From Bacteroidales bacterium (GTDB taxonomy: Bacteria; Bacteroidota; Bacteroidia; Bacteroidales; UBA12077): DNA of 64,000 nt. The stretch spans positions 10,277 to 74,276 of the forward strand of contig JANQHR010000117.1 of the NCBI GenBank assembly GCA_028282585.1. Reading direction: 5' to 3'. Below are positions 1 to 64,000 of this stretch, piece after piece; position 1 is the stretch's first letter, and each line of letters begins with the position of its first letter. Below the pieces are notes generated by a model. The model saw only the letters and a list, made by a program, of their open reading frames with translations, was not told the DNA's origin and did not search any database. A program made the translations under genes and the position numbers.

Positions 1-1155
1 TTCCAATTCGCCTTGAGTAAAACCGTGCTGTTTTACTCTTTCATTTTCAATTAAAAGAGATTTTAAACCATATTCTACGTTGTTATTAGCATAAGCCCCC
101 AATGCATAAGCATCTTTATTACCAGCAAAAGAACCATAATAATTATACGCAAAAATGAACGGGGGATTTTCTTTCTGAACCAGTTCATTTAACCTTTCAT
201 TAAGCATATTAGTATACAATCTGACGATAAAGTTATTTTTATAGTATTGCATATCTTTATCTTCGGGCATAATATAGTTATGCTTATAATAAATGTTTAC
301 CTCTGTATTTTGAGCTTCTTTATCAGTTGCAATGGCAATTAAAGGTTCATCATTATTGGGAACTTCATAAGTTATTCTTTCCTTTGGATTTTTATGTCTT
401 GGGATATCCGCATAAAATTTTTGGATTTTAGCTTCTATTTGATCTACTTCTATATCGCCCACTACGATTAATGCTTGTAAATCGGTTCTGTACCAGTCTT
501 TATAGAATTGTCTTAAAGTATCATAGGGGGAATGATTAATAACTTCAAGTTCTCCAATAAGGTCACGTTCAGCATACTTTGAACCTTTGTAAACAATTGG
601 ATCGGTAGCTGTTCTTAATCTCCAGTTTGCATCTTTTCTAGTGCGCCACTCTTCACGAATTACACCTCGCTCATTATCAATTTCCTCTTCGGTAAATAAA
701 ACATTATGTGACATATCTTTTAGGGCCAGCAGTGCAGTATCTATGATTCCTTCTCTGGTAACCGGAGTTTCCATTAACATATATATGGTTTGTTCCAATC
801 CGGTTCCTGCATTAATGTTTCTACCAAATTCCATCCCTACAGTTTCGAAATAATTCAAGATACCTTTTCCAGGAAAGTTCATTGTACCGTTAAAACACAT
901 ATGTTCAACAAAGTGTGCTAATCCATCTTGCCCGTCAGTTTCTAAAATAGCACCTGCATTAACAACTAAATAAAACTCGGCTCGATTTTCTGGTTTTTCA
1001 TTGTGCTTGATATAATATGTAAGTCCGTTTTCAAGTTTACCATACCTAACCTCAGGATCTAATGGTATTGCTTGGTTTTGAGCATATAAAGTTATTGGAG
1101 CTAGAACACTTACAAATAGAAATAGCTTCAAAAAATTCTTTTTTAATTTTTGCAT
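1..1155 (-). CDS. M16 family zinc metallopeptidase (PqqL-like), runs off the window edge
   Basis: Not in the ORF track. Manual translation from ATG 1155: MQKLKKNFLKLFLFVSVLAPITLYAQ...GKLENGLTYYIKHN...DGLAHFVEHMCFNGT, i.e. signal peptide plus inverted zincin HxxEH. Confidence 0.92.
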   Translation of the reverse strand, partial: MQKLKKNFLKLFLFVSVLAPITLYAQNQAIPLDPEVRYGKLENGLTYYIKHNEKPENRAEFYLVVNAGAILETDGQDGLAHFVEHMCFNGTMNFPGKGILNYFETVGMEFGRNINAGTGLEQTIYMLMETPVTREGIIDTALLALKDMSHNVLFTEEEIDNERGVIREEWRTRKDANWRLRTATDPIVYKGSKYAERDLIGELEVINHSPYDTLRQFYKDWYRTDLQALIVVGDIEVDQIEAKIQKFYADIPRHKNPKERITYEVPNNDEPLIAIATDKEAQNTEVNIYYKHNYIMPEDKDMQYYKNNFIVRLYTNMLNERLNELVQKENPPFIFAYNYYGSFAGNKDAYALGAYANNNVEYGLKSLLIENERVKQHGFTQGELE

Positions 1156-1226
1156 GCAATTTTTTTTATAGTTAATAAATATTAAAACAGATTATTTATT
1201 CGATTAATCTAATTTTAAACGAGCGT

Positions 1227-1256
1227 CGAATTTATTAATAATTTTAAACTTACCAA
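1227..1256 (-). promoter_or_regulatory. Candidate Bacteroidota sigma-A promoter for the M16 peptidase
   Basis: Minus strand TTG (1256-1254), 19 nt spacer, TAAATTCG (1234-1227); one mismatch to TAnnTTTG. Confidence 0.45.
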
Positions 1257-1309
1257 TAAAAAATATCTGTTTTAATGCTGTGTATACTTTAGCACTATTT
1301 CTTTAAAAA

Positions 1310-2524
1310 CTAGCTAACTTCTTTAATATTGTAAACTAATAAAGCATTTCCGCGACGAACATATAAATTCCCGTTTTTAATTACAGGATGTGCAAAGTGT
1401 TCTTTTGTTCCCTTTTTAATTCTGAAAGAACTGATAACTTCTAAATTAGGTTCAGTTTTTATTAAATTAAGAGGCCCTTTTTCATTATACATATATAACA
1501 ATCCATCAGCGAAGATAGTACTTCCTCTTCCTACTTTTAATGAATCGATAATTTCTCCTGTTTCTTTGTCAACAGCTTTTAATAATTGCTTCCTATGACC
1601 GGTGCCTATAATTTTATTATTAGCAATTACAATTCCACCCATTATATTATCAAGATCAAAATTCCTCCAAATTTCAGTTATTTCACTACCATCTTCCGAA
1701 AGTTTTAGTTTTACGGTTCCATTTCCACAACCGGTTGTATAATATAGGTCTCCATTTTCGAATATTGGAGAATTACCGTGAATATCCCCCATGGTATCTT
1801 GATCGTGTACCCAAATCATCTCACCATTATCTGTGTTTAATGCGAATAAAGAGAATTCTGAGAATGTTACCAGTAGATTTCTTGTTGGATATTCAATAAT
1901 GATAGGAGAACAAAAGGCAGGTTTTTCGCCTTTAGCCTTGCTAACCCAAACTTCTTCACCAGTTAATCTGTTTAATGCAACCACATTATTATCTGTATTA
2001 CCTGGTGCAAAAAATACTTTATCTCCTTCAACTAGTAATGATTGAGAAAAACCAAATCTGGTATTAACACCTTGGTAGTCCTTAATCATATTTACGGACC
2101 ATACTTTACTTCCGTCTTTAGCATTAAAACATACTACTTCACCCATTGGTGAACATACATATACTAAATTATCCACCACCGTAGGTGCTGATCTGGAACC
2201 TGGAAAGTTCTTTACCCAGGAACTGTCATATTCCGATTCCCAAAGAAGGTTTCCTTCCAAATCGAAAGCGAATAAATGACTTAAACTATCTAGTTCGCCG
2301 CTAACAAATATTTTATCAGATGTAACGGTTGGCGATCCATAGCCGTTTCCAATTCCTTCATAGTCCCATAAAAGCTCTGGTCCGTCTTCAGGCCATTCTT
2401 TTAATAAGTTTGTTTCCGAATAGACGCCATCGCGCTTATCTCCTCGCCATTGGTTTATTTCAGTTTTCTTATTACATGAGTAAATAAAAAGTACGAGGAT
2501 AACAGGTAAAATTAAGTTTTTCAT
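1310..2524 (-). CDS. PQQ-like beta-propeller lipoprotein
   Basis: Lipobox-like LFIYSC; QWRGDKRDG..WPEDGPELLW N-terminus; repeated A.d..tG...W blades; C-terminal HFAHPVI..LYVR. Confidence 0.85.
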   Translation of the reverse strand: MKNLILPVILVLFIYSCNKKTEINQWRGDKRDGVYSETNLLKEWPEDGPELLWDYEGIGNGYGSPTVTSDKIFVSGELDSLSHLFAFDLEGNLLWESEYDSSWVKNFPGSRSAPTVVDNLVYVCSPMGEVVCFNAKDGSKVWSVNMIKDYQGVNTRFGFSQSLLVEGDKVFFAPGNTDNNVVALNRLTGEEVWVSKAKGEKPAFCSPIIIEYPTRNLLVTFSEFSLFALNTDNGEMIWVHDQDTMGDIHGNSPIFENGDLYYTTGCGNGTVKLKLSEDGSEITEIWRNFDLDNIMGGIVIANNKIIGTGHRKQLLKAVDKETGEIIDSLKVGRGSTIFADGLLYMYNEKGPLNLIKTEPNLEVISSFRIKKGTKEHFAHPVIKNGNLYVRRGNALLVYNIKEVS

Positions 2525-2602
2525 ATCATTAAAATTTATGGTTTCAGAAAATTCAAATATAAGATTATTTGAAACGAATATAGTTTAAATTATTGATTGA
2601 AA

Positions 2603-5600
2603 TTATTCGTTTCGCAAAGAAACTATCAAATTTGATTTAATTGAAAAACGAGTAGATAGGTAAATCCAAAGCAATCCACTTATTGTAATTATTAAAACTA
2701 ATGCTATTACATATAAACTGGGAATATTAAAAGATTCAGATAATAGTGAAGGTAAAATTCCAATAAGTGCGGCACCTATACCAATTTTTAAACCAATTAA
2801 TAGTAAAATAATATTTTCAATTACAATTAGCTTAATGATTTTAAGTTTTGAAAATCCAAGTGATAACAATAAAGCTATTTCAGATTTTCTTTCTAAAATG
2901 TTTCGAAGTAAAACTATACCTAAACCTATTGTACCAATTATAACCCCCAATCCTCCCAAAAACATAAAAACGGTAAGATATGTATTTGTAACGGAATAAA
3001 ACTGAGATAATCTTTCAGATGTTTGTGTCAGCTCAATACCATAATTCCTTAAATAAGAAGATAATATCTCAGAAGTTTTTTCTTTGCTTTTTGAGTCAAC
3101 AAGTATTGTTTTCGAACCACTGACTGAAGGAAAATGTTTGCTAAAATGTTTATCAGCAATTAAAATACTTCCCTGAAAAATTGAAGCTTGTAAACCTCCT
3201 GCTAATACAATGTAAAGCTCTTCTCCTTTTTCATTTAGATAAATTAACGTATCACCAACATTTTTCATTAATCCCCATGTAATTACTGTTTGATCAGCGT
3301 ATGCAGGGATTATATTTTTACCATAAGTTTTATTTAACTCTAACCAAGGTTCGATCTTATTTATATTATCTAATAGCCTGGCAAATGAAAAGGATTTTCT
3401 ATTATTTAATTCTTCAGGGTTTAGTCCCAGAATTTTGGGATTATTAATTTGATTCAGATTTAAACAACTGGCATCATCACCATCTAATTGATGTATTTGA
3501 ACAAAATTAACATGTTCTAATTCAGGTTCATCAGTTAAGTTATATTTGTTCTTACCTTCTTCAGAATTTAAGTCATTTAAAATAGGAAGAGTTGTTTCTG
3601 CCCAAAATTGGAATCCGCCTGTTCCGGATTCTCTTTTATTTTCAGATTCATAAAAGGTTTTTCTATTTGCTCCAGTAATAATGATTGTAAATGTGCCCAA
3701 CGATAATAAGGCTATAATTGCCAGACTTCTGCCTTTATTTTTAGCTGCATTTTTAAATGCAAGTTGATTAAAGCCTAAACTGTTACTATGCTTAAACTTA
3801 CTATTGTTGAATAATAGATTAAGCCATAAAATACTTCCAAGAAGGAACAAACTACTCACCGAAAGAATTAAGTTTGCATTTTGATCTAATGATGTTAAAA
3901 GTGAGTAAATCACAACTAAAGCAACAATCACATAACTTAAAATAGCCAGGATTTTATATAAGTGGTTTTCCCGGATATTTATCTTTTTTGAAATCATCGA
4001 ACCGTTTCTAATTAATCCAATAATTGGTTGCTGTAGTTTTTTTCTCGTAACAAGATATATTGATAACAGGGAAATTACAATTCCTGAGAAAGTTCCGATT
4101 AACAGGGTAGAATGCTTAATGTATATGCTTAACATATTGGTTCTTACTATATCTTGCCATACATTATTTAATGCATGCATTATTCCACGATTATAGAGTA
4201 TCCCGAAAAGAGCACCAATTATTCCACCTATCAGTACGGTTATAATATTTTCAATAAATCGGATTTTTATTATTTTCTTTTTATGAAACCCCAATCCGGA
4301 TAATATACCGGTTTCTGCATTTCTTGATTCTGTATTCAATGAGTAGATAAGAACAGTAAGCAAAATACCGGCAACTATAACAAAAAAGCTCATGCTTAGG
4401 AATAACTCACCAAAATCAACCCCGCTAGAAGCAGCTCTTATAGCTTCTGCTTGCACAGGTAAAAAGAATAAGTTAAGGTCTTTCGGATCCAGAACTGAAA
4501 TAATTCCTTTTTTAAGAGAATCCAGGTTTGAAATATTTTTATTGAGTCGAACCGAAGTATAATTTCCATATTTATTTTGCCAGAGTTCTAGTCCGGATTC
4601 AATTGTTATAAATGCTTTTGGAGTTCCTTTATATTCATCCCAGTATTTTTCATCTTTATCTCTTATTCTATCCAGATCTATTGGAATTCCTGTATCCCAT
4701 TCGCTACAGCTTCCAGCATCAGCTAGTCCGGGAAATAAAGGCATTAAATTTCTATCGAAAATTCCGCCTTGCGTTGGTAGAATATCTTTTACAATAAAAT
4801 TGTTTGTTTTTTCTTCAAGCGTCCTTAATGGACCAATAATATAATAATCTAATTCGAGTGTGTCACCCTTTTTTGCAACAATGTCGTCAGCTAACCATTG
4901 GTTAATTATTATTTCGTTTTTTGCCAGACTTCTATTCAAGTATTTCGATGAAGCTGCCGATACAAAAGAATATGGAGTTTCTCTATTATTTAATCTTAAA
5001 GAATTAACCAGGTAAGTTAAAATAGACTCATTTTCCTTGAAATTCTTATTGATTGATTCAGTTATTGGATTATCAATAAAGATACGATCAGAAAGTATTT
5101 CAAAATCATCTTCTAATTCCCGGATAAGCAAACCGGCATCTTTTAATTTCCATACTTTTTCAAAGGAATAGTTTATATCATCGCTCGTTAGATCATTGTT
5201 AAGGTTATTTGACGCAATTATTACGTTTGACAAACCTTCAACTTCAAGTTTTTTAGCAAGATAATCCCTGGAAATAAAAATATTATACGGTGCCGATTGA
5301 ATATTTTTTAATCCAAATCTGCCTAAATTCTGATCATTGGCAATTTCTTTAATTATAACTCTGAATGAAACAGAAGGATCCGATTCTTTAGCAAATGGGG
5401 CATTTAAAGGAATTACATTTGCGTTTTCAACTCTTAATAGAATCTCATCGTTAATCTTTAGATCTAATTTCTCTGCAACATTCTCACTAACAATAATTTC
5501 ATCATCATTTAGATCTGGTAAGGTTTTATTGGATAGCTGCCAAAAATTTTGATCAACTCCGTAGATTTGAGCCTTATTTATTCTAAGATTTGATTCGGAA

Positions 5601-5887
5601 TTAATTGCAATACAATTAAGATGAAGTAGGGGAGCGGTTTTAATTTTTAGATCATTCGAAATATCATTGGAGAGTTCAGATCTGACAAAGCGCTCGCCTG
5701 TTTGTAATGCAAATTTCGTGCTACCCAATCTGGCATCAACAATCTGACGTAAGCTAAATTTCACCGAATCACCTACAATTAATGCTCCTGTTAAAACAGC
5801 TGTACTTATTATAGTTCCTGCTAAAACCGCTAAATGCTGCTTTCTGAAATACCAAAAACTCCTTAATATAAATTTAAATATTGCCAT
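2603..5887 (-). CDS. ABC transporter permease, duplicated MacB/FtsX type
   Basis: 1094 aa; two repeats of TM + large periplasmic domain + 3 TM; ERKSEIALLLSLGF and SRNAETGILSGLGF FtsX-type motifs. Confidence 0.88.
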   Translation of the reverse strand: MAIFKFILRSFWYFRKQHLAVLAGTIISTAVLTGALIVGDSVKFSLRQIVDARLGSTKFALQTGERFVRSELSNDISNDLKIKTAPLLHLNCIAINSESNLRINKAQIYGVDQNFWQLSNKTLPDLNDDEIIVSENVAEKLDLKINDEILLRVENANVIPLNAPFAKESDPSVSFRVIIKEIANDQNLGRFGLKNIQSAPYNIFISRDYLAKKLEVEGLSNVIIASNNLNNDLTSDDINYSFEKVWKLKDAGLLIRELEDDFEILSDRIFIDNPITESINKNFKENESILTYLVNSLRLNNRETPYSFVSAASSKYLNRSLAKNEIIINQWLADDIVAKKGDTLELDYYIIGPLRTLEEKTNNFIVKDILPTQGGIFDRNLMPLFPGLADAGSCSEWDTGIPIDLDRIRDKDEKYWDEYKGTPKAFITIESGLELWQNKYGNYTSVRLNKNISNLDSLKKGIISVLDPKDLNLFFLPVQAEAIRAASSGVDFGELFLSMSFFVIVAGILLTVLIYSLNTESRNAETGILSGLGFHKKKIIKIRFIENIITVLIGGIIGALFGILYNRGIMHALNNVWQDIVRTNMLSIYIKHSTLLIGTFSGIVISLLSIYLVTRKKLQQPIIGLIRNGSMISKKINIRENHLYKILAILSYVIVALVVIYSLLTSLDQNANLILSVSSLFLLGSILWLNLLFNNSKFKHSNSLGFNQLAFKNAAKNKGRSLAIIALLSLGTFTIIITGANRKTFYESENKRESGTGGFQFWAETTLPILNDLNSEEGKNKYNLTDEPELEHVNFVQIHQLDGDDASCLNLNQINNPKILGLNPEELNNRKSFSFARLLDNINKIEPWLELNKTYGKNIIPAYADQTVITWGLMKNVGDTLIYLNEKGEELYIVLAGGLQASIFQGSILIADKHFSKHFPSVSGSKTILVDSKSKEKTSEILSSYLRNYGIELTQTSERLSQFYSVTNTYLTVFMFLGGLGVIIGTIGLGIVLLRNILERKSEIALLLSLGFSKLKIIKLIVIENIILLLIGLKIGIGAALIGILPSLLSESFNIPSLYVIALVLIITISGLLWIYLSTRFSIKSNLIVSLRNE

Positions 5888-5913
5888 TTACAATAGTGAA
5901 TAATTATTAATGA

Positions 5914-6603
5914 TTAGTCATTAATTTTAGTAAGCTTTCCATAATCCAATTTATAGATTGAATCCATTTTTTTTGCCAGGTCCAGTGAGTGAGTTACAGC
6001 CACCATAGCAACATTTTGTTTTCTATTTATTTCAGATAATAATTCACCTAGTTGTTCTGCCGAATCCTGATCAAGAGAACCTGTTGGTTCGTCTGCTAAA
6101 ATGAGCTCGGGTTCATTTATAAGTGCTCTAACAACGGTTGCTCTTTGACACTCTCCGCCTGACATTTGTCCGGGTCGTTGATGAATTTTATCAGCTAAGC
6201 CAACGCTTTCAAGCAAACTCATAGCTCTATCTAATGCAATTTTCTTGTAGTTTTTATCAGAAATTGGAATTGTAGGAACTAATACATTCTCTATTAATGA
6301 TAACTGAGGTAATAAGTGATGAAGTTGAAAAATAAAACCAATATGTTGGTTTCTAATTTCAGCTAATTGTTTTTCAGAATATTGCTGAATATCATTTTCC
6401 TTAATTTTAACTATTCCGTTAGTTGGTTGATCAAGGGTTCCTAATATATTTAAGAGCGTACTTTTACCTGAACCTGAAGGTCCAACAATAGATATTGAAT
6501 CACCGGCTTTTAAGCTAAAATTAATTTCTTTTAGAACATCTCTACTGGCAATTACACCTTGATTCTCATAAGATTTACTTACATTTTCCAGTTCAACTAT
6601 CAT
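5914..6603 (-). CDS. ABC transporter ATP-binding protein, LolD/MacB-like
   Basis: Walker A GPSGSGKST, MSGGECQR, ILADEPTGSLD, VTH. Start taken at ATG 6603 (track start 6621). Confidence 0.93.
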   Translation of the reverse strand: MIVELENVSKSYENQGVIASRDVLKEINFSLKAGDSISIVGPSGSGKSTLLNILGTLDQPTNGIVKIKENDIQQYSEKQLAEIRNQHIGFIFQLHHLLPQLSLIENVLVPTIPISDKNYKKIALDRAMSLLESVGLADKIHQRPGQMSGGECQRATVVRALINEPELILADEPTGSLDQDSAEQLGELLSEINRKQNVAMVAVTHSLDLAKKMDSIYKLDYGKLTKIND

Positions 6604-6607
6604 AAGG

Positions 6608-7903
6608 TTATTTTTTATCAATTGCTTCCTGATAAATACTCAATATACTTTTAGTAACTTTTTCAGTACTGTATTTATCTTCAACTGATTTTCGTCCGTT
6701 CTTACTGTATTCAAGCAACTTATCTTTATCTCCCAATACTTCAGCCAATTTATTTGCTAATGCAGAAGAAGAATTAGGTTCAAAGATAGCACCACCTTGT
6801 GTTTCTTTGACAATTTCAGGGAAAGCTGCTAATGCAGGTTGTACAATTGGAACACCGGCAGCTAATGATTCTAATTGGTACATTCCAAACGCTTCACCTT
6901 TCAAAACAGGTACCGATAAAACGGTTAATTTATTAAAGAAATCACTTAATTTTTCGGTTCTGAAATCATCAATAAATTCGATATCATTCTCAATGCCGTT
7001 TTGTTCAAGCTTTTTAAGCTGTTTTTTTATGAATTTCTCATCATCACCTGTTTTACCGCCGGTAACCTTAAGCAAGGCGTTTTTAAACTCAGTTTTCTTC
7101 TTTAACTCAATAAATGCGTCAATAACTATTTCAAAGCCATTTTCTTTATTCATCCTTGATAAATAACCAACAACCGGTGGATCTTGAACAGGTTCTGTAT
7201 ATCTATAAGCATCAGGATCAACGCCTATTGGAACAACATGGAGTTTTTCGTCGGGAATAGACATTCTCTTTTGCATCAAGTTACCAAAGTATTGACTAAC
7301 TGCAATAAATGCATCAATGTCATTACTTTTCTCGCTCATTAATCCCCAAAGCTTAGTTTGGTAGTCTTTACTCATAGCATCAAGCCAAACATCTTCGTCT
7401 TGTAAAGAACATACAACCGGGATATTTAATTCTTCTCTTATCTTACTGGCTAATCCCATCAACAATGCATTAGATAAATGCACAACATCAGGTTTTTCAT
7501 GATTTTTCAAGAAATCTATTAAAAGATCAAGCTCTTCTTTTTGATAACCTTCAGCACCCTTTAACATAGATATTGTTAATTCTTCTAAACCCTCTGCCCT
7601 GGTCGATTCGGACATTTTTGAAGCAAAGCGAAGTATAGCTGGAGAATTAAAAAAGTTATGAAGCCATTTAGGCATTTTTCTTAGAAACTTGACTTTCTGT
7701 TCAAGATAAACATTTACTGCTCCATAAAATACAGGGATTCCGTCATTAGAATAATTATTGAATGCATTCAAAGGCATATATAATGGAAGCGTAATTGCAT
7801 CATGACCGGTTTTTTTTAACCATTTTGTAAAAGCACTGTCACGTAAGCAATTCCCACAATAGAATGTTCCGCCAAAACCAGGTACTATGTTAATTATTTT
7901 CAT
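6608..7903 (-). CDS. Glycosyltransferase family 4 (GT-B) with N-terminal CxxC
   Basis: EAFGMYQLESLAAGVP (ExFG-x3-E), PDVVHLSN, GYLSRM; N-terminal FYCGNCLRD. Confidence 0.88.
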   Translation of the reverse strand: MKIINIVPGFGGTFYCGNCLRDSAFTKWLKKTGHDAITLPLYMPLNAFNNYSNDGIPVFYGAVNVYLEQKVKFLRKMPKWLHNFFNSPAILRFASKMSESTRAEGLEELTISMLKGAEGYQKEELDLLIDFLKNHEKPDVVHLSNALLMGLASKIREELNIPVVCSLQDEDVWLDAMSKDYQTKLWGLMSEKSNDIDAFIAVSQYFGNLMQKRMSIPDEKLHVVPIGVDPDAYRYTEPVQDPPVVGYLSRMNKENGFEIVIDAFIELKKKTEFKNALLKVTGGKTGDDEKFIKKQLKKLEQNGIENDIEFIDDFRTEKLSDFFNKLTVLSVPVLKGEAFGMYQLESLAAGVPIVQPALAAFPEIVKETQGGAIFEPNSSSALANKLAEVLGDKDKLLEYSKNGRKSVEDKYSTEKVTKSILSIYQEAIDKK

Positions 7904-7929
7904 TTTTTTTCCTTTAAGTATTTAGTAAT

Positions 7930-8034
7930 GAGATATTCAGTATCAAGATTTTAAAATTATCATTAAAATTAAATAATATCTAAATCTGTGTTTAGTGTCT
8001 AGTGTCTAGTGTCTTGATACTTGTATCTCGTATC
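7930..8034. repeat. Heptamer tandem repeat plus imperfect inverted repeat, intra-operon spacer
   Basis: TAGTGTC x3 then TTGATAC, TTGTATC, TCGTATC (7993-8034); GAGATATTCAGTATCAAGA (7930-7948) is near-complementary to TCTTGATACTTGTATCTC (8012-8029). Confidence 0.7.
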
Positions 8035-9143
8035 TATTTTACACCAAATGCGTACACTCTTCCATCACCAGCGCCAACAATAATCATATTATTAATAATT
8101 GCCGGAGTACTAATAACAGGACTTCCTATTTCGTACGACCAGATTTTTTTTCCACTGCTGATATCTAATATATAGAGATTACCATCATTTGATCCTATTA
8201 CAACTCTATTTCCTGTAATAACAGGTGAACTTTCAACTTTGTTTAAAGATTTAAATTTCCATAAAACTTTACCGGTTGTTTTATCAAAACAATACACATT
8301 TCTATCCTGTGATCCGATAATTACTTTATTTCCAGAAACTGCAGGTGAACCCAAGAAGGGACCGGCTCCGGTATATTTCCATTTGATAGTTTTACTTGTC
8401 ATATCTGCACAATAAAAACCACCATCGTAATTTCCAAAAAATGCCAGGTTATTTTCCAGAGCTGCTGATGATGCAATATATGTCCCAATGTCAATTTTAT
8501 CCTTTGAAATACCATCTGTAACACTAACCATATGCAGAAAACCATCACATCCGCCAAATACAGCAATATTACCATCAGTAGCAGGAGCTCCGTTAATATA
8601 ATTATCGGCTTCGTATTTCCAGGCAACTTTTCCGGTTTTTGCATCTACGCAATGCATAAAGAAATCATAACTTCCGGTAATAATTCTTTTAGTTTTTTTA
8701 TCAGAAGCATATACCCAACCGGCAGATCCGGAAATTTGACCATCTGTTGTATATTGCCATTTAACATCTCCTGTACCTGCATTCAAAGCAAATAGAATAC
8801 CTTCAAGTGAACCAAAATAGACTGTGTTATCTAAAAATAACGGGGGAGCTTCAATAGAAGTTCCGGCATTGAACTTCCAATTTAATTCTCCCTTAGAATT
8901 TAAAGAATATAAGTACCCATCATTTGATCCAATAAAAATGTTATTTCCACAAGTCACGGCAGATGATTTGATCAGATCTTCCGTTTTAAAGGTCCAGAGT
9001 AGTTTTAATGAATTTGGAATTTGAGCATCTGTTCTTCCTTGTAAAGATTGATTTCCTCTAAAAGTTGGCCAGCAGGTTGCTGTCTGAGAATTACCAAAAT
9101 AAGGAACAACTAATAATATTAGTAAGATCTTTAAATGTTTCAT
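8034..9143 (-). CDS. PQQ-like/BamB-like beta-propeller, secreted
   Basis: Signal peptide ending GNS-Q; WPTFRG; very regular SSP...v.iGs.DG.lY.l...tG...W blades. Start taken at ATG 9143. Confidence 0.85.
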   Translation of the reverse strand: MKHLKILLILLVVPYFGNSQTATCWPTFRGNQSLQGRTDAQIPNSLKLLWTFKTEDLIKSSAVTCGNNIFIGSNDGYLYSLNSKGELNWKFNAGTSIEAPPLFLDNTVYFGSLEGILFALNAGTGDVKWQYTTDGQISGSAGWVYASDKKTKRIITGSYDFFMHCVDAKTGKVAWKYEADNYINGAPATDGNIAVFGGCDGFLHMVSVTDGISKDKIDIGTYIASSAALENNLAFFGNYDGGFYCADMTSKTIKWKYTGAGPFLGSPAVSGNKVIIGSQDRNVYCFDKTTGKVLWKFKSLNKVESSPVITGNRVVIGSNDGNLYILDISSGKKIWSYEIGSPVISTPAIINNMIIVGAGDGRVYAFGVK

Positions 9144-9144
9144 T

Positions 9145-10689
9145 TTATTCTCCATTTTTAAACGCCAATGCACCTGTTGGACATGCTTCTACACATTTTT
9201 GTGATGCAATAGTTAAAGCTTCTTTTAATTGTTTGTTAAAGGGTATATCTATTTTAACGTTAAAACCACGTCCAATATATGTAAGTCCTGTTAATTCTTT
9301 TTCACCTGACGCTATTTCTATGCATAAACCACAACGAATACATTTTTCTTGTTCAAAAACTACATCATTATGATGCATGTACTTTTTTAGTTGTTTTCGT
9401 TCACCAAACGAGTATTTCTTCTGATTCGCTCCGTACTGATCAGCATAAACTCTCAGCTTACAGCTAGTTGGTTTTCTGCAGTCGCAACGTAAGCATCTTT
9501 GAGCTTCTTTTACTGCTTCTTCTTTATTAAAACCACTTAATTTTCCTTTTACAGGTTCGATTCTATTATCAAAAATAGCTTCTTTCTTATATTCCTCAAT
9601 TTCCGATTCAGTTAATTTTCCAAATCTAGAATTAAATAAGCGATTAGCTTTGCCAGGGCCTTTTCCTTCTAAAAACAGATTAACTGAAAAGGCAGCTTCT
9701 TTACCTTGAGCTAATGCCCTAATAGCCATTTTATGATGCCGTAACACACTACCGCATGCAAAAACACCATTCATATTTGTAGAATAAGAGGAATCTATTG
9801 TTTTCAAATCAAAATTGAAGTTTTCTTCAGGATTACCAGTAGCAATTATTATAGCATCAAAATCTTTTTTTAGCGTATTCTCAAAAATTTCAGGATTAAT
9901 ATTTGTATTTAACTCGAATTTGGCTCCAAATTTTTTGATAATTTCTATTTCACTTTCTAAAGCTTTAGCAGGAAGTTCATTTTCAGGGACAGATAATAAT
10001 GAACCGCCAGCTTTTTCTTTTTTGTCAAAAATTACACAATTTTGACCACTCTTTAGGATGTAATAAGCAGCTGCCAATCCTGCAGGTCCGGAACCAATTA
10101 CGGCAACATTCTTATTTGTTTGTGGTTTCTTTTCAGGTAAATAGACAGAATCTTTATTAATATCAACATCAGCAACAAATCTTTTCAAAAGACAAATAGA
10201 AACCGGATTATCAACCTGTTTTCTTCTGCATGCGCCTTCGCAGGGAGCCGGGCAGATATAACCTAAAATTAAAGGTAATGCAATATCTTCTTTTACTAAT
10301 TGTAAGGCTTCATCAAATTTATTATTAGCAATAAGTCGATTCATTTCAGGAATATCCATAAATGCAGGACAACTTAACCTGCAAGGAGCTTCACAATCGC
10401 CAACATGATCGCTTAATAACAGTTCCAACCCTTCTTTTCTTGCTTCAATTACTTCTTCATCGTCGCAAATGATATCCATACCTTCCCTGGCCGGCATAGC
10501 ACATGATGGAAACAATTCTCCATTGTTCTTATTTTTAACAAGACAAACCATGCATGATGGATGATTCTCAAACTCATCTTTTAAATAACACATGGTAGGT
10601 ATTTCTATTCCCAACGATTCCGCTGCCTTTAAAACAGTAGTACCTTCCTTTACTTTAACAGGCTGACTATTTATTTTTAATTCAATCAT
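9145..10689 (-). CDS. Fe-S flavoprotein: [2Fe-2S] + truncated GltD-like FAD domain + ferredoxin domain (StnC/NuoG-N-like)
   Basis: IPTMC..SCMVC..SC; DHVGDCEAPC..CP; ICPAPCEGAC; GSGPAG; EAQRCLRCDC; CIRCGLC..CVEACPTG. Confidence 0.85.
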   Translation of the reverse strand: MIELKINSQPVKVKEGTTVLKAAESLGIEIPTMCYLKDEFENHPSCMVCLVKNKNNGELFPSCAMPAREGMDIICDDEEVIEARKEGLELLLSDHVGDCEAPCRLSCPAFMDIPEMNRLIANNKFDEALQLVKEDIALPLILGYICPAPCEGACRRKQVDNPVSICLLKRFVADVDINKDSVYLPEKKPQTNKNVAVIGSGPAGLAAAYYILKSGQNCVIFDKKEKAGGSLLSVPENELPAKALESEIEIIKKFGAKFELNTNINPEIFENTLKKDFDAIIIATGNPEENFNFDLKTIDSSYSTNMNGVFACGSVLRHHKMAIRALAQGKEAAFSVNLFLEGKGPGKANRLFNSRFGKLTESEIEEYKKEAIFDNRIEPVKGKLSGFNKEEAVKEAQRCLRCDCRKPTSCKLRVYADQYGANQKKYSFGERKQLKKYMHHNDVVFEQEKCIRCGLCIEIASGEKELTGLTYIGRGFNVKIDIPFNKQLKEALTIASQKCVEACPTGALAFKNGE

Positions 10690-10690
10690 T

Positions 10691-13039
10691 TTATTTTGTT
10701 ATAACAGCATCAACAGGACAAACTTCCCTACAAACATCACATTTTATACATTTCTCTTGCTCGATTTCATGTACTTCATATGGTTTAACCGGTATGGCAT
10801 CAGATGGACAGCGTTGTGCGCATTTTGTACATCCAATACAATCTTCAGTTATTTCGTATCGAATTATTTCCTTACATTTACCTGTAGGACATGTCCCCTT
10901 TATATGGGCTTCATATTCATGTCTGAAATATTTCAAGGTTGTAGTAACCGGGTTTGGAGCAGTTCTTCCTAAATTACATATGCTACCCTTTTGCGTTTGT
11001 TCTGCTAATTTTTCAAGTGTACCAATATCTTCCATTTTACCTTGACCACTGGTTATTTTTTCTAAGATCTCAAGCATTCTTCTTGTTCCGATTCTACAGA
11101 ATGTACAACGTCCACACGACTGATCCTGTGTAAATGATAAAAAATAATGCGCAATATCCACCATACAATCAGTCTCATCTAAAACAATTAAACCGCCGGA
11201 ACCCATCATTGCACCTACTTCCGTTAAAGAAGCAAAATCTATTGGAATATCTGCCATAGATTCGGGAATGCAACCACCGGAAGGTCCGCCAATCTGAACA
11301 GCTTTAAACTTCTTATTATTTGCAATTCCACCACCAATATTTTCTACGATCTGCCGAATAGTTATTCCCATTGGAACTTCGATTAATCCACCACGGTTGA
11401 TTTTTCCAGCCAAGGCAAACACTTTGGTTCCTTTACTATCTTCTGTTCCGGTACTATTAAAAGCTTTTGAACCATTTCGAATAATCCAGGGAACTAATGA
11501 AAATGTTTCAGTATTATTTATCAATGTTGGTTTATCCCAAAGTCCTTTTTCCGAAGGATAAGGCGGACGTAGTATGGGGTAACCACGATTACCTTCGATT
11601 GATTTATAAAGAGCCGTTTCTTCACCACAAACAAATGCTCCAGCTCCTTCAAATATTTTTAGATTAAAAGAAAATCCTGTTCCTAAAATATTATTACCAA
11701 GCATTCCTTCGCGCTGACAGATTTCAATTCCCTCTCTAATTCGTTTTACCGCTAACGGGTATTCTGCTCTGATATATAAAATACCTTCAGAAGCTCCAAC
11801 TGCGTAACCTGCTATAATTAGTCCTTCAATTATTCGGAAAGGATAAGATTCCAATAACATCCGGTCCATAAAGGCACCAGGATCGCCTTCATCACCATTA
11901 CAAATAACATATTTTTTATCAGATTTATTATCTTTTACTAACCGCCATTTTTGTCCGGTTAGGAATCCACCACCACCACGGCCTTTTAATCCACTTTCTT
12001 CAATTTCATCAACAACTTCTTGTGGAGTCATATTCTTTAAGCACTTATCCAAAGCCTTAAATCCATCCAGTTTTTTATATTCTTCCAGATCAAATGGTTT
12101 TAATTCTCCACGATATTCGGTTGCAATGTTAATTTGCCCTTCCAGAAATTCTGAGATTGGTGTATTTATTTCATCCTCAGCGTATTTTTTAGTGAGTTTA
12201 GGAATATTCTCAAAAACAAAGCTATCTACGAAATTATTAAATCGACTTTTGAATCTATCTATAAAACTAGTTGGTTGAAAATGATTTAGAACAATGCCTC
12301 TAACTTCTTCTGCATTAATTTTAGTGTAAAAGGAAGTAACCTCATCAGGTTTATGAATCTCAAGCATAGGTACCTGATTACATACTCCAACACATCCAAC
12401 TTGCTTAACATCTACATGAATATGATTTCTGCTTAAGGTATCCTCAAGTTCTTCTTTTATATCCTGACTGCCGCTGGCAATGCAACAAGAACCAAGTCCT
12501 ATCCTTATTTCTCCTTGTGTTTTTTCATCAACCGCGAGTGATGATTTTTGTTCTGATTTTGGTTTATCTTTATTTTCAATGAAATCCTGAATTACTTCAC
12601 CTACTTTTTCCGTTGTAACATGGCCATATGTGGTTTCATCTATTTGAACTACAGGAGCTAATGTGCAGCATCCTAAACAAGCAATTTTTTCTACGGTAAA
12701 TAATCCATCTTTATCCGTATCATCAAAGTCTTCAATCTCTAATTCTCGTTTAAATGCATCGTAAACCAACATTGCACCTTTAACGTGACATGCAGTCCCT
12801 ACACACACTTTAATGATGTGTTCACCTACAGGTTTATGTCTAAACTGAGAATAGAATGTTGATATTCCGTATATTTTTGAAGGAGTTATATCCGTTGTAT
12901 CACAAACCCTTTGTAGGGCTTCTTCAGGCAGATAATTAAAATTTTCCTGAATAGCTTGAAGAATAGGGATAACCATTTCCACAGATTTTCCCTTTTCTTG
13001 TATAATGTTGTCGACTATATTTTTTATTTCTGTACTCAT
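10691..13039 (-). CDS. Fused NuoE-NuoF (HydC-HydB-like) NADH-binding flavoprotein
   Basis: CVGTAC..CLGCC [2Fe-2S]; second thioredoxin-like Cys domain; GRGGGGF, NGDEGDPGAFMDR, GAGAFVCGEET, CGRCTFC; C-terminal 2x[4Fe-4S]. Confidence 0.92.
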   Translation of the reverse strand: MSTEIKNIVDNIIQEKGKSVEMVIPILQAIQENFNYLPEEALQRVCDTTDITPSKIYGISTFYSQFRHKPVGEHIIKVCVGTACHVKGAMLVYDAFKRELEIEDFDDTDKDGLFTVEKIACLGCCTLAPVVQIDETTYGHVTTEKVGEVIQDFIENKDKPKSEQKSSLAVDEKTQGEIRIGLGSCCIASGSQDIKEELEDTLSRNHIHVDVKQVGCVGVCNQVPMLEIHKPDEVTSFYTKINAEEVRGIVLNHFQPTSFIDRFKSRFNNFVDSFVFENIPKLTKKYAEDEINTPISEFLEGQINIATEYRGELKPFDLEEYKKLDGFKALDKCLKNMTPQEVVDEIEESGLKGRGGGGFLTGQKWRLVKDNKSDKKYVICNGDEGDPGAFMDRMLLESYPFRIIEGLIIAGYAVGASEGILYIRAEYPLAVKRIREGIEICQREGMLGNNILGTGFSFNLKIFEGAGAFVCGEETALYKSIEGNRGYPILRPPYPSEKGLWDKPTLINNTETFSLVPWIIRNGSKAFNSTGTEDSKGTKVFALAGKINRGGLIEVPMGITIRQIVENIGGGIANNKKFKAVQIGGPSGGCIPESMADIPIDFASLTEVGAMMGSGGLIVLDETDCMVDIAHYFLSFTQDQSCGRCTFCRIGTRRMLEILEKITSGQGKMEDIGTLEKLAEQTQKGSICNLGRTAPNPVTTTLKYFRHEYEAHIKGTCPTGKCKEIIRYEITEDCIGCTKCAQRCPSDAIPVKPYEVHEIEQEKCIKCDVCREVCPVDAVITK

Positions 13040-13068
13040 CTAATATATTCTTTTCTAATATATTCTTT
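13039..13068. repeat. 15-bp perfect tandem duplication at the nuoEF start
   Basis: TCTAATATATTCTTT at 13039-13053 and 13054-13068. Confidence 0.8.
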
Positions 13069-13129
13069 GCGACTCAGCGACTTATCTTATTTTCAATTTT
13101 AAACCGCAAAGATGTAAAGGCGCTAAGTT

Positions 13130-13233
13130 TCAAAAACCATTAACAAATCTTTTAAATCCGTTTTTCAAAAGCGGAACATTAAAACTTCTTTTGAAAACTT
13201 ATTATATTTTTCTTTATTCATTTTATCGTTCAT
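13130..13233 (-). pseudogene. Internally deleted GxxExxY-family gene remnant
   Basis: Minus strand MNDKMNKEKYNKFSKEVL joined out of frame to FNVPLLKNGFKRFVNGF*, resembling the family C-terminus NFNVxxLKxGxxRxVN; flanked by CTTTGCG/CGCAAAG-type repeats. Confidence 0.7.
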
Positions 13234-13281
13234 ATTCGCTGCAAAGTCACCAGGATTTGGAGTTTCTATTAATTAACGTTT

Positions 13282-15129
13282 TTATTTCCCAATACAATAT
13301 AAATTCTTATCAGCTCTTATAAAAATCCTGCCATCAGCGAAAGCTGGCGTACTCACTACTCTTTCTCCTAAAGCAGCTTCTCCAAGTGATACAAATTCTT
13401 TGTCTACTTTAAATATATGCGTAATACCTTCCCTGTCAATTAAATAGATTTTGTCTTCAACCATTATTGGTGATGAGTAAAATCCATTGTCAAATTCTTT
13501 TTCCCATAACAAGGTGCCTGTTTTAGCATCATGGCAAACAACTACACCATAACTGGTTGCAAGGAATAAATATTTATCGGTTGCAACGGGGCTTGGTACA
13601 TCTGATAGGTAATCATATTGTTCCCAAATTTTTTCCGGTTGATCTCCCATCTTAATGGCAACTAAACTTGCATATTCATTGGTTGCAAATACAATCCCAT
13701 CAGCATAAGCAACTGAAGGTCCAACTTCTCCATATAAACAATCCAGTCGCCATAACTCTTCTCCTGTTTTTGCATCATACGATGCTACAAAAGGATCAGT
13801 TACTAAAAGAATTTCCACTCTGTTATTATGTTGAACAATCACCGGAGATGCCCATGAGATTTTACCTTTACGTTCAGTACTCCACACTTCATCTCCTGAT
13901 TGCGTTGATAATGCTATTATTTTTGACGCACTTCTATGATCATATTGAATTATCAATTTATCATCATAAATATACAGTGATGAAGAGTAACCATAATGAT
14001 TTTGTGGTACACCCAGATTTTTAACCCAAACCCTGTTCCCTTTCATATCCAAAGCAATTACATCTCCTGTTGAAAATATTGCAAAAACACTTTTACCATC
14101 GGTTGTTACAGTTGGAGCTGAATGACCGGTATCATTTGTTACTTCTGGTGCTGAAGCAGGCGAACCGGGAACGTTATCAACATTGGCTGTCCAGATTAAT
14201 TCGCCTGTATTTTTATCAAAACAGTAAACCTGGCGCAGTGCGGCATTTGCTCCTGATAAAAATACTTTATTACCCCAAACAACAGGTGAATTATAACCAT
14301 GCAATGGGATAGAGGATTTCCATAAAATATTTTGTCCTGAAGCACCATCCCAGCTTGTTGGAATATTTTTTTGAAATGCTATTCCGTTTCCACCCGGACC
14401 GCGGAATGAAGGAAAATTAGCCTTCATTTCGGCAGTTGGGTATTTAACTATTGAACTTATTGCAACTTGTTCAGGCTTTTCTACAGGAGCTGTTTCTTCA
14501 GGTTCAGATGCTTCAGTACCAACAGGTTCTGTTTGTACAGTTTCTGCTACCTGTGATCCGGAAGAAATTTCTTCTGTTGCTGCTTCATCAGCAGAACTTT
14601 CATCGGTAACTACATTCTCATTAATTGCCGCTTCTACGAATGTTTCTCCTAGTCTGTTATGTGTTAAAAATGCAAAAACTAAAGCAATTGATACCAAACT
14701 AACGCCTCCAATAGATACCCATTTGCGAGCAGTTTTTTGTAGAAACAAGTTGTTTTCATCTTTTTCACCAACTTCCGGAGATATTTTTTTAGCTGAATTT
14801 ATTAGTTGGTATGAAATTACAAAAAGAATTACTCCAATAAGCAGTAAATATCCACCGGTTCTGATTTGCCATTGATTGGTAAAATATGCTTTACGAACCA
14901 ACAAGTCCAGTTCTCTAATTTCCAACCTTAATGCTTCATCATTCGGATTTTGACTCAGACGTTCAACCAATGTATTAATCAATTCTGTGTTAACAGGATC
15001 TAATCTGTTAATTTGAAAGTAATTTGCTATTATTAAGAAACATATTATAAATGAAAAGATTGCAGCTACGATTGCAATTCCTTTCCATAGTTGAGTATTT
15101 GTAGTTAAAAGTTCCTTTATTTTTTTCAT
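13282..15129 (-). CDS. Membrane-anchored PQQ-like beta-propeller
   Basis: Three N-terminal hydrophobic helices, acidic Pro/Glu linker, FPSFRGPGGNG, propeller blades. Confidence 0.85.
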   Translation of the reverse strand: MKKIKELLTTNTQLWKGIAIVAAIFSFIICFLIIANYFQINRLDPVNTELINTLVERLSQNPNDEALRLEIRELDLLVRKAYFTNQWQIRTGGYLLLIGVILFVISYQLINSAKKISPEVGEKDENNLFLQKTARKWVSIGGVSLVSIALVFAFLTHNRLGETFVEAAINENVVTDESSADEAATEEISSGSQVAETVQTEPVGTEASEPEETAPVEKPEQVAISSIVKYPTAEMKANFPSFRGPGGNGIAFQKNIPTSWDGASGQNILWKSSIPLHGYNSPVVWGNKVFLSGANAALRQVYCFDKNTGELIWTANVDNVPGSPASAPEVTNDTGHSAPTVTTDGKSVFAIFSTGDVIALDMKGNRVWVKNLGVPQNHYGYSSSLYIYDDKLIIQYDHRSASKIIALSTQSGDEVWSTERKGKISWASPVIVQHNNRVEILLVTDPFVASYDAKTGEELWRLDCLYGEVGPSVAYADGIVFATNEYASLVAIKMGDQPEKIWEQYDYLSDVPSPVATDKYLFLATSYGVVVCHDAKTGTLLWEKEFDNGFYSSPIMVEDKIYLIDREGITHIFKVDKEFVSLGEAALGERVVSTPAFADGRIFIRADKNLYCIGK

Positions 15130-16412
15130 TGTAATTCAGTTTTTACTTCAGGTAATACAGGGCAATAATCAACACATCGTGCACAACTTAAACAAGTTCC
15201 TTTATTTGGAGTATAATCTTCTCGATATTTAAATATGGTTAAACTAACTAAGGTTAATCCGAAAACTAATCCTATAAAACCACCAAGAATCCATCCACCA
15301 ATGTAAAATTTCTTTATTATTGCTGCAACTTCATTATATAATTCTTCTTTTGACTGACCCGCGGCTTTGAAGGCTGTAATTTCGAATGCTTCCTGTTCAG
15401 TTTCACCATAATTAGTTTCATTTAATAATTCATTGGCTAATCGAACTTTTGTATTTACAGAAGCCAGGTTTTCATGAAATTGTGATCCGGTATAACCACC
15501 AATTAAAATTAATACTGGTATTATTATAGTATACATCAAAAATCTACGAACAGCTATTGGTCTTTCTTCTTTTTCTTTTAATAGAACGGGTTTGTCAATA
15601 GCTTCGAAAGGGCAGGAATCTTCGCATAATCTGCACTGAATACATTCGGTAGGGGTAATTGTAATATGCTTTTTTGAGAATCTGCTTACAAGATTCAGTA
15701 AAGCTCCATAAGGACATAAAAACCTGCAATAAGGACGGGCAATAAAGATTCCTGTAAGTAGCAATACTCCACCAATGGAAAACATCATGAATGTTGCATC
15801 GAACCTAAAGAAACCAACAAAGGGATCATATCTGCAAATAATAAAATCCGTACTTGTTGCAGCATAAAGTATTGCTAATCCAAGGTATATAAATGGAATT
15901 ATTCCTAAAACCTTTTCCAGCCATGTTTTTATTGACATTGGTTTTAGTGCAAAAATGTCTTGCAAAGTTCCTAAAGGACAAACACCCGCGCAAAATGTCC
16001 TTCCAAAAAACAAAGTATATACAATTGGTAAAATAAAAAAAGCTATTGCCGTTAACGGAATACTGTATTCGGGATTAAAAAGTGCCAGAGTAATATTCTG
16101 TAGTGATCCCACAGAACATATACATCCTTCCCGGAAAAAACCAAAGTATAAAACAGCAAATACGGACATCCAGAATACCCCTTTTCTCGATCTTTTTTTA
16201 ATAACGAGCCATGTTACTACACTTAATGCAGCAACTAACACAAACGTATCTAAAATATCTAATGCCTGAGCTCTTGGATCTGGAGTAACTGTTGGTGGTT
16301 GCGTATGTCCGGATTCAAATTCGGGCTTTGGGAAACGCTGAATAGCATAAATATTATAAACCTGGAGAGATATTATAGCTAATAAAAGTATGGTTGCAAT
16401 TTTCTTTTTCAT
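15126..16412 (-). CDS. Membrane polyferredoxin (NapH/MauN/RdxA-like)
   Basis: Multiple TM helices; two CxxxCP motifs (FCAGVCP, YCRFLCP); CIQCRLCEDSCP and CLSCARCVDYCP. Confidence 0.88.
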   Translation of the reverse strand: MKKKIATILLLAIISLQVYNIYAIQRFPKPEFESGHTQPPTVTPDPRAQALDILDTFVLVAALSVVTWLVIKKRSRKGVFWMSVFAVLYFGFFREGCICSVGSLQNITLALFNPEYSIPLTAIAFFILPIVYTLFFGRTFCAGVCPLGTLQDIFALKPMSIKTWLEKVLGIIPFIYLGLAILYAATSTDFIICRYDPFVGFFRFDATFMMFSIGGVLLLTGIFIARPYCRFLCPYGALLNLVSRFSKKHITITPTECIQCRLCEDSCPFEAIDKPVLLKEKEERPIAVRRFLMYTIIIPVLILIGGYTGSQFHENLASVNTKVRLANELLNETNYGETEQEAFEITAFKAAGQSKEELYNEVAAIIKKFYIGGWILGGFIGLVFGLTLVSLTIFKYREDYTPNKGTCLSCARCVDYCPVLPEVKTELQ

Positions 16413-16432
16413 TCAAATTATAAAATAGATAT

Positions 16433-17017
16433 CTAACTTTTGTTTTCTTCTTTGCTAAAACCTGCAAAAATGTATGGACTATCAATAGAAACACGCTCAA
16501 AGGCATCTGCCGGACAATCTCTTGCAATAGAACATTCGTTGCAGTCTACACATAATCTATGATTAACCTGCAATTGGAGAGATCCGTTCCCAAAAGCACC
16601 GCATCCTTTAACACATTTTGCACAACCAATACATAATTCTTCAATTATATGATATTCAAAAAAAGGTTCTTCAATAAACTTACGTTCTATTGCTGCTGTC
16701 GGACAAAGCTGATTTTCAGCTGCAGTTGTTAAATTTTTTGCTTCAGGTCTGAAATATCCTCCGCATAAATCGCAGTATCCGCACATATCATAAACATGGA
16801 AACATTTAACAGCAGATGGGGTCATTATACAACTGGTTGCACAACGGCCGCATTGTATACATTTGGCAGGATCAAGTTGCCAGACATATTCTTTTGCTCT
16901 TGATCTTTTATATAACCCAACGCCTAATCCGGTTAATCCTAAGCCAATGGAAAATCTGAAACCACGATCTATGAAGGCTCGTCTGTTTAGATCTTTCTTT
17001 TTTTCCTTCTTTGCCAT
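16433..17017 (-). CDS. Tat-exported multi-[4Fe-4S] ferredoxin (NapG/MauM-like)
   Basis: NRRAFI twin-Arg plus hydrophobic stretch; CIQCGRCATSC, CGYCDLC, CIGCAKCVKGC, CVDCNEC..CP. Confidence 0.85.
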   Translation of the reverse strand: MAKKEKKKDLNRRAFIDRGFRFSIGLGLTGLGVGLYKRSRAKEYVWQLDPAKCIQCGRCATSCIMTPSAVKCFHVYDMCGYCDLCGGYFRPEAKNLTTAAENQLCPTAAIERKFIEEPFFEYHIIEELCIGCAKCVKGCGAFGNGSLQLQVNHRLCVDCNECSIARDCPADAFERVSIDSPYIFAGFSKEENKS

Positions 17018-17019
17018 AA

Positions 17020-17229
17020 CTAAGCTGATTTTTTGTTCTTGTTCCTTTTAAAAATAACAGCTTCAGGCTGCTTGCACGAGTTTAGTTTTCTACAATCTCT
17101 ACATACAAAATCAAAATTGCAGGGCTCTGTAATTTTTGATTTCCTGTAGATTAACACTCCACTTAGAGCAGCTAATCCGGTAAAGATTGTTCCCCTTCCA
17201 ATAGATGATATAAACTGACGTCTATTCAT
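17020..17229 (-). CDS. Small Tat-signal protein with four-Cys motif
   Basis: MNRRQFI, hydrophobic segment, CNFDFVCRDCRKLNSC; 2-3 bp gaps to both neighbours. Confidence 0.75.
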   Translation of the reverse strand: MNRRQFISSIGRGTIFTGLAALSGVLIYRKSKITEPCNFDFVCRDCRKLNSCKQPEAVIFKRNKNKKSA

Positions 17230-17232
17230 AGC

Positions 17233-18195
17233 TTATTTCTTTTCAAATATTCTAACTAGCTTCTTAACAGGATCTAAAACATAAATTCTATCTTTTGAAT
17301 CTACTGCTAAATCAATACCTTTGGTACCTTCTTCGAAAATATCCGGGCCAGCTACAACCGATTTAAAATCGCCCGATGGAGAATGAACTTTAACTCTTTC
17401 TAATCCCTTTTCGCTTGTAACGAACGAACCATTAGATAAAATGGCAATATTAGATGGATTGCAACAACCGCTGAAACCTTCCAATTGCATAGAGGTTCTT
17501 TCCCAGGATGATATCAGATTACCATCAAAATCATAATTTTCGAAAGCATGTATTCCAGGATTTACCACCCATAATCTCCCAAGATTTCCTATTAACAGAT
17601 CAAAATGAGGGCTTGGAATAATAAAACCAGGAACACCTTTTAGCGTATCTTTTTTCCCAATCTCATTTCTAAGGTTTCCTTCTAAATCATAATGATAAAC
17701 TATTTTATTTCCGGCATCGGCAACAAAAACTGAGTTTTCAGTAGTGGCAATGCTTGTTGTTATAACATTTTCATTTAAAGTTTTCCATCTGGATTTTAAA
17801 TTTCCGGTTCTATCATAAACTTCAATATGATTCAACATTCCAAGATAGATATTCCCATTATTTGATACATCTATCGAATAAGCAGTTGAGTCAATTTCAA
17901 ATGATTGGCTTACAGTTCCATTTGTTCTATAAGTAATTACTTTTCCAGCGCCGGTTACATAAATGTTATCATTGTCATCTATATCAATAGAAATCAGTTC
18001 ATTTATGTCAGGATTTAGTTGAAGTACTTCTTTATAATGAATTAATTCAGGATCGATATTCTTCAGTTTATCAATATTGTATTCGTATGGATTTTTCTGA
18101 CTTTTATTCTTACTCTTGTAAAAATCCTGCCACATAACTACAATTACACCTATTAATATAACTAGTAAAAAGCCTATTGTTATCTTCTGTTTCAT
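17233..18195 (-). CDS. NHL-repeat beta-propeller, N-terminally anchored, GCCNP motif
   Basis: VFVADAGN, DLAVDSKDRIYVLD, IDIDDNDNIYV repeats; FSGCCNPSNIA. Confidence 0.8.
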   Translation of the reverse strand: MKQKITIGFLLVILIGVIVVMWQDFYKSKNKSQKNPYEYNIDKLKNIDPELIHYKEVLQLNPDINELISIDIDDNDNIYVTGAGKVITYRTNGTVSQSFEIDSTAYSIDVSNNGNIYLGMLNHIEVYDRTGNLKSRWKTLNENVITTSIATTENSVFVADAGNKIVYHYDLEGNLRNEIGKKDTLKGVPGFIIPSPHFDLLIGNLGRLWVVNPGIHAFENYDFDGNLISSWERTSMQLEGFSGCCNPSNIAILSNGSFVTSEKGLERVKVHSPSGDFKSVVAGPDIFEEGTKGIDLAVDSKDRIYVLDPVKKLVRIFEKK

Positions 18196-18287
18196 ACCTG
18201 TTATTTTTTACTATTTCTATTTCCATTTTCTTAGCATCCAGATTCTTTGTAGCTTATTTTTACCACTAAGAACTGAGGCTTGAAATT

Positions 18288-19715
18288 CTATTTCTTTCTT
18301 ATATCAAGGCAAACCATTGTTTTAGAATCCCTCAAAATCAGATATCCGTCTGCAATTGCTAATGGTCCCCACGCATCCACTCCATCAATTATTTTAGCCT
18401 TATCCAATAAGGTAAATTTAGTAGTACTTGCTTTAGCAATATTTAATGTTCCGTCGTCATTTAAAATAAAGAATTTGTCATCAGCAATAATATAAGGACC
18501 TAGACCATATCGATCTTCTTTCCCGCTGGTCCACAATATTGTTTGACAATCATTCGGATCACAACATACAAATTGATTACGCATTCCTGCTGCATCTTTT
18601 GGCAGGATTGAAAACATTCTGCCTTTATAATAAATTGGAGTTTGCTGTTCACTGGCAACACCATCCTTGGGCTTGTACTTTTGTAAAACTTCGACTGAAT
18701 ATTTTCCAGCATTTTCTTTAATTTGAAAAAGCATAGCACCTGCACCATAACCGGCAGTCATAAATATTCTTCCATTTTCAAGAACGAGTGGGGAAGGAGC
18801 AATAACCGTAGGTGAAAATTCAATGGTTTTCCATAAGATTTGTCCGGCATCATCCCCCTCGGCTGATACTCCACAAATACCTCCAAGAGCGGCATATACG
18901 TACATCTTTTTACCATTTAAAGTCATTGGCATTATGGATGAGTGTGACATTTTCCAGTTATCAGGATTTGGAGTTTCCCAAACTATTTCGCCCGTGGCAA
19001 GGTTAACAGCTATCATTAAAGATGAACCGCCAGGAGCAATAATTGCCAGATCCCCGTCAATCAAAGGACATTGACCAGTATACCAAAAAGGAACTTCAGT
19101 CATATATTCTTTTACAAGATCAATTCCCCATAACAAATCTCCATTATTTGGATCAGTACACATTACATGACAACGCGGACCAATTGTAACTAAATACTTA
19201 TCTGTAATTGCCGGAACCGTGCGAGACATTCCATGGTTTCTTTTAATGTTGATATTATAGGATCTGCGCCAGAGTTCTTCACCGGTTTCAAGCGAAAAAC
19301 AACGTAATGCATCGCGTTTTTTAAATTCATTATAATCAAGTATATATACTTTCCCATTGTAAATTACCGGAGCAGCATGACCTTCACCAAGTTCAACTCT
19401 CCATATTTCTTTTGGGGCATCTCCAAAATTGTCAATTAACGGAGTATTATCTTTTACAATATTGTCAAAATCAGCGCCACGAAAACGCGTCCATTTTCCC
19501 GTTAATAATGATGTTTGAGTACCATATTCATCAAAACGTTCCCCAATATTCACTATTTCTTCTAATTCAGCGCTTTTTTCCGGTCGGTTGTCCATTCCGG
19601 GAACGCTAGCTACAAGCTCTTTAACCGGATCTTTTGTAAACCACCACAAAAAGGACGAAACACTAATTAAAATAGTAATAAAAACTATAATCTTAACAAA
19701 CCCCAATTTTAACAT
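18288..19715 (-). CDS. Membrane-anchored PQQ-like beta-propeller
   Basis: N-terminal TM; WTRFRGADFDN; propeller blades; AWGPLAIADG. Confidence 0.85.
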   Translation of the reverse strand: MLKLGFVKIIVFITILISVSSFLWWFTKDPVKELVASVPGMDNRPEKSAELEEIVNIGERFDEYGTQTSLLTGKWTRFRGADFDNIVKDNTPLIDNFGDAPKEIWRVELGEGHAAPVIYNGKVYILDYNEFKKRDALRCFSLETGEELWRRSYNINIKRNHGMSRTVPAITDKYLVTIGPRCHVMCTDPNNGDLLWGIDLVKEYMTEVPFWYTGQCPLIDGDLAIIAPGGSSLMIAVNLATGEIVWETPNPDNWKMSHSSIMPMTLNGKKMYVYAALGGICGVSAEGDDAGQILWKTIEFSPTVIAPSPLVLENGRIFMTAGYGAGAMLFQIKENAGKYSVEVLQKYKPKDGVASEQQTPIYYKGRMFSILPKDAAGMRNQFVCCDPNDCQTILWTSGKEDRYGLGPYIIADDKFFILNDDGTLNIAKASTTKFTLLDKAKIIDGVDAWGPLAIADGYLILRDSKTMVCLDIRKK

Positions 19716-19765
19716 AATTCCCTTACAAATCGTATATTCCTAGATGTATTAAATCTAGCGGATTA

Positions 19766-21004
19766 TTACTTTTTTTTAATATCAAAAGCCATTAAAGCAT
19801 CCATATGCCTGATATATAAAATACCATTATGAATAACAGGATGCGACCAATGCGGGCCGGTACCAAGTGGAATTTTGAAAGAACTTATTATGTCAAATTT
19901 TTCAGGATTTGCATTTACCAAAGCTAAAAAGCCGGTTTTTTCTTCATAGCAATATAGTTTTCCTTCTGCTGAAATAATTGATCCCTTTGTTTTCCATTTA
20001 GTTTCGTATTTCATTTCGCCTGTTTCCCAGTTGATACAACACCAGTTACCTTGCCCGTTATTGATCCAGTTGGAGCCATAAATGTGTCCATCAACTAACA
20101 CAACTCCGCCATGATGAACATCCAATACAGAATCTACCCACGCTAAAGATACAGACTCCCAATTTTCATTAAGGTTTAACTTAACGCTTTTATGATTATA
20201 ACCACTTGTAATATATAAACCGTTATTATGGTATAAAGGAGTATTTGTTTGATTCTTCCTTCTTTCTCCTGCATAGGATCTGATGTCAAATTTCCAAATA
20301 ATTTCACCTTTATCAGGAGTTACACCAATTATATAATTTGGAGTAACTGAAACAATTAGTCTTTTATTACCTTCTTCAATTAAAAGAGGTGATGAATAGG
20401 ATGGATTTTCTTTAATACTTTCAGAAGTCCAGATTGTTTCTCCGGTATTTTTATTTAAGGCAATCATATTTGTTTGATAACCACCCGTTGTATAAATAAG
20501 CTTATCATCAACAATTAACAAAGATTCGGCAATTCCCCACCTACCGATAGAACCTTGGTATTCTTCAATTGCTTTAATGGTCCAGATAATTTCACCAGTG
20601 ATTGCATTTATGCAAGCTATATCTCCTTGTCCACTTGAAACATAAGCTTTATCGTTTTCAACGGTAGGAGTTGATCTGCTATCCGGATAACCTTTTTCTC
20701 TGGCTCGTCCATATGGAGTTTGCCATTTTATTGTTCCATTAATATCAACTGCAATAAGAACATCTTTAGTATTGTCAATACCGGTAAAATATATAGTATT
20801 GTTTGCTACTGAAACGGATGAGTATCCTTTATAAAGATTTTCAACAGACCATAATAATTTAGGTCCGTTTTCAGGCCATTTATCTAATAGTCCGGTTTCG
20901 TTATAAACTCCTGTTCTTCCTGGCCCCCGCCATTGGGCAAAATCCTGTGCCGGAACAATTTGATATAAGCATATAGATACAAAAAAGAGCAATATTTTTT
21001 TCAT
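19766..21004 (-). CDS. PQQ-like beta-propeller, secreted
   Basis: Signal ending VPA-Q; QWRGPGRTG; DVHHGG; HWSHP. Confidence 0.85.
   Translation of the reverse strand: MKKILLFFVSICLYQIVPAQDFAQWRGPGRTGVYNETGLLDKWPENGPKLLWSVENLYKGYSSVSVANNTIYFTGIDNTKDVLIAVDINGTIKWQTPYGRAREKGYPDSRSTPTVENDKAYVSSGQGDIACINAITGEIIWTIKAIEEYQGSIGRWGIAESLLIVDDKLIYTTGGYQTNMIALNKNTGETIWTSESIKENPSYSSPLLIEEGNKRLIVSVTPNYIIGVTPDKGEIIWKFDIRSYAGERRKNQTNTPLYHNNGLYITSGYNHKSVKLNLNENWESVSLAWVDSVLDVHHGGVVLVDGHIYGSNWINNGQGNWCCINWETGEMKYETKWKTKGSIISAEGKLYCYEEKTGFLALVNANPEKFDIISSFKIPLGTGPHWSHPVIHNGILYIRHMDALMAFDIKKK
19881..19996. repeat. 116-bp near-identical segment, copy 1 (copy 2 at 21123-21238)
   Basis: Hand alignment: 109/116 identical, with a 53-bp perfect run. 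Confidence 0.9.
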
Positions 21005-21007
21005 AGA

Positions 21008-22282
21008 TTAATTCTTTTTAATGTTGTAAGCCATTAGGGCACCCATACGCCTAATGTATAAAATGCCGTCCTTAATTACCGGATGCGACCAGTTTGGTCC
21101 TTTACCCAACGGAATCTGGAATGAACTTATTATATCAAATTTCTCAGGATTTGCATTTACCAAAGCTAAAAAGCCGGTTTTTTCTTCATAGCAATACAAT
21201 TTCCCTTCTGCTGAAATAATTGATCCTTTCGTTTTCCAGGTTGTTGTATATTTAGTTTCACCTGTTTCCCAATCAATACAACACCAGTCACCCTTTCTGT
21301 TGTTGATCCAGTTTGATCCGTAAATATAACCATCAACTAATACGGTTGCTCCATGATGAACATCCAGTGTTTTATCGATCCATTTTATTTCAACTTTGGA
21401 AAGATCTTTAGCCAAATCGAACATAACGCCAACGTGATCATAACCACTTGTAACATATATATTGTAATCTTTGTAAATCGGACTGTTTGTATTTGTAAAC
21501 GGGCCACCATCCCAAAAAGCTACTGATACTTCATCACTAATAGAGGCATAATCTTTATGAAAAAGGATATCTCCATTTTTTGCATCTACTCCAATAAGAT
21601 TCGATGCTAAGACATTAATTATTACATTTTTATTATTGATCTTAGCTACGATTGGTGAAGCGTAACCAGGTTTATCATTTAATGTTTTGCTTTTCCAGAT
21701 TGTTTCTCCGGTGTTTTTATCCAGTGCTACCATTGTAGTTTTATCGCCACATGGTGTAAAAATAACTTTTTCGTTAACAATTAATGGAGATTCAGCAATT
21801 CCCCAGTTACCAAAATTGCCTTCGAATCTTCTGCTTGCATTAAATAACCAAATTTTTTCACCGGTTAATGCATTGAAACATCCAATATCTCCGGTTCCAC
21901 TAGTTACCCATACTTTATCACCTTCTACGGTTGGGGTGCAGCGGCTTGGAGGAAACGATTGCATCCACCCCTTACCAATTGGAGTCTCCCATTGTTTTTC
22001 ACCTTTCAAATCCAGTGCAAATAATACATCCATGGTATCCTTTAAACCAGTTGAATAAATTAAACCATTTGCAACAGATACAGAAGAATATCCTTCAGGT
22101 AATTCACTTACCGACCATAATAATTCTGGTCCTTCTTCAGGCCATTCTGTTAACAGACCTGTTTCATTGTAAATTCCATCTCTATTTTCACCGCGCCATT
22201 GGCTCTTTTCATTAAGTTTTTCAGAGTTAAGAGTTGTTGATAAAATAAGAGTTGATATAAAAAAAATGTTTAAAATATTCAT
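21008..22282 (-). CDS. PQQ-like beta-propeller, secreted
   Basis: QWRGENRDG; DVHHGA; GSNWINN; NWSHP. Confidence 0.85.
   Translation of the reverse strand: MNILNIFFISTLILSTTLNSEKLNEKSQWRGENRDGIYNETGLLTEWPEEGPELLWSVSELPEGYSSVSVANGLIYSTGLKDTMDVLFALDLKGEKQWETPIGKGWMQSFPPSRCTPTVEGDKVWVTSGTGDIGCFNALTGEKIWLFNASRRFEGNFGNWGIAESPLIVNEKVIFTPCGDKTTMVALDKNTGETIWKSKTLNDKPGYASPIVAKINNKNVIINVLASNLIGVDAKNGDILFHKDYASISDEVSVAFWDGGPFTNTNSPIYKDYNIYVTSGYDHVGVMFDLAKDLSKVEIKWIDKTLDVHHGATVLVDGYIYGSNWINNRKGDWCCIDWETGETKYTTTWKTKGSIISAEGKLYCYEEKTGFLALVNANPEKFDIISSFQIPLGKGPNWSHPVIKDGILYIRRMGALMAYNIKKN
21123..21238. repeat. 116-bp near-identical segment, copy 2
   Basis: Matches 19881-19996; the surrounding protein segment is identical over 40 aa in both paralogs. 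Confidence 0.9.
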
Positions 22283-22293
22283 AATATTTAGAT

Positions 22294-23553
22294 TTAGGTT
22301 TTCGATATATTATATGCCATTAGCGATTTTCCATGACGTACATATAAAATTCCATTGTGAATAACCGGATGCGACCAATGCGGACCTGTACCTTCGGTTA
22401 TCTTAAAAGAACTTACAACTTTAAATTCGTTCGGATTTGGTTCAACTAACGCAATATTTCCTTTTGCTTCATCATAACAATATAACATTCCATCTGCATA
22501 AATTATTGCCCCTTTTGTTTCCCATTCAATTTCATATTCTTTTTTACCTGTTTCCCAATCAATGCAACACCAATTTCCCTGACGATTATTTATCCAGTTG
22601 GATCCATATATTTTACCATCGATTGCCACAACACCGCCATGATGAGTATCTAAAATAGTATCGGTCCACATTAGTTCAATCCCAGAATTATCATTTAATA
22701 TGTTAAACATGGCACCAATATGGTTATATCCGCTTGTAACATATATTTGACCATTTTGATAAAGAGGAGTGTTGCAATTATTAATAGGAGCTAAGGGATG
22801 AGTTATATTTTTATAAAGATCATGGTAGTTGAACTTCCATAAAATATTACCATTTAAAATATCGATTCCAATTAAGTGTGTTGCAGTTACGTTGACAATA
22901 ATATCCTTTTGCCCATGATTGATTATAATAGGAGAAGCATAAGCGGTTGAGTCATTATTAGTTTCACTCTCCCAGATTTCTTTGCCAGTTTCTTTATCAA
23001 GAGCAACCATAGTAGTTCTTCTGCCTATAGCAGAAAAGATTACTTTGTTATTGTAAACCAATGGAGATTCGGCATTACCCCATACGTTTAATATAGCTTC
23101 GTATTTTTCAGAAAGGTTAGATTCCCAATTAATCTTACCCGTACTAGCATCTAGACAGGCAACATCACCTAATCCACTTGTAACATATAATTTACCATTA
23201 TCATATGTAGGTGTACATCTTGCTTCAGGATAAGAAGCATTCCAGGCGCGACCATATATTGTTCTCCATAGGATATTGCCTTTTAAGTCAATAGCAATAA
23301 CTTCATCTAAAGAGTCCACCGTTCCCGTGAGATAAATTGCGTTATCAGCAATTGACATAGATGAATTACCCATGCTAAGCAAATCTGTTGACCATAATAG
23401 TTCCGGGCCATCAGCAGGCCATTTTTTTAATAGATTAGTTTCATCATAAATTCCATCTCTATTATTTCCTCTCCATTGAGTTATATCGCTAACAGAATCC
23501 TTGCACTGAATAAATGCAAGGCTAATCGCTATTAATAAAATAAGTTTTCTCAT
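22294..23553 (-). CDS. PQQ-like beta-propeller lipoprotein
   Basis: Start taken at ATG 23553 (MRKLILLIAISLAFIQC, lipobox-like); QWRGNNRDG; DTHHGG; HWSHP. Confidence 0.85.
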   Translation of the reverse strand: MRKLILLIAISLAFIQCKDSVSDITQWRGNNRDGIYDETNLLKKWPADGPELLWSTDLLSMGNSSMSIADNAIYLTGTVDSLDEVIAIDLKGNILWRTIYGRAWNASYPEARCTPTYDNGKLYVTSGLGDVACLDASTGKINWESNLSEKYEAILNVWGNAESPLVYNNKVIFSAIGRRTTMVALDKETGKEIWESETNNDSTAYASPIIINHGQKDIIVNVTATHLIGIDILNGNILWKFNYHDLYKNITHPLAPINNCNTPLYQNGQIYVTSGYNHIGAMFNILNDNSGIELMWTDTILDTHHGGVVAIDGKIYGSNWINNRQGNWCCIDWETGKKEYEIEWETKGAIIYADGMLYCYDEAKGNIALVEPNPNEFKVVSSFKITEGTGPHWSHPVIHNGILYVRHGKSLMAYNISKT

Positions 23554-23578
23554 GGTTGATGATCGATTTAATTTAAAA

Positions 23579-24808
23579 TTAACTTGCTGCAATATCGTAA
23601 ACTAATAAGCTATTTGCATAACGTATATAAAGTTTTTTATCTTTTATTACCGGGTGTGCAATATGATCTTTCTTTTTGCCAGGTGCTTTGAAAGTGCTAA
23701 TAACCTCAAAACTGTTTTCAGTAGGTTTTACCAAATGAACTTCACCGGAATATGAGTAAGCATAGATCAATCCTTCTGCAGAAATAATAGAAGCAGGACC
23801 AATCAGTTCTGAAGAATCTTTTACAGCACCGGTTTTCCAGTCAACTACAGAAAAAACCTTTTTATCCCAAGATCCACCGTAAATATTATTTCCAATTTTA
23901 AGGACATCACCATGTTCTAAGTCGAATAAATCGCTTCGCCAGACTTCTTCTATAGAGTTACCATCTTCTGAAATCTCCATCATTACACTTCCAAACCCCC
24001 ATCCATTCATTGCGAAGATGTATCCATTATCATAGATAGGGACATTAGCATGAATACCATGTGGATATTTTAAATCATGACTCCAAATTAGTTTTCCGGA
24101 TTCAGGTTCAAGAGCAAGAATAGATTTGGCAGTCATTGTAACAAATAGTTTTCTACCATTATGATTAATTATTGTTGGTGATGCATATGCGCTAATTTCA
24201 TGAACACCCTTACTTTTCCATACTAACTCGCCCGAAAAACGATCCAATGCTAAAATATTATTTTCGATTGTATCACCTGGAGTGCAATAAACAATATTGT
24301 CATCAATCAAAAGATTTTCGCAGAATCCAAAATATGGGGTAACTGCATTATACTCCTCGATCCAATCCTTTTCCCATATTATATCGCCGTTGTCTGTATC
24401 AAAACAAACCATTTTGCCATAATCGGAAATAAGATATCCTAACCCGTCTCTGATTATAGGAGTGGTTCTAACGCCGGGATAAGGTTTTTGCCATGATTTA
24501 CCAAATGGTTTTTTCCACAACAAATTTCCATCCAGATCCAAAGCAAAAACGTATGCAGTACTATCTGCAGTTCCTGTAATATATACCTTTTTAGAAGTTA
24601 CAGCTGCAGTAGTGTAGCCATTACCGAGTCCTTCATATTTCCATAAAAGTTCGGGGCCATTTTCTGGCCATTCGTTTAATAGCCCGGTTTCCGGATAAAA
24701 ACCAGTTCTTTCTGGGCCACGCCATTCGCTTATTTCAGATTCTGTTACAGTACATTGATAAATTACTGGTATTAAGATTAGTAAAAACAAATAAAATTTA
24801 GGTTTCAT
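23579..24808 (-). CDS. PQQ-like beta-propeller, probable lipoprotein
   Basis: VIYQC lipobox-like; EWRGPERTG; GIHANVP; HIAHP. Confidence 0.85.
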   Translation of the reverse strand: MKPKFYLFLLILIPVIYQCTVTESEISEWRGPERTGFYPETGLLNEWPENGPELLWKYEGLGNGYTTAAVTSKKVYITGTADSTAYVFALDLDGNLLWKKPFGKSWQKPYPGVRTTPIIRDGLGYLISDYGKMVCFDTDNGDIIWEKDWIEEYNAVTPYFGFCENLLIDDNIVYCTPGDTIENNILALDRFSGELVWKSKGVHEISAYASPTIINHNGRKLFVTMTAKSILALEPESGKLIWSHDLKYPHGIHANVPIYDNGYIFAMNGWGFGSVMMEISEDGNSIEEVWRSDLFDLEHGDVLKIGNNIYGGSWDKKVFSVVDWKTGAVKDSSELIGPASIISAEGLIYAYSYSGEVHLVKPTENSFEVISTFKAPGKKKDHIAHPVIKDKKLYIRYANSLLVYDIAAS

Positions 24809-24825
24809 ATTTATTTAGGGATTGG

Positions 24826-26037
24826 TTATTCTCCGATATTGTATACCATTAGTGATCCGCCATGACGTACGTATAATCTCTTATTATTAATAACTAAATG
24901 TGCCCAGTGTTGTGCCTGACCATATGGTACCCTGAATTTACCTTTAATTTCGAATTTGTTTTCCTTTGGTTCAACCAAAGCAATTTCTCCACCTTCGCTA
25001 TAACAGTACAATAAGCCATCAGAATAAATAATATTTCCGCTTTTAAAAATATTAGCTGAATATAAAGTCCGGCCTGTTTTCCAATCAATACAATGCCAGG
25101 TATTTCCACGATCTACTGATCCATATAACCTGCCATTAACTAAAACAAATCCGCCACTTTTGTGGTTAATATCCGCATTTCTCCAAAGCTCTGTTACACT
25201 TCTGCCATCAGCGGATAGTTTTAACATTACACCTCCTTTACCATAACCGCTAACTATGTAAATCTGTCCGTCATGATAAATTGGAGTATTAGCATGAACT
25301 GCGTACCTGTTCGTTTGAGTATGCTTCCAAAGAAGTTCTCCGTTATTAACGTCAATTCCAAGAATATAATTAGTTGTTTGTGTTACAAAAATATATTTAT
25401 CGTTATGCTTTATTACAGTAGGAGAGCAATAAGCACTAGCTTCCGATTCTCCCTGAGTTGTCCATATCAATTTACCATCATCTTTGTTTAAAGCAATAAC
25501 ATTATGTTCAACTCCACCAACAGTGCAGAATAGTTTATCTTCGTGAATGACAAGATTTTCGGTTATGCCCCATTTTATATTAACTCCACCATATTTATTC
25601 ATTACATCAACGGTCCATATTATATCGCCTGTATTCTTATTCATACAGTATATAATACCATAAGCACTCATTATATATATTTTTCCATCAGAAATTAATG
25701 GAGTTGTACGAACGCCATCCCAGCTTTCTACCCATTCTCTTCCATAAACCGATTTCCAGATTAATTTGCCATTGTGGTCCAGGGCAACAACAAATCCTTC
25801 ACCATCAATTGTACCTGACGTATAAACTATATTTGAAGTAACTGCAGCAGATGCATGTCCAACACCTAATTCATCGAAATGCCACAAAAGTTCAGGACCG
25901 CCCGAAGGCCATTCTTTTAATAAATTGGTTTCCTGATAAATCCCATCACGGTTTTCGCCACGCCATTGCGCCGTCTCTTGAGAAAAAATTGGGTTTGTAA
26001 AGAATAAAATCGCAATTAGCAAATAAAAATTTTTCAT
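24826..26037 (-). CDS. PQQ-like beta-propeller, secreted; first gene of the operon
   Basis: Signal ending IFS-Q; QWRGENRDG; AVHANTP; HWAHL; AAGGAGGA upstream. Confidence 0.85.
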   Translation of the reverse strand: MKNFYLLIAILFFTNPIFSQETAQWRGENRDGIYQETNLLKEWPSGGPELLWHFDELGVGHASAAVTSNIVYTSGTIDGEGFVVALDHNGKLIWKSVYGREWVESWDGVRTTPLISDGKIYIMSAYGIIYCMNKNTGDIIWTVDVMNKYGGVNIKWGITENLVIHEDKLFCTVGGVEHNVIALNKDDGKLIWTTQGESEASAYCSPTVIKHNDKYIFVTQTTNYILGIDVNNGELLWKHTQTNRYAVHANTPIYHDGQIYIVSGYGKGGVMLKLSADGRSVTELWRNADINHKSGGFVLVNGRLYGSVDRGNTWHCIDWKTGRTLYSANIFKSGNIIYSDGLLYCYSEGGEIALVEPKENKFEIKGKFRVPYGQAQHWAHLVINNKRLYVRHGGSLMVYNIGE

Positions 26038-26204
26038 AGTTCCTCCTTTTAAAATTTGTGTTAATTATTTTGGGATATCAAGATACAGAATTCTGAATAT
26101 TAATTTTCCTTTATTTTTTACTTTTTTCAAATTTCGTACATTATATATTTAGAGTTCTCGCGAACTGAAAGGTTTAAATATATATATAATTGAAACTATG
26201 AAAT

Positions 26205-26260
26205 AAAAAAATAGACTTATTACAAAGCTAAGTAGATAAATAACCTTGTAATAAAGTCTA
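26205..26260 (-). terminator. Probable intrinsic terminator after eanB-egtD
   Basis: TAGACTTATTACAA / TTGTAATAAAGTCTA imperfect inverted repeat followed by a T-run on the minus strand. Confidence 0.5.
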
Positions 26261-26283
26261 ACTGCAATAAAAAAATATAGAAT

Positions 26284-27282
26284 TTATTTTTGAAACAGAA
26301 CTAAAGCAAACCAATTGTTAGGATCTGTGTAAATTTGTTTGATTTTTAAATTAGTAGATGATTCGAAATCTCTCATTCGGTTAAGAGTATATTTGTAAGA
26401 ATTTTCAGTATGAATATTTTCATTTTTTTTAAAAGATATTCCGGATGATGAATAAGGTGTATGAATAATTAAATCTTTTTTTGCAATTAAATGCATTTCG
26501 ATTCTTGACTCTTCTTTATTAAAAAATGCGCTGTGTTCGAAATCTTCTGAATTGAAATCTGAATCAATTATATCGTTAACTACGTTCAAAATATTTTTAT
26601 TGAATTGGGCCGTTACATTTTGCTTATCGTTATAGGCGGCATGCAAAATATTTTCAGATTTTTTTAAATCTACACCTAGCAGAAATTGATCACCAGGGTT
26701 CATATTAGAGCTTAAGTTACTTAAAAATTGATCAGCTGCAGATTTAGTAAAGTTTCCAAGTGTACTTCCCAAAAAGAAAAACATTCTTTTTCTGGCCTTT
26801 GGGATTAAATCTAACTGATTTATAAAATCTGAAACTAAACCATTTACAGAGATTTCGGGAAATCGTTCAACTAAAATTTGTGCTGCATCGTAAATTGCCG
26901 ATTGACTTACATCAATCGGAATATAATTGATAGTTTCCAAATTGCCGGAAGAAATAGAATCTATTAAGATACTTATTTTAGAACAATCACCGCTTCCTAA
27001 TTCTACCAAATCAATGTTTTTAAGGTCTTTCATTAATTCAGGAGCGATCTTTTCAAGAATACTTATTTCAGTTCGTGTTGGATAGTATTCCGGTAAATGA
27101 GTTATATCTTCGAATAATTTAGATCCTTTTTCATCGTAAAAAAATTTACTGGAAATTCGTTTTTCATTTGCGATGAGACCTTCAATGATTTCTTTTCTAA
27201 CGGTTTCAATACCTAAATCGTTAAGATGATTAGTGATTTTGATATGTTGAGCTTCAATGACTTCTGTTTCGATATAGTTCAT
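26284..27282 (-). CDS. egtD: L-histidine N-alpha-trimethyltransferase (EgtD/EanA)
   Basis: KFFYDEKGSKLFEDIT.LPEYYPTRTE, VELGSG, FLGSTLGN, AYND, FNKN, RIEMHL, TENSYKY. Confidence 0.93.
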   Translation of the reverse strand: MNYIETEVIEAQHIKITNHLNDLGIETVRKEIIEGLIANEKRISSKFFYDEKGSKLFEDITHLPEYYPTRTEISILEKIAPELMKDLKNIDLVELGSGDCSKISILIDSISSGNLETINYIPIDVSQSAIYDAAQILVERFPEISVNGLVSDFINQLDLIPKARKRMFFFLGSTLGNFTKSAADQFLSNLSSNMNPGDQFLLGVDLKKSENILHAAYNDKQNVTAQFNKNILNVVNDIIDSDFNSEDFEHSAFFNKEESRIEMHLIAKKDLIIHTPYSSSGISFKKNENIHTENSYKYTLNRMRDFESSTNLKIKQIYTDPNNWFALVLFQK

Positions 27283-27339
27283 AAAATGAATTTTTACTTG
27301 AACTTATTAAATTTAACAATCTATAATTGAATTTGTTAA

Positions 27340-28647
27340 TTATTTGTTTTCAACCATAGTTTCAGGAACTCCTTTTTCAAAAGGATTATTAGGATCATTG
27401 CTCCATTCAAACCAACCACCGTCGAAAACAGATGCTCTAGGCCAGCCCATTAACCATGCATTATAAAACGCTTCACTTCCCCGCCAACCAGTTCCACAAT
27501 AAAATGCATTGTGTTTGTTCGATGTAATACCAACTTCTTCCCAGATTTCTTTTACTTCATGAAACTCTCGAATTGTATGATCTAAATTTCTGTAATTTTC
27601 CATATGATACGCATCAGTTCCGCAATTTCCAAAAACGGCCCCGGGAATTCGTCCTGTTTTTTCAATGTAATTGTACCCACTTACTTCTCCAATATATTCA
27701 GGCCAGCTTCTAACACAAACCAAATTAGCGTCATCCGATTCAATCATCTTTTTAGCTTTTGGTACATCTACAATTATTTCCGGATTTGATGGTATATTTA
27801 CTCCAAAATCTTTGACTGGTTTCTTTTTTTCGTCGATTGTACTTATTTCGTATCCGGCATCTTTCCAGGATTGAAAACCACCATTTAATACACGCACTTC
27901 TTTTACTCCAGCGTAGGTCATAATCATCGTATTTCTGATTGCACCAATGTGACCTGCCGCACTTCCTGGAAATTCATCTGCATTATCAGGCGACATGTAT
28001 TTACCATACATTATAACGGTGGTATCAGATGTTATTCCGTGTTCTTCAAGAGCTTTTTTAAGTTCTTCCGGACTTCGTCGATTCCATGTTTCAGGAGCCT
28101 CCAAAGCTAATGTATCCATATCAATGGCCCCTGGAATATGTCCTGTCAAGTATGCATCACGGTTGCGATAATGAGAGTGTACAATTATAAATTTATTATT
28201 ATCATATTCCGCCGGTTTTTTACCATCTATCAAATCTTTTACCCATTCAGGAGATACCAAATGTTTATACCTTGGTAGAATATCCATTGGATACACTTCG
28301 TTATCACTCCACTCTTCAATGAATTTGTTGTAAATTTTAATATTTGAATAACCCGCTTTTTGAAATACTGTTGCTACTTTTTCTGAATCCTTTTTATTGT
28401 ATGAGTATATTATTAAATCATTTTCAGGTATGATGAGTTTTGATCTAACAATTTCTATCCAGTCAATATAATTGCTCCACTTTAATGGTAAAGACTTAGC
28501 TCCTTTAATATGTCCGCCACGTGATTCATTTTGCATTTTCCAGCCGTTGTAAGCATTTATCGATCGGACATCAATAATTTTGGTATTTTGATCATTTAAT
28601 AGTGAAAATAATTCTTTTGTTGAGATTTCATTAAACTGGTTATTCAT
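27340..28647 (-). CDS. eanB: Three-domain rhodanese-type sulfurtransferase, likely anaerobic ergothioneine synthase EanB
   Basis: Catalytic loop YCGTGWRG, GHIPGA, SGYNYI, FDGGWFEWS; directly upstream of egtD. Confidence 0.82.
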   Translation of the reverse strand: MNNQFNEISTKELFSLLNDQNTKIIDVRSINAYNGWKMQNESRGGHIKGAKSLPLKWSNYIDWIEIVRSKLIIPENDLIIYSYNKKDSEKVATVFQKAGYSNIKIYNKFIEEWSDNEVYPMDILPRYKHLVSPEWVKDLIDGKKPAEYDNNKFIIVHSHYRNRDAYLTGHIPGAIDMDTLALEAPETWNRRSPEELKKALEEHGITSDTTVIMYGKYMSPDNADEFPGSAAGHIGAIRNTMIMTYAGVKEVRVLNGGFQSWKDAGYEISTIDEKKKPVKDFGVNIPSNPEIIVDVPKAKKMIESDDANLVCVRSWPEYIGEVSGYNYIEKTGRIPGAVFGNCGTDAYHMENYRNLDHTIREFHEVKEIWEEVGITSNKHNAFYCGTGWRGSEAFYNAWLMGWPRASVFDGGWFEWSNDPNNPFEKGVPETMVENK

Positions 28648-28702
28648 AAAAATATAGTTAATAGTTTAGTGTATTTAAGTTTTATAGTATAATTGAGAAA
28701 CT

Positions 28703-28768
28703 TACCGCAAAGTTTTGAAGACGCAAAGATGTTGAATTTTCTTTGCGACTTTGTGCCTTAGCGATTAA
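28703..28768. repeat. Palindromic CGCAAAG/CTTTGCG repeat element
   Basis: ACCGCAAAG..GACGCAAAGA-loop-TCTTTGCGACTTTGTGCCTTAGCG; same motif family as 13063-13130. Confidence 0.65.
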
Positions 28769-28824
28769 TATTAATGAATTAAGATACAACTTTAATTGGG
28801 AGAATTCAATTAATTTTGGTTTAA

Positions 28825-29670
28825 TTATTTATTGTATTGTCTGAAAATTTCAGGTATAGTTTTATGTTTTCTACCCACAACTTTTTCATAATCAGATTCC
28901 AGGTCGAATTCATTATTTCTGATTTTTTTATAGATTCCAGCAATAATTGAACCCAAAAACTCACCATTATGTATTTGCTGCCATTTTAAATATTCTTCAG
29001 GCGTTTGCGATTCATATACGAGTTTACTATCAAAATACTTATTGAAATATCCAACCAGTTCAGTTTGGGTAATAGCTTCTCCAACTAAATTATACGTTTG
29101 ATTTTTTAAAGAATCATTTTTTAGAAGTTGAATATATGCTATTGCGAGTTCATCTCTTGATGTGTAAGGGCATTTTCCGTCTGCAGCACAGTTAGCTATT
29201 TTACCTTCTTTAATGTAATTATCAAGATATTCAACGTCCGGTTCAATATACAAGCCATTTCTGCCAACTGCATATTCTAAACCACTGTCTTTAACATCTT
29301 CTTCCGTTTGTCTGTTTGAGTTTACAATCGCATCAAAAGTTGATTCACCCTTTTTTCCGATGATACTAGTGTAAATAAATTTCTTAACTCCTGTTTCTTT
29401 AGCTGCACGAATAACATTTCTATGCTGACCAATTCTATGCGCAGGATCTCCCATACTTGATATGAGTACAACCGCATCAATTCCCTGAAATGCTTCTAAA
29501 AAACCATCTTTTGAATCATAATCGGCTTGAAAAATTTTTATTCCTAAACCTTTTGCCTTTTCCGGTGATCTTGCCGTTCCCACAACATTATTTATACCAA
29601 ACTCTTCAATAGCTCTTCTTGCTATTGAAGCTCCTAACTGACCACTAACTGCCGTTATTGCTACTTTCAT
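28825..29670 (-). CDS. NmrA/QOR2(YtfG)-like NAD(P)H-dependent oxidoreductase
   Basis: AITAVSGQLG Rossmann variant, RIGQHRNVIRAA, GRNGLY, SRDELA. Start taken at ATG 29670. Confidence 0.85.
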   Translation of the reverse strand: MKVAITAVSGQLGASIARRAIEEFGINNVVGTARSPEKAKGLGIKIFQADYDSKDGFLEAFQGIDAVVLISSMGDPAHRIGQHRNVIRAAKETGVKKFIYTSIIGKKGESTFDAIVNSNRQTEEDVKDSGLEYAVGRNGLYIEPDVEYLDNYIKEGKIANCAADGKCPYTSRDELAIAYIQLLKNDSLKNQTYNLVGEAITQTELVGYFNKYFDSKLVYESQTPEEYLKWQQIHNGEFLGSIIAGIYKKIRNNEFDLESDYEKVVGRKHKTIPEIFRQYNK

Positions 29671-30072
29671 TTTAAAATCTTGTTTAAAGATTAACATTTA
29701 TTACAATTTTACCAATTACTTTGTTTTGCTCTATGTATTTCTGTGCTTCAATAACAACATAAATGCTAAACTTGTTTATAATACTCTGATTTTATTTGTT
29801 TAAGTTATTGTGAATGGACTAATCAATATGTTTTTCAGTATTTTTATCTAAATAGCGTTTAGTTTGAAGATTAAATTGAAAAGCTGTAAATTCACATAGC
29901 TAAAAACAGCAAAAATATGGATATTTGTTATTATATAAATAAATGGATTAGGTAATAACAATAAAATCTTTTAAGTAAAATAAGCTTAAAACAATTTTAG
30001 AACTTAATATGTTAAAAATATAGTATTTTGTTTAAGATTTAAGAATATTAGTTAAATGTAAAAGTTATAAAA

Positions 30073-30444
30073 ATGAAAGTAATAATTAAAAACCTTGTAT
30101 TTATCAATTTAGTATTGGTATTATCAATTGTATTGCCACAAAGCGCATATACTCAAAACGATCAAACAGATTTAGACATTACCAAAGTAAAGGAATTAGA
30201 AAATTATAAAGATTCTTATATCAAGGGAAAAGTAATTAAAATTCTTGATGAAGACGAATTTAGGCTGGAAGATGACAGTGGTACTATAAAAGTATATACC
30301 GGATGGAAAAATACCAATATTGTAAAAAAAGACGAAATCGTAATTGTAAAGGGAAAACTTGACCCGGGAATTATCAATGAATTTTATGCCTCTGAAATAA
30401 TAAAGGAAGATGGTAAAAAAATAGAATTGGAAGCTGACGAATAA
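30073..30444 (+). CDS. Secreted OB-fold protein (YgiW/YdeI-like)
   Basis: Signal peptide; IKGKVIKILDEDEFRLEDDSGTIKV pattern. Confidence 0.7.
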   Translation: MKVIIKNLVFINLVLVLSIVLPQSAYTQNDQTDLDITKVKELENYKDSYIKGKVIKILDEDEFRLEDDSGTIKVYTGWKNTNIVKKDEIVIVKGKLDPGIINEFYASEIIKEDGKKIELEADE

Positions 30445-31128
30445 GATGAATTTACGTTTCATCTGTGTATTGGGAAGCTTATTTGACCAAAATAATTTAG
30501 GCTATAAACTAAATGGGAAGTGTTTTAAAATCTGAAGATTAATAGCAAAAAACAACTATACTGAGAGAGTGATTGTTTTGCTTAGCTTAGCTGGATCAAT
30601 ATAGAAATATGAAAGAGCTAAAACAGACAGTCATTCTTTTTATTTACATATATACATCGTATAAATAAATACTGACAATAAGCTTTGGGAGAATAATCAA
30701 GACCAGTAAACTAATAACTAAACACAATCGGAAAGTGCTTTTTGTTGGTAATTTGATTGTAAAATTTATAAATCAGTTCCCACAATAATTCTTTAACTGC
30801 TATTTATTTCATATATAAATGATAATTCAAACTTAAAAGAATTAGAAAGTGGTAACTCGATTTTCATCTCAACCGTAGGTATTTCAGCTTACCCTGAAAT
30901 ACCAAATTCACGTCTGGTATTTTAGTATTTGAAGGTTTTTACGCTTTGGGATTGCTTCTTTTTTACAGGTAAACTATTTGTTATAAACATACTAACTCCA
31001 GTTGGTTTATAAAGCCGCAAACGTAGCAAAACACTTGGTTTTCTAAAAAAATCAAAGAATAAATTATTAGGAGTAACATTGTAAACAATTGAATTGTTAA
31101 TAACTTTAGTTTGTATTTGAGAATATAA

Positions 31129-31163
31129 TGCATATTATTACATTCTGATTGCATATTTATACA
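31129..31163 (+). promoter_or_regulatory. Tandem ARG boxes upstream of argR-carAB
   Basis: TGCATATTATTACA (31129) and TGCATATTTATACA (31150), 21 bp apart, as for 18+3 ARG box pairs. Confidence 0.75.
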
Positions 31164-31170
31164 TTTTTAT

Positions 31171-31644
31171 ATGAGTAAAGAAAAACGACTTGACGCAATC
31201 AGGAAGATAATATCCAATCATAAGATTGGTTCACAAGAAGAGTTGCTTTCCAGACTTACAGATTTAGGATTCGATTTAACTCAAGCAACATTATCACGAG
31301 ATTTAAAACAATTAAAGGTTGGACGTATTCCTTCGGATAATGGGTTTAGCTATATTATTTCGCAAAAATTTATTGATTCATCTGAAAATAGAGAATTCTC
31401 GCCTGTTGCATATGGATTCCTTGCGATAGAATTTTCAGGAAATTTAGCAGTTATTAAAACATTACCTGCATATTCTCATACCATTGCAGATGCTATTGAT
31501 AAATCCGAAATGAATGAAATTCTTGGAACAGTTGCAGGTAATGATACGGTTATTGCAGTTTTAAGAGAAGGTTACAGCTCTGATCAGGTAATAAATGCAA
31601 TTGGTAATTTTTTGCCAGAATTGAAAGGAAAATTAAAGCAATGA
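31171..31644 (+). CDS. argR: Arginine repressor
   Basis: SQEELL, TQATLSRDL, GTVAGNDT. Confidence 0.95.
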   Translation: MSKEKRLDAIRKIISNHKIGSQEELLSRLTDLGFDLTQATLSRDLKQLKVGRIPSDNGFSYIISQKFIDSSENREFSPVAYGFLAIEFSGNLAVIKTLPAYSHTIADAIDKSEMNEILGTVAGNDTVIAVLREGYSSDQVINAIGNFLPELKGKLKQ

Positions 31645-32738
31645 TAAATAAACTATTACAGGAAGATAACAAAAAAATGAAATTACTTTTTGAAGACGGA
31701 ACCGCTATTAGCGGTTCTTTTTTTGGCTATCCGGGATCTGTTGCGGGAGAAGTTGTTTTCAACACTGCTATGACTGGTTATCCCGAGAGTTTATCGGACC
31801 CATCGTATAAAGGTCAGATATTAGTACTAACTTATCCTTTGATTGGAAATTATGGAGTCCCTGAAGAGCTGATTAAAGATAAACTAACCAAATATTTTGA
31901 ATCATCGAGAGTTCAGGTTAGTGGTTTAGTTGTTGCAAGTTATTCTGAGGAATATAACCATTGGAATGCAACAAAAAGTTTAAACCATTGGCTTTACGAA
32001 AATAAAGTGCCTGGTATGTTTGGAGTTGATACTCGAGCTTTAACCAAGTTTATTAGAGAAAAGGGAGCGCTTAAAGGAAAATTGGTTTATGATAGCCAGG
32101 ATATAGAGTTTTTCGACCCTGACAAGGAAAATTTGGTAGATTTAGTAAGTTGCGAAGAAAAACTTGCCTATGGGAATGGTAAATATAAAATTTTGCTGAT
32201 AGATTGTGGCGTAAAAAACAATATAATCAGACATGTTCTGAAAAGAGGTTCTCAGGTTTTAAGAGTCCCATGGAATTATAACTTTTTGGACGAGCAATAC
32301 GATGGAATTTTAATTTCGAATGGTCCGGGAAATCCTGTTCATTGTGAAAAAACAATCGAATACATTTCAACGGCAATGAAAACCGAGAAACCAATTTTTG
32401 GCATATGCCTTGGAAATCAACTAATGGCTTTGGCTTCGGGAGCTAAAACATATAAGCTCAAATACGGGCATAGGAGTCATAATCAACCGGTACTTCTTGC
32501 AAAAACTAATAAAGCATATATTACATCTCAGAATCACGGCTATGCCATTGATCAAAAAACTTTAGATAAAGATTGGGAGCCACTCTTTGTTAATCTAAAT
32601 GATGGTACTAATGAAGGTATAAGGCATCGATCGATGCCTTTTTTTTCGGTTCAATTTCACCCTGAAGCATCGAGTGGACCTACTGATACTGAGTTTTTAT
32701 TTGATGATTTTATCGATTTAGTAAAAAAGTATAAATAA
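31641..32738 (+). CDS. carA: Carbamoyl-phosphate synthase small subunit
   Basis: GEVVFNTAMTGY, SNGPGNP, GICLGNQ, QFHPEA. Confidence 0.97.
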   Translation: MINKLLQEDNKKMKLLFEDGTAISGSFFGYPGSVAGEVVFNTAMTGYPESLSDPSYKGQILVLTYPLIGNYGVPEELIKDKLTKYFESSRVQVSGLVVASYSEEYNHWNATKSLNHWLYENKVPGMFGVDTRALTKFIREKGALKGKLVYDSQDIEFFDPDKENLVDLVSCEEKLAYGNGKYKILLIDCGVKNNIIRHVLKRGSQVLRVPWNYNFLDEQYDGILISNGPGNPVHCEKTIEYISTAMKTEKPIFGICLGNQLMALASGAKTYKLKYGHRSHNQPVLLAKTNKAYITSQNHGYAIDQKTLDKDWEPLFVNLNDGTNEGIRHRSMPFFSVQFHPEASSGPTDTEFLFDDFIDLVKKYK

Positions 32739-32744
32739 TAGAAT

Positions 32745-35700
32745 ATGGAAAAAGATATCGAAAAAGTATTAATACTTGGTTCAGGAGCATTAAAAATTGG
32801 AGAAGCAGGAGAATTCGATTATTCTGGATCTCAGGCTTTAAAAGCATTGAAAGAAGAAGGGGTAAAAACAGTTTTAATTAATCCGAATATAGCTACAGTA
32901 CAGACTTCTGAAGGAATTGCCGATAAAATTTACTTTTATCCGGTTACACCTTCTTATGTTGAAAAAGTTATTAAAAAAGAAAAGCCACAAGGTATATTAC
33001 TGTCTTTTGGAGGGCAAACTGCGCTAAACTGTGGAGTCGAATTGTATAAATCGGGAATACTTGAGAAGTATAATGTTATCGTGTTAGGAACCCCTGTTCA
33101 GGCAATTATGGATACGGAGGATCGTGAAGTATTTGCAAATAAATTAAAAGAAATTGATGTTAAAACGCCTAAAAGTATTGCCGTTAATTCTGTTAATGGA
33201 GCGTTACACGCTGCAGAGGAAATTGGCTTTCCTGTAATTGTGCGTGCTGCATTCACTCTAGGCGGAATGGGAAGTGGATTTTGTTCAAGTAATGAAGAGC
33301 TTGAAAAACTTGCAGGCAATGCATTTTCTTATACAAGCCAAATACTTGTTGAAGAATCAATTAAAGGATGGAAAGAAGTTGAATATGAAGTAGTAAGAGA
33401 CCAGTACGACAATTGTATTACAGTGTGTAACATGGAAAATTTTGATCCGCTTGGAGTTCATACCGGTGAAAGTATAGTAGTTGCACCTTCACAAACTCTG
33501 ACAAATGAAGAATACCATAAGCTAAGGTCATTATCAATAAAAATTATAAGGCATATTGGAATAGTAGGGGAATGCAATGTACAATATGCATTAGATCCTG
33601 ACTCAGAGGATTATCGAGTTATTGAAGTGAATGCTCGTTTATCTCGTTCCAGTGCCTTGGCTTCCAAAGCAACAGGATATCCTTTGGCTTTTATAGCGGC
33701 AAAACTTGCATTAGGATACGGATTGCACGAGCTAAAAAATACCATTACCAAAACAACAACTGCTTGTTTTGAACCCGCTTTAGACTACATAGTTTGCAAA
33801 ATTCCACGATGGGATTTAAGTAAGTTTGTAGGAGTTTCAACTCAAATCGGCAGTAGCATGAAAAGCGTTGGTGAAATAATGTCGATTGGGCGTACTTTTG
33901 AAGAAGCTATCCAGAAAGGGCTAAGAATGATTGGGCAAGGGATGCACGGTTTTGTTGCAAATAAAGAAATTCAAGTCAATAATATTGAGAATGAGCTTAG
34001 TAAACCAACCGATAAAAGAATTTTTGTTATTGCTAAAGCGTTAAAGGAAGGTTATTCTATTGAAAAAATCCATGAATTAACTAAAATTGATAATTGGTTT
34101 CTGTTTAAACTAAAAAAGATTATTGATATTGACAAACAACTTTCTGATTATCAAGATTTAGAAGATGTTTCAAACAATTTTTTACTTGAAACGAAACAAG
34201 CAGGGTTCTCAGATTTTCAAATTGCCCGATTAGTATTTAAGAGTAAGGATAATATAATTGAACAAGATCTTCTAAAAGTAAGAAATCATAGGATTAGAAA
34301 TAATATTACACCGGTTGTAAAACAAATCGACACTTTGGCAGCAGAGTATCCTGCACAAACTAATTATCTCTATATGACCTACAGTGGAGCGAATCATGAT
34401 GTAGAATTTCAAAATGATAAGAAGTCCGTTGTTGTATTAGGTTCAGGAGCCTATAGAATAGGGAGTAGTGTTGAATTTGATTGGTGTAGTGTGAATACTA
34501 TTGATACAATAAAGAAAAATAATTTCAGGTCAATAATGATTAACTATAACCCTGAGACAGTAAGTACGGATTATGATGTATGTGATAGATTGTATTTTGA
34601 TGAACTCACCTTTGAAAGAGTAATGGACATTATAGAACTAGAGAATCCCAAAGGCACAATAGTTTCGGTAGGTGGCCAAATTCCCAATAATTTATCTAAC
34701 CGACTTGATAAACAGGGAGTAAACATTCTTGGGACTTCAGCGGAAAGTATTGATAAAGCTGAAGACAGACATAAATTTTCGAGTATGCTGGACGGCTTAA
34801 AAATTGATCAACCAAGATGGAAGGAGCTTTCAAATATAGAAGATATATTTAGATTTGTTGATGAAGTTGGATTTCCTGTTTTGATAAGGCCATCATATGT
34901 ACTATCGGGTGCAGCTATGAATGTGGTTTCCAATAAAGATGAGCTTGAGCATTTTTTGACATTAGCAGCAAATGTTTCGAAAAAATATCCTGTTGTGGTT
35001 TCAGAGTTTATTCAGGAAGCTAAAGAAGTTGAAATGGACGCAGTTGCTAAAAACGGTGATATCATTGTTTATGCAATATCAGAGCATGTTGAGTTTGCAG
35101 GAGTGCATTCCGGCGATGCTACCATCGTATTTCCCGCACAGAAACTGTATATAGAAACAATTCGTCGTATTAAGAAAATTACTCGGCAAATTGCAAAAGA
35201 GCTTAATATAACCGGGCCTTTTAATATTCAGTTCCTGGCAAAAGATAATGATATTAAAGTTATAGAGTGTAATTTAAGGGCATCACGAAGTTTTCCTTTT
35301 GTTTCTAAGGTTCTCAAATCAAACTTTATAGAACAGGCAACAGAGGCCATGCTAGGTATTGAAATCGAAAAACCACAAAAATCAATATTTGACCTGGATT
35401 ATGTTGGAGTAAAAGCTCCACAATTTTCTTTTTCAAGGTTATTAAAGGCCGATCCTGTTTTAGGAGTTGAAATGGCATCTACAGGAGAAGTTGGATGTAT
35501 TGGGGAGAGTTATTATGAAGCTATTTTAACAGCTATGCTTTCTGTTGGTTACAAGATTCCTAAAAAGAATATTTTAATATCTTCAGGACCACCGCGATCA
35601 AAAGTTGAACTACTAGAAAGCGCAAGGATGTTGCATGAAAAGGGTTATAATCTGTATGCTACAAAAGGAAGTCAGAAATTTCTGGAATTACATGGGATTC

Positions 35701-35963
35701 CTTCAACAATATTATATTGGCCCGATGAAGATAAAAAACCAAACACCCTGGATTTTCTAAAGGCAAAAGAGATAGATTTAGTAATTAATATTCCTAAGAA
35801 CCTTAGCAAAGACGAGTTGTTTAACGATTATTCGATTAGAAGAAGTGCAATTGATTACAATATTCCACTAATTACAAATGCAAGATTGGCAAGCGCGTTT
35901 ATCTATTCAATATGTAAAGTTGATTATAATAAAATTGGAATAAAGAGTTGGGATGAGTATTAA
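32745..35963 (+). CDS. carB: Carbamoyl-phosphate synthase large subunit
   Basis: GEFDYSGSQA, two ATP-grasp halves, EVNARLSRSSAL, C-terminal MGS domain. Confidence 0.98.
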   Translation: MEKDIEKVLILGSGALKIGEAGEFDYSGSQALKALKEEGVKTVLINPNIATVQTSEGIADKIYFYPVTPSYVEKVIKKEKPQGILLSFGGQTALNCGVELYKSGILEKYNVIVLGTPVQAIMDTEDREVFANKLKEIDVKTPKSIAVNSVNGALHAAEEIGFPVIVRAAFTLGGMGSGFCSSNEELEKLAGNAFSYTSQILVEESIKGWKEVEYEVVRDQYDNCITVCNMENFDPLGVHTGESIVVAPSQTLTNEEYHKLRSLSIKIIRHIGIVGECNVQYALDPDSEDYRVIEVNARLSRSSALASKATGYPLAFIAAKLALGYGLHELKNTITKTTTACFEPALDYIVCKIPRWDLSKFVGVSTQIGSSMKSVGEIMSIGRTFEEAIQKGLRMIGQGMHGFVANKEIQVNNIENELSKPTDKRIFVIAKALKEGYSIEKIHELTKIDNWFLFKLKKIIDIDKQLSDYQDLEDVSNNFLLETKQAGFSDFQIARLVFKSKDNIIEQDLLKVRNHRIRNNITPVVKQIDTLAAEYPAQTNYLYMTYSGANHDVEFQNDKKSVVVLGSGAYRIGSSVEFDWCSVNTIDTIKKNNFRSIMINYNPETVSTDYDVCDRLYFDELTFERVMDIIELENPKGTIVSVGGQIPNNLSNRLDKQGVNILGTSAESIDKAEDRHKFSSMLDGLKIDQPRWKELSNIEDIFRFVDEVGFPVLIRPSYVLSGAAMNVVSNKDELEHFLTLAANVSKKYPVVVSEFIQEAKEVEMDAVAKNGDIIVYAISEHVEFAGVHSGDATIVFPAQKLYIETIRRIKKITRQIAKELNITGPFNIQFLAKDNDIKVIECNLRASRSFPFVSKVLKSNFIEQATEAMLGIEIEKPQKSIFDLDYVGVKAPQFSFSRLLKADPVLGVEMASTGEVGCIGESYYEAILTAMLSVGYKIPKKNILISSGPPRSKVELLESARMLHEKGYNLYATKGSQKFLELHGIPSTILYWPDEDKKPNTLDFLKAKEIDLVINIPKNLSKDELFNDYSIRRSAIDYNIPLITNARLASAFIYSICKVDYNKIGIKSWDEY

Positions 35964-36136
35964 AGAGGTTATAAAAAGTTAAATCGTAAATTTTATTTAC
36001 TTCTTGCACAAACCAGAAGCCAGCCTGCCGGGCTAACGAGTGTTAAATAGCTGAAAATCAAAAATCCCTTAAGGAATAGGGTCGTTGTTAATTTTCAAAA
36101 AAATAAAGATTTCTAACTTTTTGAACAACCTCTTTA
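35961..36136. mobile_element. MITE-like element with imperfect terminal inverted repeats
   Basis: Left TAAAGAGGTTATAAAAAGTTA versus reverse complement of right end TAAAGAGGTTGTTCAAAAAGTTA; no coding capacity. Confidence 0.5.
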
Positions 36137-36173
36137 TTTATTATAATAAGTTTTAAAAAATCGCTCCCAACAA

Positions 36174-37046
36174 TTATACTTTCAATTTTAACATATCTCC
36201 CATACCAAAAGCGTTATAAATGCCATCGGTAATTTGTTTTAGCTGGTCGTTATAACCATTAATAGGATCTCCCATACCCATATTATCAACAACCGTTCGT
36301 AATGGTCTTGTTCCTGGAGAAGTTTGGATAAGATTAAGAATTGCATCAGCAACATTTTGTGGTTTTTGTTCTGGGTTACCAGCCAGTGCACCTTCAAAAC
36401 CTTCAAACATAGCTTTGGGCGCATTCATGAAATCTCCATAACTTTCATTTTGTGTTGAATCCGAAGGAGTCATAAGATTTTCCATAAATGTGGTAGGATA
36501 ACCTCCTGGTTCTACAATGCATGAATCAATACCAAATCCGGATAATTCAACTCTGTAGTTCTCTGCCATAGCTTCAACAGCCCATTTCGATGCATTATAT
36601 GGACCATAAAATGGAAGCGAAATTCTTCCAAGTAAGCTTGAAATATAGATTATTAGTCCTGAACCTTTCTTTCGAAGGTATGGCAGCGCTGCTCTATTAA
36701 TTCTTTGTATTCCAAATACATTTATGTCAAATAGTTTTTGAAAATCCTCAGTTGTAAAATGCTCCTGCATTCCAATTACGCCCACTCCGGCATTGTTTAT
36801 GATTACATCTAAACCTCCCAGTGATTCAATCGTATCCTGAATACCTTTATTAACGCTATTATCATTAGTTACGTCAATATCAATAATATGTGCTCCAAGA
36901 GAGCTTAACTCCTTAGCAATTGTTTCGTTTTTACCATTCGTGTTGCGCATAGAAGCAGCAACGTTAAAGTTGTTATCAAGTAAAGTTCGAACAGTCAGAT
37001 TCCCGAAGCCACCACTTGCTCCTGTTATTAATACATTTTTACTCAT
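36174..37046 (-). CDS. Short-chain dehydrogenase/reductase
   Basis: TGASGGFG, NNAG, YNASK. Confidence 0.93.
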   Translation of the reverse strand: MSKNVLITGASGGFGNLTVRTLLDNNFNVAASMRNTNGKNETIAKELSSLGAHIIDIDVTNDNSVNKGIQDTIESLGGLDVIINNAGVGVIGMQEHFTTEDFQKLFDINVFGIQRINRAALPYLRKKGSGLIIYISSLLGRISLPFYGPYNASKWAVEAMAENYRVELSGFGIDSCIVEPGGYPTTFMENLMTPSDSTQNESYGDFMNAPKAMFEGFEGALAGNPEQKPQNVADAILNLIQTSPGTRPLRTVVDNMGMGDPINGYNDQLKQITDGIYNAFGMGDMLKLKV

Positions 37047-37075
37047 AGTTATTAGTTTTTAGTTTATATAAATGA

Positions 37076-37723
37076 TCAGTTTCTTAATAATTTAAAGGCA
37101 TGATTCCATTTATTTTTGAGGAATCCGGGTATACACCACAACATGCACAAGGGTTCAATGGCTCGCGCTGCTTCGGTATTACCCATATCTTCTGCTTCCC
37201 AACCAAATAAATTAAGAATTTCTATAGTCTCTATTTTTGCCTTTTCATTGTTACCACATATAAACATGGTTGGCTTTTGATTCCCAAAATCAGGATTAAC
37301 AAAAAAGTTACTTCCAACACAACTAAATGCTTTTACAAAATTTGCTTTTGGAAATGATTTCTGAAGGTCTTCCATTAATGATTTATCGTATGTAGTAAAA
37401 AACCTGAGTACTCCATTTTCAGGCTCTGAATCAGCGATTGGATTGGTAGCATCAATAATAGTTTTGCCATTTAAGTTATTCTCACCCGCTAATGTTAAAG
37501 AATTTTTTGCTGCTGTTCCTTTTATGGCTAGAATGATTATTTCACCAAATTTGGCTGTATCCTCAAAGGTCCCAATTAAAGCATTTTCTCCAGCCTGGCT
37601 TTTCCATTTATCTAATTTTGATAAAGTTCTGGTACCAACCATAACCTGGTAACCATTTTTAAGAAATCCATTTGCTAATGTTTGTCCAACAATACCAGAA
37701 CCTAGAATTCCAATTTTTTTCAT
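37076..37723 (-). CDS. F420-dependent NADP oxidoreductase family (FNO-like) protein
   Basis: GILGSGIVG, IDATNP, VKAFS, ARAIEP. Confidence 0.85.
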   Translation of the reverse strand: MKKIGILGSGIVGQTLANGFLKNGYQVMVGTRTLSKLDKWKSQAGENALIGTFEDTAKFGEIIILAIKGTAAKNSLTLAGENNLNGKTIIDATNPIADSEPENGVLRFFTTYDKSLMEDLQKSFPKANFVKAFSCVGSNFFVNPDFGNQKPTMFICGNNEKAKIETIEILNLFGWEAEDMGNTEAARAIEPLCMLWCIPGFLKNKWNHAFKLLRN

Positions 37724-37762
37724 TTTGTTGTTGCATTATTACTAATACATAACAAATCGAGC

Positions 37763-38161
37763 TTAAATAAGTTTGATGGAGTTTATTTTGTTTGTTCGTT
37801 CAAAAGAAAACGTTTTACTCGAATTATCAATATATTCATATAGTTCTAATGCTTTGTTTAAATACTTTTGACTATCAGAAAATTGATCGTTACCAAGAGT
37901 AAGAAATAAATCCGCCAGAAGTTCAATATTTTCAAAACTGAATCCGTTTGATTTGACTAATTCTTTTTCAAAATCTTTTGGTTCAATGTTAAAAAAATAT
38001 TCAAATTCCTTTTCATGTTTTTCTTTAAATTTTTCTCTAATCAGTTTTTCAGTTGTTTGGTATTCTTCTTTTGATCTCGAGGGTTTATACTTTCCCAATA
38101 AGTACTGAATAAGAATGGTAATTTTTTCAATTTCCCGCAGAATATAATCTCTTCTTTCCAT
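37763..38161 (-). CDS. Hypothetical helical protein
   Basis: 132 aa ORF co-oriented with neighbours; RRDYILREIEK N-terminus; TPR-like C-terminus. Confidence 0.65.
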   Translation of the reverse strand: MERRDYILREIEKITILIQYLLGKYKPSRSKEEYQTTEKLIREKFKEKHEKEFEYFFNIEPKDFEKELVKSNGFSFENIELLADLFLTLGNDQFSDSQKYLNKALELYEYIDNSSKTFSFERTNKINSIKLI

Positions 38162-38368
38162 AAAGTTATGTAGTTTTTGTTTTTAAATGTTGAACAAGTT
38201 ACAAAATATAAGAAAGATGTCTCTTCTAATATTGTTTGCGGTTTATATATTGAAATATTTTAATGTATTAGGAACGTACTTTATTTGAACATGTTTTCAA
38301 AAAAATTGTCTTAAAATAAAAAATTGGATATTAAACATGTACTTGTTATTAATTTAGAATTACAAAAT

Positions 38369-39121
38369 ATGAAAATAGATCTTAACGCCGATTTAGGAGA
38401 AAGTTTTGGTAGACATATTAAAGGAAACGATGCTGAAATTATAAAATATGTAACATCAGCAAGTATAGCTTGTGGTTATCACGGAGGTGATCCCTTAACA
38501 ATTGAAAACACTATTAAATTAGCATTAGAGAATAATGTAACAATAGGAGCGCATCCTAGTTATGATGATTTGGTTGGGTTTGGGCGGCGTTCGATGAAGG
38601 TTAGTGATGAAGATTTATTTTCTATGATTCTATACCAGGTAGGTGCTTTGAAAGCTATGACAGAAGCATTAGGAGGAAAGTTAAGGCATGTTAAACCTCA
38701 TGGTGCAATGTATAATGATTTAGCGAATAGTCTACCAAAAGCAAAGGTTGTTGCAGAAGCTATTCTTAAAATTGACCCTGAATTAGTTTTTGTTGGTTTG
38801 GCAAACTCAGAAATTCAACATGCAGCCCATGAAATGAGATTAAAAAGTGCATGCGAAGTTTTCGCAGATAGGGCTTATAATGATGACGGATCTCTTGTAT
38901 CACGACATAAGTATGGTGCAGTTTTTGGAAATGAAGAAGCTTGTATGAACCAGGTAAAACAGATTTTAACCGAACAATCAGTTACTTCAATAAATGGAAA
39001 TACCGTAGAAATGTGCGTAGATACTATTGGTATTCATGCTGATAACCTCGAAGCGCTTAATTTTGTTAAGTCTTTTCACAATTATTTAAAAGAAAACAAT
39101 ATTAAGGTTAGAAGCTTATAG
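38369..39121 (+). CDS. pxpA: 5-oxoprolinase subunit A (LamB/YcsF), orphan paralog
   Basis: IDLNADLGESFG, IACGYHGGDP, HVKPHGAMYN, EVFADRAY. Start taken at ATG 38369. Confidence 0.88.
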   Translation: MKIDLNADLGESFGRHIKGNDAEIIKYVTSASIACGYHGGDPLTIENTIKLALENNVTIGAHPSYDDLVGFGRRSMKVSDEDLFSMILYQVGALKAMTEALGGKLRHVKPHGAMYNDLANSLPKAKVVAEAILKIDPELVFVGLANSEIQHAAHEMRLKSACEVFADRAYNDDGSLVSRHKYGAVFGNEEACMNQVKQILTEQSVTSINGNTVEMCVDTIGIHADNLEALNFVKSFHNYLKENNIKVRSL

Positions 39122-39123
39122 TT

Positions 39124-39933
39124 TTAACTTACTCGCTTTAAAACAAAACTCATATAAACTGAGTTTCCTGAAAGTAAAGATTCGGAAGTTTCCATGTCCT
39201 TTGTTTTTAGAAATGGATTAAAAGCTTTTTTCATAAATTCAGGAATTCGTTCCTTTCCAAATTTATTTTGATGAATTGTTTCATCATTAATAAAAGCAGC
39301 AATATTTTTGCTAATGTCATTTTTAAAATCGATAGTAAACCCTGCCATTCTTAGCTGATGCTTAACTGTTTCCAGTTTTCTTTTTTCAATAATATCGGCA
39401 AAAATAAAAACTGAGTCTTTTCGTAAGACACGGTATACCTCATTACAAAATTTTGAAAAATCATTATAAAACCTGGAAGCCCCAACATTTATCACAAAAT
39501 CAAAACTCTCTTTTACAAATGGTAAATCTTCTTCACTTCCCTTTTTAAATGATAAACCCGGTTCATTATAATAACTATTACAAAAATTAATAAGGCTATT
39601 GGTATTTTCTATACCCGTATATGTTTTAGGAGCGTAATAGCGATTTATATAAGAGGCACCTCCTCCTCGTTTTGAACTTACTTCCAAAATATCTTTGTAA
39701 TGCAAATCGACTTTTGAGATAGCATGGTCATATAATTGGATAAAGTATCTGTTTTTTTCATCATCATGTAATAGGTTAATTTCTTCATTTTCTGATAATG
39801 ACTTGTAACCATAGTTCATGAAGTTGTTTACTTTTTTTGTATCAGTATGATTCATTAATTTATTTAATATTTCCCATCTGGGCTTTTTGCCGGTTTCACA
39901 ATTATGACAACTATTTTGGTTAGATAAACTCAT
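39124..39933 (-). CDS. Class I SAM-dependent methyltransferase-like protein with degenerate motif I
   Basis: FMNYGY, IQLYDH, LEVSSKRGGG (canonical LEVGCGRGGG), EVYRVLR. Confidence 0.7.
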   Translation of the reverse strand: MSLSNQNSCHNCETGKKPRWEILNKLMNHTDTKKVNNFMNYGYKSLSENEEINLLHDDEKNRYFIQLYDHAISKVDLHYKDILEVSSKRGGGASYINRYYAPKTYTGIENTNSLINFCNSYYNEPGLSFKKGSEEDLPFVKESFDFVINVGASRFYNDFSKFCNEVYRVLRKDSVFIFADIIEKRKLETVKHQLRMAGFTIDFKNDISKNIAAFINDETIHQNKFGKERIPEFMKKAFNPFLKTKDMETSESLLSGNSVYMSFVLKRVS

Positions 39934-40002
39934 TGTTAAAAATCTTAATGTTTATTAACGACAATTATAAATCCTGTATTGGAAATAATGAAAAAAAAGG
40001 TG

Positions 40003-40069
40003 TAAGTGACTAAAATAGGGGATAAGTAAAGTAAAATATGGGTAAATGAAACTAAAGTAGGGATGAGTG
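40003..40069. promoter_or_regulatory. 21-bp-period direct repeats, candidate LytTR operator
   Basis: TAAAATAGGG (40011), TAAAATATGG (40032), TAAAGTAGGG (40053), between the LytTR gene and the methyltransferase. Confidence 0.6.
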
Positions 40070-40078
40070 GCACTTATT

Positions 40079-40906
40079 TTAGATAGGATTTAACTCTTCT
40101 TTTACCTTTAATAAATAATGCCTTGAAACGGGAATTTCTTCATTATTAGTCATTTCAAGTATGTTTCCCTTATAATTTTTAACTAACCTATTAACATTGT
40201 TAAGATTTACAATATAAGTTCTGTGGCATCGAACAAAATTGGGATAGGATTCCAATTGTATTTCAATGTTTTTTAATGTACTACGTAAAAGTTTTTTGCG
40301 AAAATCGTCTTTGTGTTTATAATTTATCTCCACATAATTATCGGCAGCTTTAATCGTAAAAATATTGTTAAAACTTAATTCAACCTTCTCTGATTTGTTT
40401 TCAGATTTGAGTTCTATTTTGTTAGGAATTTTATCTTGTTTTACATAAATGTCTGAATTGAATGCATCACCGTTTATAGCTTTTAATTGATAATATTGTG
40501 ATCTAAGCCTGTATAATAGTCTTATTAAAACAACAACAGAAAGACAAATTATAACAATTTTAAAAACTGTATAAAATGATATACTGGTTTTACCAACATA
40601 CCTTAAATAAAAAGTAAAAGCAACTGAGTTAAATATCAAAGCAAATGTGCTCAATATTAGTGGTGGTCCAAATTCCCAATCTGTAATACGATAGGATTTT
40701 GAAAAAACTGTTGGCACAGCAATATAAAAAAGGTTATTAAATAAAAATATGATCCCACTAAAACCAGAAAAAAAGATTATAAGATTATTTACATTGCTAT
40801 AACTAGCTTCGAATGGGCGAAAAAATAAGATGAATAAAAAAACACCAATACTAAAATTAGAATTAAGTTTAAGGTTGTATCTAAGTTCTCTATTGAAAGA
40901 AGTCAT
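40079..40906 (-). CDS. Membrane-bound LytTR transcriptional regulator
   Basis: Four N-terminal TM helices; IKAADNYV, FVRCHRTYIVN, IPVSR. Confidence 0.9.
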   Translation of the reverse strand: MTSFNRELRYNLKLNSNFSIGVFLFILFFRPFEASYSNVNNLIIFFSGFSGIIFLFNNLFYIAVPTVFSKSYRITDWEFGPPLILSTFALIFNSVAFTFYLRYVGKTSISFYTVFKIVIICLSVVVLIRLLYRLRSQYYQLKAINGDAFNSDIYVKQDKIPNKIELKSENKSEKVELSFNNIFTIKAADNYVEINYKHKDDFRKKLLRSTLKNIEIQLESYPNFVRCHRTYIVNLNNVNRLVKNYKGNILEMTNNEEIPVSRHYLLKVKEELNPI

Positions 40907-41092
40907 AATAATGAAAATAACTAAATCAAAAAAGTGAAGATACTATTTATTAAGTTTACATCAAATTCATAACTATATTTAAAGTATTGGATGAAGTTTA
41001 AAATATTACTTAATAAGTCTTTTAAATGTTAATAAGGTGTTAACACTTAATTAAACTAAACATTTTCAGTTTAAATGCGTTTAATTTGTGGT

Positions 41093-41479
41093 ATGAAAAA
41101 GTTTGTTTCGGTCATAATATCCATTATTTACCTTTCACTCTCAACAGATGCTATGGTTACTTTGCATTATTGTGGAGGCGAACTGGAAAGTATCAAATTA
41201 AATTCTGAAACTCAAACTTGTTGTTGTGGTATTGATTGGATGTCAACAACCTGCTGCGAAAACGAATGGTTTATACTAGATATTGATATTGACGAAAATA
41301 TTGCTTTTTCTTCTGATATTTCGTTTAAGAATTTTTCAAATGTTGTTTATTCAAATCTAACTTTAGATATTTTCATTGAAGAAGATTTTGAAGATGAGCA
41401 ACTTACAAAATATAATTTACCACCTCCTAAGCCACAACCTACCTGGCTTATGAACAGTTCTTTTATTTTTTACGGATAA
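41093..41479 (+). CDS. HYC_CC_PP family protein
   Basis: LHYCGG, CCCG..CCE, C-terminal PPPKP; upstream of HMA and TonB genes. Start taken at ATG 41093. Confidence 0.82.
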   Translation: MKKFVSVIISIIYLSLSTDAMVTLHYCGGELESIKLNSETQTCCCGIDWMSTTCCENEWFILDIDIDENIAFSSDISFKNFSNVVYSNLTLDIFIEEDFEDEQLTKYNLPPPKPQPTWLMNSSFIFYG

Positions 41480-41481
41480 GA

Positions 41482-41567
41482 TTTAATTGTTTTGTTTATT
41501 TCTAAAATTCAGATTATCAAAGAATCTGAAACAGGAATTTAGCTAATTAATAAGTTAAACAATTAAA
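41482..41567 (+). promoter_or_regulatory. Long stem-loop between the HYC_CC_PP stop and the next start
   Basis: TTTAATTGTTT (41482-92) pairs with AAACAATTAAA (41557-67); inner TTCAGATT (41508-15) pairs with AATCTGAA (41523-30). Confidence 0.6.
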
Positions 41568-41576
41568 ATAAATATC

Positions 41577-41927
41577 ATGAAAACAATATTTTTAATAACC
41601 GTAATTACACTTTTTTCAATTAATACATACGCTCAAAACAAATCTTCAAAAGTAGAAACAACCAAATTTGAGGTAAAAGGTGTTTGTGATATGTGCAAAG
41701 AACGTATCGAAAATGCTGCACTTATTAAAGGTGTTAAATGGGTAGAGTGGGATAAAGCTACCGATACTTTAACTGTTATTTATAGAAAGGATAAAATTGA
41801 TATTCTGGAAGTGCATAAATCAGTAGCTGAAGTTGGTCATACAACTGATAAAGTTGAGTGTAATATGGAAGCTTACAACAAATTACCCGCATGCTGCGCA
41901 TACATGGATGGTGTTGAGAAACATTAA
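41577..41927 (+). CDS. Secreted heavy-metal-associated (HMA) domain protein
   Basis: Signal peptide; GVCDMCKERIE; LPACC. Confidence 0.88.
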   Translation: MKTIFLITVITLFSINTYAQNKSSKVETTKFEVKGVCDMCKERIENAALIKGVKWVEWDKATDTLTVIYRKDKIDILEVHKSVAEVGHTTDKVECNMEAYNKLPACCAYMDGVEKH

Positions 41928-41929
41928 AT

Positions 41930-44167
41930 ATGAAAAGGTTTACAATGCTGATTTTGCTGGCTTTGAATTTCCAATTTATTCTGGCGCAGCAGAATATTAG
42001 TTACTTGAAAGGTAAAGTTAAAGAGCAAAATCAAGGGGAAGATATTCCTGTTATTGGTGCAAATGTTTATTGGAGCGGCACAACTATTGGTACGACAACT
42101 GATTCAAAAGGGAATTTTAAGCTAACGAAGTTAAAATCTAATAATCAATTAGTAGTTAGTTATGTAGGTTACCAAAGTGATACCATAACGGTTGATAACC
42201 AGGATTATGTAATTGTTGCTTTGAAAACTTCTACGGAACTGGATGAAGTGGTGGTTTCTTTTAAACGCAATACAACTGAATTTTCACTACTGGAACCGGT
42301 TAATACAAAAGTGATGGGAGAGAGGGAGCTTCTTAAAGCTGCTTGTTGTAACTTAAGTGAAAGTTTTGAGACCAACCCTTCGGTCGATGTATCATTTACA
42401 GATGCGATCACGGGAACTCGCCAAATTCAAATGCTGGGACTGGCCGGGCCTTATACTCAAATCACACGAGAGAATATGCCTGATATTCGAGGATTGTCAT
42501 CCATTTACGGATTGACCTATATTCCGGGAACTTGGATTGAAAATATACATTTGAATAAAGGAGCAGGAACGGTAATAAATGGTTTTGAAAGTATTGCCGG
42601 ACAAATTGATGTTAATTTAAGAAATCCTGCTAATATGGATAAACTGTATTTAAATTTTTACGGGAATCAGCGGGGACGGGTTGAGGCAAATGCAAACATT
42701 CAAACTGATGTTGGTAAAAATTTGGGTACAGCTGTTTTACTTCATGGTATGAATAATTCTTTTGGACAAGATCATAATAATGATAATTTTCTGGATCATC
42801 CAACAGGTCAACAATATGTAATTTTAAACCGGTGGGAATTATATAGTGACCGGGGATTACGTTTTCAGTTTGGTGCTAAAGGAACCTATATTGATAAGTT
42901 TGGAGGAGAATCAGGTTTTGATCCGGATATTGATCGCGGAACTACCAACGCGTGGGGGTTAAATATCAAAACAGAACGTTATGAGGCATGGTCGAAGCTG
43001 GGTAGGGTAAATATGGATAAACCATGGCAAAGTCTGGGATTTCAGGTTTTGGGTGCATTTCATGATCAGGAATCGTATTTTGGATTAACTGACTATAATG
43101 CGCAACAAAAAAGCTTTTATTCAAACTTAATTTTTCAGTCACAAATTAATAATACCAACCATCAGTTTAAAACCGGGTTAAGTTTTCAATATGATGACTA
43201 TAATGAGGATTTGAATAATTTAAAATATGACAGATTGGAGTATGTCCCGGGAGCTTTTTTCGAATATACCTATAAACATTTGGAGAAGTTTGATGCAATT
43301 CTGGGCATAAGGGGAGATTATCATAATGAATATGGATCGTTTTTGACTCCAAGAGCCCATTTAAGGTATTCATTAACTGATAAAATAACATTAAGAGCAT
43401 CAGGAGGGCGTGGTTTACGTTCAGCTAATATTATTTCTGAAAACATAGGAATACTTGCTAGTTCACGTGAAATTATTATTAATGGAGATGGAAGCAACAA
43501 ACCATTTGGACTTGATCCTGAAATTGCATGGAATTATGGGCTAAATCTTACATATAAGTTTGTTTTGGATTATAGAAATGGAAGTGTTAACGTTGACTTT
43601 TACAGAACCGATTTCCAAAATCAGATTGTTATGGATTTGGATCAAGATCCACAGCAGGCAATATTTTATAATTTGGATGGTGAATCATATTCAAATAGTT
43701 TTCAGGCGCAAATTGATTATGAGTTAATTAAACGCTTAGATGTTCGGGTTGCATACAGATGGTACGATGTAAAAACAACCTATAATAACGAATTGTTAGA
43801 TAAACCATTAACATCAAACCATAGAGCATTTATAAATCTGGCATACAATTCAAGGAAGCATTGGAGTTTTGATTATACTATTAACTGGCAAGGAGAAAAG
43901 CGAATACCAGGAACAGAAACAAACCCTGTGGAATACCAGTTAGATGAGTACTCTCCTAATTTCTTTATCATGAATGCTCAAATCAGTAAAAGTTGGCAAC
44001 AAAAGTTTGACGTGTATGTAGGTGTGGAAAACATCTTAAGTTATAAACAAGAGAATCCGATAATAGCGAGTAATGATCCGTTTGGACAATATTTTGACAG
44101 CTCTTTAATTTGGGGGCCAATAAACGGAAGAAATATATACCTCGGGTTAAGATATAAGATAAAGTAG
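41930..44167 (+). CDS. TonB-dependent receptor, probably metal uptake
   Basis: Carboxypeptidase-like N-domain, plug AACCNLSESFETNPSVD, C-terminal GRNIYLGLRYKIK. Confidence 0.92.
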   Translation: MKRFTMLILLALNFQFILAQQNISYLKGKVKEQNQGEDIPVIGANVYWSGTTIGTTTDSKGNFKLTKLKSNNQLVVSYVGYQSDTITVDNQDYVIVALKTSTELDEVVVSFKRNTTEFSLLEPVNTKVMGERELLKAACCNLSESFETNPSVDVSFTDAITGTRQIQMLGLAGPYTQITRENMPDIRGLSSIYGLTYIPGTWIENIHLNKGAGTVINGFESIAGQIDVNLRNPANMDKLYLNFYGNQRGRVEANANIQTDVGKNLGTAVLLHGMNNSFGQDHNNDNFLDHPTGQQYVILNRWELYSDRGLRFQFGAKGTYIDKFGGESGFDPDIDRGTTNAWGLNIKTERYEAWSKLGRVNMDKPWQSLGFQVLGAFHDQESYFGLTDYNAQQKSFYSNLIFQSQINNTNHQFKTGLSFQYDDYNEDLNNLKYDRLEYVPGAFFEYTYKHLEKFDAILGIRGDYHNEYGSFLTPRAHLRYSLTDKITLRASGGRGLRSANIISENIGILASSREIIINGDGSNKPFGLDPEIAWNYGLNLTYKFVLDYRNGSVNVDFYRTDFQNQIVMDLDQDPQQAIFYNLDGESYSNSFQAQIDYELIKRLDVRVAYRWYDVKTTYNNELLDKPLTSNHRAFINLAYNSRKHWSFDYTINWQGEKRIPGTETNPVEYQLDEYSPNFFIMNAQISKSWQQKFDVYVGVENILSYKQENPIIASNDPFGQYFDSSLIWGPINGRNIYLGLRYKIK

Positions 44168-44266
44168 CTATGGGCCAAAGATTACAAATGTGTTGTTCCT
44201 GTTAACTGTTACAGTGAACCATAAGATTTAAAAGTGAGTTTAATAATTAGCCGGAATGTAATATAA

Positions 44267-44304
44267 ATGTAATATCCTCAATTATTTGGGGATATTATAT
44301 TTTT
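44267..44304 (+). terminator. Probable intrinsic terminator
   Basis: ATGTAATATCCTCAA-TTAT-TTGGGGATATTATAT followed by T-run. Confidence 0.55.
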
Positions 44305-44320
44305 ATAATGAACAAATAAG

Positions 44321-44354
44321 TTGTATTTTAAAATAATTATCGTACATTTGCGAT
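44321..44354 (+). promoter_or_regulatory. arsR promoter overlapped by candidate ArsR operator
   Basis: TTG (44321), 19 nt, TACATTTG (44343, matches TAnnTTTG), inside the palindrome ATCGT-N6-GCGAT (44339-44354). Confidence 0.7.
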
Positions 44355-44366
44355 GAACGATTTAAT

Positions 44367-44663
44367 ATGAAAAAGGAAGATTTTAAATATCAAGAAGATC
44401 ACATTAAATTAGCCAGGTTTGCTAAAGCTCTTTCTCATCCTGCCAGATTACATATTCTAAATTTTTTAAGTTGCTGTGACAGGTGTTACACTGGTAACAT
44501 TGTTGATGAATTGCCAATTGCGCAGTCATCCGTTTCACAGCATTTAAAGGAATTAAAAGAAGCTGGATTGATTCAGGGTACAATCGAAACACCAAAAGTT
44601 TATTATTGTATTAATAAAGAAAACTGGAAATTAGCGAAAGAGTTGTTTAAAGAGTTCTTTTAA
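44367..44663 (+). CDS. arsR: ArsR/SmtB family repressor
   Basis: KALSHPARL, SCCDRC, AQSSVSQHLKELKEAGLI. Confidence 0.9.
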   Translation: MKKEDFKYQEDHIKLARFAKALSHPARLHILNFLSCCDRCYTGNIVDELPIAQSSVSQHLKELKEAGLIQGTIETPKVYYCINKENWKLAKELFKEFF

Positions 44664-44680
44664 TTTTTTTGGACAAAATC

Positions 44681-44696
44681 ATCGTTTATTCACGAT
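44681..44696 (+). promoter_or_regulatory. Second candidate ArsR operator
   Basis: Perfect ATCGT-TTATTC-ACGAT palindrome, same form as 44339-44354. Confidence 0.6.
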
Positions 44697-44705
44697 TAAC
44701 TATAA

Positions 44706-44819
44706 ATGCAATTAAAAAACTTATCCCATGAAAAAAAAAATGAAAAATGCAGGAGAAAATGTATCGAAGAATGCAAGAATCTAAATTCTCGAAAGAAGAA
44801 AACCTGCACAATACTTTAA
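44706..44819 (+). CDS. Candidate 37-aa Cys-rich small protein
   Basis: Manual translation MQLKNLSHEKKNEKCRRKCIEECKNLNSRKKKTCTIL*; below the ORF-track cutoff. Confidence 0.3.
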   Translation: MQLKNLSHEKKNEKCRRKCIEECKNLNSRKKKTCTIL

Positions 44820-44849
44820 AAGATTTTGTTGAATAAAATTAGATAGATT

Positions 44850-45641
44850 ATGGAAAATTCAGAAAAGTTAAAAGAAACAGTCAAAGAAAAGTATGCTGAA
44901 ATTGTACGTGGTCAGAATGAATGTTGTTGCGGAAGTACGAATGAACATACAGAATATACTGTTTTTAACGAGAGTTATGAAAATCAGCCCGGATATGTAA
45001 AGGAAGCAGATTTAAACCTTGGATGTGGAGTCCCTACTGAATATGCAGGGATGAAACCGGGAGATTCAGTTTTAGATTTAGGTTCAGGTGCTGGAAATGA
45101 TTGCTTTGTTACCAGGTCAATAGTTGGTGAGAAAGGTCATGTAACCGGCCTTGACTTTACAAATGAAATGGTTCGAAAAGCAAATGCAAACCTTCTTACG
45201 CTTGGTTATAAGAATGTAAATTTTGTACTAGGGGATATTGAAAATATTCCTTTGGAAGATAATACATACGATGTTGCCATTAGCAATTGCGTTTTAAATT
45301 TAGTACCTGATAAAGTAAAAGCTTTCGAAGAAATCAAACGAGTATTAAAATCCGGTGGACATTTTTGTGTTTCTGATATTGTGTTAAACGGAGAGTTACC
45401 AGATAATATTAAAGAAGTTGCAGAATTATATGCCGGATGTGTTTCAGGAGCTTTGCAAATGGATGAATATCTAAGTATTATAGAGGAATCTGGATTTAAA
45501 CAAGTAGAAGTTAAAAAAGAACGGCAAATTAATGTTCCAGATGAAATGTTTTTAAAACATATTTCTCAAGATGATTTAAATAATTATAAGTTGTTGGGTA
45601 CTGGAATATACAGCATAACCGTAGTAGGAATAAAAGAATAA
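44850..45641 (+). CDS. arsM: Arsenite S-adenosylmethionine methyltransferase
   Basis: CCCG, LGCGVP, LDLGSGAG, SNCVLNL, GCVSGA; downstream of arsR. Confidence 0.93.
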   Translation: MENSEKLKETVKEKYAEIVRGQNECCCGSTNEHTEYTVFNESYENQPGYVKEADLNLGCGVPTEYAGMKPGDSVLDLGSGAGNDCFVTRSIVGEKGHVTGLDFTNEMVRKANANLLTLGYKNVNFVLGDIENIPLEDNTYDVAISNCVLNLVPDKVKAFEEIKRVLKSGGHFCVSDIVLNGELPDNIKEVAELYAGCVSGALQMDEYLSIIEESGFKQVEVKKERQINVPDEMFLKHISQDDLNNYKLLGTGIYSITVVGIKE

Positions 45642-45646
45642 GAATT

Positions 45647-45683
45647 AAAAGCTGAAGAATTTAACTTCAGCTTTTCCTTTTTT
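45647..45683 (+). terminator. Intrinsic terminator after arsM
   Basis: AAAAGCTGAAG-loop-CTTCAGCTTTT then T-rich tail. Confidence 0.75.
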
Positions 45684-45741
45684 CCAGCTTAGAGTATTTG
45701 CTAAGCAAAATTAATATACCTAATTTTCTGGTTCATTTTTA

Positions 45742-47001
45742 ATGAACATAATGAAAAGCAAAACTATAATAGAAAGAATCAAATCAATTGGTCCTGCAGC
45801 CTTGGTTACAGCCGCTTTTATTGGACCGGGTACTATAACAACTTGTTCCATTGCAGGAGCAAAATTCGGATATGCCCTTTTATGGGGTTTATTATTTTCA
45901 ATTATCGCAACCATCGTGTTGCAGGAAATGTCTGCACGATTGGGCATTGTAGCTCGAAAAGGACTAGGTGAAGCTTTACGGGAGCAGGCCCGCAATCCAA
46001 TTACAAAATTCATTACAGTGTTTTTGGTACTCTCGGCCATATTAATAGGAAATGCTGCATATGAAACCGGAAATATTTTAGGTGGGGCACTTGGTCTTGA
46101 AACCATTTCAGGAATTTCGTCTATATCCATTACAGATTCATTTAAAATAAATATTTGGGGACCATTAATTGGATTATCAGCATTTATTCTGATGATAATA
46201 GGAAGTTATAAGTCTATTGAAAGAATGTTAATTATTTTGGTAATCCTAATGAGTTTGGCTTTTATAACAACTTCAATTGTAATTATGCCGGTATGGAGCG
46301 AAATATTAAAAGGAATTTTTGTTCCATCGGTACCAAAGGGCTCTGCTTTAACCATAGTAGCATTAATTGGTACGACTGTTGTTCCTTACAATTTATTTTT
46401 GCATTCATCGGCAGTTCAGGAGAAGTGGAAAGATAAATCTGGATTAAATGAGGCGAGAACGGATATTTTTGTATCAATCATAATTGGAGGATTAATCTCC
46501 ATGTCAATTGTTGTAACTTCAGCGGTTGCTTTTTGGGGATCAAGCCATGAAATAAAGGGAGCTGGAGATTTGGCAATTCAACTCGAACCATTATTGGGAA
46601 ACTGGGCTAAAGTATTTTTAGCTTTCGGGTTATTTGCAGCCGGTATATCATCGGCAGTTACAGCACCACTTGCAGCAGCTTATGCAACTTCAGGAATCTT
46701 AGGCTGGAAAAGAAATTTTAAGGATAAAAAGTTTAGATCAGTTTGGATTTTTATACTTTTAATTGGGATAATGTTTTCAGCATTAGGATTTAAACCTATT
46801 CAGGCAATTGTTTTTGCACAAATTACAAATGGCATTTTGTTGCCAATAATTGCTATATATTTACTTTGGGTAATGAACAGTAAAAAGATTTTGGGAGATT
46901 TTAGAAATAATTTATTTTCAAATGTAATTGGTTTTGCAGTTGTTTTAGTTGCAGTAGGACTTGGGGTAAGAAGTATTTTAAGTGTTCTTGGTTTAATATA
47001 A
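45742..47001 (+). CDS. Nramp-related (YcsG-like) transporter, probably 5-oxoproline linked
   Basis: AAFIGPGTITT, QEMSARLG, GTTVVPYNLFLHS; about 11 TM; directly upstream of pxpABC. Confidence 0.85.
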   Translation: MNIMKSKTIIERIKSIGPAALVTAAFIGPGTITTCSIAGAKFGYALLWGLLFSIIATIVLQEMSARLGIVARKGLGEALREQARNPITKFITVFLVLSAILIGNAAYETGNILGGALGLETISGISSISITDSFKINIWGPLIGLSAFILMIIGSYKSIERMLIILVILMSLAFITTSIVIMPVWSEILKGIFVPSVPKGSALTIVALIGTTVVPYNLFLHSSAVQEKWKDKSGLNEARTDIFVSIIIGGLISMSIVVTSAVAFWGSSHEIKGAGDLAIQLEPLLGNWAKVFLAFGLFAAGISSAVTAPLAAAYATSGILGWKRNFKDKKFRSVWIFILLIGIMFSALGFKPIQAIVFAQITNGILLPIIAIYLLWVMNSKKILGDFRNNLFSNVIGFAVVLVAVGLGVRSILSVLGLI

Positions 47002-47007
47002 TTTACC

Positions 47008-47775
47008 ATGTTTATAGATTTAAATTCAGATCTTGGAGAAAGTTTCGGTAATTATAAAATAGGTAATGATGCTGAAGTTATGCAATACATTACTTCAGCA
47101 AATATTGCGTGCGGTTTTCATGCAGGTGATCCTTTAATTATTGAAAAAACCATAAAATTAGCAATCGAAAATAATGTAGCTCCAGGTGCACATCCGGGAT
47201 ATCCTGATTTGATTGGGTTTGGAAGGCGATCCTTAACGTTAAGTGACGAGGAATTATCCGCAGTGATTAAATATCAGGTTGGAGCAGTAAAATCAATAAC
47301 TGAATCACTTGGAGTAAGACTACAACATGTTAAGTTTCATGGGGCAATGTATAACGATATGGCCTTTAATTTTGATCAGGCAAAAGTTGGAGCTGAGGCA
47401 ATTGCCAAAATCGATTCTGATTTGATCTTGGTTGGTCTTGCAGGCTCAAAAATGGTTGAAGCAGCCAAAGATACCGGACTAAAAACTGCAAATGAATTTT
47501 TTGCCGATCGTGCCTATAATGACGATGGATCTTTGGTATCCAGGTCAATTGAAGGTTCAGTAATCCATGATACGGAGGTCTGTTTAAACCGAATAGAAAA
47601 ACTGATAAAATCCGGTTCGGTTTTATCCATAAATAATAAGGAATTGGAAATAAAGGTTGATACAATTTGTGTACATGGCGATAATAAAAATGCAGCTAAC
47701 TTTGTGAAAAGCCTAAATGTGTTTTTAAAAAGAAAAGGGATAGAGTTAAGAAATCTTGAAAATCAGAATCTGTAA
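47008..47775 (+). CDS. pxpA: 5-oxoprolinase subunit A
   Basis: DLNSDLGESFG, ACGFHAGDP, ADRAY, TICVHGD. Confidence 0.93.
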   Translation: MFIDLNSDLGESFGNYKIGNDAEVMQYITSANIACGFHAGDPLIIEKTIKLAIENNVAPGAHPGYPDLIGFGRRSLTLSDEELSAVIKYQVGAVKSITESLGVRLQHVKFHGAMYNDMAFNFDQAKVGAEAIAKIDSDLILVGLAGSKMVEAAKDTGLKTANEFFADRAYNDDGSLVSRSIEGSVIHDTEVCLNRIEKLIKSGSVLSINNKELEIKVDTICVHGDNKNAANFVKSLNVFLKRKGIELRNLENQNL

Positions 47776-47778
47776 GAT

Positions 47779-48501
47779 ATGCTGAAATATCTTCCATTAG
47801 GTGATAAAGCTTTTCTCGTTAAAATTGGAAATGGTATTTCCCCTGAAACTCATATTAAAGTTCAGAATTTTTCAAAGCTTCTAGAGGAAAAAAAGTTAAA
47901 AGGAATTATTGAAGTAACTCCAGCATACAATGAGATATTGATTTCGTATGATCCTGGCGTTCTTAATTACAAAAAGCTAATATCAGAATTAAGGGAGTTG
48001 GAAAAAGAAAAAATTAATCTGTATGCGGAGCTTAAAAGAATTATACATATTCCAGTTTGTTATGAAGCAGAATATGCACCGGATCTGGAAATGGTAGCTT
48101 CCCTAAATGATATTTCAATTAATGAAGTAGTTAAAATTCATGCTTCCAACGAATACTTAGTTTATATGTTAGGGTTTACACCCGGATTTTGTTATCTCGG
48201 AGGTATGAATGAAAAAATTGCAACACCAAGAAAAGAAACTCCAAGAACCTCAATTGAAGCTGGATCCGTTGGTATTGCCGGAAAACAAACAGGTATTTAT
48301 CCAATTGACAGTCCAGGAGGGTGGCAGATAATTGGAAAGACACCATTAAAACTGTTTAATCCTAAAAGTGAACCCCATTTTTTCATAGAACCTGGTTGCT
48401 ATTTAAAGTTTTACAGAATATCAAAAATTGAGTTTGAATCTATTAAAATGCAGGTAGAACAGAATAGTTTTGCAATTAAAATAGAGGCTAAAAATGAATA
48501 A
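47779..48501 (+). CDS. pxpB: 5-oxoprolinase subunit B (KipI-like)
   Basis: PLGDKA, IPVCY, LGFTPGFCY, SPGGWQIIGKT. Confidence 0.93.
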   Translation: MLKYLPLGDKAFLVKIGNGISPETHIKVQNFSKLLEEKKLKGIIEVTPAYNEILISYDPGVLNYKKLISELRELEKEKINLYAELKRIIHIPVCYEAEYAPDLEMVASLNDISINEVVKIHASNEYLVYMLGFTPGFCYLGGMNEKIATPRKETPRTSIEAGSVGIAGKQTGIYPIDSPGGWQIIGKTPLKLFNPKSEPHFFIEPGCYLKFYRISKIEFESIKMQVEQNSFAIKIEAKNE

Positions 48502-49378
48502 AATCAGGATCATAAAACCAGGATTATTAAGCACAATTCAGGATGCAGGACGCTGGGGGTTTCAAAAATACGGAATGCCGGTATCAGGAGCTATGGACCT
48601 TTATTCATTAAAGCTGGCAAATGAACTGGTAGGAAATGATCCGAGCGAGGCTTGTATTGAAGCTACCATGAATGGACCATCTGTAGAATTTTTACATGAT
48701 TGTTATATCTCTGTATGCGGTGCTGATATGCAAGCAATTATAAATGGGAATAGTATTGAAATGTATAGAACAATTCTTGTTAATAAAGGAAGTAATTTAT
48801 CATTTAAAGGATTAAAAACAGGATTAAGATCTTATATTGCATTTGCAGGAGGGGTAAATGTTCCTTTGGTTATGGGAAGTAAATCAACCTATTTGAGAGG
48901 TAAAATTGGAGGATTTCATGGGCGAAAACTGCAAAAAGGAGATGAAATTGAAATTGGTACATATAACAAAAACCTGGACTTTAAAAAAATATTAAAAAAT
49001 AAAATTCCTGTTTTTAAAGACCATTTCGTGGCTCGTATAATTCCGGGCCCTGAAGCAAATTGTTTTACGGTTAAAGGATTAGCTGATTTTTTAAACTCGG
49101 AATATACACTAACTGAACAATGCGATAGAATGGGATATAGGCTTGCCGGAACAAAAATTGAACATAAGTTATCTGCTGACATTATCTCTTCCGGAATTGC
49201 TTTTGGAACCGTACAAGTTCCATCTCATGGAGAACCTATAATTATGATGGCAGACAGGCAAACAATTGGAGGTTATGCCAGAATTGGAAACATAATTTCA
49301 GAAGATTTACCTTATCTTGCTCAACTAAAACCAGGGGATAAAATTAGATTTAAGGAAATAAAATTGAATGAAATATAA
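48494..49378 (+). CDS. pxpC: 5-oxoprolinase subunit C (KipA-like)
   Basis: TIQDAGR, SGAMD, DRMGYRL, DRQTIGGY. Confidence 0.93.
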   Translation: MNKIRIIKPGLLSTIQDAGRWGFQKYGMPVSGAMDLYSLKLANELVGNDPSEACIEATMNGPSVEFLHDCYISVCGADMQAIINGNSIEMYRTILVNKGSNLSFKGLKTGLRSYIAFAGGVNVPLVMGSKSTYLRGKIGGFHGRKLQKGDEIEIGTYNKNLDFKKILKNKIPVFKDHFVARIIPGPEANCFTVKGLADFLNSEYTLTEQCDRMGYRLAGTKIEHKLSADIISSGIAFGTVQVPSHGEPIIMMADRQTIGGYARIGNIISEDLPYLAQLKPGDKIRFKEIKLNEI

Positions 49379-49379
49379 A

Positions 49380-51224
49380 CTAAAGAGGTAATGTAAAGAA
49401 GAATATACTTCCTTTATCTTCTTCACTTTCTACTCTGATGGAACCACCATTTTTTTCTACTAATTCTTTACATAAAATTAATCCAAGGCCTGTTCCTTTT
49501 TCCTTATCAGTTCCGTAAGTTGAGAACGCAGTTCCTATTTTAAACAGCTTGTCGATATGATCTTTAGGAATACCAACACCGTTATCTTTAATAGATATTT
49601 CAACAAACCGATTGTTATCTATGATATTAGAATTCATTTCTATCACACTATCCTGGTAAGAAAACTTAAGAGCGTTAGAAAGTAAGTTCCTTATAACAGT
49701 TTTAACAGAACTCTTATTTACTTCTAATTCAATATCGCCTACATTTGAGATTATCTTAATATTTTTTTCTTTTGCTTTTTCCTCGAGCAAAAATAAGGTG
49801 TTTTCAGCAATGTCTTTAAGGCTAATTTTTTCTAAATCAAATTCAAGAGTATTCATTTGGATTCTGGCCCATAATAATAAATCGTCTAAAAGGTTATTTG
49901 TTTTAGAAGACAAACCCATAAGGATATTGACATAATCCAGTTTTTCGTCATTTGAAATATCACTAAAGTTATCTTTTAAAAGTTTAAGTAGCTGAGAAAT
50001 GTTCCCGACAGGTCCTTTTAAATCGTGTGCTATTATGGAAAAAAATACATTTTTTGTAGCGTTAGCTTCAGATAATTCTTTTTCAGAATTAATTAATGCT
50101 GATTCTGTGTTTTTTCTATCCGTAATATCTTCTTTTACAGCAAGGTATTTAATTGTTCTTCCCCTTTCGTCTATAATGGGTGATATAGAGGCTAGCTCCC
50201 AGTAAAGAGTGCCATCTTTCTTTTTATTTAAGAATTCGCCCCTCCATGTTTCTCCCCGTACAATAGTTTCCCAAAGTTCACGGTAATCTTCGGATTTGGT
50301 ATGTTTAGATTTTAAAATATTAGGATTTTGTCCAAATGCTTCTTCAAGTGTATATCCTGTTACTTCGGTAAATTTAGGATTAACATATTCAATAATGCCG
50401 TCGGTATCAGTAATTATAATTGATGAAGGACTTTGTTTTACAGCGGTGTATAGTGATAAGATCTCTTCTTCAACTCTCTTCCTATCAGTTATATCTCTGA
50501 ATGCAACAACTCTTAGTTCCTTTCCCTCAATAAGCACATCTTTGGCTTCTATTTCTGCGATGAAGGAAGTATTATCCTTTCGCACTAATTTTAATTCATA
50601 AGGACCTGAAGTTTTATTAGTCATGTTCTCTAAAGCCAAATTTCTTGAGTCTGAATGTATAAATTCCAATACATTTTTTCCTTTAATGAAATCCAAACTA
50701 TAACCGGTTAATTTGTGTGCTGAAGGATTTATATCAATTACAATACCCTTATCATGAATTATAATACCTTCCATTGTAAGATCGGTTAAGATCTTATAAC
50801 GGGCTTGACTTTCTTTTAAAGCATCTTCGGCTTTTTTCTTTTCAGTAATGTCTTCTAATATTCCATCAAAATATATTACTTTACTGCTTTTATCCCGAAT
50901 AATTTTAACAGTATCCTCAACAATAATTCTTTTATTATTCTTTGTTTTAAGATGTATTATTTGCTTAGTAGCAGTTTTTTCCTTATCGGCAAGAATATCA
51001 ATTTCAGTATTTCTTTCTTTTCTGTTAAAATAGAAATCGTACACCGACATATTAAGTATTTCTTCTAATGTATATTCGAGCATTCTTGCTAAAGCAGAGT
51101 TAGCGTAAAGAATTCTTCCTTCTACTGTTGTACGGTATATTCCTACCTGAAGATGGTCGGTGAGTTGAATTACCAGGTCTCTTTCCTGATTTTCTTTATT
51201 TGTATTTATGAATTGACCGGACAT
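49380..51224 (-). CDS. Cytoplasmic sensor histidine kinase with three PAS domains
   Basis: PAS repeats ending EDIT/RDIT; IIAHDLKGP, NLLSNALKF, DNGVG, GTGLGL. Confidence 0.92.
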   Translation of the reverse strand: MSGQFINTNKENQERDLVIQLTDHLQVGIYRTTVEGRILYANSALARMLEYTLEEILNMSVYDFYFNRKERNTEIDILADKEKTATKQIIHLKTKNNKRIIVEDTVKIIRDKSSKVIYFDGILEDITEKKKAEDALKESQARYKILTDLTMEGIIIHDKGIVIDINPSAHKLTGYSLDFIKGKNVLEFIHSDSRNLALENMTNKTSGPYELKLVRKDNTSFIAEIEAKDVLIEGKELRVVAFRDITDRKRVEEEILSLYTAVKQSPSSIIITDTDGIIEYVNPKFTEVTGYTLEEAFGQNPNILKSKHTKSEDYRELWETIVRGETWRGEFLNKKKDGTLYWELASISPIIDERGRTIKYLAVKEDITDRKNTESALINSEKELSEANATKNVFFSIIAHDLKGPVGNISQLLKLLKDNFSDISNDEKLDYVNILMGLSSKTNNLLDDLLLWARIQMNTLEFDLEKISLKDIAENTLFLLEEKAKEKNIKIISNVGDIELEVNKSSVKTVIRNLLSNALKFSYQDSVIEMNSNIIDNNRFVEISIKDNGVGIPKDHIDKLFKIGTAFSTYGTDKEKGTGLGLILCKELVEKNGGSIRVESEEDKGSIFFFTLPL

Positions 51225-51349
51225 AAATTAAGCTCACAAATTTATGCGATTTTACGAGAAAAAAAAATAACGGTTTAGGTGTAGGTGTAAAAAAACTTAT
51301 TATTTATCAAAATTTAGCAATATATAGGATGGATTATAACATCTAATGA

Positions 51350-52672
51350 TTAAGGAAACCTTAAAATAAAACTTGATCCTTTATCTACTTCAGATTTAAC
51401 TTCTACCGTTATTCTGTGGTAATCACAAATTTTCTTGGATAATGCTAATCCTAGTCCATAACTATCTTTAGTTTCATTAGAATTTTTAAATCTTGAGAAT
51501 ATTTGAGGTATTTTTTCTTCTTTAATACCTACTCCTGTATCATTAATTTGCACGGTAAAATGATTGTTTTCATGTTCAGAAATTATTTCAATGTAACCTT
51601 TATCCGTATATCGAATGGCATTGTTTACAAAATTGTAGAAAAGTGTAAATAACAAATTATCATTTCCTTTAAAAATAAGATAGTTTGTTGTAAGATTCAT
51701 TTTTATATCTAACTCTTTGGCAATGGCTTTGTCTTCAATTTCTTCTACCACATTTTGTATAACTTTATTTACATTAACATCTTCTGTTAAAATATACTCT
51801 TCGTTTTCAATTCGCGACATCATTAGCAGGGTTCGAACAAGGTTAGTTAACCTTCGTAATGTTTTTTTTGATTCGAAAATCTTCAACATATCTTCTTCTG
51901 AAAGATTACTTTCATGTAGGATATTATCGAGTTTACTTTGAATTATACTTACAGGGGTAAGCAATTCGTGTGATACATTACTTATATATTCTCGTTCGTC
52001 ATTAAAAGCAGCTTCTATTTTATGCATTAATGAATGAATAGTCTCATCAAGATAAATAAAATCGGAAGTATTGGTATTTACCGGTTGATAATTGAAGGAA
52101 GTTGGATGTTTTGTGTATTTAAGTTTACTTACTATTTTTTCAAATGGTCGGAGTAAATATTGAATAAAAGATAAATCAAAGATAAACGTTAAAGTTACTA
52201 TGATAATTAAAAATATAAATGCGAATCGTTTAAGGTTTTGTTCAAAATGAAAAATAGTTGAAATACTTTTACCAATTTCAATTAAATAATTATTATCATT
52301 TTCTTCTATGGAATAACTTAATACGCGGTAATCAACTAGCTCTTCTTCAATAATTCTTTCCGAATATTGAATGATATTTATGATTGTATCTGCTCGGATC
52401 GGTTCAATTAAAATATATTCTTCCTTTAAGATGTTATAACTCCCAAAAGCTTGAAACTCAGCATCCATATCGATATATGTTTCAATTCCCAAACTATCAA
52501 CTAATTCAATTACCTGATCAAGCTTCCGAATTAGCATCTGATCGGTATCCTGGATTGATATACGGCTAACCAACCAAGGGATCAAAAAAACAAGTAGTGT
52601 GATAATTAATGCTTTAGAAAACGCATTAAACAGCGCTAACTGACTTTTTAGTTTTAGGTTTGGTATCTTCAT
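51350..52672 (-). CDS. Membrane sensor histidine kinase
   Basis: Two TM; VSHELLTP, NNAIRY, DTGVG, GLGL. Confidence 0.92.
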   Translation of the reverse strand: MKIPNLKLKSQLALFNAFSKALIITLLVFLIPWLVSRISIQDTDQMLIRKLDQVIELVDSLGIETYIDMDAEFQAFGSYNILKEEYILIEPIRADTIINIIQYSERIIEEELVDYRVLSYSIEENDNNYLIEIGKSISTIFHFEQNLKRFAFIFLIIIVTLTFIFDLSFIQYLLRPFEKIVSKLKYTKHPTSFNYQPVNTNTSDFIYLDETIHSLMHKIEAAFNDEREYISNVSHELLTPVSIIQSKLDNILHESNLSEEDMLKIFESKKTLRRLTNLVRTLLMMSRIENEEYILTEDVNVNKVIQNVVEEIEDKAIAKELDIKMNLTTNYLIFKGNDNLLFTLFYNFVNNAIRYTDKGYIEIISEHENNHFTVQINDTGVGIKEEKIPQIFSRFKNSNETKDSYGLGLALSKKICDYHRITVEVKSEVDKGSSFILRFP

Positions 52673-53346
52673 TAAAATTCAAATTTATATCCTATGCCGC
52701 GAATAGTTTTTATCCAATTGGTATTATCAAACTCAGCAAGTTTTTTTCGAACATTTTTAATATGAACATCAATATAATTCGAATCATAATCATCTTCATA
52801 AAACTCTCCCCATATATGTTCCGTCAGTTGTAATCGATCCAGCACACGGTTTTTATTAAGAACCAAATAGCTGAGTAGTTTATATTCTTTTTTTGTTAAA
52901 GTAATGGATTTATCTTTAAACTGGAAATGTTTTTTACTTGTATCCATAGAGAAATTGCCGAATTTGATAATTGATTCCTGATGCCCAAACTTTCTTCTTG
53001 TTATGGCTTGGATTCGCGACAAAAGCTCTAATAACGAAAATGGTTTAGGTAAATAATCATCAGCACCCAGATCAAAGCCTTTTATTTTATCTTCTAATTC
53101 TCCACGTGCAGTTATAACAATAAAATATGCCTCGGAATTATATTTTTTTGCTTCTTTAATTAGGTCTAAACCATTATAATCAGGTAATCCAATATCAAGT
53201 AAAATAAAATCATAAGGATTTATGGATATAAGCTCTGAAGCTTCTTCACCGGTATGAACCAAATCAATATTGTAATCTTCTTTTACAAGAAACTGTTTTA
53301 TTTCCGCAGCTAAACTTTTTTCATCTTCTACAATTAATATTCTCAT
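52672..53346 (-). CDS. OmpR-family response regulator
   Basis: IVEDE, LLDIGLP, GADDYLPKPF, TIRGIGY. Confidence 0.95.
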   Translation of the reverse strand: MRILIVEDEKSLAAEIKQFLVKEDYNIDLVHTGEEASELISINPYDFILLDIGLPDYNGLDLIKEAKKYNSEAYFIVITARGELEDKIKGFDLGADDYLPKPFSLLELLSRIQAITRRKFGHQESIIKFGNFSMDTSKKHFQFKDKSITLTKKEYKLLSYLVLNKNRVLDRLQLTEHIWGEFYEDDYDSNYIDVHIKNVRKKLAEFDNTNWIKTIRGIGYKFEF

Positions 53347-53357
53347 ATTACTTCGTA

Positions 53358-54311
53358 TTAGAAAATAAATGATAAAGAGATTATATAACCTGTTTGATCT
53401 TTCATGCCAAATACTTCTAGCTTTTCAGATGGAATATAATACATCCATGAAAATGTTGCTGAAACACTTCCGATTCCAAAGGTAACAGGTACAAGAAAAT
53501 CAACTCCCTGATAAGAAAAAGTATTTGTTGAAACATCTTGGTTTTCAAGATACCTTTTAATAACTTCTTCTGAAGAAATGTTAATGGTTTGGTAACCTCT
53601 AAACCTTAAATAAGGAATTAGCACATTATCGATGTATGGTTCGTATATATCGTAAAAGTAATGGTCGGTTCCAAAATTAAATGATACAGAAGGCATTATG
53701 TACAGGTAGTCATTCTCAAAAAAAAGATCTTCAAAATCAATATTTACTGTCGAGCCGGCGTCTACAAAATAATTTTCATTATCTAGTAGAAAAAAACCAT
53801 CACTATGTAAATAAAGCATTTTATAAGTAAGTCCGGTTGAAAGGTTTAAAGCATGATTATAATCTAATCCTTCATAATTATATTCACCTTTATAATAATG
53901 ATAAATGTAACTTACATCAACATCCAATAAATCTTCAAAGAAGCTTTTTTGATATCCAAATAAAAAGTCAAGGTCATAACTTAAAGTATCGGTATCTGAG
54001 TAATTAGTTAACATTAATCCTGTTTGGAATCCTGACTTGTGTAAAAAAGAAAAATCTGTTATATAAGCCGGAATGATAATATCAGAACTTCTACCTTTAG
54101 TTTTTATTTTATTATTGGTATAGTTAAAATCCATCATAAAAAAATTGAACTCAACATCAGAATAATCAGTTGTATCTGTTGTCGAAGTAGAATCAGCCTC
54201 CATGGTTTGTCCGAAGCTGTATGTATTGGTTGTTAATAAATAGAGTAATATTAGGTTAAATAATCTCAAATAAAATCTTCCACCGAGATTTTTGTCGGTT
54301 ATTTGAATCAT
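53358..54311 (-). CDS. Putative outer-membrane beta-barrel protein
   Basis: Signal-like N-terminus, Tyr/Phe-rich alternating strands, C-terminal ISLSFIF. Confidence 0.6.
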   Translation of the reverse strand: MIQITDKNLGGRFYLRLFNLILLYLLTTNTYSFGQTMEADSTSTTDTTDYSDVEFNFFMMDFNYTNNKIKTKGRSSDIIIPAYITDFSFLHKSGFQTGLMLTNYSDTDTLSYDLDFLFGYQKSFFEDLLDVDVSYIYHYYKGEYNYEGLDYNHALNLSTGLTYKMLYLHSDGFFLLDNENYFVDAGSTVNIDFEDLFFENDYLYIMPSVSFNFGTDHYFYDIYEPYIDNVLIPYLRFRGYQTINISSEEVIKRYLENQDVSTNTFSYQGVDFLVPVTFGIGSVSATFSWMYYIPSEKLEVFGMKDQTGYIISLSFIF

Positions 54312-54321
54312 ATAAAGTTGA

Positions 54322-54570
54322 TCATCTGTTACGCTTTCTCCTTATAGCCTTTGTTTTGCGAACAACTTGTTTTTTCTTTTTATTTTGTATTTGTGCATTT
54401 TTAATCTGTGCTTTTTTAATTTGAGCTTTCTTTTGTGCTGCTCTGGGCACAGTTTTTACCGTTTCTTTATTTGGCGGATCAGTAGTCTTTTTTTCTACTG
54501 TCTTTGGTTTCTGCGCAAAAGAAACTAATACAACAAAAACAAAAACAAACACGATCGCAATTCTTTTCAT
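54322..54570 (-). CDS. Small secreted Lys-rich protein with KKAQI repeats
   Basis: Signal ending SFA-Q; KKAQI-KKAQI-KNAQI (15-bp units 54388-54432); AGGAGG upstream. Confidence 0.65.
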   Translation of the reverse strand: MKRIAIVFVFVFVVLVSFAQKPKTVEKKTTDPPNKETVKTVPRAAQKKAQIKKAQIKNAQIQNKKKKQVVRKTKAIRRKRNR

Positions 54571-54643
54571 AAATCCTCCTATGTTTTCGTTGTTAAAATT
54601 AAATAATTATTCAGAATATATAAAGTGCTAATTTATATTAATG

Positions 54644-54889
54644 CTATTCAGAGAGTTTTATTACCTTAGAAAAAGCCTTAATACCATTGTTTTCGTAACT
54701 AATATTAAGTTTTACCGAGAATACGGAAGCTTCATAATAATCGCCGAACTGATGAATTAATTTACCATCATCACGAATAACAGCGAATGGTTTATTAATA
54801 TCAAAAAAAGTTTGGTTATTTGAATCGATTGTTGTGTATTTTTCGTTCATTTTTCCTGATATTAAGTTATAAATTTTTGATTTAAACAT
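54644..54889 (-). CDS. Hypothetical protein
   Basis: 81 aa ORF co-oriented with neighbours; no motif recognised. Confidence 0.4.
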   Translation of the reverse strand: MFKSKIYNLISGKMNEKYTTIDSNNQTFFDINKPFAVIRDDGKLIHQFGDYYEASVFSVKLNISYENNGIKAFSKVIKLSE

Positions 54890-54903
54890 GACCCTAAAAG
54901 TTT

Positions 54904-54938
54904 AAAATGATCCCGAGCGTAAAATATCCCCGGGATCA
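54904..54938 (-). terminator. Probable terminator after the lipoprotein gene
   Basis: TGATCCCG / CGGGATCA 8-bp stem with TTTT on the minus strand. Confidence 0.5.
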
Positions 54939-54953
54939 AACAATTACTAACCA

Positions 54954-55859
54954 TTACCAGCCAAAACGGCGTTTTCTTTTAATTTCAATGGTTTCTGTAA
55001 CACCATCGCGAGTGATTTCTGCAAGATTATCGCAAGTTCCATCACCATAATCGATGATTATTTCTTCACCATCAATCATGATAGCTCTTGTTCCGGATAC
55101 AAAGTATCTGTAGCATCCGTCTGCATGATTCTTTACTAATGGAGACGTTATTTCACTTGTAATTTCTGTTCCATCAGCTAAAGTAGCATTTGAAGTACCG
55201 GTTACTTCTATAACATCATCATATTTATATCTTGTGTCGGAACCTTCAATTACTTCACGAACACGCTCTCTTTGCCAAGTTATTGTACCTGCATCTTCAG
55301 CCAAAATTATAGAGCCATCAGCAATAACTTCACTTATACGATTATCTTCTTCATTGATATAACGATAAACCGTTCTTGTACCTAATAGTTGGTTATCATC
55401 AACAAAGTAGTTATCAAAAGTATATATGATTTCAGTTTCCCCTTCACCCCAATAATATCCATAATGATTAATTAATATTTTTCCTCTACGGTAACGTCCA
55501 TCATTGGATAAGCAGTTTTCTTCACCAAAATCGATGGTTATTTCAACAGTATCTTCTTTGTAAATTTTGGTTACGGTAGCGCACGGACTTAATCGATGAT
55601 ATCTGTTCATTCCATCAGATTTATTTGCAGATTTAGTTGAAAGGCCTTCTAAATAATCAACAGCTTCATCACCTAAATCTTCAACTTCGTCGAATAATTC
55701 AGAAGCATATGATTCATTGATTATATCAGCGTTTTCATCTTCTATTGTGAGATTTTCTGTTTCCTCGCAGGAAACCAGGATCAAACCAACCATTGTCAAA
55801 GTTATTAGAGCAATGGATCTATAAAATTTCGTTTTTTGGTTAAATAATTTTGTTTTCAT
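54954..55859 (-). CDS. Lipoprotein of unknown function
   Basis: LILVSC lipobox; IDFGEENC..DGRYRRGKI; IDYGDGTCDN. Confidence 0.75.
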   Translation of the reverse strand: MKTKLFNQKTKFYRSIALITLTMVGLILVSCEETENLTIEDENADIINESYASELFDEVEDLGDEAVDYLEGLSTKSANKSDGMNRYHRLSPCATVTKIYKEDTVEITIDFGEENCLSNDGRYRRGKILINHYGYYWGEGETEIIYTFDNYFVDDNQLLGTRTVYRYINEEDNRISEVIADGSIILAEDAGTITWQRERVREVIEGSDTRYKYDDVIEVTGTSNATLADGTEITSEITSPLVKNHADGCYRYFVSGTRAIMIDGEEIIIDYGDGTCDNLAEITRDGVTETIEIKRKRRFGW

Positions 55860-56150
55860 GGTTGTCAGTTTTTGTCTGCTTTAGGCAGACAGGTTTGTAA
55901 TAATTTTTTATTTAATATCTGATCAGTTTTAATTTTGAATGCGGCTAAATCTTTGCCTCATTTTCTGAAATCAAAACTAAAGCGGCAACATGAAGTGAAA
56001 ATGAAGAAATCTTTTACCAGCTTAATAAAATCATAACTAGGAATTATTATGTAAAATATTATTTTTAGGGTTTATTCAGTTTTTCTTTATTAATGAAACC
56101 AATTCACCTAAATTATCGTTTGGAAAATAAATTTACTTAAAAGAATATCT

Positions 56151-56558
56151 ATGGCATTAATTAAATGGACCGAAAAATTAAGTGTTAATATTGATTCAAT
56201 TGATGAGCAACACAAAGTATTAATTAACATGATTAATGAATTTTATGAAAAGATTAATGAAAAATCAAATAATGAATTAATTTCTAATCTAATAACTAAA
56301 ATGAAAGATTATACACTACTTCATTTTAGTATGGAAGAGAAACTATTTAAGCAATATAATTATGCTGATTTTGAACAACATAAAAAGCAACATGATGGGT
56401 TTGTAAAGAAAGTATCAGATTTAGAGGGGAGGTTCAAAAAAGGAGAAATCATACTTTCATTTGAGATCACAAGATTTTTAAAAGATTGGCTAATGGATCA
56501 TATTCAAGGTACGGATAAAAAATATACAAAATTCTTTATCGAGAAAGGAATAACTTAA
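56151..56558 (+). CDS. Bacteriohemerythrin
   Basis: IDEQH, HFSMEE, HKKQH, WLMDHIQGTD di-iron ligands. Confidence 0.93.
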   Translation: MALIKWTEKLSVNIDSIDEQHKVLINMINEFYEKINEKSNNELISNLITKMKDYTLLHFSMEEKLFKQYNYADFEQHKKQHDGFVKKVSDLEGRFKKGEIILSFEITRFLKDWLMDHIQGTDKKYTKFFIEKGIT

Positions 56559-56634
56559 TTAACCGAAACCAATTTTATATGGGTTTTAGTTGGGAAGTAA
56601 ATGATTTTTTTACGTTTTAATTGTTTAAATTTGG

Positions 56635-57018
56635 ATGTTAATAAAGGTCATTACTATGAAAAAAATATTTATAATTTTTTTAACGCTATCGTATTTTGGA
56701 TTTAACTCATGTGTCTCTAATACTAAGAATGAAGAGAAAACTCGAACAGAAAAGAGTTCTGAAAAGAAAATATGTGATGAGTTTATTGCAGAATATGAAG
56801 ATATAATGAACGAATATCTCAATGTAATTGATGAATATTTCAATAATCCTTCAGATGAAACTATAGTTGCTCGCTACATGGAATTAATGCAAGAAGCACT
56901 TGAGTTAAGTGAAAAATGGGAGCAGTTGGTTGAATGCGCTGATGATAAAGAATTTAAAGATAAATTTGAAGCCATCTCTGATCAGGTAGAAAATAAATTG
57001 CTAGAATTAGGGTTATAA
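56635..57018 (+). CDS. Acidic helical lipoprotein of unknown function
   Basis: MKKIFIIFLTLSYFGFNSC lipobox-like; true start probably the second Met. Confidence 0.65.
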   Translation: MLIKVITMKKIFIIFLTLSYFGFNSCVSNTKNEEKTRTEKSSEKKICDEFIAEYEDIMNEYLNVIDEYFNNPSDETIVARYMELMQEALELSEKWEQLVECADDKEFKDKFEAISDQVENKLLELGL

Positions 57019-57393
57019 TTCCTCAAGTTTCATATATTTTTTTATTAACCCAAATAATTTTTCTTCTTCAACAGGTTTAGATAAGAAATCAGTAAATCCT
57101 GATTCAATAATTATTTTTTGTTCAGGTATCATGGCAAATGCAGTTTGTGCAATTATTGGGACATTTTTATTGAATTCCCTTATTTGTTTAGTCGCTTCAT
57201 AACCATTTAATACTGGCATTCTTATGTCCATTAAAATCAAATTTATATGTGGATTTTCTTTAACAATATCTACCGCAATTTTACCATTTTTAGCATGTAA
57301 TAAGTCTAATTGAAGTTCTTCTAAACGTGCTTTGTAAAGTTCAAAACTTATAAAATCGTCTTCGGCAATCAACATTGTGAATGGTTTACTCAT
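57013..57393 (-). CDS. Single-domain response regulator (receiver)
   Basis: IAEDD, LMDIRMP, AQTA, SKP. Confidence 0.92.
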   Translation of the reverse strand: MSKPFTMLIAEDDFISFELYKARLEELQLDLLHAKNGKIAVDIVKENPHINLILMDIRMPVLNGYEATKQIREFNKNVPIIAQTAFAMIPEQKIIIESGFTDFLSKPVEEEKLFGLIKKYMKLEEL

Positions 57394-57415
57394 AATTATT
57401 TGCTTATATTTTATT

Positions 57416-57784
57416 CTAACTTTTGTATTTTTTTATTATATCATTTAATACTTTATCGTCTAACGGTTTTGCAAAAAAATCTGTAAAACCCATTTCCAAT
57501 ACTTGTTTTTGTTCAGGTATTGCAGCAAATGCCGTTTGTGCTATAATGGGAACCTTTTTATTAAATTCCCTTATTTGTTTGGTTGCTTCATATCCGTTTA
57601 ATACGGGCATTCGAATATCCATTAAAATTAAATCAATCTCAGGGTTTTCAACTGCCTTCTCTACAGCTATTTTTCCGTTTATAGCATGTATAATATTTAC
57701 ATCCTGATTTTGTAATCGGGTTTTATAAAGTTCAAAACTTATTATATCATCTTCAGCAATAAGTGTTGTGAATTTTTTATTCAT
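57416..57784 (-). CDS. Single-domain response regulator (receiver), tandem paralog
   Basis: IAEDD, LMDIRMP, AQTA, AKP. Confidence 0.92.
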   Translation of the reverse strand: MNKKFTTLIAEDDIISFELYKTRLQNQDVNIIHAINGKIAVEKAVENPEIDLILMDIRMPVLNGYEATKQIREFNKKVPIIAQTAFAAIPEQKQVLEMGFTDFFAKPLDDKVLNDIIKKYKS

Positions 57785-57807
57785 TATAGTTTTTAATTTA
57801 AAGAGAA

Positions 57808-59805
57808 TTAATTTTTACATGATTTTGGAAAAGAGAACCAAAACGTACTTCCTTTATTTTTTTCGCTTTCAACTCGTATAGTCCCTCCGTGTTTTTCAAC
57901 AAAGTCTTTACATAATATTAATCCAAGCCCTGTGCCCACTTCACTATTTGTGCCTTCAGTTGTTATATGCTCATCTAACTTAAATAATTTATCTATATTT
58001 TCTTTTGGTATTCCAACACCATTATCCTTTACGTAAAATTCAATGAAACTACCTGTTGTTTTTTTGCAACCTATGGATACTTGCCCTCCCTCATCGGTAT
58101 ATTTTAAGGCATTTGACACCAAGTTTCTAATAACCGTATTAAACATATCTTTATCAACACATACTTGTTGTTCAGCATTATCCCTTTTTGTTAAAAGGTT
58201 AATGTTTTTGGCTAGTGCCAAATGCTCCATCTCACTTATAACATCCATAATTAGTTGCTTACAAATGTGCGCCTGTGGTTTAAATATTAAATTATCTCGT
58301 TGACTTTTTGCCCATAATAAAAGATTTTCCAAAAGATTAAATGTCTTTTTGGAAGCAGTACTCATTAAGCTAACTATATGAGATAACTTATCTCTATCAT
58401 ACTGTAAATGATATCTTTCTAAAAGATCGGAAAAACCTACCAGATTATTTATTGGTCCTCTTAAGTCATGCGCGATAATTGAAAAAAACTTATCTTTAGT
58501 TGCATTTAACTTTTGCAAAAGATTGTTCTTTTCTTTTAAATCCAATTCATTCTTTTTACGCTGTGTAATATCTCTTATTATTCCAACCGAATGCCAGGTA
58601 TTATTTAATTTTAATGCAGCTAATGAAAGTTCAACTGGAAATTCAGATCCATTTCTTTTTCTTGCCATAAGTTCTCTAACTCGGTTAATTGCATCACCTT
58701 TTCCCGATTTTACAAATGTTTTAAATGCATTTTCGTAACTCTCCATATATATTTCCGGAGTTATAAATTGATATAGATTTTTCCCTAAAACCTCATTTTC
58801 TTTATAATTAAATATATTTTCTGCAGCTTTATTCCAGAATTTTACATTGCCCTTTTCATTCATTAAAATAATGGCATCTTGAGCAGAATTGGTTATGGTT
58901 CTGAATTTTTCTTCATTTTCTATAAGTTCTTTTTCTATTTTCTTTTGCTGAGTTATGTTTCTAAATATGCCAAAAGAACTTAAGTATTTACCATCTTTGT
59001 CCAGTTCAGGAACAACGGTAACATTTATAACCTTTTCCTTTTTATCGGGTAAATATATTTCCAACTCATAATTTGATTTTGCTCCCTTTTTTCTTTTCGA
59101 TGTTTCTTTTCGAACCCTTTCTTTTTCTTTCTTGGAAAGAAAATCCAAAATGGATTTACCAACAAGTTGACCTTTTTTAACGCCAAATATTTTATCGGCA
59201 GCCGGGTTCGAAAAAGTAAAAATTTCATTTTCATCAGAAATGGCAATTCCTTCACCTTGTATTTCTACTAATTTTCTGTATTTTTCTTCACTTTCGGAAA
59301 GTTTAGATAAAGCCTCTTCCTGATCTGTTATGTCAACAAAAGAACAATAAGTACACTTAAATTCACCATCCGGTTTATAAATGATACAACCTTTAAATGA
59401 AACCAATGCATAGTCTCCATTTTTTTTGAGTATATGAAATCTAACACCTTCTACAGTTCCTTCTTTTTTAAATTGTTCAAAACGTTCTTTAAATATTTCA
59501 ACATAATCAGATCGAAGAAAGTCTCCAAACCAATTACCTATAACTTCACTTTTGTTATATCCCAATATTTTAAGCCATGTAGAATTTGTTTCGAGGATAT
59601 TACCATCTATGTCAAGCGATTGATAGGCTAGATTGGTATTATTATATAGAACTTCATATTTTTTGAAAAGTTCTAAACTTTCTTGTTCGAAATTACCTGT
59701 TATTTTATTTACGTCTTCTAATAGGTTTTCTGACAACTCAATTTTATGTTTTTTGAGTATAGTAAAAAGTTGTTTTTGAAAACTTGACCTTTTCATATTA
59801 TTCAA
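57808..59805 (-). CDS. Cytoplasmic sensor histidine kinase with three PAS domains
   Basis: IIAHDLRGP, NLVSNALKY, DNGVG, GTGLGL. Confidence 0.92.
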   Translation of the reverse strand: MNNMKRSSFQKQLFTILKKHKIELSENLLEDVNKITGNFEQESLELFKKYEVLYNNTNLAYQSLDIDGNILETNSTWLKILGYNKSEVIGNWFGDFLRSDYVEIFKERFEQFKKEGTVEGVRFHILKKNGDYALVSFKGCIIYKPDGEFKCTYCSFVDITDQEEALSKLSESEEKYRKLVEIQGEGIAISDENEIFTFSNPAADKIFGVKKGQLVGKSILDFLSKKEKERVRKETSKRKKGAKSNYELEIYLPDKKEKVINVTVVPELDKDGKYLSSFGIFRNITQQKKIEKELIENEEKFRTITNSAQDAIILMNEKGNVKFWNKAAENIFNYKENEVLGKNLYQFITPEIYMESYENAFKTFVKSGKGDAINRVRELMARKRNGSEFPVELSLAALKLNNTWHSVGIIRDITQRKKNELDLKEKNNLLQKLNATKDKFFSIIAHDLRGPINNLVGFSDLLERYHLQYDRDKLSHIVSLMSTASKKTFNLLENLLLWAKSQRDNLIFKPQAHICKQLIMDVISEMEHLALAKNINLLTKRDNAEQQVCVDKDMFNTVIRNLVSNALKYTDEGGQVSIGCKKTTGSFIEFYVKDNGVGIPKENIDKLFKLDEHITTEGTNSEVGTGLGLILCKDFVEKHGGTIRVESEKNKGSTFWFSFPKSCKN

Positions 59806-60047
59806 TTAAATAAAAACAAGTTACAACAAAATTTAGCTTAAAAAATAGGTGTTTATACTTGGTTATTGGAAAATTTAATCGAAAAGAAATATAATAAATT
59901 AATTAGTTAAAAATAAAAAGAAGTATCAGAAATATTATTTAATGTTTATTTTATTACCATTCTCGTGTGAAGAATATGAAATATTAGATAAGGCAACTGT
60001 AAAAATACAGATTAACTAATCTTATTACTTTTAATGTGTTTAGATAC

Positions 60048-60389
60048 TTAATTAATAACTAAAATTTCATCGATCAGGTTACCTTCCTCATTGAAAATAT
60101 TCGAATAGGTACCCAGTTCAAAATTCGTATTTTTAATAAAAATATCTAAAATAATTTCAATGGATAATCCGGGAGTGTTTAAACTCTCTATATATACTAC
60201 CACGTTATCCAGTTTTATTCTAAGATCATCCGGATAAGTATTCTGAGGAAATTCTTTTTTTAGTTCAGGTTTTCCTTTATTCGAGAAGGTTTCGTGTAAT
60301 AAACATTGCAGGCTTAAAATGGTTTCATCAATAAGTTCGGTTTTACTTTTTTGAGCAAAGATCAAATTTTCCAAAGTGGTTGTTTTCAT
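60048..60389 (-). CDS. Hypothetical protein
   Basis: 113 aa ORF; no motif recognised. Confidence 0.5.
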   Translation of the reverse strand: MKTTTLENLIFAQKSKTELIDETILSLQCLLHETFSNKGKPELKKEFPQNTYPDDLRIKLDNVVVYIESLNTPGLSIEIILDIFIKNTNFELGTYSNIFNEEGNLIDEILVIN

Positions 60390-60497
60390 AATGTAAGAAT
60401 TTAAAGAGCCTAAAGAACTTTAGCAGAAATATGAAGAAAGAGAATTTAAACGGTTACCTCTTATATACGAAAAAAGTAAAACTTTATTATAATAAAT

Positions 60498-60525
60498 AAA
60501 AAAACCTGCTAAAATAGCAGGTTTT
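60498..60525 (-). terminator. Intrinsic terminator after the AOR gene
   Basis: AAAACCTGCTA-AAA-TAGCAGGTTTT perfect stem with T-run on the minus strand. Confidence 0.8.
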
Positions 60526-60544
60526 CACCTAGTTAATAAAACTA

Positions 60545-62299
60545 CTAATTAATTAGACTTTGAGCGTAATCTAATCCAGTTTTTATAAAGTCTTTTGTAA
60601 TTTTTCCAGTTGGATCTGCTGTTTCATAAATTCGTTCGGGAACTTCTAATTTGTCAATCCTAAACCCTTCGCGCATTTTGAATTTATACTTATTTAAGTG
60701 AATTTGTCGTCCTATTTCATGTAATTCCTTTTCATCCAGATCAAATCCTAACAATTTAATCGCATCACTTACTAATTTCAAGTTATAAATTCCTCGAGCA
60801 AAGAAACAAACTGCTATACTTGAAAGAATTTGACGAATTGCTTCTTCATCCAGTAGTTTATCTACAACATTTTGCGGTGTTAATTCGGTTTTAACCAATT
60901 CTTTTTGGTCGATTGAATAACCTCCATTATCAAGATGACTATGTCGGGCACCCAATAAAAATCCCAAATAACCGGCTGGTCCCGTATGATATCCTGCCAT
61001 TTCGTTCTTGCCAAAACTCATTGCAAATTCTTTTCCACCATAAATGGATGACGCATAACTAACGCCTCTTGCACAAGCCTTAAGGAAATCAGTATTTGGT
61101 TTTGCAATATTTTTGACCAACTTAATATAAGCATCTTCATTTCCCCAGTCTACCGGAATATTATTTACATCTTCTTGCTTAATCATGTTCTTTTCACGCA
61201 TCTCTGTAATCCATGATAATACAACTCCCATACTCATAGCATCAAAACCAACTTGCTCAACAACATCGATCAATTTTAGTAATGCTTTGGCTTTTTTGAT
61301 TCCAACCATCGTTCCTAATGAGTATATTAACTCAAAATCGTAACAAACCGGCGTTGTTTTATAAAAGTAAGGATCATCATCGTATGGTTCTCTTAAATAT
61401 GCAAGGTGTATACAAGCAACAGGGCAATGTGCGCAACCTATTCTTCTGGCTAAGTGGTTTTTAGCTATTTCTTCGCCAGTAACCTGTTCAATTTCATCTG
61501 AAGAACTCATCTGAAGGTTTTTTACTGGTAAGGCTTTTATTGAATTTAAAGATTTAATATTGATTGCAGTACCTACATCATGATATTTTTTCATTACAGG
61601 CGATTCTGTCGCCGTTTTATAAATTTCATCGTATAAGCCTCTATATGCTTTTTTATTAGTTACTTCAATTTCTTGTTTTCCTGAAATAACAATACCTTTT
61701 AACATTTTACTTCCGAAAATTGCACCTAGTCCCATTCTTCCAAAATGGCGATACGTTTCTGTGGTTACATTTGCAAAAGTTGACATATTTTCACCTGCGA
61801 GTCCAATCCTAAATATTGCACGTAACCCTTCTCCACCTTCTGTTTGACGCATTACCCGCGCTGCTATGGAACCGTCCTTCATACCCCATAACGTAGTGGC
61901 ATTTTTAAATTCTACTTTCCCTTTAGTAATTGTAAGATATACAGGTATTTCACTCTTTCCTTTTATAACAATGGCACCATAACCTGCCATTCTTATCGCA
62001 ATAGCACTTCTTCCTCCAGCGTGACTTTCTCCTAAATCGCCTGTTAGCGGCGATTTAAACATGGCACAAGTTTTTGAAGCTAATGGAAAAGCTCCGGTCA
62101 AAGGACCTACAGCAAAAATTATAGGAGACTCTTGATCAAAAGCGTCGATACCTTCAGGACATTCTTCTAGTAATAATTGCGTAGCTACTCCGGTTCCACC
62201 TAAATATTTTTCAAAAAGCTCTCTTCGGTATTTAACTTCGAATTTTTTCTTTGTTAGGTCGATATATAAAATTTTAGATAATGTATCATTCGGCATCAT
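60545..62299 (-). CDS. Tungsten-dependent aldehyde:ferredoxin oxidoreductase (AOR/WOR) family
   Basis: YLGGTG, KSPLTG..GESHAGG, GRMGLGAIFGSKMLK, CAHCPVAC, GFDAMS. Start taken at ATG 62299 after AAGGAG. Confidence 0.9.
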   Translation of the reverse strand: MMPNDTLSKILYIDLTKKKFEVKYRRELFEKYLGGTGVATQLLLEECPEGIDAFDQESPIIFAVGPLTGAFPLASKTCAMFKSPLTGDLGESHAGGRSAIAIRMAGYGAIVIKGKSEIPVYLTITKGKVEFKNATTLWGMKDGSIAARVMRQTEGGEGLRAIFRIGLAGENMSTFANVTTETYRHFGRMGLGAIFGSKMLKGIVISGKQEIEVTNKKAYRGLYDEIYKTATESPVMKKYHDVGTAINIKSLNSIKALPVKNLQMSSSDEIEQVTGEEIAKNHLARRIGCAHCPVACIHLAYLREPYDDDPYFYKTTPVCYDFELIYSLGTMVGIKKAKALLKLIDVVEQVGFDAMSMGVVLSWITEMREKNMIKQEDVNNIPVDWGNEDAYIKLVKNIAKPNTDFLKACARGVSYASSIYGGKEFAMSFGKNEMAGYHTGPAGYLGFLLGARHSHLDNGGYSIDQKELVKTELTPQNVVDKLLDEEAIRQILSSIAVCFFARGIYNLKLVSDAIKLLGFDLDEKELHEIGRQIHLNKYKFKMREGFRIDKLEVPERIYETADPTGKITKDFIKTGLDYAQSLIN

Positions 62300-62708
62300 G
62301 ACTAACTCCTTTCTTATCTTTTTGAAGTTCAAGTACCTCATAAGGGCAATAATTTGCACAAATTCCGCATTGAATACATATTACAGGTTTGTTATCCTTT
62401 TCATTCCAAAATACTGCATCAATAATGCAGGCATCTTTGCACAATCCACAACCTATACATTTTGAAGATTTCAACCGAACACCACCTCCGTCTTTAGGGA
62501 CAAGCGCTCCTGTTGGGCAAACCGTTGAACAAGGAGGGTTTTCGCATGAACGACAAACAATAACATTATATCCTTTTGAAATTCCACCAGCTGATTTTAC
62601 CCCAATACAAGTATTTGATAAACCTGCATTTCCACTTCTTCTTGAGCAGGCAAACATACAGCTTTGACAACCTACACATCGCATTGAATCTCTAACCGCA
62701 AGTTTCAT
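62286..62708 (-). CDS. 4Fe-4S dicluster electron-transfer subunit of the AOR
   Basis: CVGCQSCMFAC, CRSCENPPC..CP, CIGCGLC..C, CIQCGIC..CP. Start taken at ATG 62708. Confidence 0.9.
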   Translation of the reverse strand: MKLAVRDSMRCVGCQSCMFACSRRSGNAGLSNTCIGVKSAGGISKGYNVIVCRSCENPPCSTVCPTGALVPKDGGGVRLKSSKCIGCGLCKDACIIDAVFWNEKDNKPVICIQCGICANYCPYEVLELQKDKKGVSHDAE

Positions 62709-62812
62709 AAATGATTGTTTTTTGATTTTTCGAAGTACTAAATAATATATAAATTTCCAATAAATCTTAATAATAATCAAGGTTTTGAGATTAAATAGAG
62801 GTTAAAAAAAAG

Positions 62813-62824
62813 TGATTAAAATCA
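62813..62824. promoter_or_regulatory. Crp/Fnr-like palindrome upstream of the Fd-AOR operon
   Basis: TGAT-TAAA-ATCA; short and in AT-rich DNA, so could be chance. Confidence 0.3.
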
Positions 62825-62931
62825 TTAATGATTTCTAAAAGGGCATTTAAAACGTTTGCGAAAAACATCATTTGATCTAATTTTTTTATTAAAATCTTAT
62901 TATTAATTTTATCTTAAGAAAAATAAACGCA

Positions 62932-63606
62932 ATGGCACTTCAGCTTTTTGAAAAATTTATATTAATTGCATTAGATCAAAAGAAAGGAAGGTTTTTAATA
63001 GATTCATTTTCATTAAATTATGGATTAGCAGGAGCAATCTTATTGGAGCTGTCAGATCGAAATAAAATTGTAATTAAGAATAAAAGAATTACAATAGTCG
63101 ATAATAAACTTACTAAAAATCCAATTATTGATGCTAGTTTAAAGTTAATTAATAAAACAAAAAAGGATAAAAAACCAAGATATTGGATCTATAAATTGGG
63201 TAATAAATCTTCAGGATTTAAGCGGATTATTTTAAAAGACCTAAATGAAAAAAAGATTTTGAGAAAAGAAACTAAAAATTATTTGGGCAAATTAATAAAA
63301 ATAAGGAGATATCCGGTGGTTAATCCAAAAGAGGTTAATGAAATTAAATCAAAATTAAAAAAAGTAGTTCTTGAAAAAGAAAAACCGGACATTGATGTTA
63401 TACTGATACTTAGTTTAATGGCAAGCTGTAAACTAACCAGAATTTTATTTGCAACAAAAAAAGACCATAGAGAAGCCAAAAAGAAAATTAGAGAATTAAC
63501 CAAAGATATTGAGATTAGTGAAGCAGTTAGTCAAACTCTAAAAGAAATTCAGGCCGCAATTATTGTTGCAACTACCTCTACATTTGTTTCTTCATCTTCA
63601 AGCTAA
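62932..63606 (+). CDS. GOLPH3/GPP34 family protein
   Basis: EKFILIALD, GLAGAILLEL, RRYP, C-terminal AAIIVAT. Confidence 0.75.
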   Translation: MALQLFEKFILIALDQKKGRFLIDSFSLNYGLAGAILLELSDRNKIVIKNKRITIVDNKLTKNPIIDASLKLINKTKKDKKPRYWIYKLGNKSSGFKRIILKDLNEKKILRKETKNYLGKLIKIRRYPVVNPKEVNEIKSKLKKVVLEKEKPDIDVILILSLMASCKLTRILFATKKDHREAKKKIRELTKDIEISEAVSQTLKEIQAAIIVATTSTFVSSSSS

Positions 63607-63610
63607 ATCG

Positions 63611-63924
63611 ATGAAAGCATTGATTTTAGAAAGAATACATGACCTTAAAAAGGAAACAAAACCTTTAAAATTGGTTGAACTTTCTATTCCAGAACCAAAC
63701 GAAGATGAGGTTTTAATCAAAGTTTCTACTGTGGAGTTTGCCACACTGAATTAGATGAAATTGAAGGTAGAACTCCGCCTTCAAAATTCCCGATTGTATT
63801 AGGACACCAGGTTGTAGGTGAAATAACTAAGTTAGGTAAAAAAGTTAAGTTTAATAAAGTGGGAAATAGGGTAGGTGTTGCAGGGATTTTTTACGCTTGT
63901 GGAGGCAATTTCAGAAGTAAGTAA
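63611..63924 (+). pseudogene. Zn-dependent alcohol dehydrogenase, frameshifted and truncated
   Basis: MKALILE..EVLIKVS, one base missing near 63730, then CGVCHTELDEIEG..LGHQVVG..RVGVAGIFYACGGNFRSK*; stops before the structural Zn cysteines. Confidence 0.85.
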
Positions 63925-63940
63925 ACTATAAAAATTGAGA

Positions 63941-63972
63941 AGCTGTAGATTAAGTTTTACAGCTACTTTTTT
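63941..63972 (+). terminator. Probable intrinsic terminator
   Basis: AGCTGTA-loop-TACAGCT followed by T-run. Confidence 0.55.
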
Positions 63973-64000
63973 ATAAAAATCTTTTGGATTTATACTTTAT

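Follow-up and report, generated by a model that had tools for sequence, protein, structure and literature searches.

Gene content and layout of the cluster

The window, the whole stretch of 64,000 nucleotides that was analysed, contains 18 co-oriented open reading frames on the minus strand, running from position 26037 to position 1310 (Table 1). At 13 of the 17 junctions the genes overlap or are separated by at most 50 bp, and the other four gaps are 92, 242, 130 and 78 bp. Pfam searches found nine PQQ_2-type propellers above cut-off and one NHL propeller. The remaining genes encode two twin-arginine proteins, a NapH-like protein, a NuoE-NuoF fusion (NuoEF), a GltD-like protein, a GT4 glycosyltransferase and a LolD/FtsX ABC pair. 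An earlier reading of the DNA by itself (the sequence-only reading) had given the same parts list, which is correct by Pfam and an ORF check of the 18 genes. Its statement that the operon has no hydrogenase, formate dehydrogenase, Mo/W reductase or cytochrome c gene is also borne out, as Pfam detected no domain of the hydrogenase, formate dehydrogenase, molybdopterin or cytochrome kind in the cluster proteins (0/18) and a scan for the CxxCH motif was likewise negative (0/18). That reading knew of no characterised pathway with such a composition, and a literature search found none described. The cluster is real, widely conserved and uncharacterised.

Table 1. Genes of the cluster, listed from position 26037 downward.
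Gene product	Position	Strand	Features
P1	24826-26037	-	soluble 8-bladed BamB/PQQ_2-type propeller, N-terminal signal peptide, first gene; PQQ_2 95.2 bits
P2	23579-24808	-	soluble propeller paralogue, lipoprotein-like N-terminus; PQQ_2 74.5 bits
P3	22294-23592	-	soluble paralogue, W-C-C motif, CC at residue 342; PQQ_2 104 bits
P4	21008-22282	-	soluble paralogue, W-C-C motif, CC at residue 334; PQQ_2 69.7 bits
P5	19766-21004	-	soluble paralogue, W-C-C motif, CC at residue 322; PQQ_2 69.7 bits
P6tm	18288-19715	-	membrane-anchored 8-bladed propeller, single-copy core component; PQQ_2 68.8 bits
NHL-CC	17233-18195	-	membrane-anchored 6-bladed NHL propeller; Pfam NHL/SBBP repeats
Small twin-arginine protein, 69 aa	17020-17229	-	RR and four Cys, C-x5-C-x2-C-x6-C
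Tat polyferredoxin (Fd)	16433-17017	-	Fer4 families (Pfam); RR motif
NapH-like integral membrane Fe-S protein (NapH)	15126-16412	-	Fer4_5 56.1 bits (2 stretches) and Fer4
P7tm	13282-15129	-	propeller, three-helix N-terminal membrane domain, acidic linker, core component; PQQ_2 108 bits
BfuC-BfuB fusion (NuoE and HydB-type NuoF)	10691-13039	-	2Fe-2S_thioredx, Complex1_51K, NADH_4Fe-4S, Fer4_21
BfuA-like (GltD-like) protein	9145-10689	-	Fer2_4, Fer4_20, Pyr_redox_2
P8	8034-9173	-	secreted, Beta-prop_ACSF4 type; Beta-prop_ACSF4 224.1 bits (cut-off 133), PQQ_2 132.5 bits
GT4 glycosyltransferase subfamily	6608-7903	-	Glycos_transf_1 and Glyco_transf_4 (Pfam)
LolD/MacB/FtsE-type ABC ATPase	5914-6621	-	ABC_tran (Pfam)
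Duplicated FtsX-type permease, 1094 aa	2603-5887	-	FtsX in 2 stretches; MacB_PCD weak
P9	1310-2524	-	soluble paralogue, lipoprotein-like N-terminus, last gene; PQQ_2 80.1 bits

P2 is 41-44% identical to P1 and P9 (44% to P9), and P4 is 50-56% identical to P3 and P5. About 1-7 soluble paralogues are found per genome locus, a variation that suggests substrate diversification, and in the window the sequences of three soluble propellers have lipoprotein-like N-termini. Most loci have a P1 orthologue upstream of the core, and its motifs are conserved across 60 orthologues; the position of P8 after the GltD-like gene is likewise kept in a majority of loci. P6tm is highly conserved and has an N-terminal hydrophobic helix; P7tm has three hydrophobic segments. 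The AF2 model of P6tm (pLDDT 91.4) has BamB, tetrathionate hydrolase and PQQ-ADH as its best Foldseek matches. BamB is the best match to P6tm by structure and to P1 by sequence, and the closest solved relatives of both include tetrathionate hydrolase, which acts without a cofactor; the BamB models score 70-145 bits with the cluster propellers, far under the 285-bit cut-off. The earlier label "PQQ-like" holds at the level of the fold but not beyond it. Pfam, a motif scan and a pqqC search found no site for PQQ, heme, Mo or flavin in the periplasmic parts, and the lack of a pqqC match in the 98.35%-complete host genome is weak evidence, because the control genomes gave no match either.

The GT4 protein has an N-terminal G..FYC.NC (CxxC) motif, which 26 of its 27 orthologue ORFs share. 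The ATPase scores 248.8 bits with the LolD model, under the 307.75 cut-off. The permease has large extracytoplasmic loops and weak matches to ADOP and MacB, and the ABC pair is type-VII-like. The proposal that the GT4 protein glycosylates a redox substrate that the ABC system exports is not supported. Permeases of the MacB/LolCDE/FtsEX type work mechanically on periplasmic partners and do not carry cargo over the inner membrane. The GT4 protein and the ABC pair most likely serve in assembly, maintenance or envelope substrate handling, and not as a classical exporter.

The host genome has seven [FeFe]-hydrogenase matches, several further HydB-type NuoF paralogues, RnfD/NqrB-type genes and a TatC gene. 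A rhodanese gene beside the cluster is better assigned to an ergothioneine pair of EgtD and rhodanese. It is common to the closest relative only, and is disfavoured as a hint of sulfur chemistry.

Conservation of the gene set

At least 80 genome loci and at least 80 further loci were fetched for comparison. The order P..-P6tm-NHL-(small)-Fd-NapH-P7tm-NuoEF-GltD-P8-GT4/ABC is conserved in 80 genome loci, nearly all from Bacteroidota, and also in GC-rich metagenome loci, in which the NHL relatives bear the names Verrucomicrobiota or Lentisphaerota. Cultured carriers include Marinifilum flexuosum DSM 21950 and Labilibaculum filiforme. The genes adjoining NHL in the genome loci are, as lower bounds, Fd in 68/70, NapH in 65/67, P6tm (directly upstream) in 74/76, P7tm (after NapH) in 60/62, NuoEF in 51/54 and GltD in 45/50. 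The core recurs in metagenome loci with a GC content of 45-67% and NHL proteins 31-49% identical, with at least 43/48 for Fd, 36/38 for NapH, 28/30 for P7tm, again after NapH, and 22/27 for NuoEF. In five metagenome loci the parts are the same but their order is changed; P8-GT4-ABC-FtsX stands before the core and not behind it in L138, L143, L149 and L152, and partly so in L137. An arrangement that recurs in at least 80 plus 80 loci is far beyond chance.

Co-occurrence was assayed in one sample of 301 genomes, 50 NHL-positive and 251 NHL-negative. Fd is found in 50/50 of the positive genomes, the FtsX permease in 49/50 and GT4 in 46/50; the corresponding numbers for the negative genomes are 6/251, 6/251 and 4/251. 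All of these NHL-negative carriers hold another cluster gene, except G547 and G657, which have weak ferredoxin-only matches. The co-occurrence persists without linkage, with parts on separate contigs in G425 and G593 and 274 kb apart in G630. The sequence-only reading was to be dropped if the redox genes and the propeller/GT4/ABC genes did not co-occur in other genomes; both synteny and genome co-occurrence show that they belong together. The 18 genes are one conserved unit.

Some loci have fewer parts. NuoEF does not follow the core genes in five metagenome loci (L115, L118, L120, L126 and L151). The NuoEF/GltD genes of L151 are upstream on the opposite strand, and L118, L120 and L126 have NHL-Fd-NapH-P7tm with NuoEF/GltD absent from the locus. 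NHL-Fd-NapH-P7tm is also the minimal conserved set of distant loci, in many of which GT4/ABC is missing within the fetched 20 kb.

Redox proteins and the NHL cysteine pair

The NuoEF fusion has predicted sites for NADH/FMN, two 2Fe-2S clusters, an N3-type 4Fe-4S cluster and a C-terminal 2x[4Fe-4S] domain. Residues 177-779 align to residues 2-581 of 9bov_B (E 5e-202), and the NuoF part matches PDB 9bov_B, NfnB 9n5u_B and 8oh5_B over its full length (E about 1e-200), the additional N-terminal 2Fe-2S and C-terminal 2x[4Fe-4S] domains included; HydB chains match too. These alignments bear out the assignment of the NADH module to the bifurcating (HydBC/Bfu) type, a call based on Pfam and structure alignments read against excerpts of PMC9304861. 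The GltD-like partner aligns solely to residues 4-287 and 453-672 of 9bov_A/8oh5_C. It derives from an Nfn-Bfu (StnC-like) subunit that lost the NADP(H)-binding and formate-dehydrogenase-like domains, and among 68 complete orthologue ORFs 64 do not exceed 582 aa. With no NADP(H)-binding domain, an Nfn/Stn transhydrogenase function is excluded. In the protein of the window the FAD-site motif "GD" is replaced by "GS", so that flavin binding is uncertain. NuoEF/GltD is also absent from the G547 and G657 triads described below; together with L118, L120 and L126, these show that NADH is not an obligatory donor, and quinol is a possible donor to the Fe-S chain.

The NapH-like protein has seven hydrophobic segments and two copies each of the motifs CX3CP and CxxCxxCxxxCP, with further hydrophobic segments ahead of the second CxxCxxCxxxCP; the motifs are conserved in 69 sequences. 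It scores 56 bits with the NapH/MauN models, far below their cut-offs of 213-234. To our knowledge the mechanism of electron passage across the membrane by NapH-type proteins is not established, even in NapH. The polyferredoxin resembles NapG in design; its four CxxCxxC...C(P) groups fit four [4Fe-4S] clusters, and the RR motif and 16 Cys are invariant in 36 sequences. It is Tat-exported and probably anchor-retained, and its solved homologues are limited to single Fer4 domains. The 69-aa protein has no matching family in NCBIfam. Its RR motif and four Cys are invariant in a 40-sequence alignment. In 10 loci it is joined to the N-terminus of the ferredoxin, and in L116 to NHL; these fusions suggest physical coupling of the parts, and the protein is proposed as an extra metal/Fe-S site bridging ferredoxin and NHL.

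NHL-CC contains just two Cys, a vicinal pair in the motif G-C-C-N-P, invariant across phyla in alignments down to 33% identity. The AF2 model (pLDDT 89.4) has the TRIM2/Thin NHL domains as best Foldseek matches (TMt 0.77-0.82), and Foldseek searches with NHL-CC and P6tm returned scaffolds alone (TRIM NHL, BamB) and no catalytic analogue. Many distant NHL relatives have their own RR motif. In G547 the NHL-CC domain follows a DUF4369 domain and keeps Fd-like and NapH-like genes as its partners; in the host genome, all six DUF4369 ORFs (6/6) carry a thioredoxin-fold domain in place of NHL-CC. A related NHL-CC/Fd/NapH triad is in SusC/SusD and ECF sigma/anti-sigma loci, which are typical of nutrient uptake. 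NHL-CC is proposed to be the redox-active terminus of the chain. However, the vicinal Cys pair could alternatively bind metal.

A proposed electron path and its alternatives

We infer trans-membrane electron transfer, its direction and its substrate as follows. An Fe-S-only link, to which a probability of roughly 0.55 is given, would connect the NADH/ferredoxin pool of the cytoplasm with a propeller complex anchored in the membrane on its periplasmic side, where electrons would reduce a thiol-reducible substrate. NADH, probably jointly with reduced ferredoxin on the pattern of other Bfu enzymes, would supply electrons that pass from the BfuA-like protein to the clusters on the cytoplasmic side of the NapH-like protein, the Tat polyferredoxin, the Cys4 mini-protein and finally the NHL Cys-Cys site. 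This site would be an Fe-S-driven thiol/disulfide redox centre, a role suggested because the invariant Cys pair provides the sole Cys of the protein and is conserved across phyla, and because DUF4369 is joined to NHL-CC in G547 and to a thioredoxin fold in the host. It would reduce a periplasmic substrate that the cofactor-less BamB/tetrathionate-hydrolase-like propellers hold or process. As to the class of this substrate, the weakest step, a disulfide/polysulfide-type or other thiol-reducible oxidant is the best guess. The system would then be an alternative electron sink for NADH and ferredoxin in the host, an H2-producing fermenter.

A role in maintenance or activation should also be considered, although it is unlikely. 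The Fe-S conduit would do no more than keep propeller enzymes or their Cys reduced and active, and the propellers would be non-redox, e.g., hydrolysing or lysing an envelope or dietary polymer. NosR/NosGH are thought to maintain N2O reductase, MauMN is required for methylamine dehydrogenase, and the NapH family takes in NosR, NosH and MauN (NCBIfam names). The closeness of tetrathionate hydrolase to P1 and P6tm and the SusC/SusD setting of the triad also fit such a role. However, a dedicated Bfu-type NADH module with at least 10 clusters would be costly for occasional repair, and the invariant partner of the ferredoxin is NHL-CC, not the variable propellers.

It is quite unlikely that the flow is reversed, with the propeller complex oxidising a periplasmic donor of low potential and the Bfu module bifurcating electrons to NAD+ and ferredoxin; energy would then be conserved in the way that HydABC conserves it with H2 in the uptake direction. 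It is hard to see which donor near -400 mV a Cys pair and cofactor-less propellers could oxidise, the periplasmic parts show no sign of a PQQ, heme, Mo or flavin site, and the host, a fermenter with seven hydrogenase matches, needs sinks and not sources. The reversal is nonetheless compatible with excerpts of two papers: Bfu enzymes are reversible, their third substrate normally being the bifurcating donor (PMC9304861), and NapH-like systems serve oxidases as well as reductases, including the PQQ alcohol dehydrogenase ExaA, a propeller (PMC8238504).

In a further, improbable alternative, the BamB-like propellers work with GT4 and the MacB/LolCDE-like ABC pair to construct or remodel a layer of glycoconjugate or lipoprotein at the cell surface, while the redox module provides reductant for one modification step or redox sensing. 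The BamB matches, the LolD-like ATPase, the tight co-occurrence of GT4 and the FtsX permease with the core and the three lipoprotein-like N-termini are in keeping with envelope biogenesis, but the BamB scores fall well short of the cut-off and the minimal set of distant loci often lacks GT4/ABC. A chance juxtaposition of two or three unrelated operons (propellers; redox; GT4/ABC), for which the 242-bp and 130-bp gaps could contain internal promoters, is highly improbable, being contradicted by synteny across two superphyla, by a gene set that survives rearrangement and by near-perfect genome-level co-occurrence, unlinked parts included.

If electrons do pass from NADH and ferredoxin to the propeller complex, the cluster may be a hitherto unrecognised route for anaerobes to send electrons outward. 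The models among known systems for the chemistry proposed at the NHL Cys-Cys site would be ferredoxin:thioredoxin reductase and heterodisulfide reductase.

Layout, flanks and host genome of the gene cluster

The cluster comprises 18 open reading frames, all on the minus strand, and 13 of the 17 gene junctions are either overlapping or no wider than 50 bp. The wider junctions are those between P6tm and the NHL protein gene (92 bp), P7tm and NuoEF (242 bp), P8 and GT4 (130 bp), and FtsX and P9 (78 bp). A Pfam scan of the cluster proteins bears out the list of parts drawn up in the sequence-only reading. Nine of the proteins are PQQ_2-type propellers (P1 to P9) and one is an NHL/SBBP propeller; the domains of the redox, glycosyltransferase and transport proteins are listed in the table. 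The 18th gene is a 69-aa open reading frame that encodes an RR motif and four Cys, and is here termed the Cys4 mini-protein. Hydrogenase, formate dehydrogenase, Mo and cytochrome genes had been reported as missing from the operon, and this is confirmed: no hydrogenase, formate dehydrogenase, molybdopterin or cytochrome domains were detected by Pfam in the 18 proteins, and a check for the CxxCH motif also found none.

Features of the cluster and its surroundings, in window coordinates
Feature	Position	Strand	Content
Whole cluster	26037 to 1310	minus	18 genes, soluble propellers P1 to P5 first and P9 last
P6tm	18288..19715	minus	PQQ_2-type propeller
NHL protein (NHL-CC)	17233..18195	minus	NHL/SBBP propeller
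Cys4 mini-protein	17020..17229	minus	sited between NHL protein and ferredoxin
Ferredoxin (Fd)	16433..17017	minus	Fer4 protein
NapH-like	15126..16412	minus	Fer4_5 NapH-type membrane protein
P7tm	13282..15129	minus	PQQ_2-type propeller
Gap between P7tm and NuoEF	13040-13281		non-coding, longest within the cluster
NuoEF	10691..13039	minus	NuoE+NuoF fusion with C-terminal dicluster domain
GltD-like (BfuA-like)	9145..10689	minus	Fer2_4/Fer4_20/Pyr_redox_2 protein
P8	8034..9173	minus	PQQ_2-type propeller
GT4	6608..7903	minus	GT4 glycosyltransferase
ABC ATPase	5914..6621	minus	ABC ATPase
FtsX permease	2603..5887	minus	1094-aa permease with two FtsX stretches
P9	1310..2524	minus	PQQ_2-type propeller
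EgtD and rhodanese genes	26284-28647	minus	EgtD equivalog; protein with three rhodanese domains
Arginine/pyrimidine locus	31171-35963	plus	arginine repressor gene, then carbamoyl-phosphate synthase small and large chains

The GC content of the window is about 32%. The long gap between P7tm and NuoEF may hold an internal promoter or regulatory element. An Rfam scan of the window at the gathering threshold and a tRNA scan gave no match, and a sigma-70 promoter and terminator scan of the window, with a model that is ill-suited to this phylum, did no better than shuffled sequences (80 vs 82.6 and 11 vs 8.6, respectively). The sequence TAnnTTTG, presumably the Bacteroidota -7 motif, precedes only P1 (by 185 nt) and P9 (by 29 nt), which is weak evidence of promoters.

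Directly upstream of the cluster are a gene that scores as an EgtD equivalog (367.9 bits, cut-off 290.9) and the rhodanese gene. These look like an anaerobic ergothioneine pair, of the kind that we take to be EanA/EanB. Of the loci compared, only that of the closest relative (L002) has this pair as well. The rhodanese gene was considered as a hint of sulfur chemistry and dropped, since its neighbor scores as an EgtD equivalog. Farther upstream an ordinary arginine/pyrimidine locus marks a switch in strand and GC skew near 30 kb.

The host genome measures 4.9 Mb and is 98.35% complete. It encodes TatC, has two RnfD/NqrB-type genes and shows seven matches to the [FeFe]-hydrogenase large subunit; an additional sink for NADH and ferredoxin is thus physiologically sensible. 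The NHL, ferredoxin, NapH-like, Cys4, GT4 and FtsX genes of the cluster are single-copy in this genome. At least six further NuoF/HydB-type paralogs are present outside the window, on contigs C108, C111, C120 and C92, as are the hydrogenase matches. The set on C108 consists of NuoE, NuoF and a full-length GltD-like protein, is Nfn-Bfu-like, and displays 51% and 38% identity to the module of the cluster. It looks like a genuine Nfn-Bfu, and it is the likely evolutionary source of the NADH module of the cluster. A search for pqqC gave no match in the host genome, nor did it in the control genomes.

Conservation of the gene set in other genomes

That the redox genes belong with the propeller, GT4 and ABC genes had been proposed for a gene-neighborhood check, and they are found together in other genomes, both in synteny and in genome-level counts. 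In species-representative genomes, a profile of the NHL protein matched 565 or more encoding stretches, and the best 80 of these were compared. Of these best 80 loci, 79 carry Bacteroidota-type names and one is from a ‘Chlorobiota’ MAG; examples of cultured carriers in the set are Marinifilum flexuosum DSM 21950, M. fragile JCM 15579, M. caeruleilacunae JC070 and Labilibaculum filiforme 59.16B. The gene order kept in this set is soluble propeller(s), P6tm, NHL, (Cys4), ferredoxin, NapH-like, P7tm, NuoEF, GltD-like, P8 and GT4/ABC. Where the genome loci have enough flanking sequence, the NHL gene is accompanied by P6tm in at least 74 of 76, by the ferredoxin in at least 68 of 70, by the NapH-like gene in at least 65 of 67, by P7tm in at least 60 of 62, by NuoEF in at least 51 of 54 and by the GltD-like gene in at least 45 of 50 loci, the counts from the ORF/BLAST procedure being lower bounds. 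Loci L041 and L057, which have no N runs, are true exceptions to this pattern.

A second scan was made with distant NHL relatives, 33–43% identical, whose named members are from Verrucomicrobiota/Limisphaerales and Lentisphaerota. In the 80 metagenome loci compared (GC 38–67%) the core is again present: ferredoxin in at least 43/48, NapH-like in at least 36/38, P7tm in at least 28/30, NuoEF in at least 22/27 and GltD-like in at least 19/25. In four of them (L138, L143, L149 and L152, and partly in L137) the P8-GT4-ABC-FtsX block precedes P6tm-NHL rather than trailing the GltD-like gene. Thus the gene set is retained despite rearrangement, which argues for a function and not for an inherited order.

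At the genome level, 301 genomes of the order to which the host belongs were sampled; related genomes are not independent, so the co-occurrence counts are descriptive and do not represent a statistical test. The NHL gene is found in 50 of the 301 genomes, about one in six, and in 42 of 208 genera, with 0/2 in the other genomes of the host's own genus. The ferredoxin is present in 56 genomes, including all 50 that are NHL-positive; the FtsX permease ortholog in 55 (49 of the 50 NHL-positive); and the GT4 ortholog in 50 (46 of the 50 NHL-positive). Six NHL-negative genomes (G416, G506, G644, G665, G671 and G674) each have two or three of the ferredoxin, FtsX and GT4 genes, and two others (G547 and G657) show, among these three, weak ferredoxin-type matches only. 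Several genomes carry the full set although it is split over contigs or lies hundreds of kb apart. In an even, phylum-wide sample the NHL gene was found in none of 400 other genomes, which is taken to mean that the system is lineage-restricted and patchy, and not that it is absent.

The flanking genes are not conserved. No family is common to more than five of the 76 upstream neighbors in the Bacteroidota-type genome loci, and in the GC-rich loci ten neighbors proved to be housekeeping or mobile genes of unrelated kinds. Thus the cluster is self-contained. Directly upstream of the core, two GC-rich loci have a PMT_2-type (ArnT-like) glycosyltransferase (L090:6368-8314) and a sulfatase (L118:7714-9357), respectively, neither of which recurs.

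Protein modules and a smaller related module

The sequence-only reading had described a bifurcating (HydBC)-type NADH module, and this is upheld by the alignment of the NuoF part with bifurcating HydB/NfnB chains over their accessory Fe-S domains. Residues 177–779 of NuoEF align with residues 2–581 (of 584) of 9bov_B at E 5e-202, and NfnB (9n5u_B), 8oh5_B and the bifurcating HydB chains are matched equally well. Because the alignment is end to end, the extra N-terminal 2Fe-2S and C-terminal 2x[4Fe-4S] domains are present; Fer4_21 is at residues 732–780. In the available text of PMC9304861, these domains set bifurcating Bfu cores apart from ordinary NuoF homologs. The NuoE part displays 2Fe-2S_thioredx (177.4 bits, two stretches) and matches NuoE models at E 1e-36 to 1e-42. 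Most NuoEF orthologs are about 780 aa, thus the NuoE-NuoF fusion is typical of the cluster.

The GltD-like protein aligns (E ~1e-93) with 9bov_A and 8oh5_C, two chains of about 1175 aa each, and only over their residues 4–287 and 453–672. The regions shared with BfuA are the 2Fe-2S, the 2x4Fe-4S, the FAD-domain and the C-terminal cluster. Residues 288–452 of the two chains, which represent an NADP(H)-binding Rossmann domain of about 165 residues inserted in the FAD domain, have no counterpart, and the formate-dehydrogenase-like C-terminal domain is wholly absent as well. The short form is the rule, with 64 of 68 complete ortholog open reading frames at 582 aa or less. Since the NADP(H)-binding domain is missing, the GltD-like protein cannot be an Nfn/Stn transhydrogenase. 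It seems to be an Fe-S (perhaps flavin) adaptor in which something else has taken over from the catalytic domain.

In the NapH-like protein, 69 aligned sequences show two conserved CX3CP and two conserved CxxCxxCxxxCP motifs; there are about seven hydrophobic segments, and the second Fe-S motif follows extra ones. Fer4_5 is matched at 56.1 bits in two stretches (cut-off 22), and the curated NapH and MauN models at 56.1–56.4 bits, far short of their cut-offs of 213 and 234. A structure search found no solved relative, and no nap, mau or nos catalytic partner is detected by Pfam among the 18 genes. The ferredoxin displays an RR motif, and its 16 invariant Cys fall into four groups; it matches no NapG-type NCBIfam model at E ≤0.001 and has no solved homolog. 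In-frame stops within the ferredoxin matches of some genomes were considered as selenocysteine codons, and this was rejected as they are at match edges and not at Cys positions.

The Cys4 mini-protein is kept from Bacteroidota to the GC-rich loci, with the RR motif and all four Cys invariant; a strict pattern recovers it in 48 of the 80 genome loci and in 46 of the 80 metagenome loci. In ten loci (L046, L053, L061, L064, L067, L068, L069, L072, L077 and L079) its sequence makes up the N-terminal part of the ferredoxin, and in L116 that of the NHL protein. The fusions tie ferredoxin, Cys4 and NHL protein to each other physically. A complex prediction with ferredoxin (40–194), Cys4 (30–69), NHL protein (36–320) and four 4Fe-4S clusters, run without controls, scored 0.01 against a mark of 0.32, and weighs neither way.

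The NHL protein matches Pfam NHL at 22.9 bits (cut-off 20) and SBBP at 24.8 bits (cut-off 20.5), and is modeled by AF2 as a six-bladed propeller (pLDDT 89.4). Foldseek ranks the NHL domains of Thin, TRIM2 and TRIM3 highest (TMt 0.76–0.82, probability 1.00). In Bacteroidota the protein is anchored by one helix, and many distant relatives have an RR motif of their own. Its only two Cys form a vicinal pair in G-C-C-N-P; together with a T-x-E-K-G..R-x-K segment, this pair is invariant at 33% identity. Look-alike NHL clusters are listed, without gene context, in other phyla in the ESM Atlas. A giant multi-propeller relative was also seen in the representatives library, protein P0143 of 4276 aa, with 13 stretches that match the NHL-CC profile (best 356 bits).

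P6tm is eight-bladed (pLDDT 91.4), and the nearest folds by Foldseek are BamB, tetrathionate hydrolase and PQQ-ADH. For both P6tm and the NHL protein, the fold searches returned scaffold proteins only. By sequence P1 matches BamB (E 9e-12), tetrathionate hydrolase (8e-9) and quinoprotein ADH (2e-8). The propellers of the cluster score 26–145 bits with the BamB equivalog TIGR03300 vs a cut-off of 285.2, and 24–87 bits with the quinoprotein model TIGR03075 vs 480; the PF01011 profile has 595 positions, and matches to it span just one or two of its repeats. The likeness to BamB and to quinoproteins, as far as profile scores can tell, is at the fold level only. Soluble propeller paralogs number about 1–7 per genome locus, with none in a few loci, a variation that fits diversified substrate-binding or processing modules.

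GT4 has the Glyco_transf_4 N-domain and Glycos_transf_1 C-domain of a GT-B enzyme (86.7 and 52.1 bits, both over the cut-off). No specific equivalog was assigned by NCBIfam, where BshA, MshA, EpsE and others are far under their cut-offs. An N-terminal CxxC is present in 26 of 27 GT4 ortholog open reading frames. The permease matches FtsX at 58 bits in two stretches and MacB_PCD at 22.9 bits, under the cut-off of 27; its match to MacB chains (E 3e-5) is confined to the last 140 residues. The ATPase scores 248.8 bits with the LolD model, under the cut-off of 307.75. GT4 and the FtsX-type ABC pair are clearly part of the system.

A smaller related module is found in genomes G547 and G657 (L165, G547:C4:1-18000; L166, G547:C1:606000-625000; L167, G657:C78). 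Both genomes belong to the order of the host and lack the big cluster. At two places in G547, a gene for a DUF4369-NHL protein with F-x-G-C-C-N-P precedes ferredoxin-like and NapH-like genes. The genes around the first place encode a SusC-type TonB receptor (STN and Plug), SusD, an ECF sigma factor and FecR. The second has a FIST histidine kinase and a FecR protein as neighbors, and there a phosphonate-type binding-protein gene separates the NHL and ferredoxin genes. In G657 the ferredoxin-like and NapH-like genes are followed by a shorter, lipoprotein-like NHL-CC gene. Thus the trio of NHL-CC, Tat ferredoxin and NapH-like protein is a reusable module. No NuoEF gene is found near these triads, which makes the Bfu module one of several possible donors. 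All six DUF4369 open reading frames of the host genome carry a thioredoxin-fold AhpC-TSA/Thioredoxin_8 domain instead of NHL; NHL-CC thus stands where a widespread Bacteroidota architecture has a thiol:disulfide oxidoreductase domain.

A model of electron transfer, and comparison with known systems

From the anatomy, conservation and fusions of the cluster we infer an electron path that leads out of the cytoplasm. The Bfu core would oxidize NADH, probably jointly with reduced ferredoxin, and the truncated BfuA would hand the electrons to those clusters of the NapH-like protein that face the cytoplasm; the membrane module would then stand in for the lost catalytic domain of BfuA. At the outer face, the Tat ferredoxin and the Cys4 site would relay electrons to the Cys pair of the NHL protein. 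This pair may alternate between disulfide and dithiol, and would reduce a substrate offered by the anchored and soluble propellers. Our best guess for the substrate is a disulfide/polysulfide-type or other thiol-reducible oxidant. At the output end no known redox cofactor is seen beyond Fe-S clusters and cysteines, and the terminal chemistry could be categorically new.

In its full form the model, to which we give roughly one chance in five, holds that the cluster encodes the first Bfu-type bifurcating/confurcating enzyme with its third substrate outside the cytoplasm. Electrons from NADH and ferredoxin would pass via the NapH-like protein, Tat polyferredoxin and Cys4 to the NHL Cys-Cys redox center and its cofactor-less BamB/tetrathionate-hydrolase-like propellers, a new class of periplasmic catalyst that reduces disulfide/polysulfide-type or other thiol-reducible compounds. 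Rival readings are that electrons flow in the reverse direction, that the system has a maintenance role, or that it serves envelope biogenesis.

Anaerobic members of Bacteroidota and Verrucomicrobiota/Lentisphaerota play a major part in polymer degradation in sediments and other anoxic habitats, and their ways of balancing NADH and ferredoxin, other than by H2 production, are only partly known. If the outward-transfer model is true, it would represent an unrecognized route of fermentative electron disposal in Bacteroidota and PVC bacteria of anoxic habitats, and would extend bifurcation/confurcation to periplasmic substrates. NHL-CC, the Cys4 Tat mini-protein and the Tat polyferredoxin would each found a new protein family, and some of the many propellers that are annotated as ‘PQQ-like/BamB-like’ in these phyla would gain a function. 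The cultured Marinifilum and Labilibaculum carriers make the question directly testable.

Several parts of the cluster resemble known systems. The LolD-like ATPase and the FtsX-domain permease, with its putative MacB-type periplasmic core domain, are similar to type VII ABC systems (MacB, LolCDE, FtsEX, YbbAP); however, the permease is a single duplicated protein, all equivalog cut-offs are missed, and the cluster has no gene for a membrane-fusion or outer-membrane partner. P1 and P6tm share the 8-bladed fold with BamB, tetrathionate hydrolase and PQQ alcohol dehydrogenases, whereas the cluster propellers are about 400 aa and the quinoproteins about 600 aa. Ferredoxin:thioredoxin reductase and heterodisulfide reductase are enzymes of Fe-S-driven disulfide reduction, and serve here as a working analogy only: an Fe-S cluster beside a redox-active Cys pair would let one-electron carriers reduce a disulfide. 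CCG or FTR motifs are not seen in the cluster, and the site would be periplasmic, on an NHL propeller.

Like NapGH, NosGH and MauMN, the cluster has the gene of a Tat-signal ferredoxin with four cluster motifs next to that of a membrane protein with two Fer4_5/CX3CP and two 4Fe-4S motifs. NosZ and the methylamine dehydrogenase heavy chain, which are served by such pairs, are propellers. The cluster differs in scoring far under the NapH and MauN cut-offs with no NapG model match, in having its second Fe-S motif after extra hydrophobic segments, in having no Nap, Nos or Mau catalytic gene, and in a donor that would be an NADH/ferredoxin Bfu enzyme and not quinol. With Nfn-Bfu/StnABC (8oh5, which we take to be the Sporomusa ovata Stn complex, 9bov and 9n5u) the BfuB part is shared from end to end (E ~1e-200), and none of the accessory Fe-S domains is missing. 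In the cluster, however, BfuC and BfuB are fused, BfuA has neither the NADP(H)-binding nor the formate-dehydrogenase-like domain, and the presumptive third substrate would be reached via a membrane protein.

In the parts of PMC8238504 at hand, NapH-like systems are modular links from cytosolic or membrane electron pools to periplasmic reductases or oxidases, including the propeller ExaA. As far as that text goes, those systems use ApbE-flavinylated FMN-binding domains, and a NuoF-type donor appears for MsrQ-like systems only (31 clusters) and not for NapH-like ones. By Pfam the cluster has no FMN-binding domain or ApbE, and its periplasmic carrier would instead be an all-Fe-S polyferredoxin with the Cys4 mini-protein. 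The accessible portion of PMC9304861 has many Bfu clades with an unknown third substrate, predicted membrane-bound forms (Mbh, Nuo) and no NapH-linked one. The Nfn-type BfuB of ‘Bacteroidetes’ is clade 53 of that paper, and the present module may already be tabulated there or in PMC8238504. The sequence-only reading knew of no characterized pathway of this composition; a full-text literature search, with supplementary tables outside its reach, likewise gave none and did not find a description of this cluster. Two well-studied modules, a Bfu-type NADH/ferredoxin core and a NapGH-like conduit, are joined here that, as far as this search goes, have not been reported together. The backbone is of known kinds, and what is new to NapH-like extracytosolic electron transfer is the donor (Bfu) together with the acceptor module of NHL-CC, Cys4 and propellers.
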